Shown: piece by piece, positions 1-64,000 of the stretch | Position numbering within the stretch: the stretch's first letter is position 1 | How the letters are laid out: each line of letters begins with the position of its first letter | Virus record (IMG/VR): IMGVR_UViG_3300033233_000001 | Coordinates: 186,001-250,000 of that record | Reading direction: 5' to 3' (one strand) | DNA length: 64,000 nt | The notes under the pieces: generated by a model | Seen by the model: only the letters and a program-made list of their open reading frames with translations | Told to the model about the DNA's origin: nothing | Databases searched by the model: none | Position numbers and translations under genes: made by a program

Positions 1-55
1 GCAGGCTGCGGCGCCGACGCCGGATGCGCTGGCGCCCGAGTCGAAGTCGAACTGA

Positions 56-126
56 TCGTCGCGCCGAGAGTCGCACTCGGGTCTTCCGCGTGTCGGGCGG
101 GTACTCTTCTGTTGAGCTACGCGACG
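56..126 (-). tRNA. tRNA-Val(GAC), atypical T-loop
   Basis: Cloverleaf: acceptor CGTCGCG/CGCGACG, anticodon loop CC-GAC-AC, T-loop TGCGACT. Confidence 0.75.
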
Positions 127-198
127 TTGGTCCAGACTGATTGCGATGGCCATCGCTGCTCGGCCCAAGCCGGCCGACACGGAACGAGCCCAGCTGGA

Positions 199-270
199 TC
201 GGCGCAGGTGGAATCGGACCACCAACTCAACCTTATCAGGGTTGCGTTAAGACCACTTAACTATGCGCCG
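199..270 (-). tRNA. tRNA-Ile(GAT)
   Basis: Acceptor CGGCGCA/TGCGCCG; anticodon stem CAACC/GGTTG, loop CT-GAT-AA; T-loop TCCGATT. Confidence 0.85.
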
Positions 271-273
271 CGA

Positions 274-346
274 CGTCCTCGACAAGAATCGAACTTGTGG
301 CCTGCTTTTTAGGAAAAAGCTGCTCTTCCAGCTGAGCTACGAGGAC
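274..346 (-). tRNA. tRNA-Arg(CCT)
   Basis: GTCCTCG acceptor, TAGCTCAG D arm, loop TT-CCT-AA, TTCGATT T-loop. Confidence 0.9.
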
Positions 347-353
347 AATAAGG

Positions 354-426
354 GTGACCAGGGGGACATCGAACCCCTCATCCTCCGGACCACAACCGGA
401 TGCTCTACCTTTGAGCTATGGCCACC
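354..426 (-). tRNA. tRNA-His(GTG)
   Basis: GGTGGCCA start (G-1), loop TT-GTG-GT, GGTTCGA T arm. Confidence 0.9.
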
Positions 427-434
427 ATGAACCA

Positions 435-507
435 TGGAGTTAGCCGGGATCGAACCGGCGACCTCTTGAGTGCGATTCAAGCGCTCTCCCAGCTGAGCTA
501 TAACCCC
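435..507 (-). tRNA. tRNA-Ala(CGC)
   Basis: GGGGTTATAGCTCAGCTGGGAGAGC, G3:U70 pair, loop AT-CGC-AC. Confidence 0.92.
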
Positions 508-597
508 TCTTTCATTAAGACTGCGACGATCGAAGTGTTCCTCAGTCTTAGTTTTGCCGCATTTAGGACAGCGCTTTGTCCTCATCTTCAACCTCAT
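508..597 (-). pseudogene. Relic N-terminus of a Zn-finger (CxxC) endonuclease-type gene
   Basis: AT-rich spacer reading MRLKMRTKRCPKCGKTKTEEHF, then running into tRNA-Ala. Confidence 0.45.
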
Positions 598-618
598 CGG
601 GGTGCCCTCACCCAGTTA

Positions 619-692
619 CGCCCCCACGGGGAATTGAACCCCGCTCGACCCTGCTTGACAAGCAGGCGTCCACGCCAGTGGACTTTGGAGGC
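619..692 (-). tRNA. tRNA-Asp(GTC)
   Basis: Anticodon stem CCTGC/GCAGG, loop TT-GTC-AA, GGTTCAATTCC T arm. Confidence 0.88.
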
Positions 693-820
693 ATTGGTGT
701 GGCGGGTCCTACTCAGCGCGGACGCTGAGCCTTCGGTACCAAGGTGGACCTCACCACGATCACGCCGAGAGCTACCCGGCATGACTCGACGCAACACGGA
801 GAGCTACTCCGCCTTGGCCG
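693..820 (-). ncRNA. Candidate structured RNA between tRNA-Phe and tRNA-Asp
   Basis: Several adjacent hairpins, two with TAGCT loops; CCAAGG/CCTTGG closing helix; folded by eye. Confidence 0.35.
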
Positions 821-821
821 A

Positions 822-894
822 TGGGACGCCCTGGAGTCGAACCAGGTTCCGCGGCTTTTCAGACCGCTGCAATGACCGCACTTGCTCACGTCCC
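822..894 (-). tRNA. tRNA-Phe(GAA)
   Basis: GGGACG acceptor, loop CT-GAA-AA, GGTTCGACTCC. Confidence 0.88.
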
Positions 895-898
895 GTGA

Positions 899-969
899 CA
901 GGCCAGGCAGGCGTCGAACCTGCTCGACGCGCGATTTGGAGTCGCGCCGGCTACCTCAGCCTCTGACCT
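899..969 (-). tRNA. tRNA-Trp(CCA)
   Basis: AGGTCAG/CTGGCCT acceptor, loop CT-CCA-AA. Confidence 0.85.
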
Positions 970-974
970 AAGGA

Positions 975-1258
975 CTCCTGGGGCTGGAATCGAACCAGCG
1001 ACCACTCGGTTACGTACCACTTCGGCTTTCGCCGCCCGCAGGCGCGGTTCGTGGTCTGGACTATCCCATCGTCCTCGACTTGCAGTCGGTCGGACGTCGC
1101 CCCTCTAGTCTCTACACCTTCCCCCGAGGGGGCTTGGCTCGGGATTGCCACGTCTCTTGCGACGAGGGTTCCCCGAGTTTGGGCGATTTTCACCGGCCGA
1201 TTACTCGGTCGGGCTGCCAACGGACAGCCGAGCGCTCTTCCATCTGAGCTACCCAGGA
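975..1258 (-). tRNA. tRNA-Asn(GTT), split by an intron (exons 1258-1224 and 1012-975)
   Basis: Joined exons give CTCGG-CT GTT AA-CCGAG anticodon arm and TCCTGGG/CCCAGGA acceptor. Confidence 0.92.
1013..1223 (-). ncRNA. Group I intron (211 nt, IC3-like, no ORF) in the tRNA-Asn anticodon
   Basis: U.G at P1 (GGCTGT/GCAGCC); core elements AAACTCGGGGAA, AATCCCGAGCCAAG, GTGTAGAGACT, GATAGTCC; terminal G. Confidence 0.92.
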
Positions 1259-1300
1259 ATGTGGCTGGCGCCCGATGGCGCCAGCCGTCTTCTTCGGTTC

Positions 1301-1319
1301 CTATTCAGTTTTCAAAGAG
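1301..1319 (-). promoter_or_regulatory. rrn-type boxA antitermination-like element
   Basis: CTCTTTGAAAACTGAATAG on the tRNA-coding strand, upstream of tRNA-Asn. Confidence 0.6.
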
Positions 1320-1339
1320 GCCGCCGTGAAGCGGCTTCA

Positions 1340-1412
1340 TTCCGGGTCGAGGACTCGAACCTACGATTTTCTGAGTCAGAGTCAGACGGCCTGCCGATTA
1401 GCCGAACCCGGA
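1340..1412 (-). tRNA. tRNA-Gln(CTG)
   Basis: TCCGGGT acceptor, loop CT-CTG-AC, GGTTCGAGTCC. Confidence 0.9.
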
Positions 1413-1485
1413 TGGGATGGACGGGACTCGAACCCGCTTAGGCCGATGTAAGAAACCGGTGTAGTTCCTGATCTACATCCATCCC
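1413..1485 (-). tRNA. tRNA-Lys(CTT)
   Basis: GGGATGG/CCATCCC acceptor, loop TT-CTT-AC; unusual D arm. Confidence 0.75.
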
Positions 1486-1494
1486 GAAAAACCA

Positions 1495-1566
1495 TGGGAG
1501 CGACGGGGGTCGAACCCGCGACCGTCCAGTTAAAAGCTGGCTGATCTACCTCTGATCTACGCTCCC
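1495..1566 (-). tRNA. tRNA-Lys(TTT)
   Basis: GGGAGCG acceptor, loop CT-TTT-AA, GGTTCGACCCC. Confidence 0.88.
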
Positions 1567-1570
1567 GCTT

Positions 1571-1765
1571 TCACGCGGCAGCGCGTTTCTCCTCTCGTCC
1601 CTCGACGCCCAGCACGGTGCGCCGATCTGCTCCCGACATGAGCAGCCACAGGCCGTCGACTTCGTCCTGAAGCCGATCGACCTCGTCCTCTCCGCCGCGG
1701 GCGCGCGCAGCCCGAAGCCGCTCGCGCGCCAGCCGGTACCTCTCCACGATGTGCACGGTAGTCAT
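1571..1765 (-). CDS. Hypothetical protein (64 aa) inside the tRNA array
   Basis: ORF fills the gap between tRNA-Tyr and tRNA-Lys. Confidence 0.5.
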   Translation of the reverse strand: MTTVHIVERYRLARERLRAARARGGEDEVDRLQDEVDGLWLLMSGADRRTVLGVEGREEKRAAA

Positions 1766-1778
1766 GATCTTTCTCGAT

Positions 1779-1858
1779 TGGAGCCGGAGGGAATTGAACC
1801 CCCTGTGCCGTGAGGCGCCCGGTCTACAGCCGGGTGGGGACCATTCCCCATCGACTCC
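1779..1858 (-). tRNA. tRNA-Tyr(GTA)
   Basis: Loop CT-GTA-GA, long variable arm, GGTTCAATTCC. Confidence 0.88.
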
Positions 1859-2177
1859 AGAAATGCGAAGAGGGCGCTCGGTTTCCCGCGCGCCCTCGTA
1901 GTTTCTGGATGGTGGTCCGTACTTACGAGGGCGATCTGGGCTTCCGATTCTGGTGCGCGTAGAAGCCCGTCCAGGCGCACACGACTCCGCGATCGCAACC
2001 GCGGAGCGGCAGCGACATCGGGAGCATGGCGATGGAGGTTTTTGTCACGGAGGGCGGTTTCTCGTTCAGCGGGGAGTTATCCCCAGGTTCTCGTATGTCT
2101 GACATGCCGCTGGCAGGCGGGTCAAGAAGAAAAACGACAGGCAAGAAAAATCGTCGGAGACGCACCTACACACCGCA

Positions 2178-2531
2178 CTAGCGCTCCCGCTCGGCCCGGT
2201 CATACGCGCGCGCCAGCATCTCGACGTAAGGAAAGCGCTCTCCGAGATAGGTCTCGAAGCGCTTGAAGCTCGCGTCATCCACATCGCCGCGCCGATACGC
2301 ACGGCGCGCCGCACCCCAGACGTGCGCCGCCACCATCTCCTTGTCGCCGTCCAAGGCCAGAACGATGACCGGGTAGAGCATGCCGAGAAAGCGGCAGTCG
2401 AAGATCGAGAAGCTGTCGCCGTTCTCGACGCGCTTGCCGGGCGGTAGCTCGAACTCGCCCCACAGGCCGTCGGGTGCCTGCACGAAGATCGTGGGACCGC
2501 CGATCTCGATGGTGTTGGTCTCGACGTCCAC
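2178..2531 (-). CDS. Hypothetical protein
   Basis: ORF with native-looking codon usage. Confidence 0.7.
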   Translation of the reverse strand: MDVETNTIEIGGPTIFVQAPDGLWGEFELPPGKRVENGDSFSIFDCRFLGMLYPVIVLALDGDKEMVAAHVWGAARRAYRRGDVDDASFKRFETYLGERFPYVEMLARAYDRAERER

Positions 2532-2645
2532 GGCTCTTCTCCCCAGAAGCGAGGGGCCCGGACGTGAATCACGCCGGGCCCCGGACGGCGTACTACGCCG
2601 CTGCCTCCATGATGCACCATGTGGTAAGCACGCGCCACTCGACCT

Positions 2646-2981
2646 TCACGCGCTGCCCGCTTCCGCCTTCTGTCGGAGGCGACGGCAGATCTCGATCACC
2701 ATCTCGCCGTCCGCCACCGGCACCCCAAGTTCCGACGACAACTCGTCGAAGTACGAGCCGAAAGACGGGTGGCTTCGGCTGTGGAAGTCGGAGATCGACG
2801 ACATGTCGGACAGAAAGTCGACCCGGATATTGCGCACGCGGCCGAGCGCCTCGCAGATCGTCTCGACCTCTGCGGTGTAGTTCTCGATCGTGTCACGCGG
2901 GCCCATCTCGAAGTCGCCAGTCTCGCCCGCCTTGCGGATGGCAGCGACCGCTTCCTCGGGCTCCGGCTTCCGGCGCGTCAC
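2646..2981 (-). CDS. Acidic hypothetical protein
   Basis: GTG start overlapping the upstream TGA (GTGA). Confidence 0.65.
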   Translation of the reverse strand: MTRRKPEPEEAVAAIRKAGETGDFEMGPRDTIENYTAEVETICEALGRVRNIRVDFLSDMSSISDFHSRSHPSFGSYFDELSSELGVPVADGEMVIEICRRLRQKAEAGSA

Positions 2982-3223
2982 TTGAGCGCCTTCGCGCGAG
3001 ACGGACGTGTCGCAGGCTGCTTCACGCGCCTCCACCGGTTCTTCACGAGCCGCAGCGGCACGTCGTACAGCTGGCCGTTCCAGATGAGACGCGCGTACTG
3101 CGCCGTGAGATTGACGTCGCTCAGCTTGCCGCGCCTGATCAGGGCCGCCGGCACGGCGGACTTGTCGACGTAGAAGTCGTAGTACTCGCCGACGACCAAC
3201 GCGTTCGTGTACGTCGCCCTCAT
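2978..3223 (-). CDS. Hypothetical protein
   Basis: ATG at 3223 coupled to the upstream stop. Confidence 0.65.
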   Translation of the reverse strand: MRATYTNALVVGEYYDFYVDKSAVPAALIRRGKLSDVNLTAQYARLIWNGQLYDVPLRLVKNRWRRVKQPATRPSRAKALK

Positions 3224-3774
3224 TCCGTGTCCCTCACGCCCGTCCAGGGAAGCCAGACGTGGCTCTCGTTGAACGGCACGAACCCCAACGGTCGGTCGGC
3301 TGCGCTCCAGAGCGCCCTGGCGATCACGAGGCCACCGAGCCCGTAGTCCGGCCTGGTCGTTCGCGTCAGAAGAAAGCCGCCAGGACTCAGGTCGGCGACG
3401 AGTTCTCTCGGCGAACGCCAGCCGCCGACCTCGCACCCGTTCAGCGCGAACTCGAAGCCGTCGAGCTTCACGAGGCGCTGGTAGAACACGCGCGCGAACT
3501 CGTCGATGTCGCGCTCCTCGTCTTCACTGTTCGGACCGCCGTGACCGCAGAGATAGCTGTTCAGGCCCTCGCTGACATGCGGGACGACCGCGACCTCCCA
3601 GCCGACACGCTCGCTGTGCGACTGACGGGGCGGCTCGTTCTCGACGCCTACGTCGAGATAGACCGCGCGCGCGTACGGCACCTCGAACGGCGCGCGATCG
3701 AACGCGGCAGCAAAGCGGTCGGCCGCAGCGCGGTCGGCTCCGAAGTTCGCAGTAGCATGCCAGATGTACGCCAT
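3220..3774 (-). CDS. Hypothetical protein
   Basis: Coupled ORF in the minus-strand run. Confidence 0.75.
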   Translation of the reverse strand: MAYIWHATANFGADRAAADRFAAAFDRAPFEVPYARAVYLDVGVENEPPRQSHSERVGWEVAVVPHVSEGLNSYLCGHGGPNSEDEERDIDEFARVFYQRLVKLDGFEFALNGCEVGGWRSPRELVADLSPGGFLLTRTTRPDYGLGGLVIARALWSAADRPLGFVPFNESHVWLPWTGVRDTE

Positions 3775-4445
3775 CAGCCCGGTCCTTCCGCGACGCTCGC
3801 CTCGGCCAGTTGCCTCTGCTGCGCCGTCAGCCAGTCGTACAGCGCCATGTTCGAGATCGCCGTCGCACGAATCGCGTCGGAGGTCTCACCCGTGTCGACG
3901 AAACGCCACCACGGCGGGTTCGGCGGCGGCGTCTTTTCGATCTCGCGGCCGGTCACGCTGTCCTCGTCGCGAAGGTACATGCGTACCTCGATGTTCGCCA
4001 GGCAGTTGACGCCGGCATCCACGATGTCGGTAACAGTCCCGTGCGGCGGTCCCTGGTCGTAGTGGTACTCGGTGTCAAGGAACACCGAACCGAACTTCTC
4101 GCGCAGCCCGATGAAGCCCTCGTTCCCGTCGTAGACGCCGAGCCGGAAGTTGCGCGCGCGGATCTTGTAGAGGCGTCCCTTCACGCACTCCGAGATCGAC
4201 GTGCCCGCGCTCAGCGCCTTGTAGGGCGTAAGCCCCACCGGCGTACGCGGCCCCGCCAGCCAGTCCTCGAACGCGACCGCGACGCCTTCCTTCGTGTCAG
4301 CCACTAGGCGTGCGACCAGATCGCTGTTCGGGTTGCCGTCGCGGATGACGAGGACGATCCATCGCTCGTTGTCGCTCAGATGCGCGAACGCGCGATGGCC
4401 TTCACGCTCAGCGCTCATCCTACCGGTCGATTCTTTCCAGTCCAC
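3774..4445 (-). CDS. Hypothetical protein
   Basis: Coupled ORF, 223 aa. Confidence 0.75.
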   Translation of the reverse strand: MDWKESTGRMSAEREGHRAFAHLSDNERWIVLVIRDGNPNSDLVARLVADTKEGVAVAFEDWLAGPRTPVGLTPYKALSAGTSISECVKGRLYKIRARNFRLGVYDGNEGFIGLREKFGSVFLDTEYHYDQGPPHGTVTDIVDAGVNCLANIEVRMYLRDEDSVTGREIEKTPPPNPPWWRFVDTGETSDAIRATAISNMALYDWLTAQQRQLAEASVAEGPG

Positions 4446-4452
4446 TGGGTAC

Positions 4453-4755
4453 CTAGCCTTCTCCGTCGATCAACGCCGCGAGTCGTCGTAGAACTTCCGT
4501 CGCCTCCGCACGGTCGTGAATCGTCCTCATCAGGCTCATGCCAAGCTCGTTGTCTGCGTGACGCGGAATCGTAACCTCCATCACGAACCCGCCCGGCTCG
4601 TCGCCGCAGCGACCTACTTCGGCAAACTCGATACGCGGCAAATATCGAAAGTTTCCGTCACGTCCCGCTCCCGGATCAAAACGGTTCTCTGGCGCCACCG
4701 CCTTCTTCGCGTAGGCGAGGATCTGCTCAAGCTCTTCCGGAAGAGTCGTAGCCAT
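4453..4755 (-). CDS. Hypothetical protein
   Basis: ORF in operon. Confidence 0.7.
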   Translation of the reverse strand: MATTLPEELEQILAYAKKAVAPENRFDPGAGRDGNFRYLPRIEFAEVGRCGDEPGGFVMEVTIPRHADNELGMSLMRTIHDRAEATEVLRRLAALIDGEG

Positions 4756-4758
4756 CGA

Positions 4759-5079
4759 TCAGTCCTCCACCTTTGCAAGGCGCCCGTAAATGTGCGCCAT
4801 GTTGATCCAACCGTTCAGCCGTCCGTGGTTGTCTCCGACCAGGTACTTACCCTTCTCGGGATTCACTGCCTTGATCAGCCGCAGGTAGCAGTAGTTGCGC
4901 ACGCGACAGAACACGACATCGCCGATCACAGGAGTCTTCGCAAGTGGTTCGACCGTGCACAGCTGCCCGAACTTGATCCGCGGAAGCATCGAGCGACTGT
5001 GTGGCCGAAACGACGCGCTCTCGCCGCGGCGGAGCTTTTCCGCTGCCGGCTTGGCCCATCCAGCCGAAGGCGCAGCCAT
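4759..5079 (-). CDS. S24/S26 peptidase-like small beta protein
   Basis: SRSMLPRI..G..C.V.P....GDVVFC.V..Y.YL.LIKA....YLVG.N.G..NGW pattern. Confidence 0.55.
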   Translation of the reverse strand: MAAPSAGWAKPAAEKLRRGESASFRPHSRSMLPRIKFGQLCTVEPLAKTPVIGDVVFCRVRNYCYLRLIKAVNPEKGKYLVGDNHGRLNGWINMAHIYGRLAKVED

Positions 5080-5351
5080 CAGTCGTCGATCTCCGAGGAC
5101 AGCCGACGCTCTTCCTCTTCGCGTAGCCGCTTCGCCTCGTCGAACTGTCGCTGCGCCTTCTGCTTGCGATACCACTTCTTGAAGCGACGCCGGTAGCCGA
5201 TGTCCTCGTGGTCCGACACCGTCTGCCGGCAGCAGCAACAGAACTCGAACGGCGCGCAGCCGATGAGCCCCTCGCTGATACGAGCGTATGTCCACGGGCC
5301 GATGCAGATTTCCTGCTTGCAGACCGAGCACTTCTGAACGAGCCGCATCAT
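5079..5351 (-). CDS. Cys-rich hypothetical protein
   Basis: CxxC and CCCC motifs; coupled ORF. Confidence 0.6.
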   Translation of the reverse strand: MMRLVQKCSVCKQEICIGPWTYARISEGLIGCAPFEFCCCCRQTVSDHEDIGYRRRFKKWYRKQKAQRQFDEAKRLREEEERRLSSEIDD

Positions 5352-5614
5352 CGATAGTACCGCGGCGGCCTGTGTTTGTCGTCGTACGCGACTTCGTCGG
5401 CGGTCAGCTTCCGCGTCACGCCAGGCCCAACAGCGCGCTCGCAACGCGAGTACTCCTCCCGCGACAGCGGTGCCTGCGGGTGTCGCTTCGCGTGACAGGC
5501 TTCGCACGTAACGTGCAGCCAATCTTCGGTGCAGACCGCGTATTCGTCGCCGTTGCAGAACGCTCGCGGACCGCGGTCTTCGCTGCCAACGTCGCGGTGA
5601 TACACGCGCGTCAC
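5348..5614 (-). CDS. Cys/His-containing hypothetical protein
   Basis: GTG start overlapping the upstream stop. Confidence 0.55.
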   Translation of the reverse strand: MTRVYHRDVGSEDRGPRAFCNGDEYAVCTEDWLHVTCEACHAKRHPQAPLSREEYSRCERAVGPGVTRKLTADEVAYDDKHRPPRYYR

Positions 5615-6165
5615 TCGCCGCCGTCCTTCCGACGCAGGTCGGCCTCTACGACAGAGCGAAACACAGCCCACGTCTCTTCGGTGAAGAACGGCGAGAAGAT
5701 GCACGCGAACTTTTCGCCCAGGTACTGCGCGTGGTGTCCGGCCATCGGGACCACGGCACTCCCATGGCGACTGACGAACTCTGGGTCTACTCCGGCCACC
5801 GCCGCCAGCCGCAACAGGTTGAGGTGCTCGTTCATGAGCCCCGTGTGCTCGATGAAGCTGTGCACGCCTGCCGCGCGTGCCGCGTCGTAGAATGCGTTCG
5901 AGATACCCTTCAGTCGCGTGAGCTTCTCCTTTGAAGCCGCTAGGCCCTCGTCTGAAGCGCGGCGCACCTCGCTGCCGGTCCGTTCCGACGGCTTCGCCGG
6001 CCGCGATGAGCAGTACGGACACGCCTCGTCGCCACACTTGTCTTCGAGCCACTCGTCACAGAACGTGCACACGTAGGCGTCGTACACGGGGTCTCGCTCG
6101 ACCGCGTTGGTCTCGCAGTTCATGCACTTCGGCCTGCGCTTCGACGACGTCATGGTGTCAGACAC
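5611..6165 (-). CDS. Hypothetical protein with N-terminal Cys-rich region
   Basis: CxxC pairs; coupled ORF. Confidence 0.7.
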   Translation of the reverse strand: MSDTMTSSKRRPKCMNCETNAVERDPVYDAYVCTFCDEWLEDKCGDEACPYCSSRPAKPSERTGSEVRRASDEGLAASKEKLTRLKGISNAFYDAARAAGVHSFIEHTGLMNEHLNLLRLAAVAGVDPEFVSRHGSAVVPMAGHHAQYLGEKFACIFSPFFTEETWAVFRSVVEADLRRKDGGE

Positions 6166-6518
6166 TAGCGCCGTGCACGTCGGCCGGCAAACGTTTTCGA
6201 CGGCTCGGCGTGCGCACTCCGCTCGATGTTGATCTCGCGCGGCTCGGCTCGCGGCGCATGCGCGATGACGACGGCCGACTGCCTCGGGCTCGCCGCCTCG
6301 GCCAATTCCCGACGCCTGCGGGCTAGGCGCGTCGTATACCGCCGCGTGTACTGCTCGTCCTCTGCGTCGTCATCAGGTACGCCCTGTCCGCAGCCCGCGC
6401 ACACGTCGTAGTGACCGTCGTCGACGCCCTCGGGAATCACGGCCGACCGGAAAACCGGCAGGAAGCCGACGCGTACCGTCTGGCAGCAGACGCCGCACTT
6501 GACGATGACGTTAGCCAC
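6165..6518 (-). CDS. Zn-ribbon hypothetical protein
   Basis: GTG start; CGVC...CAGC. Confidence 0.55.
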   Translation of the reverse strand: MANVIVKCGVCCQTVRVGFLPVFRSAVIPEGVDDGHYDVCAGCGQGVPDDDAEDEQYTRRYTTRLARRRRELAEAASPRQSAVVIAHAPRAEPREINIERSAHAEPSKTFAGRRARR

Positions 6519-6849
6519 GAAGTCCGTCGAGACGCACCTCGTAGTGTGCGCCGGTCCACGCGTCGTCTCGCTTGTCGCCGTAGACCTCGATGCGGTAGTC
6601 GTGTGTCCGCGAGATCGCCAGGTAGCAGTAAAGCGCAGTAGGCACGTCCTCTGGACCGTCGCCACCTGTGGCCCAACCGCGCCGCGTCACGACGAACGGG
6701 TTGCCCTTGAGATTGACGAGTTCGCCGACGTCTGGCGCCTGCGGCAGTTGATAGCGCGCAAAGCGCACCTCGCTGTCTCGCGACGAGCCGAGCGCCAGCC
6801 GAAACTCGCACCAGACCAGCGTCGATGGCTTCGGATTTCGCTCGCTCAC
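6511..6849 (-). CDS. Hypothetical protein
   Basis: Coupled ORF. Confidence 0.65.
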   Translation of the reverse strand: MSERNPKPSTLVWCEFRLALGSSRDSEVRFARYQLPQAPDVGELVNLKGNPFVVTRRGWATGGDGPEDVPTALYCYLAISRTHDYRIEVYGDKRDDAWTGAHYEVRLDGLRG

Positions 6850-7772
6850 GTAGCCCTCCAGAAAAGCTCCTGCGCCTCGACGCAGAGCGCGTTCAGCTTC
6901 TCGACGTCGGGCGCGTGCCGCAGCGTGGAAGCGACGTAGAGCGTCTGCATCTCCGCGTCCTCACGCTCGGCCCACTCGACGAGCTTGTCGTACGACCACT
7001 CGCCATGTCGAATGGCGAGAAGCTCGGCAGCGTCCGGGCGCCGCACGATGACGCCGCGACCGTCGAGAATCTCACGGCACATTTTCAAGAGCCGAACTAG
7101 GTGCATCCCGTGTTTGCAATCGTATAGATGCTTCGCCTCGATCTCAGCACGCTTCGGATTCCTGTTGGCTTTCCAGTTCTCGTGCTGGTTCCAGTGGTTC
7201 AGTGCGGCACGATACCGCTTCTCCTGCTGGACCAGTTCCATCACGTTCGGATGAACCTGCTCGCCCTGGTCGACGAGCTTATCGAACGCGCCCATCATGT
7301 CGGGCGTGATCTTCGACGTCGTGCCGAGGCCGTATTCCGCGCGGCTCGGCTTGTGGTCCGGCGGGTTGAGCAGGTAGCCGCGGTGCGTGCGAATGCGCTT
7401 CAGCTGGGCAATCGCGTACCCCGAAAACGTGTGCCGCGCCTTCTTCGAGAGGAACAGGTCTCGATTGTCGCGGATGAGTTTGCCGGCCGGGTGCATGCGC
7501 AGCACGTCGAACTCGTCGACGAACAAGACCTCGATGACGTTGGGGTTGCAGTCGGCAGCGAGGTTGCAGAACTTCCGGATGTCGTAGACCACGCGATCAT
7601 CCGGGTCCTTGCTCTCGTGCTGCTCGAAGTTGTAGGCAAAGCCGAGGACGAAGTGCCTGGGCGCGACCGCGAAGCCACGAAGGTCGACGTCCGACTCGGG
7701 CAGACTCGTGCCATACGCGTGGCTGCCGTGCCGCGCGATATAGACCGTGTGCTTGTCGACGTCGAAGTGCAT
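6846..7772 (-). CDS. DNA-pol-beta-superfamily nucleotidyltransferase (RlaP/YcgL/NrdC.11-like)
   Basis: GSHAYGTSLPESDVDLRG motif, NPNVIEVL, C-terminal KHGMHLVRLL..C..IL. Confidence 0.88.
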   Translation of the reverse strand: MHFDVDKHTVYIARHGSHAYGTSLPESDVDLRGFAVAPRHFVLGFAYNFEQHESKDPDDRVVYDIRKFCNLAADCNPNVIEVLFVDEFDVLRMHPAGKLIRDNRDLFLSKKARHTFSGYAIAQLKRIRTHRGYLLNPPDHKPSRAEYGLGTTSKITPDMMGAFDKLVDQGEQVHPNVMELVQQEKRYRAALNHWNQHENWKANRNPKRAEIEAKHLYDCKHGMHLVRLLKMCREILDGRGVIVRRPDAAELLAIRHGEWSYDKLVEWAEREDAEMQTLYVASTLRHAPDVEKLNALCVEAQELFWRAT

Positions 7773-7778
7773 CGCCGC

Positions 7779-8099
7779 TTACAACATGATCTGGTACTTC
7801 CGACCGTCGATCTGCACATGCAGAAGAAGCTCGCCGCCTAGCGCGGCGCTGTACCTCGCTAGCGTCGAGAGACGGCAGTCCGCGCGCTTCTCGGCGCGCG
7901 ACACCTCGCTCTGGGTAATTTTCGCGCGCTTGGCGACCTGCTCTTGCGTCATGCCAATCGCGCCGCGCAGCAGCCGAAGCGAGTACTTGCGACGCGGCTG
8001 AACGCCACGACCAAGGTACTCCCACGTCGAGAAGTCGACCTCCGGCATCTCCGGAAGCTCGTCGTCGACATCAACGCGCTTCTTGGCAGTCTTCTTCAT
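7779..8099 (-). CDS. XRE/Cro HTH protein, putative antitoxin
   Basis: LR.AIGMTQEQVAKRAKITQSEVSRAE...D.RLSTL..Y..ALGG; coupled to BrnT. Confidence 0.85.
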   Translation of the reverse strand: MKKTAKKRVDVDDELPEMPEVDFSTWEYLGRGVQPRRKYSLRLLRGAIGMTQEQVAKRAKITQSEVSRAEKRADCRLSTLARYSAALGGELLLHVQIDGRKYQIML

Positions 8100-8443
8100 A
8101 GGGCTTCGCCTCCGGCTGCGTAACGCAGCGCCTCTCGCTTCTCTGCGAGACGCGCGGAGATGATCCTCGTTCTGGTCACGGATTCCCGCTCCGCATGAAC
8201 CACGTACAGAACGCGCGCAGCGTTGGACATGCCGATGACCACGAACCGCTCGTCGTCCTCATGAGGATCTTTCAGAGTCATCGCGCGATCATCATCGAAT
8301 GCCGTCGTGGCCTCCTCGAAGGTCACGCCGTGCTTCTTCAGGTTCGCCGCGGCCTTCTGAGGATCCCACTCGTATTCCTCGTGCTCCCCGTAGACCACCG
8401 TCTCCGTGGCAACGTTCTTACGCGACGTTCTCTTCTTTCTCAT
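8096..8443 (-). CDS. brnT: BrnT-family toxin with N-terminal basic tag
   Basis: YEWDPQKAAANLKKHGVTFEEA..AF.D...RIISAR; starts MRKKRTSRKN. Confidence 0.9.
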   Translation of the reverse strand: MRKKRTSRKNVATETVVYGEHEEYEWDPQKAAANLKKHGVTFEEATTAFDDDRAMTLKDPHEDDERFVVIGMSNAARVLYVVHAERESVTRTRIISARLAEKREALRYAAGGEAL

Positions 8444-8451
8444 GCCACCGC

Positions 8452-8480
8452 AACATACGCGCAAAGCGCTAGCACGTCAA
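8452..8480 (-). promoter_or_regulatory. sigma70-type promoter for brnT-HTH (near-leaderless)
   Basis: TTGACG-N17-TATGTT; ATG 8 nt after the -10. Confidence 0.7.
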
Positions 8481-8526
8481 GAGCCTTTTTTTCGGCGAGG
8501 CGCGCTACGAGCTTACGCGGACTAGA

Positions 8527-8883
8527 TCAGGACAGGTCTTTCGGATGCGGCGCAGCAGGCGGATGGAGATTGCCGCACTCCTCGCACGTGAACGGATCTG
8601 CCGACTCCAGTTCGAGTAGCGCCGCCTCGAACGCGGTCTCGACCGCGAAGTGGGTCTTCTCGACATCGCTGGCCTCGCGCGCCAGCCCTGACGTCGAAAC
8701 CAGCGAGTGGAGGCGCGCTTCGGCTGCGCGATATCGTGCCGCAGCCGCTTCCTTCCGCAGGTGCTCGTAGACGTAGCATCTGGCTTCCCACGGGAGCGTC
8801 TCCCAGAAGACGACGCTCGGATCGTCCTCGTCCAACAGATCGGCCGGCGGCGCGCCTGAATCGCCCTTCTTCTTCTCGCTCAC
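8527..8883 (-). CDS. Hypothetical protein with C-terminal CxxC
   Basis: Coupled ORF. Confidence 0.7.
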   Translation of the reverse strand: MSEKKKGDSGAPPADLLDEDDPSVVFWETLPWEARCYVYEHLRKEAAAARYRAAEARLHSLVSTSGLAREASDVEKTHFAVETAFEAALLELESADPFTCEECGNLHPPAAPHPKDLS

Positions 8884-9347
8884 GCGGACCTCGCTTTCTT
8901 CGCTACCATCTTCTTGAGCTTTCGCTGCGTCTTCGCGTCACCGACACGCAGCCCTGCGACTTCGAGCGTCGGCCTGTGCTTACGATAGCTGTTGTAGCAC
9001 GTCCCGCGTACTCGAAACCGGAACGGACCTTCCTTGCCACCCATGCGCGTGAACCAGTCTGGCTCGACCCAGCCGATCTTCACCGCAAGCGCCAGGGCCC
9101 GTTTCGGACTGACGCCGTAGAGGTCGAGCAACGCGCGACGAAGCGCGTCGTACGCGTCGCGACGCTGCCTGTCGTGGGCCATGTACAAGGCCGGCGCGGC
9201 CTCGCGGGCGAACGCCTCGTCCGGGCCAGCGGCCTCGTCGAACGCGCAGGCAACCGCGTGCAGCCGTACGACCGCCGCCTGGAGGTCGACGACTCGCAGT
9301 GCGCCGCGGAGCTTGCGCTTGATGGGCTTCATGACGTCGGCGTACAT
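8880..9347 (-). CDS. Hypothetical protein
   Basis: Coupled ORF. Confidence 0.65.
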   Translation of the reverse strand: MYADVMKPIKRKLRGALRVVDLQAAVVRLHAVACAFDEAAGPDEAFAREAAPALYMAHDRQRRDAYDALRRALLDLYGVSPKRALALAVKIGWVEPDWFTRMGGKEGPFRFRVRGTCYNSYRKHRPTLEVAGLRVGDAKTQRKLKKMVAKKARSA

Positions 9348-9796
9348 GCCGGACCGTGGCCGGCGTCCTCGTCATCTTTCGGCTCGCCGCACCACCTGCA
9401 CAGGCCGTGGCTATCTTGCTGGAACTCGTGATGGAAGGCGCCGCACTCGTCGCACTTCTCCGTGTCCCACTCGCCGTCGAGATCGTCCTTGTCGCCCATG
9501 CGCGACGAGGTCCCGTTCTGGGCGGCCCGTGCGAGCCGCTCCAGCGCCTCCGACCGCGTGTGCGCTGCCTCTACGGGTGTCACGCGCATGCCCATGCCGC
9601 CGAATGCGCCGAATACCGCCCCGAGTGCCTCGTCGGCGGTCCGCTTGGCCTCGCTCTCGATGAGCAGTTCGCCAGTCAGGTACGCCAGCACTTGGTCGCG
9701 CGTCAGCGGCCCCGTCTCGTACTTGTCGACGACGGTGTTCCAGACACGAAAGAGCAGCTGACCGTCGCGGCGCCGAGCATGTACGAACGTGGCCAT
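9329..9796 (-). CDS. Hypothetical protein with C-terminal Cys/His cluster
   Basis: ATG at 9796 after GGAG; CDEC..HH...CRWC. Confidence 0.65.
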   Translation of the reverse strand: MATFVHARRRDGQLLFRVWNTVVDKYETGPLTRDQVLAYLTGELLIESEAKRTADEALGAVFGAFGGMGMRVTPVEAAHTRSEALERLARAAQNGTSSRMGDKDDLDGEWDTEKCDECGAFHHEFQQDSHGLCRWCGEPKDDEDAGHGPACTPTS

Positions 9797-9878
9797 AACT
9801 TCCTTCTCCGCGATGACCGCGATGCCAACCGCACCGCGCGTAGCGGGAGTGTGTCGCAAGCTCTCGGCTACGTCAAGA

Positions 9879-10499
9879 TCAACGACGACGAATACGACGA
9901 CCTGCCACCGGACGGCTGCCACGCGCGCGTCGCTCACGGAACTTGACCAACAGCGCATCCCAGCGCGCTGTGTCTTCGCCGTCTTCCGAGTCGATGCTAG
10001 CGACCATTTCGCGGACGGCATCGGGATCAAAAATACCGCGTGTATACAGCTGCTTCAGGTCGTACTCGTCATCCTCGCGGTCCGACATGAACTTCATCAT
10101 GGCGAGCAGGTTCGGCTCGACGACATTGAGTTTGTCGCCGCCCTTGACGATCGGCAGCCTCATCGGAAACTCGGCCGCACTCAAGTCTGGCTCCCCAGCG
10201 TGGAACATCAGATCGATGCGTACGTCGGGGTCGCCGCCATGTTCCGGAAGCATCATGAAGTAGTGGAACGGTCTCATCGCTTCGCCGACCTCGTAACCGG
10301 CTGCGCGCAGCGCCTGTAGAACCTTATGACGGCCCTCTTCGGTGATGAAGACGTCTACATCTTCCGTGAATCTAGCGTACCCATGCGCGGCCATCGCCAG
10401 GGCACCGCCGATGGCGTAGTCGACGCCAAGCGGATCGATCACGTCACGCTCGACCGCCAGAAGATCGTTCACGCGCGGATCTGCCTTCACGCCTGCCAT
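9879..10499 (-). CDS. Nucleotidyltransferase (AbiEii/MNT-like)
   Basis: YAIGGALAMAAHGYARFTEDVDVF motif; K....R..D..D helix. Confidence 0.85.
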   Translation of the reverse strand: MAGVKADPRVNDLLAVERDVIDPLGVDYAIGGALAMAAHGYARFTEDVDVFITEEGRHKVLQALRAAGYEVGEAMRPFHYFMMLPEHGGDPDVRIDLMFHAGEPDLSAAEFPMRLPIVKGGDKLNVVEPNLLAMMKFMSDREDDEYDLKQLYTRGIFDPDAVREMVASIDSEDGEDTARWDALLVKFRERRARGSRPVAGRRIRRR

Positions 10500-10522
10500 G
10501 TCATCACCATCCCGTTGGAGCG

Positions 10523-10551
10523 AGTATGTCGCAAGCTCGGCCGGCTGTCAA
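10523..10551 (-). promoter_or_regulatory. sigma70-type promoter
   Basis: TTGACA-N17-CATACT upstream of 10499. Confidence 0.7.
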
Positions 10552-10784
10552 CCGAGCGGGAAGCGCTTTGCGAGCCGCGACGCGATGAACGGATAGGCGG
10601 CGAGCACTTCGGCCTCGGCCGCCTCGTACGTCGTCGCCGACGCCATGAAGACGAGCGCCGTATCATCGTCGCCGTGCGTGTGCGTCGGCGACCACGGCGG
10701 CTCTCGACAGAGCCGGACGCCGCGTACGTGCAGGCGATCGCCCTTCTCGCCGCCGAGGAACACGATGAGGTAGCAGGTGATCAC
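10548..10784 (-). CDS. Hypothetical protein
   Basis: GTG start near the upstream stop. Confidence 0.5.
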   Translation of the reverse strand: MITCYLIVFLGGEKGDRLHVRGVRLCREPPWSPTHTHGDDDTALVFMASATTYEAAEAEVLAAYPFIASRLAKRFPLG

Positions 10785-10788
10785 GCCG

Positions 10789-11145
10789 TCACGCGTCCGG
10801 CCATTCATGCCGCAAAGTCGTCGCCATGACGAGGAGCGCCATAGCCCGGCCATGGGCGGCCCTGTCGTCATCCGTCATCGGTCGGACCGTATACGCTGTA
10901 AAACGACTGATCGACGGATAGTGGCGGAGCACGACGGTGTCCGGCACGCGCGCCGGTCGACGAGTCAGGTCTCGTTCGCACACGTTGCACAAAAAGAATG
11001 TCGGCGGCTCGTCCGGATCGAAGTGCCGCCGCAGCACAGCACGTCTCACGTCCATCGTGTCCGCGCAACCGGCGCACGTCAGCGTAGTTTGAGGCCCCTT
11101 TCGCTTCGGTCTGCGGCGTCTGATGCGCAGAGTAACGTCAGGCAT
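10789..11145 (-). CDS. Zn-finger hypothetical protein
   Basis: CAGC...CNVC. Confidence 0.6.
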   Translation of the reverse strand: MPDVTLRIRRRRPKRKGPQTTLTCAGCADTMDVRRAVLRRHFDPDEPPTFFLCNVCERDLTRRPARVPDTVVLRHYPSISRFTAYTVRPMTDDDRAAHGRAMALLVMATTLRHEWPDA

Positions 11146-11847
11146 TTATCGACTCCGTCGCTTTCTTGGACGCGACGTCCGCTTGACCGGTCGCGGCAGA
11201 CGAGCCTGGACGAGGGCGAGCGACTGCCGCAGGTCGTCGACGTCAGGATCGCGTGTCTTGAGCGCCCACGCGATCGCGGCAGCGAGCACGGACGCGTCGA
11301 CGTGCTCGGCTGTCTGCTCGATCGCGGCGTGATCCTTTGCTCTGTCGGCCTTCGCCTTCACGAGCAGCACGCCACCAAGCGGCGCGACCGGGATGACAGT
11401 GTCTTCGAGCTTCCGCATTGCAGCCGACTCGATCATCCGCTTCTCTACTGGATGTTGCGCCGCGAGAATTTCCACCGTGAGCCCGAGCGGATTGCGCAGC
11501 GGAATCAGTCGGCGCTGTTGACGAACGACGAACAGCACCTTGTCGTCCATCGTGTGCTCTTCCGGCCTTTTCGCGATCTTGTAGTTGCCGTAACGGTCCG
11601 CCTTCAACGGCGTCCAGTCGAAGTCGTCGACCAGCTTCTCCGCAATGGCGAGCAGATCTGAAGCGGGCACCATGGCATCCAGATCGAGGGTATGTCGCGG
11701 CACGCCGTACGCACGAAGCGCTTGACCACCAATGAGTGCCCAGTGGATATCCATCGCATCGAGAGCACGCCGCAAGTCTTGCAGAGCAAGAGTCACGGCC
11801 GCCGGGCTCGGCGGCTCAGACGCGTCGCTGGTGTTTCTGCGGACCAT
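11146..11847 (-). CDS. Second AbiEii/MNT-like nucleotidyltransferase with C-terminal basic tag
   Basis: WALIGGQALRAYGVPRHTLDLDA; ends PVKRTSRPRKRRSR. Confidence 0.82.
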   Translation of the reverse strand: MVRRNTSDASEPPSPAAVTLALQDLRRALDAMDIHWALIGGQALRAYGVPRHTLDLDAMVPASDLLAIAEKLVDDFDWTPLKADRYGNYKIAKRPEEHTMDDKVLFVVRQQRRLIPLRNPLGLTVEILAAQHPVEKRMIESAAMRKLEDTVIPVAPLGGVLLVKAKADRAKDHAAIEQTAEHVDASVLAAAIAWALKTRDPDVDDLRQSLALVQARLPRPVKRTSRPRKRRSR

Positions 11848-11853
11848 CGTTAG

Positions 11854-11883
11854 ATGATATCATGTATCCAACGCGTCTGTCAA
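11854..11883 (-). promoter_or_regulatory. sigma70-type promoter (extended -10)
   Basis: TTGACA-N18-TATCAT with TGn. Confidence 0.65.
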
Positions 11884-11890
11884 GTGCGAT

Positions 11891-14854
11891 TTACGCGGTC
11901 GGCTCGCGGTGCGCAATCGCCCACTCGACGACGTACTTCTGCGCCTCGGCCACGGTCGGCAGCGTCTTACTCGGCGGGCCGCCTTCGTACGTGTACGCGT
12001 AGCCCGTGCCATCGCGTTCCTTCTCAACCTTCACGTCGAGCGGGCCGGCGCGGCCACTGCCCTCGCCCTGCGTCACGCGCCAGTCAGACGGATTGAGTCT
12101 CCACGTGTTCTCGTACGGAATCCACACAAGATTATCGCCGTACCGACGGTGGATGCCGTGCTCTTTCTCGTACTCGCCGATCGCGCCTGGCGTCATGTCC
12201 TGGAGCTTGTTGTACGGGCCGTAGCCGTAACCGCCGACGTCGGCACGCATGACCTCTTCACCACGCTGCCCGACGTAGCCGGTGCGCAGTGTGTACCAGT
12301 ACGCGTTTCCTGTGTCGATCGCCTTCGGACCCTTGATCCAAGTGTAGACGCCGACATCGCTCGGCGCCTCGATGCGCGCCCGCGGGTCAGCCGGCAGACT
12401 CGCCCACGCAAGACTGGCAAGCTCACGCGCCTGCTCATCCGTGACGTCGCGAAGCACACCGGTCGCCAGCAGCGCGTCATGGAGTTTCAGGGCGGTCTTC
12501 GGCTTCATGACGAACTCGGCACGCTTCGGCGGATGCCGGCGGAAGTCCGTCAGTGATTCGAGCGGGTTGATGTAGTGGCGTTCAAGGTCAGCGGCCACTC
12601 GCTCTGGAGTCGCCTTGCCGCCCTCGATGTCACGCATCCCGCTCCACGTGAAGCCGTCCCACGCTTGCAGTGCGTACGCGACGCGTCCGACCACGACATC
12701 CCACGGCACCTCGGCCTTCTCGATCTGCCCTGCTTTACGCGCTGCGCCCTCCTCGCGCGCCTGGACGTTCACGGCCTTCAAGATCTTCTTCGCCGCGGCC
12801 TTCATGCCGAAGGCGATCTTGATGTTCTCCGTCAGCGCATACGCGTACGCCTGGTCATGCAGGCCGTAGCCCTGCATGTGCGTCACTTCGTGGATGACCG
12901 ACGCGCAGAGTTCTTCGAGATCGCGCTCGCTCCCGAGATCGAAGTGGTCACCCTCTTCCTCGTACTTGAAGTCGCCGAGCGCCTTGAGCTTGATCGGATT
13001 CAGGAGCAGCCAATCGACACCGCCGTGGCTCAACGAACCAGCGCCTACGACCAACTCCTTGCCCTCCGGGTCCGTCTCGGTGTCGAACACCCAGCCAACG
13101 CCGAACGGCTTGAACATGCCCAGCTGGATGAGCGCGTACTTGCTGAGTTCCGCCCAGAGCCGGACGAGCCGCAGATACTTCGGCTGCATCGTCGCAGGGT
13201 CGAGCTTCTTCGGGACCTTGTAGCCCGGCAACGTCTGCTCGATCAGGAAGTCCGGCTTCCACGCCGCCATGCGGATGGCGCCCGCGACCTGCTCGACCTT
13301 CATGAGTTCAACGCCGCCGAGAACAGCGCGCACGGCTTCCACGTGCGGGCTCAGGTCGACTTCCGCCGCTCCAGAGCCAGAGGCCGACGCGAAGCTGCCG
13401 CGCTCTTTGGCCTCGGTGACGATCCGAATCGCAGTATCGAGCACTAGCTCGTTGATCGAGAAGCTCCTGCCGGCCTTCTTCGGCTGCATCTCGGTGACGT
13501 CGAACTTCTCCAGCGTCTTGGCGGCAACTTCGGCGGCGATACCCTCGCGAGCGTCGAGCGCGCCAGTGCCCTCGATAACGCGGCGGAAGCACGCCTCTTT
13601 CGCACGCTGCGCCTTGAGCGCAGACATCGGGTCAACAGACAGCTTCTTCACGAACTGCTTGACCGTGTCGCGGGCGCTCGATTCCCAGGAGAGAGCATCG
13701 CGCTTCTTCGTGAAGACCGAGCGTGGCGGAGCTTTGATGTCGACGTAGACGACACCCTTGAAGCCGCCCTTGCCGTCCTCGTTGCCAGACTCCTCGAACA
13801 TGAAGACGCCGTTGCCGCGGATGTAGACGCCGTGGCGGCGCGCGCGCGGCTGATGCCAGATCTCCATCGACCCGATCTCGCGCCGGTCGCTGAGCACGAT
13901 AGGGACGTCCGCGATCTTCGTTCCGCCCCGCAGGTCGGCGTCTACGCGCTTGCCGTTGACTGTCGTAACGATGCCAGGAAGGTAGCTGCGTTCGAGGATC
14001 GACATCGCGAACTCCGGCGATGTCGTCCGGTTCATGGGCATCCAGACCTTGACCTCCGTGCCCTGGATGGACTTCTGCCCGCCCTCGATGCCGGGCATGA
14101 ACAGGTCTTCGTGCCGACCACGTGCGACGAGGTCTCGCGTGCGCACCTCGTAGCCGAGCCACGGCGTCAGGATGAGTTCCTTCGCGTCGCCGAAGCCACC
14201 GACAGAACCCGCCTCCTTCACGGAGCCGCCACGCGTGAAGAACGCGGCCTTCAGCGTCGCCTCGTCCATACCAGTACCGTTGTCGCGCGCGATGACGACC
14301 ATCGCAGGCGTGCTCTCGTTCGTGTCGGGGTCGGTGAATGTCCCGGCTTCGCACGTCCAGTCGAAACGCGTAGCGCGCGCGTCACGCGAGTTCTGCGCGA
14401 CCTCGCGCCACCAAGCGAGTTCCCATTTGTCGTACGACTCGATGCGCCGTGCGTAGTAGTCGCCGGTCGTGCCCCAGCCGATCGTCGGCGGGTTCTCGCG
14501 GAGACGGTAGTACTCCTCTTCGGTCATCTCGCCGGAGAGGCCGAGCGCGGCGCTCGGCACACGCGGTTCCGAGAGCACCTCGAAGTGGTAGACGCTACCC
14601 TCGACGAAGAAGGTCTCCTCGCCGGGCATGACCAACGGGTGCCATTCGAGTGCCTTCGCGACGCCGTAGGCCTGCTGCCCGGTAGTAGTGTAGTAGGCGC
14701 CCGGCTTGCCGAGCAGAGCGCTTATGTCGCTGATGACCTCGATGAACGTCGGGTCGTTCGGGCGCGCCTCGTTGCCGACGAGCTTCGGGTTCCCGCGGAG
14801 GCGCGCGCGGCGAGAGGTACGCTTGGCCGGACGTGATGTTCGCTTCATGGTCAT
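11891..14854 (-). CDS. 987-aa GHKL (HATPase_c) ATPase with downstream HExxH motif and N-terminal basic tag
   Basis: REVAQNSRDA, DNGTGM, GGFGDAK, GTEV boxes; SVIHEVTHMQGYGLHD; starts MTMKRTSRPAKRTSRR..GNP. Confidence 0.85.
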   Translation of the reverse strand: MTMKRTSRPAKRTSRRARLRGNPKLVGNEARPNDPTFIEVISDISALLGKPGAYYTTTGQQAYGVAKALEWHPLVMPGEETFFVEGSVYHFEVLSEPRVPSAALGLSGEMTEEEYYRLRENPPTIGWGTTGDYYARRIESYDKWELAWWREVAQNSRDARATRFDWTCEAGTFTDPDTNESTPAMVVIARDNGTGMDEATLKAAFFTRGGSVKEAGSVGGFGDAKELILTPWLGYEVRTRDLVARGRHEDLFMPGIEGGQKSIQGTEVKVWMPMNRTTSPEFAMSILERSYLPGIVTTVNGKRVDADLRGGTKIADVPIVLSDRREIGSMEIWHQPRARRHGVYIRGNGVFMFEESGNEDGKGGFKGVVYVDIKAPPRSVFTKKRDALSWESSARDTVKQFVKKLSVDPMSALKAQRAKEACFRRVIEGTGALDAREGIAAEVAAKTLEKFDVTEMQPKKAGRSFSINELVLDTAIRIVTEAKERGSFASASGSGAAEVDLSPHVEAVRAVLGGVELMKVEQVAGAIRMAAWKPDFLIEQTLPGYKVPKKLDPATMQPKYLRLVRLWAELSKYALIQLGMFKPFGVGWVFDTETDPEGKELVVGAGSLSHGGVDWLLLNPIKLKALGDFKYEEEGDHFDLGSERDLEELCASVIHEVTHMQGYGLHDQAYAYALTENIKIAFGMKAAAKKILKAVNVQAREEGAARKAGQIEKAEVPWDVVVGRVAYALQAWDGFTWSGMRDIEGGKATPERVAADLERHYINPLESLTDFRRHPPKRAEFVMKPKTALKLHDALLATGVLRDVTDEQARELASLAWASLPADPRARIEAPSDVGVYTWIKGPKAIDTGNAYWYTLRTGYVGQRGEEVMRADVGGYGYGPYNKLQDMTPGAIGEYEKEHGIHRRYGDNLVWIPYENTWRLNPSDWRVTQGEGSGRAGPLDVKVEKERDGTGYAYTYEGGPPSKTLPTVAEAQKYVVEWAIAHREPTA

Positions 14855-14919
14855 GCTCTGGCCTTTCGCGACGCGCGCCTTTGATTCGTGGGCGACTCTT
14901 TTCTGATCGAGATCTTCAT
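14851..14919 (-). CDS. 22-aa minigene consisting almost only of an Asn plus basic tail
   Basis: AGGAG RBS; MKISIRKESPTNQRRASRKARA; TGA overlaps the 14854 ATG. Confidence 0.4.
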   Translation of the reverse strand: MKISIRKESPTNQRRASRKARA

Positions 14920-15010
14920 CGCACTCTCCTAGCGACGGCGACGGCTGCGCTTCTTCCGGGTGGCTTCTTTGACTCGACGACGAGTGCGAGTGCGAGTGCG
15001 AGTGACTTGT

Positions 15011-15367
15011 TCACGCGTTCTCCAGTCCGAGCGATTTACCCAACTCTTTGACTAGATCTTTCGCGTACTCGATCGCCGCGACGGATGCACCCTTGTGAAC
15101 GCCATCCTCGTACGCCGCCCACAGGCCCTCGGGGTCCTTCGAGTCGTTGATCTCTTTGGCGAAGAACTCGAACGGAGAGAACTGCCGAAAGTTCTCGCTC
15201 TCGTCCGCTGACGCGTCGGCCACCAGTCGATCGATCAGCGAATCGCGGCCGGCCTCCTTTCCACGGACACCCTCTAAGACCCATTCCCTGTAAACGTCGT
15301 CCGCGGAGCCTTTTGCGATTTCGTAGCCGTTCTCGTAGCCCTGCTTGTAGACGTCGCGCTTGTTCAT
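15011..15367 (-). CDS. Hypothetical protein (basic tail continues out of frame to 14929)
   Basis: Native ORF; adjacent frame reads TRTRTRTRRRVKEATRKKRSRRRR*. Confidence 0.7.
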   Translation of the reverse strand: MNKRDVYKQGYENGYEIAKGSADDVYREWVLEGVRGKEAGRDSLIDRLVADASADESENFRQFSPFEFFAKEINDSKDPEGLWAAYEDGVHKGASVAAIEYAKDLVKELGKSLGLENA

Positions 15368-16443
15368 GACGACACTCCAACACAGCTGAAAATCAGGTTC
15401 CGCCCATCCCGTCCATGCAGCGCGAGTCGCCCGGCCCGTACCTTCGCGGTCGCGAACGCCTCACCCTCTTCGCCGACAGCCTGCATGATCCACTTATCGA
15501 CGCCCCAGCCACTCATCATGGAGCACCAGGCGTCCAGCATCCGTGATCCAGAGCCCTTCTTCTTCTCGTGCGCCGAGATGAAGAACAGGACTCCGTACGG
15601 CGGCTCGCCGGCCTTGCGCTTGACGTAGCCGCTGATGTAGCCGTCACCCTTGACGTCGATGGTCGGGATGCCCCAGCGCTCGGCATGCGAGAACGGATCG
15701 ATGCGGCCGGTCATGCCAGTTTCAGTGGGCTTGCCGATGTGGACCTCGCAGACGTCAACCTCGCGCTGCTCGACGAGGATCGTGTACACCACGCCCTGGA
15801 CGTCTTCGTTCCATTCATACCGGCAGCGCTTGTCGAAGAAGCCCGCGAACGGGGGATCGTCGGTGCTGACGATCTCGCCGTCGGCGTAGCTGCCGCCGGC
15901 CTCTAGCTGGGCGAGGCACTGCGCGTAGACCTCGCGCGCACGCTCGTAGAACACATCGCGCTCTGGCGAGGCGCCGCCGGTCAGTGCCCTGATGTACGCC
16001 TCGGGGTCGCGCTGCGCGATGAGCTTGGTGGCCCAGGTCTGCGCCTGCTCTTTCAGTTGCTTTGACGCTTGTCGACTCGCCCGCTTCTGTCGCTGCTCGC
16101 CCCGGGCCTCGCGCTGCCCCAGCAGCTTCGCGAGTTCCACCTCGCGACCGAGCGTGCGGGCCGCCTTCGAGAGCAGGATGTTCGCGGTGTCGATCATCGA
16201 CTGCGACTTCCGGTCCCGCCAGTCGCCGAAAGACTTCTCCTGCTGCTTGAGCATCTGCTTGGAGAAGTGCCAGCGGAGCTTCCCCTCCTCGACGATGAAG
16301 TTCCCCCACGAATCGCGGTGGTAGCCCTTCGCAGACAGCCAAGCCGAGACGACCGGCTTTCCAGAGCCCAGCGTGACCTTCCGGCCGTCCCACGCGCGGA
16401 GGACCGCCTCGGCAACAGCCGTGTCGAGGGTGTCGGAAGACAT
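15364..16443 (-). CDS. Hypothetical protein, possible C-terminal GNAT-like fold
   Basis: KKKGSGSRMLD resembles acetyl-CoA motif A; weak. Confidence 0.6.
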   Translation of the reverse strand: MSSDTLDTAVAEAVLRAWDGRKVTLGSGKPVVSAWLSAKGYHRDSWGNFIVEEGKLRWHFSKQMLKQQEKSFGDWRDRKSQSMIDTANILLSKAARTLGREVELAKLLGQREARGEQRQKRASRQASKQLKEQAQTWATKLIAQRDPEAYIRALTGGASPERDVFYERAREVYAQCLAQLEAGGSYADGEIVSTDDPPFAGFFDKRCRYEWNEDVQGVVYTILVEQREVDVCEVHIGKPTETGMTGRIDPFSHAERWGIPTIDVKGDGYISGYVKRKAGEPPYGVLFFISAHEKKKGSGSRMLDAWCSMMSGWGVDKWIMQAVGEEGEAFATAKVRAGRLALHGRDGRNLIFSCVGVSS

Positions 16444-16492
16444 AGGGCGAGCCTAGCACGCCGGACCGCTCGCGTGCTAGGCTCCCCGGACC

Positions 16493-16774
16493 ATGAAGCG
16501 CAACAGCAGGGCGCCCAAGCGCACGAGCCGCCGGCAGGTGATCGATGTCGTGCTGACCCGTGACCCAGGGTCCGGCTGGTGGATCGGGTCCACGCCGACG
16601 CTCGCTGGGGCGTATGGGCAGGGCCGCACACAGGCCGCTGCGAAGCAGAACCTCATGGAAGCGGTCGAGGACCATCTCGAAACGTATCGCCTGCTCGGCG
16701 AGAAGCCGCCGCTCGTGCGTCGCGTGCACATGGAGCGAGTGGTTCGCAAAGCGTCGAACCGGGTAGTGTCCTAG
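16493..16774 (+). CDS. hicB: HicB-family antitoxin with N-terminal basic tag
   Basis: P.LAGAYGQGRTQAAAKQNLMEAVE..LE; inverted repeat CCTAGCACG/CGTGCTAGG upstream. Confidence 0.85.
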   Translation: MKRNSRAPKRTSRRQVIDVVLTRDPGSGWWIGSTPTLAGAYGQGRTQAAAKQNLMEAVEDHLETYRLLGEKPPLVRRVHMERVVRKASNRVVS

Positions 16775-16882
16775 ATGACTTTCCGTCGCACAAAAAGCCA
16801 ACGAACGCGGGAAGTGCAGCTTCCGCCTGGCCTGTACGACTGGTCGGCCTTCGAGGAGACGGTCCTGCTGCTACCGGGCGTG

Positions 16883-17128
16883 TCAGTTCGGGGCGGGCGC
16901 GGCCGGCTCGGTGTCGTTGAAGGCGCCGCACATCGAGCAGCGAAAGACCGTCCCGCGCACTTGATCCGCGAGCAGGCTCTTCGCGAGCTTGTGCCCACAG
17001 CTACCGCAGACCAGATCGTACGAGCCCTTCCCGACGTAGAACGGCGTGGCGTCCCCGTCGCTCCGCGAAAGCACCGCACGCGTGCCGTCAGGAGGCTGCG
17101 GAATGACGCGTAGCTTCTTCTTCGGCAT
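16883..17128 (-). CDS. Small Zn-ribbon protein
   Basis: CGSC...CSMC. Confidence 0.65.
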   Translation of the reverse strand: MPKKKLRVIPQPPDGTRAVLSRSDGDATPFYVGKGSYDLVCGSCGHKLAKSLLADQVRGTVFRCSMCGAFNDTEPAAPAPN

Positions 17129-17183
17129 CGCTGCCCCGCCTACGATCGACACGAGTTTCTGTCCAACGGAAACTCGTCGCTGT

Positions 17184-17501
17184 TCAGTGAAGCCGGCGGC
17201 GCTTCGGCTTCGACTTCGTCGTCGACGTGGCGGCGAGCCAGATCAGGCCGAGCGTGCCGGTGACACCGACGGCGATCGCCGCGACGCCGATCGCGTTCGG
17301 CCCGTGCGCCGTGATGGCGGGGGGCGTCATCGTCCATCGCACCATGTAGAGGTCGTCCCGCGGCGGAACGTGGACCGTGGCGGTCGGGCTGCGACCGCCG
17401 ATCAGATTCGGGTGGAATGGTTGGTCGCCGAGGCCGACGCGTGGATGGACGAAACGGGTAACGATGGTGCTCACTGCGCACTCCGGGGCTGTGGGTGTCA
17501 C
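17184..17501 (-). CDS. Small membrane protein, C-terminal TM plus basic tail
   Basis: AIGVAAIAVGVTGTLGLIWLAA then KSKPKRRR. Confidence 0.6.
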   Translation of the reverse strand: MTPTAPECAVSTIVTRFVHPRVGLGDQPFHPNLIGGRSPTATVHVPPRDDLYMVRWTMTPPAITAHGPNAIGVAAIAVGVTGTLGLIWLAATSTTKSKPKRRRLH

Positions 17502-17589
17502 GGTGCTCGTCGCCGTCGGGTAGGTGGTACTGCCCGGCGTCGCATCGGCTCCGCGTGTCGGCCTCGCCGACCAACGCCGCTGAGGCGGC

Positions 17590-17913
17590 GTGAAGCCGCG
17601 GCCTGCGGACGCCGCTGAGGTCGCACGCCTTCTCGGATGCCTGCGCGATCTGCACGGCGTCCAGGGGCGTCACGTCGGGTCGGTACACGTTCACGAGACG
17701 TTCCGAGGGCAGACCGCGTGGGAGGGCGACGTGGAGGTGTTCGACGTGCAGGGGCATCCGCAGACGACACGCGGCTACGCGTGGCCGCACGAGACGGATG
17801 TCGGAGGTCGGCGCTACGTCGCCGTGCTCGAAATCCCGCCGGTCACATCGGCCGAGACGGCGGTGCGCGCGGCGATCGTGAAGGAAGCGCGCGCTCGTCG
17901 AACCGGCAACTGA
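17590..17913 (+). CDS. Conserved-looking hypothetical protein
   Basis: VWEG.VEVFD..GHP...R.YAW...LEIPPV.SAETAVRAAIV pattern. Confidence 0.7.
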   Translation: MKPRPADAAEVARLLGCLRDLHGVQGRHVGSVHVHETFRGQTAWEGDVEVFDVQGHPQTTRGYAWPHETDVGGRRYVAVLEIPPVTSAETAVRAAIVKEARARRTGN

Positions 17914-17972
17914 GCAACGTTCGGGCCAGGACAGCGGCTTCACCGGCGCGACCGGCAATTTAGGACACTACC

Positions 17973-18083
17973 GTGAACCGTCGTGACTTGATCCGTCGCC
18001 TGCTGGTCAACGTGCCACGGCACAACACCATCAAGAAGCCGCTCGCGATGCAGCTGATTCGAGACGCCTGCGACGACCGGTAG
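17973..18083 (+). pseudogene. hicA: Internally deleted HicA toxin
   Basis: VNRRDLIRRL|LVNVPRHNTIKKPLAMQLIRDAC aligns with both ends of HicA 34778-34963; GGxH core absent. Confidence 0.7.
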
Positions 18084-18133
18084 CTGTTGGATCGATCTTG
18101 CGCGAAGCGGCTCCGCGCGCTAGAGACAGACCG

Positions 18134-18316
18134 ATGCCCGACGACGAGATCGTCCGCCTCCGAGCGGAAAACCTAGCCCTGCATCACGAGCGAGAGACGC
18201 TCATCGCCCTGGTGAAGCGCGCCAGCCGAGAGGTTCCCGGCGCCTTCAAGCGCGACCTGCTCGACGACCTCGACACTCTCCTCCGAGAGTCCACGGTCGG
18301 CAGGTCGCGGTCGTGA
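18134..18316 (+). CDS. Small coiled-coil hypothetical protein
   Basis: Coupled to the DUF192 gene. Confidence 0.5.
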   Translation: MPDDEIVRLRAENLALHHERETLIALVKRASREVPGAFKRDLLDDLDTLLRESTVGRSRS

Positions 18317-18705
18317 GAGCGGGCCCGCGCACCGCTTTTCTCCGCACGCCACATGGCAGCCTGCTCCACTGCGTCCTCGCCGAGACGCCAGAGCAGCGCG
18401 CGGTCGGCCTGAGCCGGGCGCACGAGGTCCCGCTGCACGGCATGCTCTTCGACTTCGGCGAGCCGGAGATCGTCAGCATGACGATGGCCGAGACCACCAT
18501 CCCGCTCGCGATGCTCTTCATCGACGAGAGCGGACGCGTCAGGCACGTCGTACCGCACGCAAGACCACACGATCCAGCGCCATACGACTGCCCGAGCCAT
18601 GTCCGCTGGGTACTAGAAACCAAGCCCGAGTACGTCGAGCGGCTCGGCGGTCTCATCGGCAAGTCGGTCGTGGTTTTCCTTCCCCACGGTCGCGCGGCGG
18701 CGTAG
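18313..18705 (+). CDS. DUF192-family protein
   Basis: LAETPEQRAVGL....GMLFDF......MTM..T.IPL..LFID..G.V...VLE. Confidence 0.85.
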   Translation: MRAGPRTAFLRTPHGSLLHCVLAETPEQRAVGLSRAHEVPLHGMLFDFGEPEIVSMTMAETTIPLAMLFIDESGRVRHVVPHARPHDPAPYDCPSHVRWVLETKPEYVERLGGLIGKSVVVFLPHGRAAA

Positions 18706-18715
18706 GATCTGTCGC

Positions 18716-18925
18716 ATGTCATCCCGACCCGAAGTCCACTTCCCGATGACCAGCGCGGTCGCGCAGAGTCAGTTTCTTCAGCAGCTTGCCCTGGCGATGG
18801 GCCTGCCGTCGAACGCGAGTGACGCGCAGATCCTCTCGCGCGCCACTGGCCTGTACAACACGATGGTGCTGATCGCCGCAGGCACGGCTGGCCAACCAGA
18901 AGCGATCATCGCGCTCACCAGCTGA
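18716..18925 (+). CDS. Hypothetical protein
   Basis: ORF in the plus-strand cluster. Confidence 0.5.
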   Translation: MSSRPEVHFPMTSAVAQSQFLQQLALAMGLPSNASDAQILSRATGLYNTMVLIAAGTAGQPEAIIALTS

Positions 18926-18939
18926 GGCTTTCGCGTGCT

Positions 18940-19170
18940 ATGTCTTGCCACGTAAAAACGGATGCTCCGATCCTTCCACTCGGAGACGAGGCCAGCCGCT
19001 TCGAGAGCGTCGACGAGGCGACGCTCGAAGAGGTGCCGTGCGCAGCATGCCACGGCGCCGGCTGGGGCATGCGGGACCTCTTCAACGGCGGCGACATCGA
19101 GGCCGCCGAGTGCGAGGCGTGCCGCGGGAGCGGGAAGAGCTACCAGTCGCCGACGCCCTCGTCGACGTAG
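18940..19170 (+). CDS. Small CxxCxGxG Zn-finger protein
   Basis: CAACHGAG...CEACRGSG. Confidence 0.6.
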   Translation: MSCHVKTDAPILPLGDEASRFESVDEATLEEVPCAACHGAGWGMRDLFNGGDIEAAECEACRGSGKSYQSPTPSST

Positions 19171-19478
19171 TTGCCGATGCCGTGCAGCGGCGTCGGCGGC
19201 ACGAGGCCGAGGCCAGCGCGCTCCATACAGCGATCGTAGGTCCACTTGGCGAAGTGACGTGCCGAGTCCGTAATCTCGAAGTCGCTCCAACCAGAGAAGT
19301 CACGCAGGCTAGCCACTATCCTTTCGTACGCGCGCTGCGATTCCTTTTCGCACTCTGCCTTGTGGCGTGCTCGGACGTCGTCCAACGTCCTCGTGGTCGG
19401 TGAAAGACCAGCGCTCCTCGGCAAAAATCCACGACCTCGCCGCTCAGCCGTCTGTCTCATGCTCATCACGCTTCTCAT
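19140..19478 (-). CDS. GLG/GIGNYV-motif protein
   Basis: Ends RAGLGL..HGIGNYVDEGVGDW, a motif shared with 59645 and 61510. Confidence 0.6.
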   Translation of the reverse strand: MRSVMSMRQTAERRGRGFLPRSAGLSPTTRTLDDVRARHKAECEKESQRAYERIVASLRDFSGWSDFEITDSARHFAKWTYDRCMERAGLGLVPPTPLHGIGNYVDEGVGDW

Positions 19479-19570
19479 AAAGACTTCCCCTCGCTCCGCC
19501 CGCCTCGGTGCCCAATCCGCAGCATCCCGAGCGTACGCCACCCCCCCCCAGTGGCGAGGTCAAGCCGTTC

Positions 19571-19954
19571 TCAGTCGAGCCTGAAGCCCAGCATCGAGAG
19601 CGCGAAGGTCACGACTTCCCGCGCCGACTTCTCGCCCTCGGCCGCCCGCTGGCTCATGAGGCGCAGGAACGTGTAGAGCACTTCCAGGTCCCGAAAGATC
19701 ACCCGCACGTGTCCGTCCTGGTGCATCGCGATGATGCGGTCTTCCGCGAAGCAGAACTCCAACAGACACCGCGCCGCCTCTCGACCAACGACCCGAACAT
19801 CCTCGTCGTCATCGAGCGGCAACGTGAACATGTCCGGCGGCGGACAGAGCGCGCTGTCACCATGCTCCATGTAGAACCAGACCTGGCGTACGAACGTCGC
19901 GTAGGCCGGAAGCTCGCCAGCCTTCAACGGAAAGAGGAGCGCGCTGTCCATCAC
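19571..19954 (-). CDS. Hypothetical protein
   Basis: Coupled to the J-domain gene. Confidence 0.65.
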
Positions 19955-20565
19955 CCAGCCGCTTTCCGTACGCTGAGCATCGCATCGCGAGCACGCGTGA
20001 TCTCCTCGAAGCGAGCGCGTGCCCGCTCCTTCACCCCGTCAGGTGAGCCAGGCGGCACCATGTCCGGATGGCACTCATGCGCGAGCTTGCGGTACGCCTT
20101 CTTGATCTCGTCCTCCGAAGCGTCGATCGAGATGCCAAGCACCTCGTACGGACGAGGCCCGAACGGCATCCCTGAAGCCGCTTGCTGCGCGGCCTGAGCC
20201 GCCCGCCGAGCGCCGGCTTGCGCGGCCGTTTGAGCGGCCTGACGCGCCTGCTCTTTGGCGCGCTCGCGGAGCTTCGCGGCACCGGCATCCCAGAGAAACT
20301 TGTAGCACTTCTTGCAGGTGCCGTGGCCGTTCGTCGGGTGGACCTGCTCCATCTCGCTGATGGAGAACTGCCGCTGGCACGGAGCGCACGTGAAGGTCGA
20401 CTGAAGGTACTCGGGCGGCAAGGCAGCGATGCTCGTCTGGTTGAAGCGCTGGGCGGCCCGGAAGCCGCCCTGCTCGATGAACTCGAAGCCGCGGTCGACG
20501 AGATGCTCGACGCCGGTCTCCATCACGTCGCCGAGGATGTCTTCGATCCGCTTCTGCCTGGGCAT
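19951..20565 (-). CDS. C-terminal J-domain (DnaJ-like) protein with Zn finger; start uncertain (ORF open to 20658)
   Basis: PYEVLGI...[18 protein letters not shown]; CAPC/CKKC. Confidence 0.85.
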
Positions 20566-20621
20566 GCTCCTGGTATCGCCGAATTCGGGTCCGAGGTCAA
20601 CGGGAAGGGACTGGCCGGCGC

Positions 20622-20649
20622 TTGCAAACGGGGGGGGGCCTGATAGGAT
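20622..20649 (+). promoter_or_regulatory. Putative promoter with a G9 run in the spacer
   Basis: TTGCAA-N16(G9)-TAGGAT, TGn extension, ATG at 20657. Confidence 0.45.
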
Positions 20650-20656
20650 TTCGGCC

Positions 20657-21004
20657 ATGTCATACTCAGGACTCGGACAGGTCGATTCGGTTCCGGCAGG
20701 CGTGCGCGAGGCTGCGCTCGCGTCACTGCGAGCGGAGGGCCTCCCGGCTCCGGCGCCGGAGGACTTCGCCGCTGCGCGACGAGCGTATGATCAGGGCGTG
20801 GCTCCAAGCCCAGGCTGGACGCCGACACGGCTGGCAGAACGCGGCGCGCAGCTGTACGCACAAACACTACGCGGCGCGGCGATGAATCGACTGCCAGGTC
20901 CGTTTCTGGGCGGCGTCAGTCCGTGGTTTTGGCCGCTGCTCGGCGTGTGTGTCGCAGTGCCCGTCGCGGGCTACGCATACTATCGGCAGCGACGGGCTGG
21001 CTAA
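20657..21004 (+). CDS. MSY-GLG membrane protein on the opposite strand
   Basis: MSYSGLGQ...[25 protein letters not shown]. Confidence 0.75.
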
Positions 21005-21080
21005 GCGGACTGCGCGAAGCGCTCGCCACACTCTGCGGTGGGTCTAGGGTCCGAGGTCAACGGAAAGGCGAACCTACGTG

Positions 21081-21536
21081 CTACTGGAAGCCGCGCATAA
21101 GATGCGAGAGCAAGACGTACGTTCCGGCGCCGACTCCGGCACCAACCGCTGCCCCGCCGAGTCTCGACTTCGAGTGCGCCCCGGCGGCTCCTGCGAGGAC
21201 ACTAGTGAAGGCGATGAAAGGCAGCATGGGATACCGCTGGCCTATCCAGGCCCATCCCGCCGCCGGAGGCGGAACGTAGTTCGTTTGCACCTGCATGCCG
21301 ATGGGAGGCGCCGCGACTAGACGAACGGCACCGCACGGACCGCCGGTCGGCGTGTACATATACCCGGCCGGAGCAGGCGCGCGCGGCGCCTCCGACGGGC
21401 ATGGCATACAATACGCCTCGGCAGCTGTATGCCCGGGAACGAACATCGTGCCCGACGAACAGTCGGCCTGACTCGTCGGGACAGTCGCTGCTGGCACGAT
21501 TCCGAGCGACGTTCGATAGCACGTTCGATAGCTCAT
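21081..21536 (-). CDS. MSY-type Cys/Pro-rich membrane protein
   Basis: MSYRTCYRTSLG; C-terminal TM segments. Confidence 0.7.
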   Translation of the reverse strand: MSYRTCYRTSLGIVPAATVPTSQADCSSGTMFVPGHTAAEAYCMPCPSEAPRAPAPAGYMYTPTGGPCGAVRLVAAPPIGMQVQTNYVPPPAAGWAWIGQRYPMLPFIAFTSVLAGAAGAHSKSRLGGAAVGAGVGAGTYVLLSHLMRGFQ

Positions 21537-21805
21537 CGCCTTCTCTTTCGTCGCCTGCGGTTCATCGTGAGCATCACGCCCGGCCGAACACCGCCGTAGC
21601 CGTACTGCATGCCGTAGCTTCCGCCGCCGAGCATCGGCGTCGGGTACTTGTACGCGAGCCAGCCAAGGCCGCCGAGGACAGCAAACGTGCCGATCCCGAT
21701 GCCGTACTTCCAGGCGTCCGAAAGCTCCGACATGCTGGCGGTCGGCACCGTCTCGGTACGCGTGACCGTCGTGATCGTGGACTGCCCGAGGCCGCGATAG
21801 CTCAT
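21533..21805 (-). CDS. MSY-GLG membrane protein
   Basis: MSYRGLGQ, TM, MNRRRRKRRR. Confidence 0.8.
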   Translation of the reverse strand: MSYRGLGQSTITTVTRTETVPTASMSELSDAWKYGIGIGTFAVLGGLGWLAYKYPTPMLGGGSYGMQYGYGGVRPGVMLTMNRRRRKRRR

Positions 21806-22212
21806 CGGTGACCTCGGCCGCCGCGCAGCATTTCCTTGGTCCACAGGCGGTTCTGGCCGACAGCGCTGCCGACCACGAGGGCAATGACGCCGCCGATGAT
21901 GCCGGTCCACATGACCGCATCCGGAAGGCCGAGACCACGGGTCGCAGAGGGAACCTGACCGAGAGCAACGGGCAACGGCGTGTTCGTCATCTGACGAGCG
22001 AGCGAGGTCCCAGTGTACCAAGACGTGTTCGATCGTACCGCGTCCCATCCGGCAGCGTGTTGCATGCGCGCGACCATCAGGCCTTTCATCGCCGTGCCCA
22101 TCTCCGTCGAGCCACCTGGCGTCATCATGTCCAGATAACGCTCGTGCGGTGTCCTCCGGTCCATCCGGTAGAGACGTGCCATGAGAGCATCGAGGTAGTC
22201 GTTCGGGCGCAT
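21802..22212 (-). CDS. GLG membrane protein
   Basis: ALGQ/RGLG then TM. Confidence 0.7.
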   Translation of the reverse strand: MRPNDYLDALMARLYRMDRRTPHERYLDMMTPGGSTEMGTAMKGLMVARMQHAAGWDAVRSNTSWYTGTSLARQMTNTPLPVALGQVPSATRGLGLPDAVMWTGIIGGVIALVVGSAVGQNRLWTKEMLRGGRGHR

Positions 22213-22219
22213 CGTGGCG

Positions 22220-22843
22220 TCAAGGCGGTAGGATCTGCGCGATTGCAGAGAGCTTCAGCCCGTTCCCCGCGCCGCCGCCGGTGTTGTCCGCGACGAGGTC
22301 GAGCACGTCGCCGCTGGCGAAGGCCACGGCCACCGCGGACACCTGCTGTGCGAGCGAGCCGGCGGGCACGGTGACGGTCATTCCCGTCGGCGCCGCGTTC
22401 TTGAAGATCGTGAGCACCGTGTCGGTCGTAAGCGTGCTGAACACCGGCTGCACCGTGATCTTGCTGAGTGTGCACGCCGGCATCGGATAGGCGACGGACC
22501 CGTGGATCGAGTCGCTGGCATTCTCGCTCAACGAGTCGGTAATCACGACAAGTACCTGCAAGACGTTATCGCCCTGGAACTGTCCAGAGAACTTCAGCAA
22601 GCTCGGCACAGCGCCGACAGCTGCAATCGCAACCCAGACAGCCGCGCCGGGCGTCGGGTCCGTACAGACGTACAAGGACGCCACGTCAACGACCCAGGCA
22701 AGATCGCCAGCCTGAATCTCAGACGTATACCCGCCATCCGTGAACGCCGCGGTGTTTGGCAGCTGCGCAGCGGTATTCCATTGTCCCCACCAGTGGTGAA
22801 AACGCCATGGCGCGACGGGTCTTTGGCCTGCAATGAACGTCAT
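22220..22843 (-). CDS. Putative spike/receptor-binding protein
   Basis: AGDLAWVVDVASLYVC...W fibre-type segment followed by a beta-rich domain. Confidence 0.5.
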   Translation of the reverse strand: MTFIAGQRPVAPWRFHHWWGQWNTAAQLPNTAAFTDGGYTSEIQAGDLAWVVDVASLYVCTDPTPGAAVWVAIAAVGAVPSLLKFSGQFQGDNVLQVLVVITDSLSENASDSIHGSVAYPMPACTLSKITVQPVFSTLTTDTVLTIFKNAAPTGMTVTVPAGSLAQQVSAVAVAFASGDVLDLVADNTGGGAGNGLKLSAIAQILPP

Positions 22844-22848
22844 GGTCC

Positions 22849-23367
22849 CTAGCGCTTTCTACGCCTACGATTCTTCCGTGCCCGGCGCCGGCCGCGGTTG
22901 TTCGCAAGGCTCGTGCTCTGATGCTTCTCGGCCATGAGACCGCCGAGCACGGCAAGACCGAAGACGCCAGCGGCGACTACCCCGAGCGCCGCGATCGGAC
23001 TCATTGGCGTCGCTGCCTGGCCGAGGCCACCAAGCTGACGACGGCCGGGTCTCCACCCGGCGTGGCCCATCCGAAGAGCAGGGCTGACGTGCGTCACTCT
23101 GGACGCCGATCCGCCCAACCGACGAGCGCAGTACGCCTGTCCTCTGTTCTTCAGCATGGCGCGCGCCTGAGGCTCGGAGAGCATAATCCCGTCGAGCCGG
23201 AGGTTGCGCAGCACTCCACGAATCTCCGAGGTATACCCCTCGAAGTTGCGTCGTACGGCATGGCACAGGTGGGCTGCACCGTAGGCCCGAACCCACCACA
23301 GCACCAACAGTTCGGCAGGCGACCTGGTTTCGCCCACCGCGTACATGTCCTGCCCCATGCCGTACAT
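22849..23367 (-). CDS. GLG membrane protein with basic tail
   Basis: MYGMGQ, GGLGQ, TM, ANNRGRRRARKNRRRRKR. Confidence 0.75.
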   Translation of the reverse strand: MYGMGQDMYAVGETRSPAELLVLWWVRAYGAAHLCHAVRRNFEGYTSEIRGVLRNLRLDGIMLSEPQARAMLKNRGQAYCARRLGGSASRVTHVSPALRMGHAGWRPGRRQLGGLGQAATPMSPIAALGVVAAGVFGLAVLGGLMAEKHQSTSLANNRGRRRARKNRRRRKR

Positions 23368-23376
23368 TTGAACCTC

Positions 23377-23913
23377 CTACATCACGACGAGCGAGCCGAG
23401 CCCGGAGACGGCCGGCGGCGGCACAGGCGTCGCGACGACAGGCGGCGGAGCCGACGGAAGCATCACCGGCATCGCGTGCTGCCGGCCCTGCCACCAGCGG
23501 TAGGCGAGGTAGCCGCCGCCCGCGAGAAGGAGCCACGTCATCGTGTCCGGGTTCCGACGAAGACGATGGTGCCCGCGGTTCCGACGGACGCTCTTGCCGC
23601 TCTTGCTGCTGCGCTTCTTGCTGTGACGCTTCCTGCTGGCCATGTGCTCTCTCCTGTTCGTTACTGCCTTCGACCGTGGCTTGCGACCGTGTCGCCAGCC
23701 TTCCTGCTGTTCCAGTGCCTCGCTGTTGTTGACGAAGTCGTCCGCCGTCAGGCGCGCTCGAACGCCCCCAGGCAGCGAGATCGAGTAGACATGGGCGCCG
23801 GACCCCTTCCGGCTCTCGGACGCGACCATGCCGTTCTTGCCGCGGTGCTTGCCGCCGATGATGGTCACGCTGTCACCGACGTAGGTGATGAAGCTGCGGC
23901 GCGGCGTCGTCAC
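23377..23913 (-). CDS. KOW/SH3-like domain, basic tract, RRNP, TM (possible internal start MASRK)
   Basis: VGDSVTIIGGKHRGKNG; internal AGGAG RBS. Confidence 0.65.
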   Translation of the reverse strand: MTTPRRSFITYVGDSVTIIGGKHRGKNGMVASESRKGSGAHVYSISLPGGVRARLTADDFVNNSEALEQQEGWRHGRKPRSKAVTNRREHMASRKRHSKKRSSKSGKSVRRNRGHHRLRRNPDTMTWLLLAGGGYLAYRWWQGRQHAMPVMLPSAPPPVVATPVPPPAVSGLGSLVVM

Positions 23914-24293
23914 ACGCGGCCTCCAAGCGACTGCATGTCGCCTTCGTACTGCCCGTGATCGTAGTTGCCGATACCGACGACATCGCGCATCGGCCCAATG
24001 TTCGCGCGCGCACCGGGAATGCGGCGATAGGCGAACGCGATGTCATCGCGAACCCAGCGGCTCCCGAGCCCGCTGAGCACGATCGGCGTCCGCTCATAGC
24101 CGATGTGGTGCATATAGTTGAGCGGCATCCCGATCATCATGTCGGGGCCCCAGCCGTACGGGCTGTAGATCGAGCCACGCGGCGACAGGCGCGCCGCGTA
24201 CGGATCGACCGCCTCGGCAAACCACGAGGTCGACGTCGTGCCGGGCGACACGAAGCCCATCCCTGGGCGGCGCAGCGGTCGACGGTAGCTCAT
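23910..24293 (-). CDS. MSY-GMG/GLG protein
   Basis: MSYRRPLRRPGMGF...SGLGS. Confidence 0.7.
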   Translation of the reverse strand: MSYRRPLRRPGMGFVSPGTTSTSWFAEAVDPYAARLSPRGSIYSPYGWGPDMMIGMPLNYMHHIGYERTPIVLSGLGSRWVRDDIAFAYRRIPGARANIGPMRDVVGIGNYDHGQYEGDMQSLGGRV

Positions 24294-24601
24294 CGCACGC
24301 CCGCCTGTCGAAGCGCATCGCCGATGCCGTCGAGGACCATCGCCATCTCGCGCGATACCGCTTTCCATTCGCGCGCGACCGCGCTGTCCTGCTCAGCGGC
24401 GACGGCAATGCCGCTGCTGCAAGCGAGGTCGGAAGCCATCATGTACGCCGCGAGAGCCTTCAACACGTGTCCAGTCTCCAGTTCGTCCTCAGCCGTCGAG
24501 AGGATGTGGTCTACGTCGCGCAGAGTGCGCGCAGCGCTGTTACGCACGAGCGAGCGAGGCCGGCGCGAGGGCGCTCGTCGACTGGTGCGCCTGCGTCTCA
24601 T
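24290..24601 (-). CDS. Basic-tagged small helical protein
   Basis: MRRRRTSRRAPSRRPRSLVRNS then a helical domain. Confidence 0.7.
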   Translation of the reverse strand: MRRRRTSRRAPSRRPRSLVRNSAARTLRDVDHILSTAEDELETGHVLKALAAYMMASDLACSSGIAVAAEQDSAVAREWKAVSREMAMVLDGIGDALRQAGVR

Positions 24602-25392
24602 TCGTCATCCGCCCACTTCAGTTCGTCTTCCACCTCGTCGACCCACAGCATCGGGTCACTCGCCTTGACCGAGCCACCGCCCATGCCGTCCGGAAACTTC
24701 TTGCTCTTGATCGGCGCGGTGCCCTTGTGCTCGTAGATCTCGACCGCTACCGCTCGCCCATCACCGCCATGCTCGGCGTAGTACACGCGCTGGTCATAGA
24801 AGACCGCGTCGTAGTCCTTGCCGTTCGCCGTGAATCCGGCCGTCCAGATGCCGTGCGATGTGCCGCTTTTCGCATGCCAGCCGAGCTTACGAAGCTCCTC
24901 AGTCTGGTCGTCCGACGCGAGTGACCACGCACGGATGAGACTCAGGTCTTTGCCGTGGACCTCGTCGGCGCCCCACTCGTCACTGGCGACAAACGGCGGA
25001 CTGTACTGGCCCTTCTGACACTTCAGTGTCGTGTGGCCGATGAGTGTCAGGTCCGCCTCGGCAGCATCGCGTACCTTCTCCGCGTTGCGCTCCGAGAGAT
25101 CGTGGATGCCACCGGCAGGCCACTCGACGCCGAGATCTTCGGCTGCGGCCTTGTAATCGCTCTCGTCGAGGAACGTGAAGATGCCGCACTTGCCCTCGTC
25201 GTCCAGGTAGTCGACAGCGTACTCGAAGGCGTCGTCGAAGCTGCCAGCCCACACGAGCAGTCGCAGCGGCGCGTGCGCATCGAACCACATGAGAAAAAGC
25301 TCGCCGCTGTCGGCATCGCTCCCGTTGACGATGGCGAGGTCAAGCAGATCGAAGTCGCCTCGGGCGTTCTTGCGTGTGCGCGCCATGGTCAA
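24598..25392 (-). CDS. Acidic hypothetical protein with short basic leader
   Basis: MTMARTRKNA; coupled ORF. Confidence 0.75.
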   Translation of the reverse strand: MTMARTRKNARGDFDLLDLAIVNGSDADSGELFLMWFDAHAPLRLLVWAGSFDDAFEYAVDYLDDEGKCGIFTFLDESDYKAAAEDLGVEWPAGGIHDLSERNAEKVRDAAEADLTLIGHTTLKCQKGQYSPPFVASDEWGADEVHGKDLSLIRAWSLASDDQTEELRKLGWHAKSGTSHGIWTAGFTANGKDYDAVFYDQRVYYAEHGGDGRAVAVEIYEHKGTAPIKSKKFPDGMGGGSVKASDPMLWVDEVEDELKWADDE

Positions 25393-25931
25393 CCCAGGTT
25401 CCTGGCCCGAGACTCGAAGCTGCTCTCGAACTGCCGAGCCGGCGAGCGGTCGCCGTAGACCTCGGAGTAGTCCTTGGCGTACCCGAAGTGGTGCTCGACG
25501 GCCTCGCGCGCCGTGTACGGGCCGGAGTCGAGGAACTCACGAAGTGTACTGAAGTGGAAGTAACCGACGCCGTTGATGACCTCGACGATCTGCTTGGCGG
25601 TGTCGTCCCAGGACTTCTCCGGCGACAGGCGCCACTTGTAGTCCTTCTTGTCGAGTTCGGCGACGAGCCCGACCTTCTCGAAAGCGCTCTCAACGGTCTC
25701 TTCGATCGAGGCCATGTACGCGTCATGGTACCAGGCTTCGAGGTCTGACTCGGCCTGCATGGCGAACTGCTCCGCCTCTTCGCCTTCGAGGCCCTCTTCC
25801 GCCGCCTGCCGTAGCGCGTAGCCGTAGACGTCGCTCTGGTCCATGTTCACGCTGTCCTCGAAGGACGGCAGCTTGAACGCGCGCAGGACGCTGTCGAACT
25901 CGACGATGATGGGTTTTGCTCCGCGTGCCAT
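25389..25931 (-). CDS. Acidic hypothetical protein
   Basis: ATG at 25931 after GAGG. Confidence 0.75.
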   Translation of the reverse strand: MARGAKPIIVEFDSVLRAFKLPSFEDSVNMDQSDVYGYALRQAAEEGLEGEEAEQFAMQAESDLEAWYHDAYMASIEETVESAFEKVGLVAELDKKDYKWRLSPEKSWDDTAKQIVEVINGVGYFHFSTLREFLDSGPYTAREAVEHHFGYAKDYSEVYGDRSPARQFESSFESRARNLG

Positions 25932-25938
25932 GGCTGCC

Positions 25939-26787
25939 TCAGTAGTTGAACGCGACAGACACGAGGTTGTTCGTCGGCGCAAATGTCGGCACTCCGTTGG
26001 CAGTCGCGATGAGCGCCTGTCCACCGTTCAAGTTCGGCAAGATGCCAGGCGCAAGCGGCGCAGCGCTAGTTGCAGTCCAGCGGTCCGACGTCTTACCAGC
26101 GATGGCCGCGACTTCCGCGTTGTTGCGTGTGTCCTTGAACCACTGATCGATCTCGGCCGCAGTCAACGCGAACGCACCGCCGGCCACGCCGTTGACCGAC
26201 GGGAAGATCGGATCGAGCGTGCCGAAGATCTTGAGAACCGACGCTGGCACCGCATAAGGCGCCACCGTTGCAACAGAGAACGCCTGTACGTTGTCCACGT
26301 AGAACGTTACGCGGGCGCCAGCACCTTCCGAGACGACCGTGACCAACCCGACCGTCACAGTGTCCCAGTCGTAGTTGAGCACGCCAGTCGACGCTGGCAG
26401 CCCAGTCCCAGGAAGCATGAATGGCGACTCTGCGTCGTTGCACGTCAGCACGATCAGCTGCTGATTTTCCGTGTCGCCTGGCGAAACTGTCTCCGTCAAG
26501 AATGCGGCCACACTTGCGAACAGACCGTCCGGCAACCCGGTGCCTGCGGTAACAGCAAACGCGGCTCCGAACGCCGTCGCGGTCGTCGTCACACAGGCGA
26601 AGCCGAACCACAGCGGCATTGGTCCCTGCGAGAACGACGGCGCAACAAGCGGGGCCTCGTAGTTCCAGAAGTCAGCGAACGTGTCTGCGCCGAGGTTGAA
26701 GAACCACATGTTGACCGGCGACTGCGGGCTTACGCCCTTTCGCCGGCCCCACGGACTCTTCCAGAGCATGCCCTTCTTGGCGGTCAT
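25939..26787 (-). CDS. LamG/concanavalin-like beta protein (vertex/spike candidate)
   Basis: W..V...........TFYVDNVQ...ALTAAEI..WF pattern. Confidence 0.55.
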   Translation of the reverse strand: MTAKKGMLWKSPWGRRKGVSPQSPVNMWFFNLGADTFADFWNYEAPLVAPSFSQGPMPLWFGFACVTTTATAFGAAFAVTAGTGLPDGLFASVAAFLTETVSPGDTENQQLIVLTCNDAESPFMLPGTGLPASTGVLNYDWDTVTVGLVTVVSEGAGARVTFYVDNVQAFSVATVAPYAVPASVLKIFGTLDPIFPSVNGVAGGAFALTAAEIDQWFKDTRNNAEVAAIAGKTSDRWTATSAAPLAPGILPNLNGGQALIATANGVPTFAPTNNLVSVAFNY

Positions 26788-26912
26788 GTGTACCGGGCTG
26801 ATCGACGACTGAAGGTGAGGTCTGGACCCTGCTACGGCTGGGCGCCTCGACGCACGGAGTTCCTCTGGGCTGGAAATCGTCGTCAGATCCAGACCCCACC
26901 TTCAATCGTCGT

Positions 26913-27590
26913 TCAGGTACCTCCTCCGCTAAGTCTGTTGAGGATACGGTCTAGCTGGAACTCTGGCACCACGAAGCCGTTGATCTCGACCGAAAGTAGC
27001 TTGGTCTCGAACGGTGGCGCGCGCAGCGCAATGGCGTTCGCTTCGATCGTCTGGCCGGGTCGCACGTAGCTCGCGAAGTTCCGCAGGCCGACCTGTGAGT
27101 CGCCGCCGAACGGATAGAAGCTGCCGCCGCCAGGAGTCGGCGGCGACGCCGGGAAGCCCTGCGGTGTCAAGATCACAGCGCCCTTGACGGTCAGGTTCGT
27201 CTGATAGTCGAGCGTGCCCCTTCCGCCGACCTTCAGCTGAAAGCCGAAGACGGTGACTAGGCGCGTCGGATCGACCTCGACGATGTCCTGTGGATCGATG
27301 CCAGAGTGTTCATAGACCTTGAAGACGGAGTTCTGGAGGACGATGCAGGCTTCCTTCGGCGCGACCAGCCGAAGGAGGTTGATCGGCCGCGGGTACGGCG
27401 GCGTGCCGCCGAGGGCCACCGGAATCGGATACTGCGCGAAGAACGGACGCTGGAAAAACGTCAGCTGCTGCGACGGCAAGAACTGAAAGTAGGCGTCGAG
27501 AACGCGGACGTTCTCCACCGTCGGCGCGACCTCTTCTTGAGGTAGCGGCGACGGCGCCTGGCTATGCAGCCTGCCGGGACGACCTACCAT
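26913..27590 (-). CDS. Putative minor capsid (jelly-roll-like) protein
   Basis: Beta-rich, Pro/Gly-rich, ends V.INGF; position after the MCP. Confidence 0.5.
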   Translation of the reverse strand: MVGRPGRLHSQAPSPLPQEEVAPTVENVRVLDAYFQFLPSQQLTFFQRPFFAQYPIPVALGGTPPYPRPINLLRLVAPKEACIVLQNSVFKVYEHSGIDPQDIVEVDPTRLVTVFGFQLKVGGRGTLDYQTNLTVKGAVILTPQGFPASPPTPGGGSFYPFGGDSQVGLRNFASYVRPGQTIEANAIALRAPPFETKLLSVEINGFVVPEFQLDRILNRLSGGGT

Positions 27591-27600
27591 GGCCGTCCGA

Positions 27601-28536
27601 TCAGACCGCCGGGCTCTCGGCCTGGAGGATCTTGTAGCCGCACATCGTGAAGTACACGGTGCCGCCGAGGTTGACGGCGAGCCGGCCGACGTTGTTGGCC
27701 GCCGACGGATCTGGCGCTGGAACTAGCTCGCCCTCGGCAAAGCCGAATCCAGGCAAGAAGCCGCCTCCCGGAAGCGTAGCCCAGTTGACCTCGGCGATGC
27801 CGATCTCGTGCATCAGCGTCATCTTCCAGGTCACGGTGGAGCCGCGCTCGAAGAAGTCGCCGACAGGCAGATAGAACGGCCGATCGAACTCGCTGAAGAT
27901 GTAACGAGACGGGATTGGGATCTGATTCTGCCGGTTGCGGTTCGAGGCGTTGTCCTGGATCTCGAACAAGTAGTCGATCTCGCCAGGCCGGAACGTCTGG
28001 ACCGCTTGCGCGCCAGCAACCGTGATGGGACCAACGCGCGCACCGATGTACGCCCCGGAGAACGGATCTGCGGTCGATGCGACCGGGCGGAACCGACCGG
28101 TGAGCGGCGTGATGACCTCGGTGCCTGCCGGCGGGTCACTCGGCCGACCGTCGTACGGTCCCTGCGAGTACGTCCGCATCAGAAACGCGCTCATGTAGCT
28201 CGTGCAGACGAACGGTCCGTCCATCGACACCTGCTTGTTGTCGAGCAACTGCGTGCCGGCGACAGTCAAGCCGGGCTCAGTCGGGCCCGGAATGTCGATG
28301 GAAAAGTTCAGGAAGTACGGGACGCGCTTGCCGGGAATGTCCTCGATGTACCGGATGCGCTTCTGCGACTTCGAGAGCGCTTCCTGCATCCGCCGAAGCT
28401 CAAGCTGCTGGGACTCGTAGTCGGTCGCCAGCTTGCCGTAGCGTTCGTTGAGAACCTTCGTGCGTGCAAAGAGCTTCCGGTGTTGCTCTTCCATCTGGCG
28501 GAGAACCGCCGCTGTTTCCGGGTCGTGAATCGGCAC
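27601..28536 (-). CDS. Putative capsid-associated jelly-roll protein with N-terminal coiled coil
   Basis: Coiled coil, then beta-rich domain ending VYFTMCGYKI. Confidence 0.55.
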   Translation of the reverse strand: MPIHDPETAAVLRQMEEQHRKLFARTKVLNERYGKLATDYESQQLELRRMQEALSKSQKRIRYIEDIPGKRVPYFLNFSIDIPGPTEPGLTVAGTQLLDNKQVSMDGPFVCTSYMSAFLMRTYSQGPYDGRPSDPPAGTEVITPLTGRFRPVASTADPFSGAYIGARVGPITVAGAQAVQTFRPGEIDYLFEIQDNASNRNRQNQIPIPSRYIFSEFDRPFYLPVGDFFERGSTVTWKMTLMHEIGIAEVNWATLPGGGFLPGFGFAEGELVPAPDPSAANNVGRLAVNLGGTVYFTMCGYKILQAESPAV

Positions 28537-28616
28537 TTGCTACCGTCCTTTGGCCGTTGGATTTCTCCCTGTGGCCGTTGGGCTGGTTGTGGTGCGCCGA
28601 CTCGGACGTCGGCGAC

Positions 28617-29675
28617 TTATTTTGGAACGGCCCGAACCTTCTCTGGCCTCTCCACGTCGCAGGTTGCCTCGTTCACCATCGAGAGCGACCTGCCGAACCT
28701 CTTCGCGATCTCCCGACACGGTACGCCTGACCCTGCCAGCGATCGCCACTCGTCTACTTCGGAACGCGGAACTCGTTTCTCCATGGGGAAGCGCGGTTTC
28801 GTAACCAGACCAAGCTCTTCTGTCGATCTGTTCGATGTCGGAACGATGTCTTTGACGACCGCATGCACTACCGAGTTAGCACGCCCGTAATGCCTTCCGA
28901 TCGCCACGATCGACGCACCATCTGTCCTGAGCCTTCGCCACTCTTCTTGGATCTCGTCCGTCAGTCCCGAGTTGACACCCGACCAGAATGACGACTCTCC
29001 TCCAGCTGCCCGGCGACCAGTCTTAGGTTGAAAGCCAGAGTCGAGAAGCGCCTTCCACTTGAGCGACCGAAGCCATTCCCCAATCGCCGCGACGTGGGCC
29101 TGACGATCGACGATGACGTAGTTCATCTCTTTCTGAGACGGCGGCGCCGAGATACGCGCGCTCCACCCTCTCGCCCTCAGAGCGCGGCGCACCCACCCGA
29201 TCAAAACGCCTGGCTTCTGAGCGAAGCCGAACTGCGCGCCATTGCTCGCGGACCGCTTCTCTGTCTTTCTAAGAAACCAGCCGTCCGTTTCGACCAGCGA
29301 CTTCAGGAAGAGCCTTGTGCACTCTTCGTCGTCATCCACCCACCGTGGCGGCGGTACCATCAGCTTATCGGCACCAGCACCGATGTACTTGTGAGCGACG
29401 CCGAAGTCGCCAATCACGTCATGCGTCGTCCAGTAGATCTCGAAGAAGTCACCGAACTCCTCGGTAAGCGCCTTCATGTGCTTCTGGTACACGTGGTACC
29501 CACCGTAGACGAGCGTGAACAGTTCTTTCACGCGCATCAGCCATGCTGGGTACTTATCGCCTACGGTGACGGCCACCTTCCAGCTTTGCTTGCCGCGCTG
29601 CTGGATGTAGCCGTCACCGAAGACGGCGCCCAAGAGTTCCGCTTTATACCCGTTCACGCACCGCTCGCTTGACAT
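28617..29675 (-). CDS. Free-standing two-motif LAGLIDADG homing endonuclease with C-terminal HTH-like repeats
   Basis: LLGAVFGDGYI and FLKSLVETDGWF; lower GC3; two HTH-like segments. Confidence 0.85.
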   Translation of the reverse strand: MSSERCVNGYKAELLGAVFGDGYIQQRGKQSWKVAVTVGDKYPAWLMRVKELFTLVYGGYHVYQKHMKALTEEFGDFFEIYWTTHDVIGDFGVAHKYIGAGADKLMVPPPRWVDDDEECTRLFLKSLVETDGWFLRKTEKRSASNGAQFGFAQKPGVLIGWVRRALRARGWSARISAPPSQKEMNYVIVDRQAHVAAIGEWLRSLKWKALLDSGFQPKTGRRAAGGESSFWSGVNSGLTDEIQEEWRRLRTDGASIVAIGRHYGRANSVVHAVVKDIVPTSNRSTEELGLVTKPRFPMEKRVPRSEVDEWRSLAGSGVPCREIAKRFGRSLSMVNEATCDVERPEKVRAVPK

Positions 29676-29737
29676 CGGCTCACCTCTCGTTGAGAGGTAG
29701 CACCTTCTGTCCTGCGCGCTAAGTACGCGAAATCAGG

Positions 29738-31280
29738 CTACAAAACGTCCCTTGAATGAATGCCATCGAGCACGTACTTGATGTCCTTCTCGATGTCGTC
29801 CTCGCCGGGAACCGAGAGGCCCGTGCCCGTCGCGATGCCGGTCGTGAGACCGGAGCCGGTGATGATCGCGTTCGGGCTGTTGTTCGGCACGAGGCCGTTC
29901 AGCTGCTCGATGACGCTCGCGCCGGGCGTCTGCCCGATCGGCGAAGCGATCGCGATGACCTGGAAGCCCTGACGCGGCGGGATGAGAATCGGCCTCGCCA
30001 GACGCATCAGCGCGGACGACGTCGGAACGCCGTTGTTCGCGCGCGGGAGACGGCTGTCCGAGAAGAAGCCATCGAGACCACCCGCCATCGGGGTGTACGC
30101 CGTGAACGTGGTCAGCTGCGGCTTGTCGCCCGCCACCATCTGCCAGAAGAACTGGTTCTGGCTCTGGTGGTAGAGCTTGTGCACGCGCATGATACGGTCG
30201 GGGAACACACCGTCGACCGAGCCGATCGGCTGGGCTCCCGGAGTCGGCTGTGCGATCACGACCGGTGCTTCCGGGTTGAACCGGAAGTACGTCCAGACGC
30301 GCACCGCGAGGGTGATGTACGTCTGGTCGGACGGGAAGAAGCCACCCGTCGTCAGGTTCGACACCGAGATGTCGGCGCCCTGACGAACGAACAGCTGCGC
30401 GCGGTTCGGGACTGCCCCGAACACGCCCTGGTTGGTGTTGCGGAGGTCCACGTCACCGTCGACTCGGATGAGCGAATCGTAGACTTCAGTTACGCCAGAA
30501 GTTTACTCTGGCTCTCCGGATTTCTCCGGAGTGTCGGACTATATCACCAACCGTCAGTTGACGGTCGCCGGGCGCTCTTGGGTCGGATTATCGTTGGAAC
30601 TCACCGACCTAGTCTCTACACCTTCTACCGGCACATCAGCCATTCGATGTCCACCGATAGCTTGGCTCGGGATTACCTCGCGGAGAATCGCTTCTACCTC
30701 CACAGGGGCTTCCCCGCCGTTTCGCTTGATGACCGCCATGGTATCTAGGACAACAGCGTCTAGCTTCGTCTGTCGATACATGCGCACCAAGCAGGCGCGT
30801 GTCAGGAACCAGTCAACGACCTCTGCCTCTGTCTTCTTGGCTGTGAGGTGCGGCAGCAAGATCCTAGTGATCTTGAGCACGTCGTCTTTGCGTGCGACGT
30901 GCAACCAATACTGCCAGCGGGTCGCCTTCTTGCCCTTCCACACGCGACGGATTGGCTGGTGATGCACACCAACGTCCGTCAGGATCCGACTCACTCGATC
31001 GACCATCGCTTTCGAGGTGTTGCAGATGACTAGCCACAGCTGGTAGCTCGTCTTCTTTCCCTTGGCCTTCCCGCTCTTGCGGACGATCGGGCGCTTCACT
31101 GCGAAGCATCCCTCTCCATCCACAATCCCGGCCAGCCAGGCGACGTCGGTCTCGTTCATCTTCTCCTTCTACCACGAAACGGTTTGATTCACCCAGTTGT
31201 TCACCGCTGAGTTACCTCAGCGGGCCGCCCTACTTCGACGGCTGATGAACGCGCTCACGGGTACCTACGATCTTGGGCAT
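29738..31280 (-). CDS. Putative major capsid protein, vertical jelly-roll type, 262 aa after splicing (exons 31280-31238, 30483-29738)
   Basis: Spliced frame MPKIVGTRERVHQP-F-YDSL; LF...SNL...G.FPSDQ; NNGVP..L.RPI.IP; LDG..SRDV; strong RBS. Confidence 0.65.
30484..31237 (-). mobile_element. Group I intron (754 nt) in the capsid gene
   Basis: P1 GCCGT/GCGGC; P3 CTGGGTG/CGCCCGG; AATCCCGAGCCAAG, GTGTAGAGACT, GATATAGTCC; ends in G; removal restores frame. Confidence 0.92.
30554..31159 (-). CDS. Intron-encoded single-motif LAGLIDADG endonuclease
   Basis: VAWLAGIVDGEGCF; own AGAGGAG RBS. Confidence 0.92.
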   Translation of the reverse strand: MNETDVAWLAGIVDGEGCFAVKRPIVRKSGKAKGKKTSYQLWLVICNTSKAMVDRVSRILTDVGVHHQPIRRVWKGKKATRWQYWLHVARKDDVLKITRILLPHLTAKKTEAEVVDWFLTRACLVRMYRQTKLDAVVLDTMAVIKRNGGEAPVEVEAILREVIPSQAIGGHRMADVPVEGVETRSVSSNDNPTQERPATVN

Positions 31281-31495
31281 TTCTCTATCTCTCTTTGTTG
31301 ACTCTCGGTGCCACCCTAGGGTTTCTTCCACCGAGATTTCGTGCGATCCACTCATCGCACTACCCGCTGATTCAGACGGCCCTTATCCCTTGATCGGGAT
31401 TTAGGCCGTCTCCGTGTTCCGAAACCTCCCAGCGGTAGGAGGCTTTTACCCGTCGGCTACCGGAACACGGAGAAGTCTTTGCGTTGCTACACCAT
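31281..31495 (-). promoter_or_regulatory. Highly structured leader upstream of the capsid gene
   Basis: Stems CTCCGTGTTCCG/CGGAACACGGAG, GACGGCC/GGCCGTC, GTGCGAT/ATCGCAC, TCTCGGTG/CACCGAGA. Confidence 0.55.
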
Positions 31496-32104
31496 TCAGC
31501 TTCCAGCGAATAGGTTGCGTGCGTAGAGACCGCCCGCATAGCCACGGCCGTCCGCGGCCGCGAACGGTTCACGTACCCGTCTGATCTGCTTTTGGAACGT
31601 CGCTGGCAGTGCGAGGTCCATCGGGATGACGGTCGAGACCGCCGGAGGCTGCATCGGACCACCGAGTCCGAGCATCCCCTGGTATGGCGCGCCATAGTGG
31701 GCGACATCCACCATCGGGTCTCCAAACCCAGACACGTTCGACGACGCCGGCATCGCAGCGGCCTGAGCCGGCGTCGCTTGCACCATCGCCATCGCCCGCG
31801 GCAGGTACGGCATGATCGCCGAGATCCCCATGCCAGTCGCGAGAGCCTGACTGACCTCGTCCGACATCCCGATCCCACCGCCCATCACGAGCGCCAAGGC
31901 CCCACCGCCAGCGCCAGTGATCGCCATGAGCATCTTCGGATCCTGCCCTACGAGCAGGCGACCAACCACGTTGTCGCTCAGCCACGAAGCGAGCAACATG
32001 CCGCCCGCGCCGACGAGAGACGGCACGACGAGACGATGGACGATGCCCGTCGTCGGGTCACCCTCTGCGTTTCGGCGCAGCCTCTTGTTTCGGCGCTTGC
32101 TCAT
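31496..32104 (-). CDS. Virion membrane protein with basic leader
   Basis: MSKRRNKRLRRN, several Gly-rich TM helices, ends GRGYAGGLYARNLFAGS. Confidence 0.8.
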   Translation of the reverse strand: MSKRRNKRLRRNAEGDPTTGIVHRLVVPSLVGAGGMLLASWLSDNVVGRLLVGQDPKMLMAITGAGGGALALVMGGGIGMSDEVSQALATGMGISAIMPYLPRAMAMVQATPAQAAAMPASSNVSGFGDPMVDVAHYGAPYQGMLGLGGPMQPPAVSTVIPMDLALPATFQKQIRRVREPFAAADGRGYAGGLYARNLFAGS

Positions 32105-32133
32105 GAAGTGGCTTTCCTGTGCTCAGGTAGCGC

Positions 32134-34356
32134 TCAGAACATGCCGGCGAAGAGGTTCCGCGCGAAGAGGCCTCCGGCGTAGCCGCGACCTTCGGGGGTC
32201 ACGAGCGACGACGGGATCTTTCGCTCGTACGGCATCTCGCCCGTGATGAGCTTGGCGCCCTCGACCGGCGTCTGGATCGACGCGAACGGGGGCTCCATGC
32301 GACCGCCCTCCGTCATGCTGCCCGGACGAACGAAGTCCGGGTGCTTGCCGTACCAGCCGTCGATGTCCGTCTCCTCGATGTACTCGCCGACGCCGCCGAG
32401 GCCGGCCGCCGCGTAGTACGTCTGACCGACGCCCGCCGCTGCCTCCATCACCGTGTTCCCCGTGGCCTCCATCACGTCCATGAGGCCGTCGACGCCCTCC
32501 TGATTCGCGGGATCGATGCCCTCGTGGTAGCCGGCCGCCGCGTAGTACGTCTCGCGACCGAGTCCGGCCGCGGCGTAGTACGTCTCGCGACCCATGCCGT
32601 GGCTCGGGTCGTCGACGTACGCGCCCAGGCCCTGCATCGGCTGCTCGACGTACTCGCCGAACGCGCCCATCGGCTGCTCAACGTACTCGCCGAGGTACGA
32701 CGCCATGCCAGTGCCGCGGAGTAGACGCGCGATGAGCGCGAGGCCCATGCCGGTCAGCACCGGTGTCGCGTTCTCCGTGATCATCGACATCTTGCCTGCG
32801 CGATGCGCCCAGGCCGAGAGGCCGAGAGCGCCAGCGATGACCGCCGCGTTCACGATGCTCTTCGTGGCGAGCGCCGCATCTGCCGGACGGCCCGCATCGA
32901 GCACGCCGCGGACCTGATCGCTGTTCGCAGCCAGGTTCGACAGCGCATTCGCTGCCAGGAAGCCCGCGGTTGCGTAGCCAGCCGGCATCGCGATGTCCGT
33001 GATCACGTCCTTGCCGTAGAGCTTGAAGAAGTTCCGACGAAGCCGGTGGCGGCGACGGTTCTTCGACATGCCCGTGGTCTGCGGAACGTAGATCGGGTTC
33101 CGGCGCGAATGCCGGCGGCTCTTCTTGCTCTTCCTCTTGCGGCCCATCGAGTGCCTCCTTGCGTTCTTCGTTACGGCCTTCTTCGAGCCGCGTGCCTTCT
33201 TCGACTTGCGTGCCGCCCTACGCGGCTTGCGCGAACGAGCCTTCGCCTGGATCATCCGAGCAAGCTCGGGACCCCACGATCCACGCTTCGAGTGCGCCCG
33301 ACGTGCGACGCCACCGAACGTGAACTTGCGCGTGTAACCCTTCACGCGACGGCCGCCGACCGAGACGGTCGACTTGCGGCTGCTGCCCGGACGGTAGAGC
33401 ACCGTCTGGCGGGCGCCGGTCAGAAAGTTCGGGTGGACGCGACGCGACCGGCGACGGCGGCTGCCGCGACGGCTGTTCCGACGCGAGCGGCGGCGATTGC
33501 CAAAGAGCCCGCGCGACGCACGACGACGACTGTTCCGGCGCGGTCGACGCGAGTGCGCACGACGTGACGTGTTACGGCGTGATCGACGGCGATGGCGGTT
33601 CGCCGCCAACTCGTGGAACAGCGGCGAGCCGTACATGTGATGCGACGAGCGGAACGTCGGCGTACCAGAGACGTGCGACTTGCTCGCGCGCTTCTTCGAC
33701 GAGCGCTTCTTCGAGCCGCCCTTCGACCGGCGCTTCTTCGATGCCTTCTTCTTGCTGGCGGCATTTCGCCGCGAACGACGACGACCGTTGCGACGTGATG
33801 CGCGGCGGCGGCCACCACGACGGCTCGTGTCTCGCCGCGAGCGCCTGCGACCGGCGTTTCGACGACTCCGACGGCGCGCGCTCCGGCGCGACGCGCGACG
33901 GCTGCCTCGGCGGCTCGTGTCCTTCCTCGATGCCCGACGGCGCGTACGCCTGTTCGCCGCGGCCTGCATCAGCGGGTTGCGGCGCGAAGCCTTGCGCGAA
34001 CGGCGACGCTTGCGACCGGCGCCATGGGCGACGACGCTCATCAGTCCGCCACGGTTACGGCGGACCGACGCCGTGCCAGGCGCGTGCGAACGACGCTTGC
34101 GGGAGCCACTCCTCTTCCGCTTGCGGCCAGCGTTGGCACGCATCGCAGCGCGCAGTCCCGGGTAGTTGTACGCCATCGAAACTCTCCTGCGACTAGGGTT
34201 CTTGGATCCGACGAGCGGAGAGCCGTGCGGATGCTTCGGTCGGCCTGGATTCACCACGGCGAGATGCGTTACGCCGCCCGGATTGGGCGCCATGCCCGGC
34301 GTTCGGTCGTACGACCTCGCCGCGCCTTCGCTGCTTCTCCGGTAGATCAAGGCCAC
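32134..34356 (-). CDS. 740-aa Arg/Ser/Lys-rich core-like membrane protein
   Basis: Long RRxRRN-type tract, TM region, YYAAAG repeats, ends GRGYAGGLFARNLFAGMF. Confidence 0.8.
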   Translation of the reverse strand: MALIYRRSSEGAARSYDRTPGMAPNPGGVTHLAVVNPGRPKHPHGSPLVGSKNPSRRRVSMAYNYPGLRAAMRANAGRKRKRSGSRKRRSHAPGTASVRRNRGGLMSVVAHGAGRKRRRSRKASRRNPLMQAAANRRTRRRASRKDTSRRGSRRASRRSARRRSRRNAGRRRSRRDTSRRGGRRRASRRNGRRRSRRNAASKKKASKKRRSKGGSKKRSSKKRASKSHVSGTPTFRSSHHMYGSPLFHELAANRHRRRSRRNTSRRAHSRRPRRNSRRRASRGLFGNRRRSRRNSRRGSRRRRSRRVHPNFLTGARQTVLYRPGSSRKSTVSVGGRRVKGYTRKFTFGGVARRAHSKRGSWGPELARMIQAKARSRKPRRAARKSKKARGSKKAVTKNARRHSMGRKRKSKKSRRHSRRNPIYVPQTTGMSKNRRRHRLRRNFFKLYGKDVITDIAMPAGYATAGFLAANALSNLAANSDQVRGVLDAGRPADAALATKSIVNAAVIAGALGLSAWAHRAGKMSMITENATPVLTGMGLALIARLLRGTGMASYLGEYVEQPMGAFGEYVEQPMQGLGAYVDDPSHGMGRETYYAAAGLGRETYYAAAGYHEGIDPANQEGVDGLMDVMEATGNTVMEAAAGVGQTYYAAAGLGGVGEYIEETDIDGWYGKHPDFVRPGSMTEGGRMEPPFASIQTPVEGAKLITGEMPYERKIPSSLVTPEGRGYAGGLFARNLFAGMF

Positions 34357-34424
34357 TCTGCACGCACTTCTCCCTGCCAGACCCGTAGCAGGGAGGAGCG
34401 GCGGCGCCCCGGTCTTCGATGGTC

Positions 34425-34453
34425 AAACTACAGGGGCTCTCGGTGCAGGTCAA
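34425..34453 (-). promoter_or_regulatory. sigma70-type promoter for the core/capsid operon
   Basis: TTGACC-N17-TAGTTT with A-rich upstream tract. Confidence 0.6.
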
Positions 34454-34523
34454 CAACTTTTTTCGCGTCCCATGTCGATTTTTGGATCGACCTGTTTTTC
34501 AGGCACATTGATGCGAATACGGC

Positions 34524-34714
34524 ATGCCGTCCGGTCCGGTCCGACGCTGATCTCGACGCAGTGCTCGCGCAGATCGAGCGCCTGTGGGACGCGCCAGAAG
34601 GCAGCCCAAGGAAAGCGCGCTCGCCGCGCTCGTCGAAGCCTACGAGGACGAGCACTATCCGATCGATCCGCCGACCCTGATCGAAGCACTTCGATTCCGT
34701 CCGGCTCGAACAGT
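34524..34714 (+). pseudogene. higA: Frameshifted HigA-type antitoxin relic
   Basis: RPVRSDADLDAVLAQIERLWDAPEGSP / LAALVEAYEDEHYPIDPP..IEALRFR in different frames. Confidence 0.75.
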
Positions 34715-34777
34715 CCACCGCGCTCTCAAAAGCGCTGTCCGTTCTTACGCGCACGTTGGCCATCAAGGGCTAGCAAC

Positions 34778-34963
34778 CTATTTCAGATCGGAACACGCGT
34801 CGCGGATCAGCTGCTTCGACACGTGCTTCGAGACCTCACGGTGCCGAGGTACCGACAGCGGGGCCTTCGTACGTGGGTTTTCGTACAGCGTGTGCTCTGC
34901 TCCTTCGCGAACGAGCACGGCTCCGCATGCGACGATGCGTCTGATGACCTCTACGCGTTTCAC
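34778..34963 (-). CDS. hicA: HicA-family toxin
   Basis: R.GAEHTLY.NP......VPRH.E. Confidence 0.85.
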   Translation of the reverse strand: MKRVEVIRRIVACGAVLVREGAEHTLYENPRTKAPLSVPRHREVSKHVSKQLIRDACSDLK

Positions 34964-35232
34964 GCCGCACCAACACGCTCAATCCGAACACGGTGCACCG
35001 CGTGCTGCGGACGGCCACGTTCCGCCTGCAACGCGAGGATGTCGTTCACGGCCGAGATCACGTTTTTGCGCGCGGCAGCCGGCGTCCGGCCCTGCCCATA
35101 CGCGCCCGGAAGAGCAGGAACTTCCGCCGACCACCACCGATCGCTCGCATCGTAGACCAGGACGATGTCGTAGGACTTCAGAAGCCGGCGGCTCGTACGC
35201 TTCGACGGAGTGTTTCGGCTGGTCCTCTTCAT
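34960..35232 (-). CDS. hicB: HicB-family antitoxin with N-terminal basic tag
   Basis: MKRTSRNTPSKRTSRR; W.AEVPALPGAYGQGRT..AA..N. Confidence 0.85.
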   Translation of the reverse strand: MKRTSRNTPSKRTSRRLLKSYDIVLVYDASDRWWSAEVPALPGAYGQGRTPAAARKNVISAVNDILALQAERGRPQHAVHRVRIERVGAA

Positions 35233-35269
35233 GTCGAAGACAGTACCACGAACCGAAGTCGAAGTCGCT

Positions 35270-35491
35270 TCAGGCCGGAACGAGCACTTTTTTCGTGATC
35301 TCGTCGTCCGGATCCACCCCCTTCGGCTCCTCCGGCGGCAACTTCGGCTGCACGTGCCGACCGCTGACACGCGGCAGGCCGCGCTGCGAGTCCTTCACGC
35401 CGCGCGCCGCCTTCCGAAACGCGACCATGGCCTCGCGCATCTCGGCGACTTCCTTCGGCTCGGGGATCTTCGACTGACGTGCCTCGGACAT
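35270..35491 (-). CDS. Hypothetical protein
   Basis: GGAGGG RBS; in operon. Confidence 0.6.
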   Translation of the reverse strand: MSEARQSKIPEPKEVAEMREAMVAFRKAARGVKDSQRGLPRVSGRHVQPKLPPEEPKGVDPDDEITKKVLVPA

Positions 35492-35495
35492 GACT

Positions 35496-35837
35496 CTACC
35501 TCCCTCGCCGCGGCTGCGGCGCCTCGTATCCACGAAGCAGCTTCTCGATCTCGTGCAAACGACTGTCCATGCGCTCCATCGTCTCGACCAGATGCTCCGA
35601 CGCGCCTTCGGTCTCGGTCGCGAGGCGCACCTGCTCTTGCAGGGCTTCCGAGAAGTCGTGCGTCGCCGTCAGCAGCGTGTCGCGCACTTCCTTCGCGTCC
35701 TGCACGCGGAGCGCCTGTACCTCGTTCAACTTCTGCGTCTGAAGCCAGGCGTAGCGAGCGAGCGGAACGAGCACGAGCAGGAACACGGCGCCGAATGCGC
35801 CCCACTGCTGCACGATCGCATCGGCCGCTTCAGGCAT
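35496..35837 (-). CDS. Single-TM plus coiled-coil protein (holin-like candidate)
   Basis: QWGAFGAVFLLVLV then coiled coil. Confidence 0.5.
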   Translation of the reverse strand: MPEAADAIVQQWGAFGAVFLLVLVPLARYAWLQTQKLNEVQALRVQDAKEVRDTLLTATHDFSEALQEQVRLATETEGASEHLVETMERMDSRLHEIEKLLRGYEAPQPRRGR

Positions 35838-38290
35838 TACCCATCAATCCCGTCCTTCAGGACCCTTAGCCCGCCACCGCACATGATGGCTAGGAAGCCC
35901 TCGCTTCCGTCCTCCTGCGGCTGCGGCGAATAGATCGCGAGCATCTTCCCGTCCGGCGCACAGAGCAGCCAGCAGTCGCGCGCCGACTTCCGTGAGTCGA
36001 TCTCCTCGAACTCGCCATCGTTCCGGCGAAGCTCGCCTCCGAGATACTTGCCGAGTCGTGTCCATGCCTTCGGGTACGCACGCGGAGGCCGCGTCGTACC
36101 GTTCTTACGCACGTCATTCGGGTCAGCCAGCTGCGCGTTCTCGTAGAACAACACGCCCTTGCCAACCTCGTACGGCTGATCCTCGCTCTTGCCGTGCAGG
36201 TGCTTGTAGTCGATGTCCTTGCCGTCGGCGTACCACTTGTCGGTTCTGTAGCTCACCGACAGCGCATCGCCGATGCAGACGAGACGCGCAGGCGGCTCGT
36301 GCCCGACGTCGACGACCTCAAGCGGCTTCTTCGAGTGGAACGTCTCGTACTTGTCCATCGCGGCGTCGATGTCATGACCGCGAGCGCCGCTGAACCTGTC
36401 CGGATCGACCTCTCGGCCTGCGACGCGCCCCATCACGCCCGGCCCAAGCCTGCGCTCCTCTGTCTCTCCGGTGCGATTCCGCCACAGCGGCTTGCTGATG
36501 CGCTTGGCACCCGGATGCCCGCTCGTGCGCTTGCCGTTTGCCGCCGGTCGGCTCGTGCGCTTGGTGACCAGCGTCCCGTTCGGACGGCTCGTGCGCTTCG
36601 CATCCACCGGCCGGCTCACGCGCTTCGGCGGCCGAGAGCGGCGCTTCTCTTGGATCTGCGCGTTGATCTGGAACCGATCGCCGTCGGACTCGTCGCGCGC
36701 GACCACGCGCGCGATCTCCTCGACCTGCTCGGGACTCGCGTCGGCGCCCTCGGTGTTCACGCGCATCGCGGTCCGCAGATGTGACAGCGGGTTGTTTTCC
36801 ATGGTCGATCCTTCCGGCGGCGCACTGCCGCCAGGCCGCTTCAGCCGGCTCACTCGCTTCTTCTTCGGCTCTTCCGGGCCAACAGGAGTCACACGGCTCA
36901 GTTCGGTTTCCTTCTGGCCCCGGAACTCGCCGTGCTTCTTGATCGTGGCCTTTACCCGTACGTGCTTCCCAGCGGCTTCAGACGGCCGGAAGTCCTCGAA
37001 CGGCCAGCTGGAACCGAACCACTTGAAGGCGTACTTGGCAGCATCGCCGGTGCCACGGAAGGAGCAGAGGTACGTCGTGCCGTAGTTACCCTCGATCGGC
37101 CGCACGCCGAGCATGTCGAGTTCCAGCACGATGCGCTCGTCGACGGTTCCGAAGTGCCCGTCGACTACGTCTCCTCGTACCTTCTCGGCTTCGCGCGCCA
37201 TCGCGCGCTGATATCCGGAAGCCAGGGACGCGACCACGCCTGCGCTCCGACCGGTCACGACGCCTGACAGCAGTGCCTGCCGCACGTTGTAGCCGTAGTC
37301 GGTCAGCGTCGTGACGTCCGCGTCGACGAACTCCTTCGTCGCCCACTCGATCGTACGCTTGGCGGCCTCGTGCTCCTGCGGATCTGGCTGCTGCTTCTTC
37401 GCGACCTCGAACCCGAGTTGTCCCCGGCGGCTGGGCATGCAGATGTCCCAGGCCTCGTCGGCCGTCGAGCGCTTGCCGCCTCCGCTCTCGTACGCCACCG
37501 ATCGCGACACCCAGCCGTACTTCGAGATCACGTGGATGACGACTGCGAGGTACTCCTCGATATCGACAGCCATCGTGAGGCGGCTCGCTCCGCCGCCCAG
37601 GCCCTCCCAGTCCTCCATGCCGCGCGCGAGGTCGAAGATCGCGAACAGCGTTTCAGCAACATCCGCGATTTTCTTCGGGTCACCATGACCGCCCAGGAAG
37701 TCCGTCAGACACGTCCTGCCCACCGCCGCGTACTTACCATCCTCATGCGCGAGCACGAAGACAGTAGCTCGATCCCTCTTGGTCAAGCAGTGATCACACC
37801 GCGTCGGCTCGACTGTGCGGAACTCTGCCGGCAACACCTCGTCGGGCACGACGCGCAGCCAGGGCCCGCCGTGCGCCTGCTCCTCGTCGTAGTCGAGACA
37901 CGCGATGAGCCGCCAACCCTTGAGGCGCGGCTCCTCGCCCGCAACGAGCACGGGTGTCACCTCGCTCTTGATCGTGCGCTTCTGCTCCGTGTACGCGGTG
38001 CCGCCGTACGCGCCTTCGATCGCCTTGAGCGTCGTCGACGGCACGTTCGTGTAGTACGGCTCGCCCTTCTCGAACACGAGCGGCTTCAGCCCGAGGCGCC
38101 GTGTCCGCTTCTGGAGCTTCTCGATCGCGTGCGAGAGCGCCTGTAGCTTCATCGCCGGGATCCAAAACAGCCCGACCTTGTAGCCGCCCGCTTCGAGCGC
38201 AGCTTTCCGCTCGACGAGGCGCGGGTCATCGCGCTTCTCCATCTTGTCGTCGGAGACGTTCGAGCGCAGGGCTGCGGACGTGTAACTCAT
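35837..38290 (-). CDS. 817-aa multidomain protein: MSY leader, Zn/OB-like phage domain, KRTSR repeats, C-terminal domain
   Basis: CDHC...VGRTCL.DFLG; GHFGTV...FKW...KATIKKH; five KR(T/V/I)S repeats. Confidence 0.8.
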   Translation of the reverse strand: MSYTSAALRSNVSDDKMEKRDDPRLVERKAALEAGGYKVGLFWIPAMKLQALSHAIEKLQKRTRRLGLKPLVFEKGEPYYTNVPSTTLKAIEGAYGGTAYTEQKRTIKSEVTPVLVAGEEPRLKGWRLIACLDYDEEQAHGGPWLRVVPDEVLPAEFRTVEPTRCDHCLTKRDRATVFVLAHEDGKYAAVGRTCLTDFLGGHGDPKKIADVAETLFAIFDLARGMEDWEGLGGGASRLTMAVDIEEYLAVVIHVISKYGWVSRSVAYESGGGKRSTADEAWDICMPSRRGQLGFEVAKKQQPDPQEHEAAKRTIEWATKEFVDADVTTLTDYGYNVRQALLSGVVTGRSAGVVASLASGYQRAMAREAEKVRGDVVDGHFGTVDERIVLELDMLGVRPIEGNYGTTYLCSFRGTGDAAKYAFKWFGSSWPFEDFRPSEAAGKHVRVKATIKKHGEFRGQKETELSRVTPVGPEEPKKKRVSRLKRPGGSAPPEGSTMENNPLSHLRTAMRVNTEGADASPEQVEEIARVVARDESDGDRFQINAQIQEKRRSRPPKRVSRPVDAKRTSRPNGTLVTKRTSRPAANGKRTSGHPGAKRISKPLWRNRTGETEERRLGPGVMGRVAGREVDPDRFSGARGHDIDAAMDKYETFHSKKPLEVVDVGHEPPARLVCIGDALSVSYRTDKWYADGKDIDYKHLHGKSEDQPYEVGKGVLFYENAQLADPNDVRKNGTTRPPRAYPKAWTRLGKYLGGELRRNDGEFEEIDSRKSARDCWLLCAPDGKMLAIYSPQPQEDGSEGFLAIMCGGGLRVLKDGIDG

Positions 38291-38612
38291 CGACGCCTTC
38301 TACTCGTACGCTTCCGGCGCCGATTCGCCTTCGGCAGCGGCCGCGCGAATCCCTGGATCAACGCCAGCGACAAGGTCACTGGCCACAGGCCCCCCCCATC
38401 CACCAGAGAATCCCCCAGCCAAGCGAGTCATTGTGCCTCTTGTAGCCGTGGTAGCCGAGCGGCAGCGCTGAGAGCATGCCGAGGCGATAGACCATGAATG
38501 CCATGTCCGTCTGTGAGACGCCCGCGCGAGACATGCTCTCTGAGAAGGACGTTGGCGCCGTTGATGGATAGGCCATCGGGGCGGAGCCGCCCCCTCCGCT
38601 CAATGAGTGCAT
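38287..38612 (-). pseudogene. Membrane protein frameshifted at a G8 run (38390-38397)
   Basis: One extra G gives WWMGGGLWP...KANRRRKRTSRRRR* with the stop overlapping ATG 38290; paralog of 61152. Confidence 0.75.
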
Positions 38613-38938
38613 CAGCCGTACTCCTTTAGCCACCACCACATCAGCCCGGCTCCGACGGCCGCGCCGATCGCGTACTTCACGACGCTGCTATCGCCCGGCT
38701 CGTCGAGCCCGAGAGGCAGCCCGCCGGCACGGCGGATCTCGCCGCGCGCCATATGATCGTACCCGACGAAGCGCGTCCCGCCCGGAAGCGTCTTGACCTG
38801 TGTGTCCGGGTCAGCGCCGATGGGCCCGACCTTCGCCGGCCGAGGCGGCTTCGGATCGTCGCCGACCGAGACAGGCGTGCTGTCTTGGTAAACAGCGTAC
38901 GCGTTCTTGTCCCAGTTCCACACCGAATAGAGAGCCAC
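38612..38938 (-). CDS. Small membrane protein
   Basis: GGAGG RBS + GTG; PLGL; C-terminal TM. Confidence 0.7.
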   Translation of the reverse strand: MALYSVWNWDKNAYAVYQDSTPVSVGDDPKPPRPAKVGPIGADPDTQVKTLPGGTRFVGYDHMARGEIRRAGGLPLGLDEPGDSSVVKYAIGAAVGAGLMWWWLKEYG

Positions 38939-38946
38939 GATGCCTC

Positions 38947-39150
38947 CTAAGCTGCCGTCCGGCGTTCTCGCCTCGCGCTCACGTACACCGGCACCGCCTG
39001 CTTCGCGTACTCCTCGATCCGGAACAGCGTCTTCCCGCTCTGGTCGAAGGCGCGCACGACGACAGGATAGCGCGACCTGCTGTCGACGAGCCAGTGGAAT
39101 TCGTGGCTCTTGGACGCTGCGATCCGCGTGCTCATCATCGCGCCGCTCAA
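38947..39150 (-). pseudogene. Orphan C-terminal gene fragment left of the putative inversion
   Basis: Native codon usage only from about 39150 downward. Confidence 0.4.
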
Positions 39151-39184
39151 AGCGCACCAGCAGGAGAGCGTCTCGGCGCTAGCC

Positions 39185-39698
39185 ATGTCTCGTCGCCGCA
39201 CCAGCCGCAGGCCACGTCGTACGTCGCGGAACCCGCGCCGCAACGTGACGCCTATCTTGAGTGCTGTCCAGCACGAATGGATGCGTGCCGAGGTCGTTGG
39301 CGCGCTTACGTCGAAGTGGAAGCGCACGAATGCTGTCGTGCGGGCCGTGCAACGTCGCTACTCCTGGGCACCAGAGAAGGAGTTGTGGCACATCATCAAC
39401 GTCTTGCAGGATGACGGTCTCGCGGAAACGCGCTCGGTGCGGGATGCTGAGGGTGTGTTCCGTGGCGAAGTGCGGGCGGCCAAGGCAGTCTCGAACCCGC
39501 GCGGTCGCATGGGCGCGTCCAAGGAATTCGCAGTCTACGACGCGATCGCCTCCGTGCGTGCCGAGCATCCGGCCGAGCAGCTGGGATTTCTGCCGCCGGG
39601 CTTGGCCGGCAAGCTCAAGGGCAAGCCGCCGGGTCTCTACTCGTACGGCTTCGGCCAGCGCGGCGAGTCGCTGCGGCCGTACAAGACCGACAGCTTTG
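39185..39698 (+). pseudogene. Basic-tagged domain segment lying on the opposite strand (inverted block)
   Basis: MSRRRTSRRPRRTSRNPRRN; native codons until about 39694, then reads antisense into the neighbour. Confidence 0.55.
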
Positions 39699-40219
39699 TT
39701 CGCTCGCGGCCTGACACGCACGACCTTGATGCCGAACAGCCGCAGCGCGCGGTCCTTCACGGCATCGAAGTCGTCCTCGTAGCCGAGCACGGCCTTGTGC
39801 CACTGGTCCCGGCCGGCGCTGTCCAGTCGCCGCATGACCTTGGCGATCGCGTCCCAAGCATCCGCCGCGCGCACCGTCTGGACAACCGCATTCTTCGCCG
39901 GCCGCTCGAACACGTCGAACGTACCTCCAGAGAAAGCGCCGCCCACCGGCCACCAGAGCCTCCCATGCTTGCCGCCTGCGAGCACAAAGAGGTAGTTCCG
40001 CGTATCGTTGTGCTTGAACGCCAGCGAGCCGTCCTCGTTCTGGTGCATCAGCTGGAACTCGTCGGCTTTTGCGTACCGGCGCCCGCCCTTCTCGGTCGGC
40101 ACTGAGTGCTCGCCGAGCGCGCGCTCTAGTCGCCCGAAGGCCGCGTCGATCTCGACGCGCGTGAACTCGTACTTCGGGTTTCGGCGCAGTCGCCTGCCTG
40201 TCCTCGCTCTACGCTTCAT
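39693..40219 (-). pseudogene. Basic-tagged multidomain gene, native frame ends at the inversion junction
   Basis: MKRRARTGRRLRRNP...RPRANK, then non-native codons. Confidence 0.55.
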
Positions 40220-41217
40220 CGGCGCCTCCGACTCGTCCGCTTCTTCTTGCGCCGACTGTTCCGCCGTGGGTGCATCGTCAGGTACAACCCGGTCTGCTTC
40301 TCGAAGACGTCGATCAGCTGGTCGCTGTAGATGTCGTCGAACGCCTTGACCAGCATGGCATTCGCGCCACGCACCCACCAGAACTCGACACGGTACGTGT
40401 CCGATGGCTCCAGCTTGATGACGAGCTTGTTGCCGGTCTCACGACGGCCGGCGAATCCGAACTGCAAGCCGTTCTCGATCGTGTAGATGTTCTTCGCGTT
40501 GAGCATCACCCGAAGCCGGCCGACGCCGCCAAGCTGCTGCGCGATGATGTTGCCGACGTCAGTGACGGCGTTTCGACGACTCTTTCTCCGACGATTGCGC
40601 GCGACCTTCGCCGCATACGCAACTGCCTCCGCCTCCGGCAACCAAGTAGTCCGATCTCGACCTTTCGTCGTGAAACGCACGCCGTAAATCGGACGTCCGC
40701 TGTCGTCCGCATCGACGCGAGAGATCGTCGCGGCCGTGTCAGCACGCAGGCGCCCCATGCCGATCCGATGGCCAGCCGGAAGCACGAGAGACTGGCCAAT
40801 GGCTAGCGCAGGATTCGCTGCCAGCCCCATGTCGATCGGCACGCCGCGAAACGCCTTCTTCGCGTGCTCGAACGCTGCCTCGCGCGAGACGAAGGCGCGC
40901 TCTCGCTTGTATGGCCCGCGTCGCCACGTGTCCGACTGCGCGCCATGATGCAACTGCACGTACCAAGCGTACTTGCCATGCTCGATCGTGATCTTGTCGG
41001 GCTTGGCCGTGTTCTTCCGGATCCGCGCTTCCTGCATCAGCTGGTACACGCGGCGCACTTCGGTCTTCGCTTTCGCGATGGCCGCGTCGTCGCCGGCCTT
41101 CTCTGCCTGCCGCTGCTCGAAGTTCACGCGATCCCAGTCGCCGTAGAGGTCATTACGCGTGAGCACGCGTCGTCGCGACGTCCTGCGCTTTGGCTTTCCG
41201 CTGGTTCGCTTGGTCAT
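40216..41217 (-). CDS. Basic-tagged polyprotein of small domains
   Basis: Tags at both ends; internal RN/KN/AN boundaries; last domain IAQQLGG...SDTYRVEF...DIYSDQL..FEKQTGL. Confidence 0.85.
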   Translation of the reverse strand: MTKRTSGKPKRRTSRRRVLTRNDLYGDWDRVNFEQRQAEKAGDDAAIAKAKTEVRRVYQLMQEARIRKNTAKPDKITIEHGKYAWYVQLHHGAQSDTWRRGPYKRERAFVSREAAFEHAKKAFRGVPIDMGLAANPALAIGQSLVLPAGHRIGMGRLRADTAATISRVDADDSGRPIYGVRFTTKGRDRTTWLPEAEAVAYAAKVARNRRRKSRRNAVTDVGNIIAQQLGGVGRLRVMLNAKNIYTIENGLQFGFAGRRETGNKLVIKLEPSDTYRVEFWWVRGANAMLVKAFDDIYSDQLIDVFEKQTGLYLTMHPRRNSRRKKKRTSRRRR

Positions 41218-41226
41218 CGTCTGACC

Positions 41227-41730
41227 TCAGAAGTAGAGCCCGCCGCCGTTCCAGCGCTCCATGATCTCGTCGAGCACGGCCTGCTCTTGCTCTCGGTCGG
41301 TGGCGTCCGGATCGGGCTCGTCGAGCTTCGGGATGCTTCGGCCACGCTTCGGATGCTTCTTGAGTAGAGCGTCGAGATCCCTCACGTGCATGTACGTGCC
41401 CGACTCCTGCTCCGCCTTGCCCTCCAGGATCATCTCGTTCAGCTGCTCGCGAAGGTCGTCGTCGTCCGCCACCTTCGGCGTCTCGCCATAGTCGAAATCG
41501 ATGAAGGTCAGTTCGTAGCTGGGCGTGATCTCTGCGACGTGAACATGCTTGTTCTTGTCGTACGCGTACACGCCGAAGATCTCGGTCGTCATGGCCTTGA
41601 TGTCGTCGCGCCAATGCTGGCGCTCGTCGAGCTTCACCAGACGCCAGTCTGGCTTTATCTCGGCCGGGTTGCGACGCACCGGCTTACGACTACCGCGCTT
41701 CGGCTTCCTGCTGGTCCTCTTCTTCGCCAT
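41227..41730 (-). CDS. Basic-tagged acidic protein (merged with the upstream gene in the ORF track)
   Basis: TGA-GGAGAAGG-ATG; MAKKRTSRKPKRGSRKPVRRNP. Confidence 0.7.
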   Translation of the reverse strand: MAKKRTSRKPKRGSRKPVRRNPAEIKPDWRLVKLDERQHWRDDIKAMTTEIFGVYAYDKNKHVHVAEITPSYELTFIDFDYGETPKVADDDDLREQLNEMILEGKAEQESGTYMHVRDLDALLKKHPKRGRSIPKLDEPDPDATDREQEQAVLDEIMERWNGGGLYF

Positions 41731-41740
41731 GACCTTCTCC

Positions 41741-42891
41741 TCAGTTCGCCACGAGCCGCGCCGCCTTCCGATGCCGGATGCCCTTGTGCTTCGCCGTCTG
41801 CGCGTGAGCCAGTCGGTACCCAGGCCATCCTTCCGCCACACGGCAGGGTAGTGCTTCATGATGAAACTGCGGATCGCCATGTAGTCGCCCGCGTTGCGCA
41901 CGCGTCCCATTCGGATGTACTTGATGGCGTCGCGCGCGCCCTGCGCGCTCTCGATCGGCCACGCGCGGTCCTTGGGGAACACGAACTTCGATGCTGGCAG
42001 CTTCGTGCGGCGCTTCTTCGAGAGACGCGGATTGTAGTAGAAGGTCTGGTTCGGACGCGACCGTCGTCGACCGTTCGACGCCACGGATGCGAGCATGGCG
42101 CGCGCCTGTCGCACGATACAATCGTCGCCGTGGCCGCACGGGCCACCGGGCGCGATCGGGCCGCGTCCATGGGAGTGGTCTCCGGTCGCTTCGTAGGCGG
42201 CGAGCGCGGTACGGATCGACACCGGATCGCCCGCCTCCATCGCCCGCACGAGGGCTTTGAACGCGGCGTGCTTTTCTGCGACGCGTGAGGGCGGGTTCCG
42301 GCGAGACGTGCGCTTGCCGTCGCGCATCGGCATCTCGGCGATGCTGGCGTTCGGGTACGCCCTCTTCGCGCGCGAGCGCCTCTTGCCCTTGAGGCCCCGC
42401 GACGAGCGCCGACGCCAGCCGTTCTTGCGCGACCGCCTCTTGCTACGATTCGCGGTCGCGGCCTTCGCCTTCGGCTTCTTGGTCACCATGAACGCCACGC
42501 CGATGACGCCTAGAACGCCAACCGCGCCAAGCACCGGCCAGTACCACTCGGTAGCGCTCGGCTCGACGTAGGGCGCGACGGGCCCGGCCGGCGGCGTCGC
42601 CGTCTGCCCGCCCTGCGTGGCCGTGATGATGCTCGCCGCGATCGTGCCTGCCGTCGTCAGCCCCGTGCTGACGTCCTGCGCCGTGTGGTCAGGCGCGCCG
42701 GGCTTGGTCTGACCGAGACCCATCATGCCGGCAAAGAGGTCGCGTGCGGGAGTCCGACCAAGGCCAGCCGCGCCCCACACCGGCGCATGCACGGGGATAA
42801 CGCGCGCGGTCACGCCCCTCGCCGTCACGCCCCTGGCCGTCACGCCACGGTACGCCCAGCCCAAACCGTTCATCGGTGCTCGGTAACTCAT
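41741..42891 (-). CDS. MSY-GLG membrane protein with basic linkers and extra domains; probable 1-nt frameshift near 41809
   Basis: GVTAR x3, GLG x3, TM; LP.SKFVFP..R.WPI domain; alternative frame ends KAARLVAN*. Confidence 0.65.
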
Positions 42892-43568
42892 TACCTTCTC
42901 CTCCGGCTACGCCGGTTTTGCTGCATCTCGCCCTGACGGCGCCGGTACAAAAAGAACCCCAGTCCGCCCACGATCGCCACGACTCCGACGACCCCAGTGA
43001 CCGCAAGCGCCGTCGTCATCGCCGCGGCTGCGGCGCCCTCGCTCTCTGGTGGCGGCGGACCCGAACTCGACGTCACGGGCGGCGCGCCCGTCGGCATCGG
43101 CGGCGGCGGCGGCACCGTGCCAGTAGGATACACGTAGAGGTTCGTGCCCATCGGCATGTTGACGCGGAAGCGCGTCATGACGATCTGCGACTGCGGACTG
43201 ATGCGCTGCGCACTCTGAAGGAGTGCGTCACGTACCATCGTCGCGTACTGCACCGCGGGCTGCGACGACAGCGGCCGCCATCGCGCATAGACGTAGCCGC
43301 CCGCGACCCACCGAATGTCGTCGACCACGTTACTCGTTGCGGTCAGCGCCGAGCGCACGTTGTCGATCACGCCGAGCGCTGCCTGCTCTCTGTTGACGTT
43401 CCGGACCACCAGGTTCGCGTCGAGCCATGGCACCGTCACGTGGGGTCCGAGCAGCCCCATCGCAGGCACGCCGGAGCCGACAGTGAACGACTGCACTGTC
43501 GCCGTGTTGCCCGACGGAATCGGACTCGGTGTCGTTCCGGCCAACGCCTGCGGCTGCCGGTAGCTCAT
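42891..43568 (-). CDS. MSY membrane protein
   Basis: MSYRQPQALAG, Pro-rich linker, TM, NRRSRRRR. Confidence 0.8.
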   Translation of the reverse strand: MSYRQPQALAGTTPSPIPSGNTATVQSFTVGSGVPAMGLLGPHVTVPWLDANLVVRNVNREQAALGVIDNVRSALTATSNVVDDIRWVAGGYVYARWRPLSSQPAVQYATMVRDALLQSAQRISPQSQIVMTRFRVNMPMGTNLYVYPTGTVPPPPPMPTGAPPVTSSSGPPPPESEGAAAAAMTTALAVTGVVGVVAIVGGLGFFLYRRRQGEMQQNRRSRRRR

Positions 43569-44260
43569 GACCGCCTGCCTTCCAACTTGCGGCGACGACC
43601 GCGACGACGCTTGCGGCGCCGTGGATTCCGACGCGTAGCCGCCGACGCGACTCCTGCCGGACTCCAGGCAACCGCAACCTTGCTCAGCGAGTACACGATT
43701 CCGGTCGTCAACAGAAGCCCGCCGCCGCCGATCAACGCCCACTGCCAGATGGGCAGGCCGAAGGGTCGCGGCTCCCGGTACTCGACTCCGACGGGCCCGA
43801 TGCCAGGCGGCGTCGGCTCGTGACCGGTTGCACGAAATCTCTCCTCGAACCGATTGTGTCGACCAGCAGCCTCTCGTGCGGCCAGCACCGCAGCGCTGCT
43901 CGACGTCGAGCCAACCCACGGAGCGTGGTACTGCCGCCACGTCGACAGGAAGCTCTCCGAGAACGAGCCGTACTCGCTCCGCAGCGGATTGCTGGCCGGA
44001 AGAGTTCTGGTGATATCCGTGTTCAGCTGCGAAATCGCGTTCAAGAGCACATTGTAGAACGCAGAGACCTCCGCGGCTGTCCAGAGCGTGTAGTCCGGAA
44101 TGGTGACCGCGCCGAGGCTCTCTTCGTAGCCGCGCGGCACTCGGCCCGCGCGCTCCTCGGCCACGATGTACCGGCCGCCGCCTGGACGGAGGAACGTGTG
44201 GCTAGGAACGTAGCCGCCAGGGCGCTGCCTCGTTCCTGAAGTAAGTGCTCGGTACGTCAT
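43565..44260 (-). CDS. MTY membrane protein with basic tail
   Basis: SLGA, GLPIWQW TM, RRNPRRRKRR. Confidence 0.8.
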   Translation of the reverse strand: MTYRALTSGTRQRPGGYVPSHTFLRPGGGRYIVAEERAGRVPRGYEESLGAVTIPDYTLWTAAEVSAFYNVLLNAISQLNTDITRTLPASNPLRSEYGSFSESFLSTWRQYHAPWVGSTSSSAAVLAAREAAGRHNRFEERFRATGHEPTPPGIGPVGVEYREPRPFGLPIWQWALIGGGGLLLTTGIVYSLSKVAVAWSPAGVASAATRRNPRRRKRRRGRRRKLEGRRS

Positions 44261-44272
44261 GACGCTCGAATC

Positions 44273-44956
44273 CTAGACGGCCTCGACCCGAAGGTCGACC
44301 TCGGTGCCGCGCTGAAGCGACTTGTTGTAGGCCCGGCGCGCGAAGGCCGCGGCCGCCGCTTCCGAGGGCGACCGCACGACCAGCGTCGGCAGCGCCTGTT
44401 TACGCATTGCGCGCTGCGTACCGTGCGTCGCGAGGCCTCGGACTACGAAGACGCGCCGGCCGGTCGAGAGAATCGCGGCGGCCTCGGGGGTGCCGTCGAC
44501 GGCCGCGCGGCTCGCGTTACGCTGCATCGCCGGCATCTGAAGCGTCTTGCTCACGGCACGCTGCGTCGGCACCCGTTCCGTCCTGGCCTCGCCGAGTGCC
44601 ATCTGGTGATCCCAGGTCTTCATCCGATCGATGCCCTCGTAGGCCGCCATCTTCCACTCGTGCGTCCAGACCTTCGGTAGCGGCTTCCAGCGATCGATGT
44701 CGGCGGCGACCGCGACGCGTACGCCCGGCACGTGCTCCCAGCCGAAGTACGCGACCGACTCGGCTTCCTGGCGCGTTCGTTGGTTCGGCACGCCGCTGAA
44801 CATGAGCTTGCCGGCTCTGTCGTAGAAGGCGTAGCCCCAGTTCTCGCGCTTGAAGAGGTCACCGAAGAAGCCGTTGCGGCGCGGCCGACTCGTCCGACGC
44901 GCGGGAGCGCGGCGACTGGTCCTCTTTGGCTTGCGGCTTGTACGCTTCACGATCAT
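44273..44956 (-). CDS. Basic-tagged two-domain protein
   Basis: MIVKRTSRKPKRTSRR..RRNG; internal QRN boundary. Confidence 0.8.
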   Translation of the reverse strand: MIVKRTSRKPKRTSRRAPARRTSRPRRNGFFGDLFKRENWGYAFYDRAGKLMFSGVPNQRTRQEAESVAYFGWEHVPGVRVAVAADIDRWKPLPKVWTHEWKMAAYEGIDRMKTWDHQMALGEARTERVPTQRAVSKTLQMPAMQRNASRAAVDGTPEAAAILSTGRRVFVVRGLATHGTQRAMRKQALPTLVVRSPSEAAAAAFARRAYNKSLQRGTEVDLRVEAV

Positions 44957-45657
44957 CACCAAACCAGCATCACGTCCTGCGGCCGGAACCACAGCGACTT
45001 GCCAGAGCGGTCTAGCTTGACGCGCACCGCGCCATCCTTCTTGCGCACGCTCGTAACGTTGCCAAAGCGGTCGCCCATCATCCAGCGGTCGGTTCCTGGA
45101 TGCAGCTGGACGCGGTCGCCTTTGGCGTGGTTCGCACGCATGCGGCGGACCTTGCGCTTCGGGTTCCGACTCGTGCGCCGTCGCGGATTCCTCGCGTACG
45201 GCGTCCCTTCCTCGTCGCCCTTCTCGGACAGGAACCGCTGCCACGCGTCCTTCGCCTTCGCACCCGTCATCACGCGCTTGGTCGACGGCCAGTAGAGCAC
45301 CTCGTCGCCCCGGCGTACCTTGTTGCCCTCGTCATCGACGCTGTCGAAACGCGCGGTGATCCAACGCGGGTCGCCACCGTAGCTGCGGCCGTAGCCGTTC
45401 CGATGGAGGCGCATCTCGGCCATGGCCCGGTCGACCTCGCCGGCACGCACAACCCTAGCGTCCACGACGCGAGCGCCCGACGCGCCAGCCACCAGCTTGG
45501 CGAGCTTCGCCTTGGACGGCGCGCCCCACTTCTGAAGCCATGAATCCTTCGAGACGCGCCCGTGCTCGTCGCGCGCCACGATGAACCACTTCACCTCGTA
45601 GCTGCGGCCGTTGCGGCGACTCGTGCGCTTCGGCTTCTTGCTGGTTCGCTTGGTCAT
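44956..45657 (-). CDS. Basic-tagged three-domain protein
   Basis: MTKRTSKKPKRTSRRNG; HRNG; ARNPRRRTSRNP..RAN; SH3-like last domain. Confidence 0.85.
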   Translation of the reverse strand: MTKRTSKKPKRTSRRNGRSYEVKWFIVARDEHGRVSKDSWLQKWGAPSKAKLAKLVAGASGARVVDARVVRAGEVDRAMAEMRLHRNGYGRSYGGDPRWITARFDSVDDEGNKVRRGDEVLYWPSTKRVMTGAKAKDAWQRFLSEKGDEEGTPYARNPRRRTSRNPKRKVRRMRANHAKGDRVQLHPGTDRWMMGDRFGNVTSVRKKDGAVRVKLDRSGKSLWFRPQDVMLVW

Positions 45658-46268
45658 GATCAGTATTCGTAGTCGCGAACGAGAATGCGCGCGAGTTCCA
45701 CCGCAGCGGCACGCGCCGTCTTGCCGGTAACCGCGCCGGCTACGTCGCCGTGCGCCATCCAGGTGTCTCCGCTGGTTCGCGCAGGGGTCATGAGCTTGTC
45801 CACAGCACCAGCGCGCTTGCCGTCGACGAGCACCGTGTAGAGGTTCTTGGTGACCTTTCGGAGCGTCACCTTCGCGCCGTCCACAGTCGTGTTCCGACGC
45901 GAGCGACGTTTGCGGCGTCCCTTGTTCGGCGTGGTGCTCTTGCCGAACGGCCACGTCGGATGCGACACCGAATGCCGCGCTCGCATATCGAGGCTGCCGT
46001 CCTTCTTGACGGCAAACTCGGTGTTCCGCAGCCAGTCCTGGTCATCGCGGAACTGGACTGGATACGTGCCGCCGCCCGGCATCGGCTCGCGGGCCCAAGA
46101 TGGCTTGTGCGTCCCCGTGAAGCGGTGCACGTACATGTTCAGCGCGCGCTTCTGGGTCGCAGGCGACAGTTGAGCGCCGGACACCATCCTGAACGCCGGG
46201 TTACGGCGTGCACGCGGCCTTCTGCTCGTCCGCGAGCGCTTCGGCTTCTTGCTGGTTCGCTTGGTCAT
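45625..46268 (-). repeat. Identical 33-bp repeats encoding MTKRTSKKPKR (45625-45657, 46236-46268)
   Basis: Exact nucleotide match. Confidence 0.9.
45660..46268 (-). CDS. Basic-tagged two-domain protein
   Basis: RRNP..YVHRFTG.HKP.W..QF.DD.DWL.NT.F; PNKGRRKRRSRRN. Confidence 0.85.
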   Translation of the reverse strand: MTKRTSKKPKRSRTSRRPRARRNPAFRMVSGAQLSPATQKRALNMYVHRFTGTHKPSWAREPMPGGGTYPVQFRDDQDWLRNTEFAVKKDGSLDMRARHSVSHPTWPFGKSTTPNKGRRKRRSRRNTTVDGAKVTLRKVTKNLYTVLVDGKRAGAVDKLMTPARTSGDTWMAHGDVAGAVTGKTARAAAVELARILVRDYEY

Positions 46269-47185
46269 CGCTCAGTACTCTTGCGACGCTTGCCGCGATT
46301 CGCCGTCACCGCAGTCGGCGCGCGTCGACCGCCGCCACGGCTCCACATGGAGTACCCGATACCACCTGCGACCACGACACTGCCGGCTATCAGCGCCGGC
46401 ACGAGCCAGCCCGGCATGTTGCCGCCCTCGTCGACGACGACAGGGTTCCCACTCGCATCCGTCCCGACCACGCCGGTCGTGTCCGTCGGCGGCGCATCGG
46501 ATGCACCGGGCACCTTGCCCGTCGACGGCGAAGTCCTCGACGATGAAGAGGCGGTCATGAGCGATGTCGACGTCGTGCGATGCGTGGGACGGGGCGGTCG
46601 ACCCGGGTCTGGGACCATCGGCAGCGCCGACAGCGCGTTCACGAGCGCGTGCGACAAGATCGCGCGCGACGAGTTCCGAGCGGTACCAGGGTCGTTCGAG
46701 ACCGCGAGGTCGCCCGGCGCCGCCGTCGGCGGCAGGATGTGCGCTGCCGCGCGCAGACCCGCCATCGTCAATGGGCCCACGGCGCCACCGACGTGAATCC
46801 GTGTAATCGCGCCGTTGTGCGCGTAGTAGGCATTCACTGCCCGCTGTGCCCACTGGCCGCTGACGCTCAGATTCGGGCCAGCCGTGCGCACGCTCACCGG
46901 CGCCCCGAGCGGTCGTCCGATCTGACCGAGACCCGCCATGTGCGCATACCCCGGACCCGAGATGGTGATCGGCACGCCGCGCGCAGCAAGACGCGACAGG
47001 CACGCGCCTGCATCCGCGTACTGAAGGCACTGCCGCGTCATCGCGTCAGCCTCGGACACACCGAGACCAGCCGCGCCCCACACCGGCGCTCGCCTCGCCG
47101 TCACGCCGCGCGCGGTCACGCCGCGACGCACAGCGGCGCCACGGTACATCGGAAGCGCCACACCCATTCCTGCTCGGTAACTCAT
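46265..47185 (-). CDS. MSY-GLG membrane protein with a peptidoglycan-binding-like segment
   Basis: QRAVNAY.......V.GAVGPLTMAGL; TM; TANRGKRRK. Confidence 0.75.
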   Translation of the reverse strand: MSYRAGMGVALPMYRGAAVRRGVTARGVTARRAPVWGAAGLGVSEADAMTRQCLQYADAGACLSRLAARGVPITISGPGYAHMAGLGQIGRPLGAPVSVRTAGPNLSVSGQWAQRAVNAYYAHNGAITRIHVGGAVGPLTMAGLRAAAHILPPTAAPGDLAVSNDPGTARNSSRAILSHALVNALSALPMVPDPGRPPRPTHRTTSTSLMTASSSSRTSPSTGKVPGASDAPPTDTTGVVGTDASGNPVVVDEGGNMPGWLVPALIAGSVVVAGGIGYSMWSRGGGRRAPTAVTANRGKRRKSTER

Positions 47186-47197
47186 GTCTTCGTCTCC

Positions 47198-47656
47198 TCA
47201 GTCCTGCGGCAACACTGGCCACCGCTTCGCGAGCTTCTTGTAGGTCGTCCACCATTCTCTATCGAGCGCCGCGCCGCCCCGATACACTTCGCCGCGCTCG
47301 TTCGTGAGCCGCGCCAACGCATGTGCCTCACCGGCCATCCTCTCGGAGGCCAGAACCCAGCTGAGTACGTTTCGTTGCCACGACAGTCTCGCATGCTCGG
47401 CGCCACGCGCATCCCGTCGCGTGCTGTCTCTTTCGGCTGCATCCAGTTGACCTTCGGCGGTCTTCAGGTACGAGGTCGCCTCTTGCCAGAGATGTCGTAC
47501 GTACTGGTCCCGCGAGTAGCGCTTCATGCCTGGACTGCGGGCCGTGTCCATCTGCATGTCGAAGACCAGACGCTCGCCGACCGGACCAGTCGTGAACAAG
47601 CCGTTACGCCGCGAACGACTCGTTCGCTTCGTCGGCCTGCTGGTCCGGCGGTACAC
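47198..47656 (-). CDS. Basic-tagged protein
   Basis: MYRRTSRPTKRTSRSRRNG. Confidence 0.8.
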   Translation of the reverse strand: MYRRTSRPTKRTSRSRRNGLFTTGPVGERLVFDMQMDTARSPGMKRYSRDQYVRHLWQEATSYLKTAEGQLDAAERDSTRRDARGAEHARLSWQRNVLSWVLASERMAGEAHALARLTNERGEVYRGGAALDREWWTTYKKLAKRWPVLPQD

Positions 47657-47658
47657 GA

Positions 47659-48093
47659 TTAGTTCCTCTTCCTCGAAGTGCGCTTGCGCTGGCGTGCGTT
47701 TTTCGATGTTCGCCTACGACTACGATTCGCCACCGGTGTCGCGACACCGTGACCGATCGCGATCACGGCCTCTTCGGCAGTGAAACCATGATCGCGCACC
47801 AGCAGATAGAACTGATGCGCGACATCGTCAGCAAAGTTCGCTACGTGCTCCGGGTCATTGGAGAACAAGGCGACGGTCTCCTTGTACGCCGTCTTCAGCG
47901 GTACACCCTCGTCGAGTAGCGTGTGCATGCGAGCAACTGCCTCGTTGCCGGCGTTGTTCAGGCTGGCCGCGCTCGCGCCGTGCTGTGTCACGTAGCTCCG
48001 CTTCCAGTCGCCAATACGGCGCGTAGCGGCCTCAGCATGACGCCGATGGCCGCCTGCCGGATTGCGAACGTGTCTACGTGCTCGGCGCTTCAT
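47659..48093 (-). CDS. Protein tagged at both ends
   Basis: MKRRARRHVRNP...VANRSRRRTSKNARQRKRTSRKRN. Confidence 0.75.
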   Translation of the reverse strand: MKRRARRHVRNPAGGHRRHAEAATRRIGDWKRSYVTQHGASAASLNNAGNEAVARMHTLLDEGVPLKTAYKETVALFSNDPEHVANFADDVAHQFYLLVRDHGFTAEEAVIAIGHGVATPVANRSRRRTSKNARQRKRTSRKRN

Positions 48094-48103
48094 GCTCGTC
48101 CTC

Positions 48104-48847
48104 TCAGACCGTCTGCCCGTCGTCCCTGAGATCGTCGATATAGCGCTCCCAAGCCCGACCACGCTTGCCTGTCGGATTCGGATAGAGGCCCACGACGCCG
48201 CTTCCGTGATCGGTCGCGGTGAGCCCTTCCTTCTTGCAGAGCTTTTCGAGGTCCGCCATCGGCAGCGTCGTGCTCGTCGAGCACTTCAGCGTGATGAGTG
48301 GCGAGACGGGCTTACAGTACCGCTTCGCTTCATCTGCATCCGTGTAGACCTTGATGTCCTTGGCCGGCAGCCCGCGCTTGCCGATGAAGCTCGTCAGCTG
48401 ATGGCCGAAGCGAGTGCGACTCGGGCTCCAGCCACCCTCGTCGGCCGGCGGCGGCGGAAGCGCCGGACGATCATCATCGTCCTTCTCGCCTTCGTTCGGA
48501 GTCGTCATGCCGTGCTTGTAGAGGTAGTAGCCTCCGCCGAGCACGCCGATCGTGATGAGACCCCAGCCCCACCCCGGCACTCCGGCATACCGCGCGGTCA
48601 AGATATTGCCGTCTGTCGCTGGCTGCACCGGTCCGGTCGGACCGATAGTGCCCGGCAGCACGCCCTGTGCGAGCGACAGCGGGTAGTACCGCTGGCCTTC
48701 CGGCGCGTAGTACTGCTGCGGCATCCCATCGATGCCCTGCACCGTCATCGGGTGCCCACCTTCCGCGAGCATCGCCTGCTCGCTCGCCGCTTGGCGCTCG
48801 AAGTACTCGTTCTCCATCTCATCGATCTCGTCCATGGTGTCCGGCAT
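48104..48847 (-). CDS. Membrane protein with internal TM
   Basis: GVPGWGWGLITIGVLGGGYYLY. Confidence 0.75.
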   Translation of the reverse strand: MPDTMDEIDEMENEYFERQAASEQAMLAEGGHPMTVQGIDGMPQQYYAPEGQRYYPLSLAQGVLPGTIGPTGPVQPATDGNILTARYAGVPGWGWGLITIGVLGGGYYLYKHGMTTPNEGEKDDDDRPALPPPPADEGGWSPSRTRFGHQLTSFIGKRGLPAKDIKVYTDADEAKRYCKPVSPLITLKCSTSTTLPMADLEKLCKKEGLTATDHGSGVVGLYPNPTGKRGRAWERYIDDLRDDGQTV

Positions 48848-48889
48848 GCCCAGCCTTTCGTGTGTGCCCAGTTATCGTTCCCAGAGACC

Positions 48890-49384
48890 TCAGCGTGAAC
48901 GCCGATGTTTGCGTCGAGCATTACGACGTGCGCGTCGCTTGTTTGCCGTTGCAGCCGGCGCTCGACGACCCGACATCGCAACGAAGCCGACGGTGAGCAC
49001 GACCGCACCGCCGATGAGGGCGATCGGGACCCAGGGGATCTCGCTCTCCGTCGCGCCGTACGTCATCGGCATGCCCGGCGCCGTCGGCCCATACGACGTC
49101 AACACCGTGCCACCGGTCTTGCCGCCCGTCGGAGCGTACGGCGAGTACGCCGGACCGCCGGTCGTCTTGGCGCCGCCTGTCGTCGGACCAGGCGCCGGAA
49201 AATCGGCGGAGATCGACGCCATCAGCGTGTCCTCCGACGGCGTCGTCGTCGACGGCGTCGTCTGCCCGAGCGGCTGCGCGTCGAACAGGTTCGCGCGGAA
49301 GATACCGCTACCGGTATCGTGACGCGGGCCCTGCCCGAGCGCCTCGCCGTTGAACAGATCATTCGTGAACAGTCCCTTACCCAT
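48890..49384 (-). CDS. LGQ membrane protein with basic tail
   Basis: GLF.NDLF..ALGQ repeat; IPW TM; TANKRRARRN. Confidence 0.75.
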   Translation of the reverse strand: MGKGLFTNDLFNGEALGQGPRHDTGSGIFRANLFDAQPLGQTTPSTTTPSEDTLMASISADFPAPGPTTGGAKTTGGPAYSPYAPTGGKTGGTVLTSYGPTAPGMPMTYGATESEIPWVPIALIGGAVVLTVGFVAMSGRRAPAATANKRRARRNARRKHRRSR

Positions 49385-49398
49385 ATGACTTCTTCTCC

Positions 49399-49692
49399 TC
49401 ATCGAGCCTCGCGGCTCGTCCTCTTGTTGCGACGCGGGCGCGACGTGCGCTTGCGGCCTCGGTTCTTCTTCAGTCCAGTCTTCTTCCACGCACGGAACTC
49501 GCCAGGCGTCACGTTGATGCGCTGCGCCGTTCTCTCGATGCTGCCCCAGCCTGCCTCGGCCAAAGCGGCCGAGCCCAGGTAGCCTTCATCGACGAAGCCT
49601 TTGACGCTGCCTCGCTCACCGAAGACGATCCATCCGCGTCGCGGGTTGCCGTTCGTGTCGTTGGTCGTCGCGATGTACACAGCCAGCATCAC
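49399..49692 (-). CDS. Small domain plus C-terminal KRTSR tag
   Basis: NDTNGNPRRGWIV; KKNRGRKRTSRPRRNKRTSR. Confidence 0.8.
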   Translation of the reverse strand: MMLAVYIATTNDTNGNPRRGWIVFGERGSVKGFVDEGYLGSAALAEAGWGSIERTAQRINVTPGEFRAWKKTGLKKNRGRKRTSRPRRNKRTSREAR

Positions 49693-50174
49693 CGTCTCCT
49701 GTGCTTGTTCGGCGTCGGCGCGGTCTCTTCCGGCGGCGGCGGCGCAGCCTCTTCCTCGCCACCCTGGTTACGGTTGGCGACGACGAGTGCGACCGCGGCC
49801 GCTCCGATCGCCCAGGTCATCCACGAGAAGCCGAGCGGACCCGTCACCGTACCATCAGGCTTCGTGGTCTCCAGAAAGGAAAAGAAGCCCTTCTTCGGCG
49901 TCGCGTTCGCGCTGGTCATCATCGGCATCGGCTGCGCCATCGAGCCATCCGGCATCTGCGTCGGAAGTGGCATCGAGATCGGCGGACTGATCGGGACAGC
50001 CGTCATCGGCGGCGGCGACGCGTCCACTGCCTGCGGTTGGGTGTACGCGTTAGGATCCGTCGTGAACTGCACCGTGGCCGACGGTGTAGTGTCAAACGGG
50101 TCGGTGGCGACCTCGGTCCCGAGACCATGAAGGCCGGGCAAGCGACGCGCGCGCGCTGGTTGACGATACGACAT
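49689..50174 (-). CDS. MSY-GLG membrane protein
   Basis: MSYRQ..HGLG; TM; TPNKHRRR. Confidence 0.8.
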   Translation of the reverse strand: MSYRQPARARRLPGLHGLGTEVATDPFDTTPSATVQFTTDPNAYTQPQAVDASPPPMTAVPISPPISMPLPTQMPDGSMAQPMPMMTSANATPKKGFFSFLETTKPDGTVTGPLGFSWMTWAIGAAAVALVVANRNQGGEEEAAPPPPEETAPTPNKHRRR

Positions 50175-50177
50175 GAC

Positions 50178-51005
50178 CTAGGCCTTCCTGCTCGTGCGCT
50201 TGTTACGGCGCGAGGCGCGCCTGCGCCGATTCGGAGTCGACCGCGCGCTCTTGCGCGTCGACATATACCACGCGCCGCCGCCAACTACGACAGCGCCGCC
50301 GATGCCGACGTACAGCCATGGGAACCCGCCACCGACGTTCTGGTTCGCCGTAGTCGGCGTCGACGGCGGCGGCACTAGGTCGCTCGTCGTCACCGGCGCC
50401 TCGGTCCCTGGCACCGGCGAGGTCACGAGATCGACATTCGTCTTCGTCGGCGGTGGCGGCGGCGCGTCCGGCGGTTTCGGCTGCGAGCCGAAAGTCGGCG
50501 TGTACTTCAAGAGCACCGGCGCCTGCTCCTTCGGCGGCGCCAAGAACGTCGACAGCGACTTGTACGCCGTCACGTTGATAGTGCCAGGCGCGGCGACCAG
50601 TCCACCGACAAGATCTGTCGCCAGGCTCTTGTACGTCGCGCCAGGCCAGAACGTCATCAGCGCCTCGTTCAGTCGGCGCTCGCGGTTCGCATTCGTGATC
50701 GCAAGGTCGAGCAGCGCCTTCACCGTGGAGCCCGCCACTACCGTGCCGCCCGTATACGCTCCGGAGGCCAGCCGCGTCATGTCCGTCGGCCTCATGGCAC
50801 GAAGACCGTCGCGCAGAGCCTTGAGCCCAGCCGCGTCTGCTGTCTCGTTGTTGATGGCCGCCATGCCCATGGCGCGGTCGGCCGCCTGCGCGAGCCGATC
50901 GCGATTCAACAGCGGCCAGGAGCCCTGCCCACGACCAGCTACGGGCGAAAACCCGCCGACGACAGCGAAGTCAATCGTTGCGCCAAGATCGTTCGTATAG
51001 CTCAT
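50178..51005 (-). CDS. MSYTNDLGA membrane protein
   Basis: GFPWLY TM; TPNRRRRASRRNKRTSRKA. Confidence 0.8.
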   Translation of the reverse strand: MSYTNDLGATIDFAVVGGFSPVAGRGQGSWPLLNRDRLAQAADRAMGMAAINNETADAAGLKALRDGLRAMRPTDMTRLASGAYTGGTVVAGSTVKALLDLAITNANRERRLNEALMTFWPGATYKSLATDLVGGLVAAPGTINVTAYKSLSTFLAPPKEQAPVLLKYTPTFGSQPKPPDAPPPPPTKTNVDLVTSPVPGTEAPVTTSDLVPPPSTPTTANQNVGGGFPWLYVGIGGAVVVGGGAWYMSTRKSARSTPNRRRRASRRNKRTSRKA

Positions 51006-52102
51006 CGCCGCCCTCTGCTCGTGCGCGTTCGGCGCCTGTTCGGCGTCGGCCCCGGTCGCAGCAACAGATACCCACCGACCGCAACCGCGCCGCCGACTCC
51101 GATGTACATCCACGGGACCCCAAACAGCCCCGCTCGCGGAGCCACCGGCGGCGGCACCAGTTCCTGCGGCGTCGGCGGTACGAGACTGCCTTCAGGCCGC
51201 TCGACCGTCACCTCCGGCGGCGGTGGCGTAACCGTGTTCGCAACGCACACGCCTGTCGCATCACGGTAGTAGCCGTCGTTGCACGCGATCTCCCTCGACC
51301 CCGAGCCCGTCACGTCCTGACCCTGGACCTTGCCCGCGTCGGTCCCGGCCTTCGCGGCCGCTTCGTCGGCGGCGACCTTCGCGGCAGCCGCTTCCGACGC
51401 ACTCTTCGCGTCCTCGGCCGCCTTCGCCGCCGCGGCCGCAGCAGCCGCGTCATCGGCCGACTTCGCAGCCGCAGCAGCTTCCGCGGCGATCCTCGCATCA
51501 GCCGCCGCCTTGGCCGCAGCCGCCGCTTCGGCCTCGGCCTGAGCCTGCGCCGCCGCGCTCGCCTGCTGGCGCTGAAGAGTAGCCAGGGCCGCAGCCAGAT
51601 TCGCCGCGCGCTGACGCAGCCGTTCTGCCGTCGCAGCCGCCTCTGCGGCAGCCTTCCGGCGCGCCGTCTCTGCGGCAGCAGCGGCAACAGCCGGATCGAA
51701 CTCCATGGCCGCGACTCTCGCCATCAGCTTCGGACCGCGAATCTGCCAGTTGATGTAGCCGATCCGCGCGGTGCCGCGGTACCGATCCGAGATCGCTCCC
51801 TTGATGAGATTGACCAGCGCACGCGTGTTGACCAGGCCCGCCGCGTTCACCGCGAGGACTCCGATCCAACTCGCCCCGTTGTTCAAGGCGGTCACGTCCG
51901 ACCGTGCCGTTGTGCCCTCCGTACGAGACCGAAGCGCCGCAGACCGCAGCATCGCAGCCGCCCGCATCGCACGCACGATCTCGTTGCGCTCTGCCGCCGG
52001 ATAGCCCGCACGGTAATCGACCCTGCCGGGCAGAACCGACTTGCTACTGAGTCCGGTGGGCGCGAGGTCCAGGCCGGCGCCAAGGTCGTTCGTGTAGCTC
52101 AT
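51002..52102 (-). CDS. MSYTNDLGA membrane protein with Ala-rich coiled stalk
   Basis: Long A/E/K-rich helix; GVPWMY TM. Confidence 0.8.
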   Translation of the reverse strand: MSYTNDLGAGLDLAPTGLSSKSVLPGRVDYRAGYPAAERNEIVRAMRAAAMLRSAALRSRTEGTTARSDVTALNNGASWIGVLAVNAAGLVNTRALVNLIKGAISDRYRGTARIGYINWQIRGPKLMARVAAMEFDPAVAAAAAETARRKAAAEAAATAERLRQRAANLAAALATLQRQQASAAAQAQAEAEAAAAAKAAADARIAAEAAAAAKSADDAAAAAAAAKAAEDAKSASEAAAAKVAADEAAAKAGTDAGKVQGQDVTGSGSREIACNDGYYRDATGVCVANTVTPPPPEVTVERPEGSLVPPTPQELVPPPVAPRAGLFGVPWMYIGVGGAVAVGGYLLLRPGPTPNRRRTRTSRGRR

Positions 52103-53067
52103 TCGAGACTTCCCTTCAGCGCTGTCACCAGCGCGGACATCGCGGAACTAGACACCGGAGTAAACGTCGTGGCAATCCCAGAACGGAAAACCTGCTTGTT
52201 CATCGACGACGGAAGCCCGAGAACAGGCGGCCGGATCGTCGCGGCCGCAAACGCCGCTCTCGCAGCATCGCTCGCACTCGCAATCGCCGTTCGCCGAACG
52301 ATCTGCCGTGGCGTCTCGCCAGACAGGACCGCCGCCAGCAGCTTCTCCGGAATCCGAATCTCATCACCGTTCGTGTTGGGACCGAAGTTGAAGCCGCCCG
52401 GCCAGTCACCATAGTCGAGGCGCGCCGCGCCGCTGTTCACGAGCGCTACTCCCTCGTCGTAGTAGGCCTTCAACGCCTGGGCCATCGCGCCATCGTCCTT
52501 CGTGCTCACCGGTGCCGAGGGGGACAGGTATCCACTCTGCATGAGTGCGTTTCGCAACACGTCCTTGTACAAGCTATCGGCCACGTACAGCCGCACGTAG
52601 CCATCCGGATTCACGATCCAACGAGGCACACTCGTGCTCGTCAGACGCTCGTAGAGCGGCCGAGAAATCTGGAGATCTTTGCTGGAGTTCGTGTTGGGAC
52701 CGAAGTCGGTACCCGTCGGCCACTCCGCGTCGTTCCGACCAGTCCTCACCCAGTACGAGCGCACCGCCGTGATGAACGGGCCGTCATCCCTGATCTCATA
52801 GTCGTGGCTGCCATCCCACTTCTGCACGTTGCGACGCGCCGTGAAGAGATGACTGTCAGCGTCGACGTTCCGACGATCGATCACGCCCAAGTCGGCCAGC
52901 CTCGACATCATGGCGTTCAGGACAGCCTCGTCTCCGATCTTCACGTAGTCCATGTCGCCATGCCGGAACGCGCTGGCCTGCATCGAACTCCACGAAGGCA
53001 GCGACGAGGGCGAGGGCGGCGTCTGTCCAAGACCGTTCCGCCGAACGCGAGGCATACGATAGGTCAT
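52099..53067 (-). CDS. MTY-GLG protein with two internal repeats (PG-binding-like)
   Basis: DFGPNTN/NFGPNTN; L..LG....DDG...A...Y pattern twice. Confidence 0.7.
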   Translation of the reverse strand: MTYRMPRVRRNGLGQTPPSPSSLPSWSSMQASAFRHGDMDYVKIGDEAVLNAMMSRLADLGVIDRRNVDADSHLFTARRNVQKWDGSHDYEIRDDGPFITAVRSYWVRTGRNDAEWPTGTDFGPNTNSSKDLQISRPLYERLTSTSVPRWIVNPDGYVRLYVADSLYKDVLRNALMQSGYLSPSAPVSTKDDGAMAQALKAYYDEGVALVNSGAARLDYGDWPGGFNFGPNTNGDEIRIPEKLLAAVLSGETPRQIVRRTAIASASDAARAAFAAATIRPPVLGLPSSMNKQVFRSGIATTFTPVSSSAMSALVTALKGSLE

Positions 53068-54518
53068 GACGTCCTCCTGCTCGTTCGACGAGCGCGACGA
53101 CGACGCGCGTTGGCGGTCGGAGCCGCAGCCCGCCGCTTACGCAGCGCGCGCACGGCGACCGCACCACCGACGACGATCGTCGCGCCGCCGCCCAGCCACG
53201 CGTACACGGGCACGCCGTTGAAGTCCTTCTGCCACCAAGGCAAACACGACTGCCCACGAGACTGGGCGTTCAGCGCCAGCTGCGAGTCGATCAGAGCCAT
53301 CTTCTGCACGATGGCGTCACGGTTCTGCGTGATCGCACCGGCCTTTGCTTGCGCGTCCGAGAACTGCAACGCCACCTGCTTCAACTGCGTGTCCAACGAG
53401 CGCTTGGCGTTCGAGAAGTACAGACACTTCATGTACTCCTTCGTCACCGCCATCGTGTCCTGCGCGACCGCGCCGTCTACGGCCTGAACGACCTCGTTGC
53501 GGATCGCTCTGACGATCGCGCCGCCGTCCGGGTTCGTCTCGCTCTGGACATACTGCTGAAGCCACTGCGCGCCGTCGAGCCCGCCCTGAAGCGCGGCCTT
53601 CGCGTTCGTAAGCGCAGCCGTGGTCGCATCGAGCGCCGCGACGGCCGCTGTGCACGCGTCGCCCGCAGCCGCATCGCGCGCCGCCGGGCCTGCAACCGCC
53701 GCCGCTGCGACGATCGCCTCTGTCTGTCCCGCCGCCGCCAGCGCCGCCGTCACCTTGGCCGCCGCGTCGTTGAACTGCCGCGTCGTCCGCGTGAGCGCAA
53801 TCGCCCTGTTGAGCGGGCTGCCGGAGAACGGCGCGGCAAGCGCCGCAAAGAACCCGACCGTCGCGCTCGCCGAGCGGACCGCAGCCATCTGCAACGCGTT
53901 GTCGCTCTGGTCCTGGGCGACCTTGACGATCCCGCCCTTGCCGATCGGACTCGGCAAGGTCGCCGATGCAGATCCTGCCGCCTGCACCGGCACGCCACTC
54001 GCCTTGCCGACGACGAGCAAGCCGAACGCACGAGCCGCGCTTGCCGAGACTGCGCCCGGCCAGGCAAACGCCACCCACAGCGTGCCGTGCGAGATCGCCT
54101 GATTCGTTGCAGCATCGCGCATCCAACCGGACGCCACGAAGTTGGGAGCCGAATCGACGATCCGATCGGTGATCGCCTGGCCGGTGGCCTGGATGAGTGC
54201 GTTGCCGCCGGCCCCACCACCGTAGATGCCGTCGAGCGCCGCCTGCACCTTCACGTCGTCGAGCGTCACGTACGGCCAGGCCATGACCGCGACCTGACCG
54301 GGGCCTGGGTTCTCCGTAGTTCCGAGCGTTTCGAGCCGCAGCGACTGGCAGCTGTACGGGATGATGTCCAACGTCAACTGTCGCTGTGCAGCAGCCGTTG
54401 GCGCCGCCAACTGAGGAGCAACGCGCACGTTCGTGATCACCAACGGCGCAGCCGGGCGCGTCGGGTCAGAGGATGTCCCCTGTCCCAAGCCGAAGCCGTG
54501 CTGTGCGCGGTAGCTCAT
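53064..54518 (-). CDS. MSY-GLG large membrane protein
   Basis: MSYRAQHGFGLGQ; GVPVYAW TM; TANARRRRARRTSRRTS. Confidence 0.82.
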   Translation of the reverse strand: MSYRAQHGFGLGQGTSSDPTRPAAPLVITNVRVAPQLAAPTAAAQRQLTLDIIPYSCQSLRLETLGTTENPGPGQVAVMAWPYVTLDDVKVQAALDGIYGGGAGGNALIQATGQAITDRIVDSAPNFVASGWMRDAATNQAISHGTLWVAFAWPGAVSASAARAFGLLVVGKASGVPVQAAGSASATLPSPIGKGGIVKVAQDQSDNALQMAAVRSASATVGFFAALAAPFSGSPLNRAIALTRTTRQFNDAAAKVTAALAAAGQTEAIVAAAAVAGPAARDAAAGDACTAAVAALDATTAALTNAKAALQGGLDGAQWLQQYVQSETNPDGGAIVRAIRNEVVQAVDGAVAQDTMAVTKEYMKCLYFSNAKRSLDTQLKQVALQFSDAQAKAGAITQNRDAIVQKMALIDSQLALNAQSRGQSCLPWWQKDFNGVPVYAWLGGGATIVVGGAVAVRALRKRRAAAPTANARRRRARRTSRRTS

Positions 54519-54530
54519 CTTCGTCGATCC

Positions 54531-54971
54531 TCAGTATCCAGGCCACCCGTATACGTACGACGGACACCAGGTTCCCATGCAGCGCTGCCAGTCGCTCGGG
54601 TCCAGGAATCCATCGCAGCGCCACTGCTCGCTGCACACCGGATAGTTACCACCGTAGTAGTAGCCGTCGCCGTAGTAGCCCGGCCAGCCCCAACCCCAGC
54701 CGCCGCCCCAACCGCGCCCGCGCCAACGACCACCGTGCCCATGGCCGTGTCCGCCGTGGCCATGACGAGGCGCCCCGCCGCCCATGAACCCGGCGCCGCC
54801 GCCGCGAGGCCCGAGGCCGCCGCCGCCAGGCAGATTCCGAGGCGCACCTGGCATACCGCCGCCGGGACCGCGCATGGGCATTCCGCCACCCATCCGACCA
54901 GCGCCGCCGCCCCGGCCACCGCCACCGCCGCCACCCTTGCCGAGACCGTATAGAGGCTGCCTGTAGCTCAT
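54531..54971 (-). CDS. MSY-GLG Gly-rich, Cys/Trp/Tyr-rich protein
   Basis: MSYRQPLYGLGK; poly-Gly. Confidence 0.65.
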   Translation of the reverse strand: MSYRQPLYGLGKGGGGGGGRGGGAGRMGGGMPMRGPGGGMPGAPRNLPGGGGLGPRGGGAGFMGGGAPRHGHGGHGHGHGGRWRGRGWGGGWGWGWPGYYGDGYYYGGNYPVCSEQWRCDGFLDPSDWQRCMGTWCPSYVYGWPGY

Positions 54972-55090
54972 GACTGATCTCCGTACTTACGTTCCCACGC
55001 CCTGGCCTCAGGGCTGTTTTCGTACCTGACCGCGGCGACAAACCAGAGCGCGAATGCGCCGACCGCCATCCACTTGAGTCGCTCAGACAT
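54968..55090 (-). CDS. 40-aa single-TM peptide
   Basis: Coupled at both ends. Confidence 0.5.
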   Translation of the reverse strand: MSERLKWMAVGAFALWFVAAVRYENSPEARAWERKYGDQS

Positions 55091-55431
55091 CAGCGCCTCC
55101 GCTTGTTTCGACGCGCCCTGCGACGACCACGATTGGCCGTGGGCGACGCCGCGCGCGCCTTCATGCGCGTATAGAAGAACCACAGCGACCATGCACTCAA
55201 CCCGAGACTCACGAACGCGACGTACTCCATGCGCCGCGCGCGCGCACGGTCTTCATCGATGAACGCGTCCTGCCCGAGATGGTCGTTCATCAGCCGCGGC
55301 GGATGCGTCTGAAACACCATGGGAGAGACCTGGCCACGAAGCCGCTGGGGCTGGCCGTAGTCGGCGAAGACCCATGGGTTCGTAACGCCCCACCTCTGGA
55401 AGCCGAGCGACCTGTCGACCTTGTAGCTCAT
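55090..55431 (-). CDS. MSY membrane protein with basic tail
   Basis: MSYK..SLGF..HLGQ; TM; TANRGRRRARRNKRRR. Confidence 0.78.
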   Translation of the reverse strand: MSYKVDRSLGFQRWGVTNPWVFADYGQPQRLRGQVSPMVFQTHPPRLMNDHLGQDAFIDEDRARARRMEYVAFVSLGLSAWSLWFFYTRMKARAASPTANRGRRRARRNKRRR

Positions 55432-55892
55432 CGAGATCTCCCGCTGGTCCGCTTCTTCGGCCGGCGGCTGCCGCGCTTCTTGCTGCCGCGCTTCTTGTTC
55501 GCACGAAGCGGCGAGCCGTGGATCTCGCCGTCGTCGACGTACAGGTCGAACATCCCAAACTTCTTCGCCGCTTTCGAGAGGCGCTTCTGGTTCTCTTCGG
55601 ACAGATCGTCCTCGTCCCAAAAACCAGTGCCATGACCGTTCCTGTTCAACCAGAAACGGTTGCCCGCGCGATCGTCGTCGATGCCGGCCTGATCGTCTGT
55701 CGCGCTCCAGAAGTACTCGTTGCCACCGAAGAACTCCTCGCAGTCTCGCTTCATCGCTGCGAGCGTCTCTGCTGCGATGTCAGCGGGTCCGTAGTGCTTG
55801 TCGAGCGGTTCGCCGCCAGACTCGTCGCTCTCGTCGTTCGTCGACCAGAGCGCCGCTTCGATGTACGCATCCGTGAACTTCTTGAGGCTCAT
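55428..55892 (-). CDS. Small phage-type domain plus C-terminal tag
   Basis: F.DAYIEAALWS...FWLNRNGHGTGFWD; RANKKRGS..KKRTSGRSR. Confidence 0.85.
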   Translation of the reverse strand: MSLKKFTDAYIEAALWSTNDESDESGGEPLDKHYGPADIAAETLAAMKRDCEEFFGGNEYFWSATDDQAGIDDDRAGNRFWLNRNGHGTGFWDEDDLSEENQKRLSKAAKKFGMFDLYVDDGEIHGSPLRANKKRGSKKRGSRRPKKRTSGRSR

Positions 55893-56572
55893 CGTGCCCT
55901 CCCGCTGGTCCGCTTCTTCGGTCGACGGGAACCACGCTTGTTCTTCCGGAACCCGTACACGCCGAGTTCCTTCGCGAGCACCACCATTTCTGCGTCCGTG
56001 AAGCCCTCGGGATGGAACGAACGGCGACGCTCTTCGCCGCGCTCGAAGTACCCCCGGTCCTGTACGACATCCGTCTCGGTGAACCAGCGCGGCACACCAG
56101 CAGAGGAGTCGGCTTCGAGTGAGCCGCCAGACTCGTACCTGAGCTTCTTTGCGGCAGCCTCAACCCAGCCGATGCCGTCGTCCTCGTCGAGGTCGTCCGG
56201 CGTGATGAGCATCGAGTCGTCCCAGCCGCGCTCAGCGACATCGCCCTCTTCTGCGCTCTCGGGCGTCACGATGTCGTAGGTCACGTTGATCACGCGGCAC
56301 TCGTCGCCGCCGGGACGCGTGACGGTCCACTCGGCCGCCGCGCCGCCGCCGCCCGTGTAGCTCTGGCCGGGCTTGAGTGCCTTGAGCGCCTTGACCTCGT
56401 CATCGCCGAGGCCCTCGCCGTTCACGCGCAGGAACTCATGCAGCGACGTCGGAGCCTCGCCTTGAGCCTCAGTGTCGCCGTAATCGGCAGGCGAATGGTA
56501 GGTGATCTCTCCATCGATCAAGATCGTGAAGTGGTCACCGGTCCTGCCGTTGCGCTTCGGGCGCCTAGTCAT
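55889..56572 (-). CDS. Two acidic domains, tagged at both ends
   Basis: MTRRPKRNG; VTYDIVTPESAEEGD; RKNKRGSRRPKKRTSGRAR. Confidence 0.82.
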   Translation of the reverse strand: MTRRPKRNGRTGDHFTILIDGEITYHSPADYGDTEAQGEAPTSLHEFLRVNGEGLGDDEVKALKALKPGQSYTGGGGAAAEWTVTRPGGDECRVINVTYDIVTPESAEEGDVAERGWDDSMLITPDDLDEDDGIGWVEAAAKKLRYESGGSLEADSSAGVPRWFTETDVVQDRGYFERGEERRRSFHPEGFTDAEMVVLAKELGVYGFRKNKRGSRRPKKRTSGRAR

Positions 56573-57009
56573 CGACGCCTCCGGCTCGTGCGCTTCTTCG
56601 GGCGACTCGTGCGCCTGCGACGCGGAACCGGGTTCCGACGCGAACGGCGGCTCCTGCGCTTCCCGCGATTCGCCGCCGTTCCATGCTGGATCCGGTACTC
56701 CGCCGCCCATTCCTCGGCCATGTCTTTCGCGACCTGCTTGCGCGTGGCCGGCGTGAACATCGAGTTCCACCGATCAGGCGTCCCCTCCTCACGTGCCCAC
56801 TTCTTGGCGCCCGCGTCGACGAGGTACTTGAAAGCCGCAGGCGCGCGCGCCGCGTCGAAGACGCCGCGCTTCATCTTCTTTTCGAGACCTTTGTGAACGT
56901 ACGTCGTCGTCGATCGATACAAGTCGCCATCGTTGTCGATGTAGAGCTTGAGATCATCCGCGCTGTACACGCGGTTACAACGAGAAGTACGCGTTGTTCG
57001 ACGGACCAT
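56569..57009 (-). CDS. Small phage-type domain tagged at both ends
   Basis: LKLYIDNDGDLYR..F.YLVDAGAKK; AANRGK..KKRTSRRRR. Confidence 0.82.
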   Translation of the reverse strand: MVRRTTRTSRCNRVYSADDLKLYIDNDGDLYRSTTTYVHKGLEKKMKRGVFDAARAPAAFKYLVDAGAKKWAREEGTPDRWNSMFTPATRKQVAKDMAEEWAAEYRIQHGTAANRGKRRSRRSRRNPVPRRRRTSRPKKRTSRRRR

Positions 57010-57011
57010 CG

Positions 57012-57353
57012 TCAGTCCTCGCTCTTCGTCTTGAACTTGAAGTGCTTGTTCTTCTCGAACTTCTTCTTCTTCGATCGCGCCTGCCGCGGCCGCCACCATC
57101 CGAAGTAGAACCACAGCGCGCCGATCGCAGTCGCGCCCGTTCCGAACCAGAAGTAGTTGGCCCGATAAAACGGCACAGCCTCCGGCGCGGGCGGAACCTG
57201 CCCGATGCCGTACAGCGGATATGGTGCCATCCCGGCCGCCTGCCGAGCGCCGCCGCTCGCACGGCGCGCCTGCGACGCGTACGAGAGCGGCGCGTCGCTC
57301 TCGTCACCGCCGATGACGTAGTCCTGTGCTGTCATGGTGCGTGCTGCGGGCAT
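57012..57353 (-). CDS. GIG membrane protein
   Basis: LYGIGQ; TM; KKKFEKN. Confidence 0.7.
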   Translation of the reverse strand: MPAARTMTAQDYVIGGDESDAPLSYASQARRASGGARQAAGMAPYPLYGIGQVPPAPEAVPFYRANYFWFGTGATAIGALWFYFGWWRPRQARSKKKKFEKNKHFKFKTKSED

Positions 57354-57356
57354 GGG

Positions 57357-58856
57357 TTAGTTCCTCTTTCCTCGACTGCGCTTCGAGCGCCGACTGTTCC
57401 GCTTCATCTTGCGCATCATGCGCCGCCAGCTGCCCTTGACGTTCTCAGTCACCTTCTGACCAGCTTCCGTCTGGGTCGCCGCGAGGTAGCCGACGCCGAG
57501 CACCGCAGCGCCGATGACGATGTTGCGCGGCGTCAGAAAGCCCGTCGGCGTCTGCCCAGCGGGCACAATCGCCGTCCCGTCCGGCGAAGTCTGCGCGACC
57601 TCGCCCATGCCGGCAGCGGCAGGAGAGTGGTAGAACGCTCCGAGGTCCGTCTGGAGCTTCTGCTGGTCGGCCACGAGCGGCGAAAGGTGGTCGCTTGCCG
57701 CCTTCTTCAACGCCGGCTGATTGGCTCGCACGGCCATCGCCATGCGGTCGAGACGCGGCAGACCGCCGCCGGCCTTCGCGCGGTCGGCAAGGTCGCGCAT
57801 CGTCGCGTGCATCACGCAGTGCGCGAGCGTGTCTTCGAGCGCCGCATCCGGCCGGTAGCCCATCTGGATCAGACGGTCCGCCACGAGCTTCGCCTTCTTC
57901 GACATCTGCGGCCCAAGAGCCTCGGTCGCAGTCGACAGGAACCGCGACCGCGTGTTCGGGTCGTGCATCATCTTGGCCTCCGCCAAGAGACACTGCGCAG
58001 CGCGCCGCCCGAATGCCTCGATGTGCGACTGCGGGCCAGTGCGATCCTTCGCCATCTTGGGCATCGCTCGACTCTGCCGACTCGGACCCTGCGCGTTGCC
58101 GTTCATGTACGGACTGAACGCAGCGGGCGGCGGATTCAGAGACGGCACGCGCTTGCTGAGGGGAACGCCAGAGGCGTTCACCTGCGTGACGGTCCAGTTG
58201 TCGGCAGTCGAGTCCCACATGGCAGACTGCTGAATCCCGTCCGCGTCCTCTTCTGCGATGTACGCTGGCTCTGCGAACTTGTTCGCGAAGATACCGTCGC
58301 GCACACGAAAGGTCACGCCCTCCGGCATGTCGAAAATGCCGGCGCCGATGACGTTCTGCTCGCTCGTGTCGTACTCGTAGGACGACCGGTCGTATTCCGT
58401 CAGCGGATCGACATCCTCCTGGGACGGCATCTCGTTCTGCTGCGTCGGCCGGAAGCGTGAAATCCGAGCCTCACCGTCGGGACTGACTGCGATGCTGCGC
58501 GGTGCGAGCGCGGTACCTGGACCTGCATCGCCAAGGTCCGACATATCCGTGTGCTGCTGCGAGAACGGACGGTAGCCCGTGTCGCTAGCGGTTTCCCACG
58601 GGTTCGCGCCGTAGGTCGTCTGGTTGATGCCAGGGCCATTGTCGACATCGTCCATCATCGTGAACGACTTCGTGCCCTCGATGTCTGTCGCGGGCGCAGG
58701 GCCGCCGCCCTTCTTCGGCACGGTCTCCTGAAGGTCATCGGTCAGGAAGTCGTCGTCCATCGACGAGCCCTGGTAGTCCTGCACGTCGAGATTGGCGTTG
58801 CCGCGCATCGTCGGCAGTTCCATCTCGTCATCGTTGAACAGATCGTCGTCGCTCAT
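57357..58856 (-). CDS. 499-aa membrane protein with acidic N-half
   Basis: AAGMGE; TM; KRNSRRSKRSRGKRN. Confidence 0.8.
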   Translation of the reverse strand: MSDDDLFNDDEMELPTMRGNANLDVQDYQGSSMDDDFLTDDLQETVPKKGGGPAPATDIEGTKSFTMMDDVDNGPGINQTTYGANPWETASDTGYRPFSQQHTDMSDLGDAGPGTALAPRSIAVSPDGEARISRFRPTQQNEMPSQEDVDPLTEYDRSSYEYDTSEQNVIGAGIFDMPEGVTFRVRDGIFANKFAEPAYIAEEDADGIQQSAMWDSTADNWTVTQVNASGVPLSKRVPSLNPPPAAFSPYMNGNAQGPSRQSRAMPKMAKDRTGPQSHIEAFGRRAAQCLLAEAKMMHDPNTRSRFLSTATEALGPQMSKKAKLVADRLIQMGYRPDAALEDTLAHCVMHATMRDLADRAKAGGGLPRLDRMAMAVRANQPALKKAASDHLSPLVADQQKLQTDLGAFYHSPAAAGMGEVAQTSPDGTAIVPAGQTPTGFLTPRNIVIGAAVLGVGYLAATQTEAGQKVTENVKGSWRRMMRKMKRNSRRSKRSRGKRN

Positions 58857-58902
58857 GTCCGTGTTTCCCGTCTTGTTTTTAGGCGCCCAGCCCGGTTTAT
58901 GA

Positions 58903-59634
58903 TCAGGAGAGAATCAGCCAGAGAATCGCGGTGACACCAAGGACGCCGCCGCCGACCATGAACATCTTCCTTCGCGTGACCTGTGCGTGCCCGGCAGCAA
59001 GCTGTGCAGCCTCAAGCTGTCGCTGAGCGGTCGCTGCCTGTGACGCCGCGAGTCTAGCCTGCGCTTCGCGCTGCTCGCGCGTGCAGTCCATCGCGCCGCT
59101 TGCGATACCGCTGCCGACGTCGGTGACACCTTTGACGATGGTGCCCCAGAATGGAACGATACTCGCGATGCCGCCGACGGTGTTCGCGCCGCCTGCAATA
59201 GAACAGCCGATGGCACGGTCGCCAGGAGCGAGATCGCCCAGGCCGGCGGTGCCGAGGGGCGTGTCGACCAGCACATCCCAGCCGAGGCGGTTGCCGACGC
59301 TGTTTCGGATCTGCCCGACGACTCGCTCGCGGACGCGGTCAGCGAGCGTCGAGCGGATCGCGTCGAACAGCGCCTGGTCCTGGCCGCGGTTCCGCGTGTT
59401 CTTCCGCAGCCGCCGCGCGACTTCCGGGCCGAGGCCCGGCTGAAGCGCATCGAGCTTCTGGCGCAGCACCAGAGACCGCGAGGCCGGCTGCGCCTTCGCC
59501 ATGGCGAGCAAAACGCCACTCGCGTCGAGCGAAGCGCGCGCGAGGATCGGATCTGCGGACGCGGCTTGCCCGACGGTGAGTCCGCCCGAAGCCACTTCGC
59601 CGAAACCGAGACCTCTCCGCGCACGATACGACAC
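58903..59634 (-). CDS. VSY-GLG membrane protein, paralog of 60028
   Basis: ADPIL..ASL.AS.VLL.MA; C-terminal TM. Confidence 0.78.
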   Translation of the reverse strand: MSYRARRGLGFGEVASGGLTVGQAASADPILARASLDASGVLLAMAKAQPASRSLVLRQKLDALQPGLGPEVARRLRKNTRNRGQDQALFDAIRSTLADRVRERVVGQIRNSVGNRLGWDVLVDTPLGTAGLGDLAPGDRAIGCSIAGGANTVGGIASIVPFWGTIVKGVTDVGSGIASGAMDCTREQREAQARLAASQAATAQRQLEAAQLAAGHAQVTRRKMFMVGGGVLGVTAILWLILS

Positions 59635-59644
59635 ACGAGCCTTT

Positions 59645-60019
59645 CTACCATTCACGAACGTAGTTGCCGATCCCGCGCATGGATACGCGCATCAGCGGGC
59701 GTACAGCGGGCTTTGTCATCAAGATGGAACGCGCGGCCGCCTGTGCCCGCTGCGCTTGCCTTGCCGTAAGCCAGGACGTATCGCCACCGACGCGCGTTCT
59801 GCGCGCTGCCTGCTCTCGATAGGATGCCGTGCGCGCTGCTTCGTAGCGGGCCCGCCTGGACTGCCTTTCCCGCTCCGCCTGATTTCGCTGGGATGCCGTA
59901 CGCGCCGCTTCGTAACGGGCGCGGGTGGCCTGTCTTTCTCGATCTAGCTGCGCCGCTTCGCGCGCTAGTTCTTCCGGCGAAACCCTCACCTTCAATCCAA
60001 CCTGTCCAAGTCCGAACAT
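59645..60019 (-). CDS. GLG/GIGNYV coiled protein
   Basis: MFGLGQ; ARYEAARTAS x2; ends GIGNYVREW. Confidence 0.7.
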   Translation of the reverse strand: MFGLGQVGLKVRVSPEELAREAAQLDRERQATRARYEAARTASQRNQAERERQSRRARYEAARTASYREQAARRTRVGGDTSWLTARQAQRAQAAARSILMTKPAVRPLMRVSMRGIGNYVREW

Positions 60020-60027
60020 CCTACGCC

Positions 60028-60711
60028 TCACTTCTTCAACACCGCGAACAACACGGTCGCGATCACTAGACCGCCGCCGCCGATGAGAAGGTAGCGCATC
60101 ATACGCGCCTCCTGAGCCTGCTGCATCTGAAGCTGCTGCATCTGAACGCTCTGCGCGAGTTGCGCCTGCGCCTGCGCCTGCCGAGTCTGAGCATCGATGC
60201 CAGCGATGTTGCAACCGCCGATCGTGCCACCCGTTGCCGAGGCCGACTGGACTGCGCCGATCTGTCCGGTCTGACCGCCGGCTCCGAACGCATCGAGGAA
60301 GCCCCCGACAATCGACGTGCCTCCCGCCACCGTACAGAAGCCGACACGGACGTCACTATCGGTGCTGCCGAGGCCCTGCGTCCCCTGCTGACCCATCTGC
60401 GCCTTCGTCAACGCGACGAGCCGATTCGCGATGGCCGCGCGCACGACGTCGAAAATGACTTGGTCAGCCTGATCAGCGGACTTCGTCGCGGCGAGACGCA
60501 GGAAGTCGGCGCGCGTCTTCGTCCCAAGACCTGGCGTCGCGGCGTTCAGCGTGTCCGTCATCACCCGAAGCCGCTTGCTGCGCGGGACGGCCGCCATCTT
60601 GAGCAGCACGTTCGACGCCGCGAGGCTGGCCGACGAGAGGATCGGGTCCGTCTTTGCCTGTTGGCCGGCCTGGATGGGCGCAGAGCCTGTGATCGTGAGT
60701 CCGAGAGCCAT
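60028..60711 (-). CDS. GLG membrane protein, paralog of 58903
   Basis: KTDPILSSASLAASNVLLKMA; QGLGS; C-terminal TM. Confidence 0.8.
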   Translation of the reverse strand: MALGLTITGSAPIQAGQQAKTDPILSSASLAASNVLLKMAAVPRSKRLRVMTDTLNAATPGLGTKTRADFLRLAATKSADQADQVIFDVVRAAIANRLVALTKAQMGQQGTQGLGSTDSDVRVGFCTVAGGTSIVGGFLDAFGAGGQTGQIGAVQSASATGGTIGGCNIAGIDAQTRQAQAQAQLAQSVQMQQLQMQQAQEARMMRYLLIGGGGLVIATVLFAVLKK

Positions 60712-60714
60712 GGA

Positions 60715-61155
60715 TCACTTCCTTCTGCGACGCCGACGAACGTTCGGGCTGACCGAGGCCGGCGCGGCCGCTCTGGCCGGAGCGGGCCTCATGGCCACCG
60801 TGATGAGCGCGACCGCAACGGCAGCGCCGCCGATGCCGATGTACGTCAGCGTGTTGTCCGGTGCGGGCACCATCGGCATGACCGGAGCCCAACTCGTCGA
60901 CGGCGAAGCCGACACGAAGTGCGAGAGGTCGGTCTTCGCCGGTTCCGGACGATAACCCGACGGCTTCGTCCCGCCCGAGGGCGCCGGTGTCGTCGTAGAC
61001 GTCGACGCCCCGGTCGTACTCGACGGCATCCCGATTGACATCGCCGTCAAAGACGACTCCTGTCCGAGCGAGCCCGTGCCGTGGTACTGCGGCACGCGAC
61101 CACGCACTCGGAAGGCCGCGAGACGGTCGAAGATCGGCGAGATCGCGTAGCTCAC
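60715..61155 (-). CDS. VSY-LGQ membrane protein
   Basis: GSLGQ; TM; SPNVRRRRRRK. Confidence 0.75.
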   Translation of the reverse strand: MSYAISPIFDRLAAFRVRGRVPQYHGTGSLGQESSLTAMSIGMPSSTTGASTSTTTPAPSGGTKPSGYRPEPAKTDLSHFVSASPSTSWAPVMPMVPAPDNTLTYIGIGGAAVAVALITVAMRPAPARAAAPASVSPNVRRRRRRK

Positions 61156-61499
61156 CGCGAACGCCTCCGGCGACGGCGGCTGTTGCGCTGCGTGTGCCGA
61201 ACTCCGAAGCCCTGGGCAAGGCTGATCGGAATCGCCAGCGGCCAGAAGGCGCCGCCGATGATGCCCCATACGAGGGCCCACCCGATCGAGTTGTTCCGGC
61301 GGTAGCCGTGGTACGCGAGGGCGCCGACAGATGCAGTGCCCGCGACGAGCATGAGCGTGCGCACGGGCTGCGAAAGGGTCATCGCCGTGCTCGTCTGACC
61401 GGTTACGACCGGAGACGGAGCAGGCGGAATCGTCTGCTGACCGAGTCCAGCCGCCGCGAAGAGTCCGCCGCCAGCGCCGTAATAGCCCATGCCGTTCAT
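61152..61499 (-). CDS. GMG/GLG membrane protein, paralog of 38287
   Basis: AYHGYRRNNSIGWALVWG..GG.FWP; QRNSRRRRRRSR. Confidence 0.8.
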   Translation of the reverse strand: MNGMGYYGAGGGLFAAAGLGQQTIPPAPSPVVTGQTSTAMTLSQPVRTLMLVAGTASVGALAYHGYRRNNSIGWALVWGIIGGAFWPLAIPISLAQGFGVRHTQRNSRRRRRRSR

Positions 61500-61509
61500 T
61501 GTCGTCTCC

Positions 61510-61980
61510 TTACCAGCCACGCACGTAGTTGCCGATGCCTGAAGTGGCTGGCAACGCCCTGTCCGCCGAACCTCGCTGCGTCGTCGACGAGGCCTGTGCG
61601 GCCGCCGCGATCTGCTGCGCCGCAGCCGCCGCCTGCGCGTTCGCAACCGCTGCTGCCTGCGGAGAGCGAGCGCGAAGTTCGAGCACCGCGAGCCAGCCCT
61701 GCGCGTCCCCGTGCACCGACGGACCGACGAGCGCGAGCCAGTCCGCGAGCGCGGCCGGCGACACGCTCTGCCCGACGACGACGACGTCCGCGCGGTTGAC
61801 CATCTCGGCAAAGTCCGGCTGCCATGCCGATCGCGGCTGCGAAAGCATCGAGGCGGCCTGCTGCTTGGCAGAGTCGTACCGCTGACGTCGCGCTTCGGTC
61901 GAAACCGCCATCCCAGGCGGGACCTGGCCGTCCGGTCGTCGACCAGTGAAAACGCTGAGGATTCTGTCGATGAAGTTCAC
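61510..61980 (-). CDS. GIGNYV protein
   Basis: Ends SGIGNYVRGW. Confidence 0.7.
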   Translation of the reverse strand: MNFIDRILSVFTGRRPDGQVPPGMAVSTEARRQRYDSAKQQAASMLSQPRSAWQPDFAEMVNRADVVVVGQSVSPAALADWLALVGPSVHGDAQGWLAVLELRARSPQAAAVANAQAAAAAQQIAAAAQASSTTQRGSADRALPATSGIGNYVRGW

Positions 61981-61995
61981 GTGTTCGTTTCCTTC

Positions 61996-62571
61996 TTACG
62001 CCGCCGACTGGACCGGGAACATCGAGTGCTGCTTCACGCGCCCAAGCATCGACGCCGTACGTCGGCCCGCGACCGGATCGAGAACCCACCAGGTCTTCGT
62101 GCGCGGGTCCTGCGCCGTACAGAAGACGTGCGTGTGGATCTTCTGCTCGCCAGGCCATCGAGGCTGAAAGCCGACGGTCACGAAGCGAACCGGCGCACCG
62201 ATACAGAGGCATCCGGTGCCGATTGCCACAGCGAGGTCGTCGCAGTCCATCGCCGCCCGACCAGAGAGCGCATCGTCGAGCAGACGCTCAGGGTCCCGGA
62301 TCAATTCCTGGTGCAACGGGTCTCGCGTATAGCGACCCGCGTTGCCCCACCATCGGCAGATGGCGATGATCTCGGACGTGTAGTCCTTCGGACGAATGTT
62401 CGCGATGATCTGTTCCGTGTGCCGCCGGACCTTGAACGATTGTTCGCCGCGCGGACCGAGCGCGACCTCGATCATCTTCGCGACGGTGTGATCGGTGCCT
62501 CGGTACGGCTCAACCGTACCGACCGCCGTGTTGTAGGCAGAATTGTAGGCGCTTGCGCGGAGCGACGGCAT
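61996..62571 (-). CDS. Transglutaminase-fold Cys hydrolase (candidate maturation protease)
   Basis: DCDD, HTHVF and VLDP give a Cys-His-Asp triad; first gene of the long minus-strand run. Confidence 0.85.
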   Translation of the reverse strand: MPSLRASAYNSAYNTAVGTVEPYRGTDHTVAKMIEVALGPRGEQSFKVRRHTEQIIANIRPKDYTSEIIAICRWWGNAGRYTRDPLHQELIRDPERLLDDALSGRAAMDCDDLAVAIGTGCLCIGAPVRFVTVGFQPRWPGEQKIHTHVFCTAQDPRTKTWWVLDPVAGRRTASMLGRVKQHSMFPVQSAA

Positions 62572-62714
62572 ATTTCTGCCGTGCCCGAGGCGCCCGGATG
62601 GAAGTCTCGCACATAGACCGGTCGATGTGCAAGTGCCGAAGCCGCCCGATCTCAAACCGCTGGCGTCGTTACCACGGCGTGCTAACGTCACGAGCAAGGA
62701 GCAGCGTTTGCACG

Positions 62715-62948
62715 ATGAACACCACCATCAGGAAGATCGGGAACAGCGACGGCGTCATCATTCCGGCGGCCGTCATGGCGCGCCTGGGCATGGAGACAGG
62801 CGATCCGGTTACTCTCGACGTCGAGGGTAGCCGACTCGTGATCTCGTCGAGGTCCGGCGCGGCCTCTGACAGCGGCGACTTCGAGCGCGCGGCCGTTGCC
62901 GTGACGAGGCGCTACGCGTCGCTTCTTCGTAAGCTGGCCGACTTGTGA
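62715..62948 (+). CDS. AbrB/MazE-family antitoxin
   Basis: IRKIGNSDGVIIP....LG...GD.V. Confidence 0.88.
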   Translation: MNTTIRKIGNSDGVIIPAAVMARLGMETGDPVTLDVEGSRLVISSRSGAASDSGDFERAAVAVTRRYASLLRKLADL

Positions 62949-63418
62949 GCCACTTCCGCTACCTCAGCGTCGACGAGGTTCTGGCTCTTCACGAGATAGC
63001 AATTCAGAATGGCGGCGGTGGCCCACTTGAAGTCCGAGACCCAGGCGGAGTCGAAGCTGCCGTTTTTCAACCGCAAGCCGGCTTCGGAGACATTCTATTC
63101 TACAAGACCGTCCCCGAGATTGCCGCTGCTTACGCGTATTTCATCGCACAACGGCAGGCTTTCGTCGAGGGCAACAAAAGGACCGGATGGCTTGCGGCCT
63201 GCACCTTCGTCGAGATGAACGGCGGCCTAGTCGAAGCCACGGACGACGACGCCATCCAGATGCTACTGGAGGTCTCAAAAGGCCTGTCGCTGGAAAGCGT
63301 GGCGGACTGGTTTGCCGAGCGCATCGTCCAACTGGTACACGAAAATCTCCCGAAACGGAACAGCAGACCAAAGCGCACGAGTCGCAGGTCGAAGCGCGCT
63401 AGCAGGCCGAAGCGCTAG
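62945..63418 (+). CDS. doc: Doc/Fic-family toxin with C-terminal basic tag; motif His replaced by Gln
   Basis: RQAFVEGNKRTG; VRD.GG.EAAV.QP; ends KRNSRPKRTSRRSKRASRPKR. Confidence 0.85.
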   Translation: MSHFRYLSVDEVLALHEIAIQNGGGGPLEVRDPGGVEAAVFQPQAGFGDILFYKTVPEIAAAYAYFIAQRQAFVEGNKRTGWLAACTFVEMNGGLVEATDDDAIQMLLEVSKGLSLESVADWFAERIVQLVHENLPKRNSRPKRTSRRSKRASRPKR

Positions 63419-63744
63419 CGCCGCGTCGTCAGCTTCACCCCGTCGCGCATGACGACCTTCGGCAACGGTCGCTCGACGACCGCCGGCCTCGATCCGGTGC
63501 GTTCAATGCGCACGTCGACGACGTTCCGCCCCTGGAAGACCGTCACCATGACGAACGGGTCACCGGGCACGATGCCGAGCGTCCGGAACGGCGCGAGCGG
63601 AAACGCGTGCAGCTGTCCGTCGAGCCAGCGCACCGACACGCGATCGCCCCGCGCTGACAGCACCATGCCGGTGCGACGCTCCTGCGTCAGCTTCTGCTGC
63701 TGCGGTTGCGGCAGTCGCCGATAGTTACCGATGCCGACCTTCAC
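63415..63744 (-). CDS. Hypothetical protein
   Basis: ORF convergent with doc. Confidence 0.6.
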   Translation of the reverse strand: MKVGIGNYRRLPQPQQQKLTQERRTGMVLSARGDRVSVRWLDGQLHAFPLAPFRTLGIVPGDPFVMVTVFQGRNVVDVRIERTGSRPAVVERPLPKVVMRDGVKLTTRR

Positions 63745-63755
63745 GCGCGCAGAGC

Positions 63756-63995
63756 TTACTCGTCCCCGCCGCCGCCCGCTACAGCCTCACGCAACAGCGC
63801 CATGGAATCCCTGATCAGGCGATGCCCGGCAGGCGTCGCACCCGCAGACCGCGGCTCGACCGCCTTGATGCCGTCGATGATTTCCTGGTCGCTCTTGGCG
63901 CAGATGCCTTCGAGAATCGCGGTCGGGAAGCCGCCTTCCATGACCTTCTCGACGAACTCCTCAGCCGTGTCGGCCTGGTTCACGGAGTCGTGCAC
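63756..63995 (-). CDS. Hypothetical protein (start near the window edge)
   Basis: Native-looking ORF. Confidence 0.5.
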   Translation of the reverse strand: MHDSVNQADTAEEFVEKVMEGGFPTAILEGICAKSDQEIIDGIKAVEPRSAGATPAGHRLIRDSMALLREAVAGGGGDE

Positions 63996-64000
63996 GAGCT

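What the first reader, a model, noticed from the sequence alone, without database searches (positions are those of the whole stretch)
40216..57009. Small effector-like phage domains strung into Asn-delimited polyproteins inside the structural operon
Seen: 40216, 44273, 44956, 45660 and 55889 each contain 2-4 unrelated domains of 40-110 aa, separated by basic linkers ending in RN/KN/AN. 49399, 55428 and 56569 are single tagged domains. They are interleaved with membrane genes and translationally coupled (ATGA overlaps). Several domains resemble families I recall as stand-alone small genes in tailed phages (FWLNRNGHGTGFWD; LYIDNDGDLY; QQLGG..SDTY.VEF). Established: polyvalent proteins of phages and conjugative elements deliver many conflict domains with the DNA. 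Inference: early host-takeover or anti-defence domains relocated for delivery from the particle.
Basis: partly seen in the sequence, partly recalled or inferred. Interest (0 to 1): 0.7.

Follow-up and report, generated by a model that had tools for sequence, protein, structure and literature searches.

The report
Asn-bounded basic tags string viral cargo domains
A large uncultured sediment virus joins small, independently evolving protein domains (some related to early phage genes and bacterial toxins or antitoxins) with arginine-rich peptides that begin and end in asparagine; this looks like a loading and processing code for putting accessory proteins into the virus particle, but neither step has been shown.

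Summary
Between window 40.2 and 57.0 kb, eleven minus-strand genes encode one to four small domains. Each carries an N- or C-terminal basic tag of the KRTSRKPKRTSRR type, and the domains are joined by basic linkers bounded by Asn. These genes sit among about 14 membrane-protein genes, and 10 of 25 gene junctions are ATGA overlaps.

The domains behave as independent modules. Relatives carry them in other orders and combinations. At least seven have stand-alone homologues of 80-140 aa. One is 54% identical to the third gene from the left end of a T7-like phage, next to an ArdA-like gene.

The same tag sits on a BrnT toxin, a Doc/Fic toxin, two HicB-like proteins and a 987-aa protein. As a tail it follows the transmembrane helix of most membrane proteins in the block. 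A 680-aa protein holds a tandem array of about 15 such peptides.

The tagged genes are variable insertions between conserved core genes. One core gene encodes a transglutaminase-fold enzyme with an invariant Cys-His-Asp triad, a candidate processing protease.

Packaging, delivery and cleavage at Asn are inferred, not shown. The genome is not recognisably a tailed phage: no terminase, portal or HK97 capsid gene was found in it or in four complete relatives.

The parts
40216..41217 (-). Tagged polyprotein, 333 aa. N-tag 41152-41217; D1 41011-41151; D2 40810-41010; D3 40594-40809; linker RRRKSRRN 40570-40593; D4 40258-40569; C-tag 40219-40257.
   Evidence: D4 matches phrog_9437 (E 3e-18). HMMER against 1.8 billion representatives finds 2379 clusters with this domain. 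Of the top 146, 50 are 130 aa or shorter. D3 occurs alone as P0208, 80 aa. D1-D4 are shuffled in P0002-P0011.
41227..42891 (-). Membrane-anchored polyprotein, 554 aa. MSYR..GLG N-terminus plus TM, 42448-42891; basic linkers 42295-42447; domain 42073-42294; linker 42049-42072; domain about 41734-42048; internal tag 41668-41733 (M387, with its own SD GGAGAAGG); C-terminal domain 41230-41667.
   Evidence: Residues 290-322 match phrog_16160 (E 1.5e-4). The orthologue in relative L023 (1484-2749) carries different and duplicated domains.
44273..44956 (-). Tagged protein, 227 aa. The 28-aa N-tag ends in RRN|G. The body of about 199 aa has no clear internal linker.
   Evidence: No Pfam, PHROG or phage-database match.
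44956..45657 (-). Tagged polyprotein, 233 aa. Tag 45610-45657; two domains in 45187-45609; double linker 45130-45186; SH3-like domain 44959-45129.
   Evidence: Residues 175-227 match phrog_5546 (E 3e-13) and small mycobacteriophage genes. In P0010 the middle domain is joined to D3 of the 40216 protein (86% identity).
45660..46268 (-). Tagged polyprotein, 202 aa. Tag 46200-46268; domain 45924-46199; linker 45891-45923; domain 45663-45890.
   Evidence: Residues 28-109 are 54% identical (E 2e-22) to the 91-aa ORF03 of Pseudomonas phage vB_PsyP_3MF5. That gene is the third from the left end and lies next to an ArdA-like gene.
47198..47656 (-). Single tagged domain, 152 aa. The N-tag ends in RRN|G.
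   Evidence: No family match.
47659..48093 (-). Single domain, 144 aa, with a short N-tag (..VRN|P) and a double C-tag after ..VAN|R.
49399..49692 (-). Single domain, about 96 aa, with a C-tag after ..KKN|R.
55428..55892 (-). Single domain, 154 aa, with a C-tag after ..RAN|K.
   Evidence: Matches phrog_1915 (E 7e-20). tblastn finds it in 158 phage records.
55889..56572 (-). Tagged protein, 227 aa. N-tag MTRRPKRN|G, an acidic body of 203 aa, and a C-tag after ..RKN|K.
   Evidence: No phage-database match.
56569..57009 (-). Single domain, 146 aa, with a short N-tag and a long C-tag after ..AAN|R.
   Evidence: No sequence match. The Atlas structure search gives TM 0.82-0.87 to viral clusters of 107-132 aa.
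42891..44260 (-). Two core membrane-protein genes (42891-43568 and 43565-44260). Each has an MSYR or MTYR N-terminus, a C-terminal TM helix and a basic tail.
   Evidence: Conserved in relatives.
46265..47185 (-). Membrane protein with an MSYR N-terminus, a TM helix and the tail ..VTAN|RGKRRK.
48104..55431 (-). Row of membrane or core genes: 48104-48847, 48890-49384, 49689-50174, 50178-51005, 51002-52102, 52099-53067, 53064-54518, 54531-54971 and 55090-55431. Most have MSY[RTK]..GLG N-termini, a C-terminal TM helix and a tail of the form [TS][AP]N|R-rich. Gene 49399-49692, listed separately, is interleaved among them.
   Evidence: The row is syntenic in L019 and G003.
57012..58856 (-). Two core genes (57012-57353 and 57357-58856), each with a C-terminal hydrophobic segment and a basic tail.
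   Evidence: Conserved in relatives.
32134..34176 (-). Core protein, 680 aa, outside the finding. In the N-terminal 430 aa, 36% of residues are K or R and there are 21 Asn. Splitting at Asn gives about 15 Arg-rich peptides of 7-32 aa that end in RRN. The C-terminal half is hydrophobic. A paralogue lies at 31496-32104.
   Evidence: Conserved next to the capsid-like gene in all relatives.
61996..62571 (-). Conserved transglutaminase-fold enzyme with a Cys-His-Asp triad, 191 aa. Candidate processing protease.
   Evidence: Pfam Transglut_core is below threshold. The family has 153 clusters, with D109-C110-D111, H148 and D165 invariant. AF2 model: pLDDT 87, pTM 0.82. Foldseek probability 1.0 to LapG and to putative Cys proteases 3isr and 3kd4.
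29738..31271 (-). Most conserved gene of the lineage and a candidate capsid protein. Here it is split: exon 1 lies at about 31230-31271, a LAGLIDADG ORF at 30554-31159, and the rest at 29738-30451.
   Evidence: The fold model is poor and gives only weak jelly-roll-type hits.
8096..8443 (-). BrnT ribonuclease toxin domain with the N-tag MRKKRTSRKN|V.
   Evidence: Pfam BrnT_toxin, E 1.4e-27.
62945..63418 (+). Fic/Doc-family domain with a C-terminal KRTSRR tag.
   Evidence: Pfam Fic, E 3e-13.
34778..35232 (-). HicA toxin (34778-34963) and a HicB-like protein carrying an N-terminal KRTSR tag (34960-35232).
   Evidence: Pfam HicA_toxin, E 5.5e-7. UPF0150, E 2.5e-4, is below threshold. No positional orthologue in relatives.
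11891..14854 (-). Protein of 987 aa with an N-tag ending in GN|P, a weak GHKL-ATPase hit and an HEVTH motif at residue 655.
35837..38290 (-). Protein of 817 aa. The phrog_2319 domain (residues 42-467) is joined through KRTSR/Asn linkers (residues about 476-600) to a C-terminal domain. In relatives that C-terminal domain stands alone behind an N-tag.

Best explanation
The Arg/Lys-rich, Ser/Thr-containing peptides (prototype KRTSRKPKRTSRR) are address tags and linkers. I propose that they bind a polyanion, either the viral DNA or the anionic face of a viral membrane. That would draw whatever is fused to them into the DNA-containing interior of the particle as it assembles.

The same peptide is used in three ways:
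- as the tail of a dozen tail-anchored membrane proteins;
- as a tandem array in a 680-aa core protein;
- as the N-tag, C-tag or inter-domain linker of small accessory domains.

The accessory domains are exchangeable cargo. They include relatives of stand-alone early or non-structural phage genes and of toxin-antitoxin components. They would enter the host with the genome and act before any viral gene is expressed.

The Asn at each end of every basic peptide marks the module boundary. It is most likely the P1 residue of a processing cut (..RRN|G/P/A.. and ..[TS][AP]N|R..). Such cuts would free the domains and release short protamine-like peptides. The conserved transglutaminase-fold Cys-His-Asp enzyme at 61996-62571 is the candidate protease.

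Shown: the tag and linker grammar, its statistical excess, module independence and shuffling, stand-alone homologues, the toxin and antitoxin cargo, the variable position of cargo genes among core genes, and a conserved enzyme with a Cys-protease fold.

Inferred: polyanion binding, encapsidation, delivery, cleavage at Asn, and which enzyme cuts.
For: - Tag grammar and Asn excess.
- The same Asn-bounded basic peptide follows the TM helix in most membrane proteins of the block, and the motif is kept in orthologues whose tails otherwise differ.
- A tandem array of RRN-terminated peptides lies in the conserved 680-aa protein next to the capsid-like gene.
- Domains are shuffled between relatives and begin or end where stand-alone homologues begin or end.
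- Stand-alone homologues: phrog_9437, phrog_5546 and phrog_1915; RcSpartan gp44; 3MF5 ORF03 beside an ArdA-like gene; P0208 and P0140; Atlas structural clusters.
- Tags occur on BrnT, Doc/Fic and HicB-like proteins.
- Cargo genes have no positional orthologues, whereas the neighbouring core genes do.
- The block is co-directional and translationally coupled. It contains the lineage's most conserved proteins.
- A transglutaminase-fold enzyme with an invariant triad is a core gene of the lineage.
- Precedents: the T4 capsid-targeting sequence and prohead-protease processing (PMC5694885); adenovirus core precursors cut by its protease (PMC4246237); packaged polyvalent proteins (PMC5512222).
Against: - There are no proteomic, structural or expression data, because the virus is known only from a sediment metagenome.
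- No structural hallmark gene is recognised, so 'morphogenesis block' rests on conservation, synteny and weak fold leads.
- The residue after the boundary Asn varies (G, P, A, S, T, D, V, R). This fits a P1-only specificity but also a mere helix-capping role.
- No legumain-, Ulp1- or T4-type protease was found.
- Known transglutaminase-fold proteases such as LapG are not Asn-specific (own knowledge).
- Some tagged proteins lack a terminal Asn: the two HicB-like proteins, and tags at genome 53, 71 and 110 kb.
- HicA/HicB and the AbrB-like/Doc pair could be ordinary addiction or defence modules.
Confidence: 0.45

Rival explanations
1. The tags act inside the infected cell, not in the particle. 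They tether the fused domains to DNA, RNA or ribosomes, or the membrane. The polyproteins stay uncut. The flanking Asn residues are only N-cap and C-cap residues of an Arg-rich helix.
For: Asn (with Ser, Thr and Asp) is a favoured helix N-cap, and Asn or Gly followed by Pro is common at helix C-ends (own knowledge). The residues after the boundary Asn are mostly G or P. BrnT and Doc act on RNA and the translation apparatus, where a polybasic tag could concentrate them. No Asn-specific protease family was found.
Against: Capping could be done by Ser, Thr, Asp or Gly, yet Asn is used almost exclusively, although it makes up only 2.3% of the proteome. The same grammar on TM tails and in the 680-aa array next to capsid-like genes points to an assembly role. 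A conserved protease-fold enzyme lies in the block.
Confidence: 0.22
2. The polyproteins are structural core or nucleoid-condensing proteins, comparable to adenovirus V, VII and Mu. The small domains are spacers or DNA-organising modules rather than effectors against the host.
For: The basic content and the kinship of the linkers with the 680-aa polybasic core protein. Most domains have no known function. The genes are placed among core genes.
Against: The tagged genes are not conserved in position or content among relatives, which is unlike structural components. Several domains are homologous to non-structural small genes of unrelated tailed phages and to toxin-antitoxin proteins.
Confidence: 0.15
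3. The boundary Asn cuts the chain itself, by succinimide formation without a protease. This is how capsid-interior cleavages work in nodaviruses, tetraviruses and reovirus mu1 (Asn-Pro), and at the NPTH site of FlhB/YscU.
For: Asn-Pro and Asn-Gly, the two chemically special Asn bonds, are the commonest boundary pairs: 14 of 40 RRN+1 positions. Asn autocleavage is established in virus maturation (own knowledge of MEROPS asparagine peptide lyases).
Against: Known Asn lyases need a folded active-site environment, not a disordered basic linker. Many boundaries are N-A, N-S, N-T, N-R or N-K. This variant is compatible with the main explanation apart from the catalyst.
Confidence: 0.1
4. The multi-domain ORFs are accidental fusions of decaying small genes and have no function as polyproteins.
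For: The internal tag in the 41227 ORF has its own Shine-Dalgarno sequence and ATG. One tagged gene at 38947-39700 is broken by an inversion.
Against: The same grammar, with in-frame Asn-bounded linkers, recurs in many independent relatives with other domain combinations. Coding signatures are intact.
Confidence: 0.05

Closest known systems
Polyvalent proteins of phages and conjugative elements (Iyer, Burroughs, Anand, de Souza, Aravind 2017; PMC5512222)
   Same: Several unrelated domains sit in one polypeptide encoded by a mobile genome. Architectures vary between relatives. The proteins are predicted to travel with the DNA and act in early conflict with the host. Release of the domains by proteolysis has been proposed.
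   Different: The proteins here are short (150-550 aa) and built from domains of 45-150 aa. They lack the hub catalytic domains (zincin-like metallopeptidase, ART, kinases), and nothing was found by Pfam or PADLOC. The domains are separated by an explicit Asn-basic-Asn linker. One is fused to a membrane anchor. The genomic context has no portal-terminase or conjugation genes.
T4 internal proteins and Alt with a capsid-targeting sequence; ejection proteins of phiKZ and SPN3US cut by the prohead protease (PMC5694885, PMC10052503)
   Same: A short N-terminal propeptide of 10-20 aa directs otherwise unrelated proteins into the head. It is removed at a fixed P1 residue. The cargo is injected with the DNA.
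   Different: P1 in those systems is Glu (L/I-x-E, A/S-x-E); here the boundary residue is Asn. The tags here are strongly basic, occur at N- and C-termini and between domains, and are shared with membrane-protein tails. No S77 or assemblin-type protease, portal or HK97 capsid gene was found.
Adenovirus core precursors (pVII, pre-Mu, pVI) and their protease (PMC4246237)
   Same: Arg-rich, DNA-bound core proteins are made as precursors. They are cut on both sides of basic peptides inside the particle. Short basic peptides remain with the DNA.
   Different: The adenovirus sites are (M/I/L)XGG-X or (M/I/L)XGX-G, cut by a clan CE protease. No Ulp1-like protease was found here. The host is a bacterium, to judge from the endolysin-like genes with peptidoglycan-binding domains in relatives (by eye). 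Here the precursors also carry accessory domains.
Asparagine peptide lyases (nodavirus and tetravirus coat proteins, reovirus mu1 Asn42-Pro43, FlhB/YscU NPTH)
   Same: Chain scission occurs exactly after an Asn, often Asn-Pro, and in viruses it takes place in the capsid interior during maturation (own knowledge).
   Different: Those sites lie in folded, conserved environments. Here the Asn flanks low-complexity basic peptides and is followed by many different residues. Self-cleavage was not tested.
LapG-type bacterial transglutaminase-like cysteine proteases
   Same: The 61996-62571 protein has this fold and the Cys-His-Asp triad.
   Different: Sequence identity is only about 14-18%. LapG is a periplasmic, calcium-dependent enzyme that cuts an adhesin at a di-alanine site (own knowledge). 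Nothing shows specificity for Asn or for the tagged proteins.

Membership tests
Polyvalent proteins (PMC5512222) | Two to 15 distinct domains in one polypeptide of a phage or mobile element | tested here: met
   Two to four domains in the 40216, 41227, 44956 and 45660 proteins. The 35837 protein also joins two domains.
Polyvalent proteins (PMC5512222) | Domain repertoire centred on conflict enzymes and DNA-binding domains, with a zincin-like metallopeptidase hub in about 36% | tested here: not met
   No Pfam, PHROG-annotated or PADLOC catalytic domain in the polyproteins. Only the separate 987-aa tagged protein has an HExxH motif.
Polyvalent proteins (PMC5512222) | Architectures vary by domain shuffling among related elements | tested here: met
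   P0002-P0011 and L023 carry the same domains in other orders and with other partners.
Polyvalent proteins (PMC5512222) | Encoded next to portal-terminase packaging genes or conjugation genes | tested here: not met
   No terminase, portal or HK97 capsid gene recognised.
Polyvalent proteins (PMC5512222) | Transferred into the recipient cell with the DNA | not testable with these tools
   Needs virion proteomics or an infection assay.
T4-type CTS cargo | Short N-terminal targeting propeptide on otherwise unrelated proteins | tested here: met
   N-tags of 8-28 aa on at least 12 unrelated proteins in the window. This is met in form only; targeting itself was not tested.
T4-type CTS cargo | Cleavage C-terminal to Glu in an L/I/A/S-x-E motif | tested here: not met
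   The tags end in Asn and contain no Glu.
T4-type CTS cargo | S77 or assemblin-like prohead protease in the genome | tested here: inconclusive
   PF03420 was not found, but its control search was silent everywhere. The phrog_53 hit of 51002-52102 is weak (E 7e-4) and lies in an Ala-rich, low-complexity stretch.
Adenovirus-type core maturation | Basic DNA-associated precursors with basic peptides bounded by cleavage sites | tested here: inconclusive
   The sequence pattern fits. Cleavage is not shown.
Adenovirus-type core maturation | Clan CE (adenain/Ulp1) protease and (M/I/L)XGX-G or XGG-X sites | tested here: not met
   PF02902 is absent and the linker boundaries are Asn. Many N-termini do carry [LM]xGLG motifs, which was not followed up.
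Adenovirus-type core maturation | Jelly-roll major capsid protein | tested here: inconclusive
   The model of the most conserved protein is poor (pLDDT 57). Its best hits are jelly-roll capsid proteins but are not significant. Atlas features are nearest to PM2 P2 and PRD1 P3 at 0.75-0.77.
Transglutaminase-like cysteine proteases | Papain-like transglutaminase core fold with a Cys-His-Asp triad | tested here: met
   Invariant C110, H148 and D165 in 38 sequences. Confident model. Foldseek probability 1.0 to LapG, 3isr, 3kd4 and TglA. The Pfam score is below threshold (17.3 against 23 bits).
Transglutaminase-like cysteine proteases | Peptidase activity on the tagged proteins | not testable with these tools
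   The co-folding job gave no verdict, which counts neither for nor against.
Type II toxin-antitoxin proteins (cargo) | Significant match to a toxin or antitoxin family | tested here: met
   BrnT E 1.4e-27, Fic/Doc E 3e-13 and HicA E 5.5e-7, all above threshold. The two HicB-like UPF0150 hits are below threshold.

The most novel reading that the evidence does not exclude
The window belongs to an undescribed lineage of 150-300-kb bacterial viruses that are not tailed phages. In this reading the particle has jelly-roll-type shell proteins, an internal membrane studded with about a dozen tail-anchored proteins, and a polybasic core that matures by proteolysis. An Asn-directed transglutaminase-fold protease would cut a universal 'Asn-basic-Asn' code. 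The same code would anchor DNA to the membrane, supply protamine-like peptides, and load a changeable set of effectors (toxins, antitoxins, early-gene products) for delivery. This would be an adenovirus-like core-maturation logic evolved independently in a giant bacterial virus.
Probability: 0.2. Interest if true: 0.92.

Novelty: new variant of a known kind. Interest (0 to 1): 0.8.

Why it matters
If the tags are a loading code, they offer a simple, portable rule for placing arbitrary proteins inside a virus particle. They would also give a sequence-only way to list the proteins this lineage delivers into its host. Among those are many small domains of unknown function that are widespread in cultured phages as early genes; the D4 domain alone has more than 2,300 clusters.

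The finding also points to a possible Asn-directed maturation protease of the transglutaminase fold. It flags a widespread sediment and soil virus lineage, with more than 268 clusters of its hallmark protein. That lineage has genomes of 150-300 kb and none of the recognisable hallmarks of tailed phages. This bears on how large bacterial viruses with other particle architectures can become.

Tried and rejected
- Close-relative scans of viral contigs with the 40216 and 53064 proteins found nothing. Relatives were reached through protein searches and the conserved 237-aa protein instead.
- Pfam and PHROGs gave nothing on 20 large or core proteins. PADLOC gave nothing on the polyproteins.
- Genome-wide family overviews showed replication, RNA-repair and transposase genes but no structural hallmark in the listed top 25 families.
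- Searches for Terminase_6N, TerL_ATPase, HK97 Phage_capsid, FtsK, legumain, Ulp1 and S77 were all negative. No Walker A motif was seen in the block's proteins.
- The fold model of the capsid candidate was poor. Searches of PDB, VIA-wide, BFVD and Atlas gave nothing significant. Sequence searches of solved structures were empty.
- tblastn against phages gave no match for 56569, 44273, 55889, the C-terminal part of 41227, or 57357.
- Co-folding the transglutaminase-fold enzyme with a tagged substrate gave no verdict. It is not evidence for or against binding.
- An automated count of tag ends in relatives was swamped by Arg-rich spurious frames of high-GC DNA. Only the own-genome contrast from that count is used.
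- The idea that the tags are Tat or Sec signals was rejected, because no hydrophobic core follows them.
- The phrog_53 'head maturation protease' hit of 51002-52102 was rejected as a low-complexity match.
- Alignment A3 of the polyprotein with its fragments was too poorly aligned to be worth a folding job.

Full report
**What the window is**

The window is bases 186,001-250,000 of a 297,749-bp IMG/VR virus record. The record has 65% G+C and is estimated about 90% complete. It was assembled from a sediment metagenome. An array of 11 tRNA genes lies at window 199-1859. From about 17 kb to the window's end nearly all genes are on the minus strand.

**The observation**

The maximal ORFs overlap by up to 300 nt, but this comes from upstream GTG extension. 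The real starts are at a recurrent basic peptide.

Eleven genes between 40.2 and 57.0 kb begin and/or end with a tag of the type M-[T/I/A]-KRTS[RK]KPKRTSRR...RN or ...[A/K]N-[R/K]...KRTSRRRR.
- 40216-41217 holds four domains of 47-104 aa.
- 44956-45657 holds three domains.
- 45660-46268 holds two.
- 41227-42891 is a membrane protein followed by three or four domains.
- 44273-44956 and 55889-56572 are a tag plus about 200 aa with no clear internal linker.
- 47198, 47659, 49399, 55428 and 56569 are single tagged domains.

Every inter-domain linker, and nearly every tag, is bounded by Asn. Asn makes up 2.3% of the predicted proteome. Basic runs in window 31-62 kb are directly preceded by Asn in 13 of 52 cases and followed by it in 16 of 45. 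In the rest of the genome the figures are 4 of 102 and 4 of 89. Seven of 13 basic N-termini in the window are followed directly by Asn, against 0 of 12 outside it. After ..RRN the commonest residues are Pro and Gly.

The tagged genes sit among about 14 genes for proteins with an MSY[R/T/K]...GLG N-terminus, a C-terminal transmembrane helix and a tail that reads [T/S]-[A/P]-N followed by an Arg run. Ten of 25 junctions are ATGA overlaps.

**The domains are independent modules**

A protein search with the 333-aa product found ten relatives' proteins that use the same linker grammar with the domains in other orders and with other partners. P0002 has D2-D1-X-Y-D4. P0010 joins D3 to the middle domain of the 44956 protein. 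P0007 and P0009 carry D1 followed by unrelated domains.

The module ends match natural protein ends. D2 follows ..RKN here but is the N-terminus of P0002 and P0004. D4 starts and stops within a few residues of the termini of stand-alone proteins such as P0140, 101 aa.

A full HMMER scan found 2,379 clusters with D4. Of the top 146, 50 are 130 aa or shorter and 15 exceed 500 aa. D3 occurs alone as P0208, 80 aa.

Other domains also have stand-alone relatives:
- D4 matches phrog_9437, the third domain of 44956 matches phrog_5546, and 55428 matches phrog_1915. All three families have profiles of 70-141 aa.
- RcSpartan gp44 is a 100-aa gene among small non-structural genes.
- The first domain of the 45660 protein is 54% identical to the 91-aa ORF03 of Autographivirus vB_PsyP_3MF5. 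That gene is third from the left end, downstream of host promoters and next to an ArdA-like gene.
- The 56569 domain matches viral clusters of 107-132 aa by predicted structure, TM 0.82-0.87.

Several domains have no detectable relatives outside this lineage.

**The tag is used well beyond the finding**

It occurs on a BrnT toxin (8096-8443), a Fic/Doc protein (62945-63418, plus strand) and two HicB-like proteins (34960-35232, beside a HicA gene, and 16493-16774). It also occurs on a 987-aa protein with an HExxH motif.

In the 817-aa protein 35837-38290, KRTSR/Asn linkers join a phrog_2319 domain to a C-terminal domain. In relatives that C-terminal domain stands alone behind an N-tag.

A conserved 680-aa protein (32134-34176) has an N-terminal 430 aa with 36% Lys+Arg and 21 Asn. 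Split at Asn, it falls into about 15 Arg-rich peptides of 7-32 aa that mostly end in RRN. A hydrophobic C-terminal half follows.

**Context and relatives**

A 237-aa product (29738-30451) is the most conserved protein of the lineage, with more than 268 clusters, the best 120 at 69% identity or more. It led to five related viral contigs. Two of them are complete with terminal repeats, at 160 and 162 kb. A 166-kb ENA scaffold is also related.

Comparing gene by gene, the membrane proteins, the polybasic protein, the capsid-like genes and a 191-aa protein (61996-62571) are conserved in position. None of the tagged small-domain genes, and not the HicAB pair, has a positional orthologue. The cargo genes are therefore variable inserts in a conserved block.

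**The protease candidate**

The 191-aa core protein has invariant Asp-Cys-Asp, His and Asp positions in 38 sequences. It gives a confident model, pLDDT 87. It matches the transglutaminase-like cysteine-protease fold: LapG, 3isr, 3kd4 and TglA, all at probability 1.0. It is the only protease-like gene I found in the block.

**What kind of virus**

Nothing marks a tailed phage. Terminase, HK97 capsid, S77 protease and FtsK-type ATPase profiles found nothing here, and Terminase_6N found nothing in four complete relatives. PHROG and Pfam overviews list no structural family among the top hits.

The model of the hallmark protein is beta-rich but poor, pLDDT 57. Its best hits are jelly-roll capsid proteins (picorna-like VPs, PR772 P3, P23-77 VP17, SPV1, FLiP) at non-significant scores. 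Language-model features place it nearest PM2 P2 and PRD1 P3, at 0.75-0.77 only. I treat a membrane-containing, non-tailed particle as a lead, not a result.

**Mechanism**

The most economical reading has three parts:
- The basic peptide binds a polyanion (DNA or anionic lipid) and so carries its fusion partner into the particle core.
- The Asn at both ends is the P1 residue of processing cuts.
- The attached small domains are exchangeable cargo that acts on arrival in the host.

This reading resembles three known systems. In T4, a capsid-targeting sequence directs cargo into the head and the prohead protease removes it, though there P1 is Glu (PMC5694885). In adenovirus, the viral protease cuts core precursors around basic peptides (PMC4246237). 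Polyvalent proteins also combine several domains predicted to travel with the DNA (PMC5512222), but their defining catalytic repertoire and genomic context are not met here.

None of the functional steps is shown. The main rival is that the tags act in the cell and the Asn residues only cap an Arg-rich helix. A variant is self-cleavage at Asn. The co-folding test of enzyme and substrate gave no verdict.

**Verdict**

Packaging, delivery and cleavage remain untested, and 'tailed-phage structural operon' is not supported. The grammar and its setting are a new variant of known cargo-loading systems, in a lineage that deserves study in its own right.

Noticed in passing
window 29738-31271 (-) and 28617-29675 (-): The lineage's hallmark (capsid-like) gene is split. 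Its first 14 codons (MPKIVGTRERVHQP) lie at about 31230-31271. A LAGLIDADG-type ORF follows at 30554-31159, and the rest of the gene lies in 29738-30451. Relatives have one uninterrupted 260-265-aa gene. This looks like a group I intron carrying a homing endonuclease. A second endonuclease-like ORF sits just downstream.
   Followed up: partly
window about 39140-39700: A segment of about 0.55 kb is inverted. The plus strand 39185-39700 encodes a tagged polyprotein part (MSRRRTSRRPRRTSRN..) homologous to P0009 residues 102-166. The continuation is on the minus strand at 38947-39138. Codon-position G+C agrees with this. The Logan contig from the source run has the same arrangement. No long inverted repeats flank the segment.
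   Followed up: yes
window 32134-34176 (-) and 31496-32104 (-): A conserved 680-aa protein whose first 430 aa form a chain of Arg-rich peptides ending in RRN, joined to a hydrophobic C-terminal half that ends ..GYAGGLFARNLFAG. A short paralogue has the same ends. A related GLF..NLF motif starts the membrane protein 48890-49384 and its relatives.
   Followed up: partly
window 41227-61499, many genes; also genome 69.8-72.8 kb and 207.5-209 kb: Two further short motifs recur. MSY[R/H/K/T] followed within 5-25 residues by GLG is found at the N-terminus of at least 15 proteins, often as [L/M]xGLG, which resembles the adenovirus protease site. GIGNY[V/R] lies near the ends of five proteins (19140-19385, 59645-60214, 61510-61980, 63415-63744, 23910-24260). 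Their role is unknown.
   Followed up: no
whole genome G000 and relatives G001-G004: No terminase, portal, HK97 capsid, sheath or FtsK-type ATPase was recognised in a 298-kb genome, and Terminase_6N is absent from four complete relatives of 153-171 kb. This genome is nearly twice the size of its relatives.
   Followed up: partly
window 61996-62571 (-): A transglutaminase-fold Cys-His-Asp enzyme is a core gene of the lineage. It has 153 clusters and occurs on the same contigs as the hallmark protein.
   Followed up: yes
window 34778-35232 (-) and 62715-63418 (+): There are two toxin-antitoxin-like pairs. One is HicA with a tagged HicB-like protein. The other is a tagged Doc/Fic protein preceded by a small ORF that looks like an AbrB/MazE-type antitoxin by eye (not tested). 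Here the tag is on the toxin in one pair and on the antitoxin in the other.
   Followed up: partly
window 54531-54971 (-): A 146-aa protein with an MSYR..GLG start, followed by long Gly runs and a Gly/Trp/Tyr-rich stretch (GWGWGWPGYYGDGYYYG). It has no relatives in the loci examined.
   Followed up: no
genome outside the window (positions not mapped): The family overviews list four or five TnpB/IS605-type genes, two integrases, three RNA ligases, RtcB, a Ro60/TROVE protein with a vWA domain, NAMPT, a PurZ-like adenylosuccinate synthetase, Hint/homing-endonuclease domains and a TOTE-type primase domain.
   Followed up: no
window 199-1859 (-): An array of 11 tRNA genes: Ile, Arg, His, Ala, Asp, Phe, Trp, Gln, Lys x2 and Tyr.
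   Followed up: no
window 11891-14854 (-): A 987-aa protein with an N-terminal KRTSR tag ending in GN|P, a weak GHKL-ATPase hit (E 0.007) and an HEVTH metallopeptidase-like motif at residue 655. It is the nearest thing in the window to a classical polyvalent protein.
   Followed up: partly

What the first reader, a model, noticed from the sequence alone, without database searches (positions are those of the whole stretch)
61996..62571. Transglutaminase-fold Cys enzyme leading the morphogenesis operon: candidate tag-processing enzyme
Seen: intact DCDD / HTHVF / LDP triad, in the first gene of about 40 kb of co-oriented tagged genes; the only clear Cys hydrolase in the window. Established: this fold includes both proteases and cross-linking enzymes. 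Inference: it cleaves at GLG or Asn sites, or cross-links via the Gln after GLG.
Basis: inference. Interest (0 to 1): 0.65.

Follow-up and report, generated by a model that had tools for sequence, protein, structure and literature searches.

The report
Viral transglutaminase-fold cysteine enzyme
This gene in an uncultured 298-kb virus encodes a small, very conserved, probably active cysteine enzyme of the transglutaminase fold, related to a virion protein of a membrane-containing phage; it always lies beside genes for membrane-anchored proteins with short end motifs, which suggests but does not show that it trims them.

Summary
The gene is real: window 61996-62571 (-), 191 aa. The DCDD, HTHVF and LDP motifs are present. 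C110, H148 and D165 are invariant or nearly so in about 270 relatives. An AlphaFold model (pLDDT 95.5) has a transglutaminase/papain-like core, with Z 10-12.6 to solved structures of that fold. The only cultured-virus relative of known role is gp34 of Salisaeta icosahedral phage 1, a virion structural protein (hhalign 99.5%).

It is not the conserved first gene. In 10 related loci four to five co-oriented genes precede it. In this genome a MazE/Doc toxin-antitoxin pair has been inserted just upstream.

It is by far the best conserved gene of its block: 70% identity against 27-42% for its neighbours. At least 15 relatives carry an intein exactly at the catalytic Cys.

The tags are real. The G-hydrophobic-G-(Q/N) motif occurs 25 times against 7.7 expected. 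Tagged, C-terminally anchored proteins follow the gene in every relative examined, and the G-hydrophobic-G core is fused to the enzyme domain in longer family members.

Best reading, confidence about 0.4: a virion-associated thiol peptidase of the LapG type that makes limited cuts in these proteins. Cross-linking is less likely. No cleavage has been shown.

The parts
61996..62571 (-). Gene for the 191-aa single-domain transglutaminase-fold Cys-His-Asp enzyme (P0001), stop codon included
   Evidence: Translation. More than 150 homologues at 57-83% identity. AF2 model pLDDT 95.5. Fold matches.
62242..62244 (-). Codon of the catalytic Cys110, flanked by D109 and D111 (the D-C-D motif)
   Evidence: Sequence. 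Cys in 278/281 rows. It lies at the N-terminus of helix 110-123. It is the intein insertion point in at least 15 relatives.
62128..62130 (-). Codon of His148, the invariant His of HTHVF
   Evidence: It is the first residue of strand 148-154.
62077..62079 (-). Codon of Asp165 (LDP)
   Evidence: It follows strand 161-164.
62715..62948 (+). MazE/AbrB-type antitoxin gene, part of an inserted toxin-antitoxin cassette. The start is taken at MNTTIRK; the longest ORF starts at 62553.
   Evidence: PF04014 31.2 bits. Absent from all 10 related loci.
62945..63418 (+). Fic/Doc toxin gene whose product ends in a 21-aa polybasic KRTSRR-type tail
   Evidence: PF02661 50.7 bits. Tail seen in the translation.
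63415..63744 (-). Conserved upstream neighbour, 109 aa, with N-terminal MKVGIGNY
   Evidence: Orthologues in 8 loci share an N-proximal G-(I/L)-G-(N/G/S)-Y.
63756..64000 (-). C-terminal end of the conserved 865-aa protein, which runs beyond the window. It lies upstream of the enzyme gene in all relatives.
   Evidence: 33% identical to the 795-aa protein of L001 and 28% to the 861-aa protein of L003. No family hit.
61510..61980 (-). Downstream 156-aa gene whose product ends in ...SGIGNYVRGW
61152..61520 (-). 122-aa protein with AGLGQQ at residues 24-29, a C-terminal hydrophobic segment and a QRNSRRRRRRSR tail. It is the conserved +1 gene of relatives.
38376..61155 (-). Run of co-oriented genes, most with N-proximal G-hydrophobic-G(Q/N), C-terminal G/A-rich hydrophobic segments and/or polybasic tails bounded by Asn/Pro
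   Evidence: Collinear with L001 at 27-42% identity.

Best explanation
The gene encodes an active single-domain cysteine enzyme of the transglutaminase/papain-like fold. It is a core gene of a lineage of uncultured, high-GC jumbo viruses (contigs of 70-298 kb). It is homologous to gp34, a virion structural protein of the internal-membrane phage SSIP-1.

The gene sits inside a conserved, co-oriented block. That block is probably late or structural. The gene lies directly upstream of a run of small proteins that carry a terminal G-hydrophobic-G(Q/N) motif, a C-terminal hydrophobic anchor and often a polybasic tail.

The most likely mechanism has four steps:
1. Cys110, activated by His148 and Asp165, attacks a peptide bond.
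2. The acidic residues flanking and facing the nucleophile (D109, D111, D84, E89) form a LapG-like cation site that gates activity.
3. The enzyme makes limited cuts at small-residue motifs in the co-encoded tagged proteins, and in cis in the longer fused relatives. In this it acts as a maturation or processing peptidase of a virion (membrane) protein module, much as LapG cuts [T/A/P]AAG and as phage T4 gp21 removes capsid-targeting peptides.
4. The processed proteins take their mature form in the virion.

Shown: the gene, the fold, the invariant residues, homology to a virion protein, synteny with tagged proteins, and the motif fused to the domain. Inferred: catalysis, calcium dependence, virion location in this lineage, and the identity of the substrates.
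For: - **Fold.** The AF2 model has pLDDT 95.5. VIA Z is 10-12.6 to 3kd4, TG3, factor XIII and 3isr, and about 9 to PNGase and LapG. ESM Atlas neighbours are viral Transglut_core clusters with TM 0.70-0.78.
- **Family.** 1913 relatives at E<=1e-3. 48 of 66 aligned members hit PF01841, best E 1.3e-16.
- **Invariant residues.** D84, E89, D109, C110, D111, H148 and D165.
- **Inteins.** At least 15 representatives have an intein inserted exactly between D109 and C110.
- **Peptidase leaning.** The best profile hit in the PDB is P. fluorescens LapG (E 9.7e-4). It aligns RY.RDP..vE..P and gDCDD with LapG's RYVEDI..VDYWETP and GDCEDYA. In the LapG family, the Asp and Glu flanking the Cys are the calcium site needed for activity, and the enzymes cut between two small residues (PMC13090378; PMC4359373).
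- **Virion link.** hhalign against SSIP-1 gp34, annotated 'structural protein', gives 99.5% probability and E 1.4e-22.
- **Link to the tags.** The same gene order and tagged neighbours occur in 10 loci. All six IMG/VR contigs found through the tagged 499-aa protein that have enough upstream flank also hold the enzyme. G[LIM]G occurs 38 times against 13.3 +/- 3.6 in the extensions of 44 longer family members, and 0 times inside the domain.
- **Constraint.** 70% identity against 27-42% for every neighbour.
- **No other protease.** No canonical prohead protease family was found in the genome.
Against: - No cleavage product, mature N-terminus or virion proteome exists for this lineage.
- The Q/N after G-x-G is not invariant. 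In the upstream neighbour the motif starts at residue 3-4, so a cut there would remove only a few residues.
- The complex prediction of the enzyme with that neighbour gave no answer.
- A calcium-gated enzyme would be poorly active in the cytoplasm, and P0001 has no signal peptide or membrane anchor of its own.
- P0001 itself scores below the Pfam threshold (16.8 against 23 bits). Only 2 of 66 members touch Peptidase_C93.
- The structural nature of the block is inferred by elimination, and the block also holds a gene similar to one annotated RecT-like in phage Tunturi_5.
- The absence of canonical proteases means little in a genome where terminase and capsid are also undetectable.
- The synteny evidence comes from related genomes and so is not independent.
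Confidence: 0.4

Rival explanations
1. It is a virion-associated cell-wall peptidase or isopeptidase. On this reading the enzyme cuts peptide stems or cross-links of the host wall during genome delivery or lysis, as the transglutaminase-fold Pei enzymes of archaeal phages cut pseudomurein. The neighbouring tagged proteins are then just fellow virion or membrane proteins.
For: SSIP-1 gp34 is a structural protein with a C-terminal anchor, and a lysozyme-like ORF lies nearby. Fold matches include PeiP 8z4f and phage psiM2 PeiP. 2 of 66 members touch Peptidase_C71. P0248 and a neighbour of P0131 show weak PG_binding_1 hits. A LapG-like calcium site would suit an extracytoplasmic site of action.
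Against: Phage lysins are usually variable and modular, whereas this protein is the most conserved of its block and is a bare catalytic domain without a wall-binding domain. The G-hydrophobic-G enrichment in cis is not explained. The PG_binding hits are below threshold.
Confidence: 0.2
2. It is a true transglutaminase or a deamidase acting on the amide side chain after G-x-G. On this reading the thioester is formed with the Gln (or Asn) that follows the motif. The acyl group then passes to a Lys, cross-linking virion proteins, or to water, giving deamidation.
For: The fold is shared with factor XIII and TG2/TG3 at Z about 10. The residue after G-x-G is most often Q or N and lies in terminal, probably flexible, segments.
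Against: The nucleophile sits in M-D-C-D-D, not the G-Q-C-W motif of cross-linking transglutaminases. The flanking beta-sandwich and barrel domains are absent. Classical transglutaminases do not use Asn. Q/N is replaced by G, S or A in orthologues and in fused relatives. The best sequence matches are a protease (LapG) and an amidase (PNGase).
Confidence: 0.12
3. It is a host-directed or counter-defence peptidase unrelated to the tags. On this reading the enzyme, packaged or expressed, cleaves a host protein, such as a defence factor, an envelope protein or a ubiquitin-like conjugate. Its place beside the tagged genes is only a matter of shared expression timing.
For: Papain-like and transglutaminase-like enzymes are common effectors. 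Strong conservation would fit a conserved host target. No interaction with a neighbour was predicted, though that result carries no weight.
Against: The fixed position in a conserved block across very distant relatives (37-40% identity), homology to a structural protein and fusion to anchors and motifs of the same kind as its neighbours all tie it to the module.
Confidence: 0.12
4. It is a non-catalytic structural protein that merely keeps the fold, as Rad4/XPC and protein 4.2 do.
For: The fold matches include inactive members such as Rad4 and protein 4.2. gp34 is annotated only as structural.
Against: Cys, His and Asp, plus four acidic residues around the site, are invariant over about 270 relatives down to about 27% identity. 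Inteins use the Cys as their +1 residue, but its conservation extends to all members without an intein.
Confidence: 0.03

Closest known systems
[quoted passage not shown]
   Same: It is homologous over 138 columns (hhalign 99.5%, E 1.4e-22). It shares the RY.PDP..VE..P, DCD, H.V and LDP motifs. Both genes are followed by small proteins with C-terminal G/A-rich hydrophobic segments and short basic tails.
   Different: gp34 is 304 aa with its own C-terminal anchor, while P0001 is a bare 191-aa domain. SSIP-1 is a 44-kb tailless virus with an internal membrane, whereas this genome is 298 kb and of unknown morphology. No biochemical function is known for gp34.
LapG / DvhG (BTLCP, MEROPS C93): calcium-dependent periplasmic cysteine proteases
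   Same: It is the best PDB match by sequence profile. It has the same Cys-His-Asp triad and acidic residues on both sides of the Cys (D-C-E in LapG and DvhG, D-C-D here). These enzymes make a single limited cut at a motif of small residues ([T/A/P]AAG), releasing a terminal module.
   Different: There is no Pfam C93 match for P0001, no signal peptide, and no LapD-type regulator. The context is viral, and the candidate motif is G-hydrophobic-G rather than A-A. Calcium binding is untested.
Phage prohead/maturation proteases with targeting peptides (T4 gp21 and its capsid-targeting sequences; phiKZ-type proteases)
   Same: The logic is analogous. One conserved protease gene lies in the structural block, and many virion proteins carry short terminal peptides. 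This comparison rests on my own knowledge and was not tested here.
   Different: Those enzymes are serine proteases of the herpesvirus-assemblin/S77/S78 type. No such family is detectable here, and the fold here is papain-like.
Cross-linking transglutaminases (factor XIII, TG2, TG3)
   Same: The core fold matches at Z about 10 with 150 aligned residues, and the triad is the same.
   Different: P0001 has no flanking domains and lacks the GQCW motif. It is about a quarter of their size, and no sequence-level match to them appears in the PDB search.
Pei pseudomurein endoisopeptidases (C71) of archaeal phages
   Same: They are phage-encoded enzymes of the transglutaminase fold. There are weak fold and Pfam matches.
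   Different: The matches are weak (Foldseek E about 1e-2). Pei enzymes carry wall-binding repeats and act in lysis of methanogens.

Membership tests
Transglutaminase-like superfamily (Pfam PF01841 Transglut_core, papain-like clan) | Match to the family HMM above the curated threshold | tested here: inconclusive
   P0001 itself scores 16.8 bits against a cut-off of 23 (E 0.008), covering profile positions 11-108 of 108. However, 48 of 66 aligned family members match (best E 1.3e-16), and relatives P0248 and P0128 score 53.2 and 36.8 bits.
Transglutaminase-like superfamily (Pfam PF01841 Transglut_core, papain-like clan) | Alpha/beta core with the Cys at the N-terminus of a helix, and the His and Asp on or just after adjacent strands | tested here: met
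   AF2 model pLDDT 95.5: helix 110-123, strands 148-154 and 161-164. Z 10-12.6 to transglutaminase-fold structures. TM 0.70-0.78 to viral Transglut_core clusters.
Transglutaminase-like superfamily (Pfam PF01841 Transglut_core, papain-like clan) | Conserved Cys-His-Asp triad | tested here: met
   C110 278/281, H148 263/263 and D165 262/262 among non-gap rows. Catalysis itself is not testable here.
BTLCP / LapG family (Peptidase C93, PF06035) | Match to the PF06035 HMM | tested here: not met
   No hit for P0001. Only 2 of 66 family members hit, best E 2.7e-4. LapG is nevertheless the best PDB profile hit, E 9.7e-4.
BTLCP / LapG family (Peptidase C93, PF06035) | Acidic residues flanking the catalytic Cys that form the active-site calcium site | tested here: inconclusive
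   D109-C110-D111 is present and conserved (D109 266/281; D111 is D or E in 267/271), and it aligns with GDCED of LapG. Metal binding cannot be tested with these tools.
BTLCP / LapG family (Peptidase C93, PF06035) | Secreted or periplasmic enzyme (signal peptide or N-terminal anchor) paired with a LapD-type regulator and a large adhesin | tested here: not met
   The N-terminus MPSLRASAYNSAYNTAVGT has no hydrophobic segment. The neighbours are viral genes with no Lap homologues.
Protein cross-linking transglutaminases (factor XIII / TG2 type) | Multi-domain architecture (beta-sandwich, core, two barrels) and a GQCW active-site motif | tested here: not met
   Single 191-aa domain with motif MDCDD. 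Only the core aligns, model residues 24-191 against chain residues about 170-470.
Canonical phage prohead proteases (S78, S77, ClpP-like) | Match to PF04586, PF03420 or PF00574 | tested here: not met
   No match anywhere in the genome. P0001 is of another fold, so any resemblance is functional only.
SSIP-1 gp34-like viral transglutaminase-fold proteins (unnamed family) | Profile-level homology across the catalytic domain, with shared motifs | tested here: met
   hhalign 99.5%, E 1.4e-22, 138 columns. tblastn of P0001 against SSIP-1 gives E 7.9e-8.

The most novel reading that the evidence does not exclude
This virus and its relatives (contigs of 70-298 kb) may carry an enlarged version of the SSIP-1-type virion-membrane module. 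That module would be some twenty C-terminally anchored proteins with polybasic tails, possibly contacting the DNA. The transglutaminase-fold enzyme would be their dedicated maturation peptidase, trimming G-hydrophobic-G(Q/N) end tags. It would take the place of the serine prohead protease of ordinary tailed phages, and could be switched on by calcium outside the cytoplasm.
Probability: 0.15. Interest if true: 0.8.

Novelty: new member of a known kind. Interest (0 to 1): 0.55.

Why it matters
Transglutaminase-fold cysteine enzymes are widespread in uncultured viruses. This profile finds 1913 relatives, and the nearest ESM Atlas clusters are almost wholly viral. None has a known reaction.

This family is the most constrained gene of a conserved, otherwise unrecognisable block in a lineage of very large viruses. 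It is hit repeatedly by inteins at its nucleophile, and it is homologous to a structural protein of a membrane-containing phage.

If it is the processing enzyme for the terminal motifs on its neighbours, it would be a new kind of virion maturation protease, and a handle for annotating a large dark structural module. The tags themselves might then serve as portable targeting or processing signals. A toxin gene newly inserted here already carries one.

If it is only a lysin or a structural relic, the finding is ordinary.

Tried and rejected
- **Single-sequence AlphaFold.** It failed (pLDDT 36). The alignment-based run replaced it.
- **PDB sequence hits to designed Kelch 'SAKe' proteins**. These are artefacts of six repeated weak matches to a short HTH..DP..W string and were rejected.
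- **PHROGs.** It gave nothing useful for P0001 or ten distant relatives.
- **tblastn of P0001 against cultured phages.** No match. Only more distant family members reached SSIP-1 and a Geoglobus pleomorphic virus.
- **Complex prediction of the enzyme with the upstream 109-aa protein.** No answer, ipSAE 0.00. This counts neither for nor against binding.
- **Attempts to name the block as morphogenetic.** Pfam and PHROGs scans of 30 window and flanking proteins, and of 20 large proteins elsewhere, found no capsid, portal, terminase, tail or packaging ATPase. Whole-genome searches for Terminase_6N/6C, HK97 capsid, Pox_A32 and FtsK also found none.
- **Further searches on the neighbours.** An Atlas search on the 865-aa protein, PDB searches on the 865-aa neighbour, and tblastn of it and three other window proteins against cultured phages were uninformative.
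- **Word-based homologue search for the 109-aa neighbour.** It found only two proteins.
- **The alignment A2.** It was too diverse for locus finding, so A1 was used instead.
- **Papers not held.** The SSIP-1 paper (Aalto 2012) and the LapG structure paper (Chatterjee 2012) could not be read. The mature N-termini of SSIP-1 structural proteins therefore could not be checked.
- **One wasted search.** A paper search with min_terms=1 returned nothing relevant.
- **Promoter and terminator scan of 61400-64000.** Nothing above chance.
- **Atlas search on the C-terminal part of P0248.** No usable hit.

Full report
**What is there.** The minus-strand ORF at 61996-62571 translates to 191 residues plus a stop. 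The longest ORF (a TTG start at 62697) would overlap the divergent neighbour. The ATG at 62571 gives an N-terminus, M-x-LRA..Y...YN, that aligns with those of 25 homologues.

The three motifs are present. DCDD is residues 109-112. HTHVF is residues 146-150. LDP is residues 164-166. The conserved His is H148; position 146 varies (H, Y, F). The window is part of a single 297,749-bp IMG/VR virus record. That record is linear, with CheckV completeness 90%, about 65% G+C, and window coordinates 186001-250000.

**Family and fold.** Pfam gives only a sub-threshold Transglut_core match for the protein itself (16.8 against 23 bits). PHROGs gives nothing useful.

The word-based search found more than 150 homologues of 57-83% identity. 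Almost all are 185-215 aa and come from metagenomes, on contigs of up to 166 kb. A profile search of 1.8 billion cluster representatives found 1913 relatives at E<=1e-3 and 310 at E<=1e-10. Distant relatives pass the Pfam threshold (53.2 and 36.8 bits). Of 66 aligned members, 48 hit Transglut_core, with a best E of 1.3e-16.

A single-sequence fold failed. With the 66-sequence alignment, AlphaFold gave pLDDT 95.5 and pTM 0.90. In that model Cys110 opens helix 110-123, His148 opens strand 148-154, and Asp165 follows strand 161-164, which is the papain/transglutaminase arrangement.

Fold searches agree:
- Foldseek finds 3isr, Rad4, TglA, LapG, PNGase, TgpA and PeiP.
- VIA-align gives Z 12.6 to 3kd4 and Z 10-11 to TG3, factor XIII, TG2 and 3isr. 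It gives Z of about 9 to PNGase and LapG.
- The nearest ESM Atlas clusters are viral Transglut_core proteins, at TM 0.70-0.78 and rmsd 1.2-2.6.

PDB sequence hits to designed 'SAKe' propellers are repeat artefacts.

**Signs of an active and essential enzyme.** Over 284 domain rows from about 270 relatives, D84, E89, H148 and D165 have no substitutions. C110 is kept in 278 of 281 rows. D109 and D111 are nearly invariant.

At least 15 of about 150 cluster representatives carry an insertion of 139-340 residues exactly between D109 and C110. The insertion begins C-(F/L)-P-E-G-T-L and ends (S/H)-(N/Q) before CDD. Its start matches the Hint module weakly. These are inteins that use the catalytic Cys as their +1 residue. 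By established knowledge, inteins settle in conserved sites of proteins that the element cannot lose.

**Context.** The order is the same in the syntenic contig L001, in seven IMG/VR loci, and in two distant relatives (L003 at 40% enzyme identity, L006 at 37%):
1. a gene of about 170 aa;
2. a gene of about 200 aa (DUF7547 in this genome);
3. a gene of 670-865 aa;
4. one to five small genes, of which the one nearest the enzyme begins MKG(I/L)GNY in the closer relatives;
5. the enzyme gene;
6. the tagged genes.

The strand switch lies about 4 kb upstream of the enzyme gene. In this genome the same upstream genes exist, at 63415-63744, 63756 onward, and up to genome position 253625. A MazE-type antitoxin gene and a Fic/Doc gene on the plus strand (62715-63418; PF04014 and PF02661) sit between them and the enzyme gene. 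None of the ten relatives has this pair, so it is an insertion.

Against L001 the enzyme is 70% identical, while every collinear neighbour is 27-42% identical. It is therefore the most constrained gene of the block.

Whether the block is 'morphogenetic' is unproven. No capsid, portal, terminase, tail, packaging-ATPase or prohead-protease family was found in the window or the genome. The recognisable genes lie elsewhere: helicases, RtcB, NAMPT, a PurZ-like enzyme and TnpB-like transposases. The dark co-oriented block is thus the best candidate for the structural genes, but only by elimination. It also contains a phrog_2319 gene similar to the gene annotated 'RecT-like' in phage Tunturi_5.

**The tags.** They are real.
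- G[LIMFV]G[QN] occurs 25 times in my 435 gene calls against 7.7 +/- 2.6 in shuffles. Sixteen of the 25 lie near a terminus, although such positions make up 35% of all residues, and most are in this window.
- Thirty-three proteins end in polybasic tails. Fourteen start with polybasic heads, often bounded by Asn/Pro (..RRNP.. at the N-terminus..PNRRR.. at the C-terminus).
- Many tails follow a G/A-rich hydrophobic segment.
- Some tag-coding DNA is repeated at 86-97% nucleotide identity.

The relatives keep the G-x-G motif and the C-terminal anchors. The long Arg tails fade in the most distant ones.

**Link between the enzyme and the tags.** There are three lines of evidence, none of them direct.

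1. Co-occurrence. Every locus with the enzyme has tagged, anchored neighbours. Every IMG/VR contig found through the tagged 499-aa protein that has enough upstream sequence has the enzyme, which is six of six. These genomes are related, so this is one observation repeated.
2. Fusion. Forty-four family members have at least 60 residues outside the catalytic domain. In those extensions G[LIM]G occurs 38 times against 13.3 +/- 3.6 in shuffles, and never inside the domain. Several of these proteins also end in a hydrophobic anchor with a short basic tail.
3. A cultured relative. The only matches in 50,697 phage records are gp34 of Salisaeta icosahedral phage 1 and one ORF of a Geoglobus pleomorphic virus. 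gp34 is annotated as a structural protein. It aligns with the family at 99.5% probability and has a C-terminal anchor. Small proteins with C-terminal G/A-rich anchors follow it. SSIP-1 is a tailless icosahedral phage with an internal membrane (PMC6356626).

**Which chemistry.** The best sequence-profile match among solved structures is LapG of P. fluorescens (E 9.7e-4), followed by PNGase. The alignment pairs the family's RY.RDP..vE..P and gDCDD with LapG's RYVEDI..VDYWETP and GDCEDYA.

In the LapG family, activity needs the triad and an adjacent calcium site. That site includes the Asp and Glu on either side of the Cys (D316/E318 around C317 in DvhG). The cut falls between two small residues in [T/A/P]AAG (PMC13090378; PMC4359373). 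Here D109, D111, D84 and E89 are invariant.

Cross-linking transglutaminases have a different active-site motif and extra domains, which are absent here. I therefore favour a limited-proteolysis peptidase over a cross-linker. A wall isopeptidase of the Pei type, a deamidase and a host-directed protease remain open.

A calcium-gated enzyme without an export signal is awkward for cytoplasmic processing. It would fit activation in the particle or in the periplasm, but this is speculation. A complex prediction with the upstream neighbour gave no answer and counts for nothing.

**Verdict.**
- The enzyme is a new, uncharacterised member of a known superfamily.
- Its steady partnership with a module of end-tagged, anchored proteins is the part worth an experiment.

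Noticed in passing
window 62715-63418 (+): A MazE/AbrB antitoxin and Fic/Doc toxin pair is inserted between conserved genes. It is absent from all 10 related loci. The Doc protein ends in a 21-aa tail, KRNSRPKRTSRRSKRASRPKR, like the virus's own tagged proteins, as if a newly acquired gene had been given the tag.
   Followed up: partly
family relatives P0121-P0123, P0129, P0133, P0147, P0163, P0172, P0177, P0178, P0191, P0192, P0203 and others: Inteins, both mini and full-length, are inserted exactly between the Asp and the catalytic Cys (..D|C(F/L)PEGTL ... (S/H)(N/Q)|CDD) in at least 15 of about 150 cluster representatives.
   Followed up: partly
window 199-1859 (-): A cluster of 11 tRNA genes: Ile, Arg, His, Ala, Asp, Phe, Trp, Gln, Lys x2 and Tyr.
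   Followed up: no
window 41182-41217, 45622-45657, 46233-46268; and 38287, 40216, 51002, 56569: The DNA coding for N-terminal MTKRTSKKPKR heads (86-97% identical) and for C-terminal basic tails (63-80%) is repeated between otherwise different genes. This suggests duplication or gene conversion of tag cassettes.
   Followed up: no
window 35837-38290 (-): An 817-aa protein whose N-terminal half matches phrog_2319 (E 4.5e-52). It is similar to a gene annotated 'RecT-like ssDNA annealing protein' in the 309-kb Tunturiibacter phage Tunturi_5 and to genes of Vibrio and Aeromonas jumbo phages. It sits in the middle of the supposed morphogenesis block.
   Followed up: partly
window 28617-29675 (-) and 30554-31159 (-): Two ORFs with LAGLIDADG-like motifs (GAVFGDGY, LAGIVDGEGCF) lie between unrelated-looking ORFs. 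They are possibly homing endonucleases in introns of a highly expressed gene. Rfam found no group I intron at gathering score. The motifs were seen by eye only.
   Followed up: no
window 31496-32104 (-) and 32134-34356 (-); also 41227-42891 and 48890-49489: The C-terminal motif GRGYAGGL(F/Y)ARNLFAG is shared by the first two adjacent proteins. Related D/NLFAG or NLFD strings occur near the N-termini of the other two.
   Followed up: no
genome outside the window: 117581-118942 (+), 46791-48215 (+), 113858-116569 (+), 174275-175999 (-), 10354-11649 (-), 48671-50299 (+): A PurZ-like gene (phrog_1211, E 2e-83) hints at a modified adenine in the DNA. There are also genes for NAMPT, RtcB and a Ro-like RNA-binding protein, and two strong TnpB/IS605-type transposase-like genes (a third, at 170288-171946, matches only weakly). 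No recognisable capsid, portal, terminase or tail gene occurs anywhere in 298 kb.
   Followed up: no
L016 (SSIP-1, JN880423.1 record positions 21296-26866) compared with window 38376-62571: The gene neighbourhood of SSIP-1 gp34 has the same look as this block: small proteins with C-terminal G/A-rich anchors and short basic tails, and a Walker-A structural protein, gp40. This raises the possibility that these jumbo viruses carry a virion membrane.
   Followed up: partly
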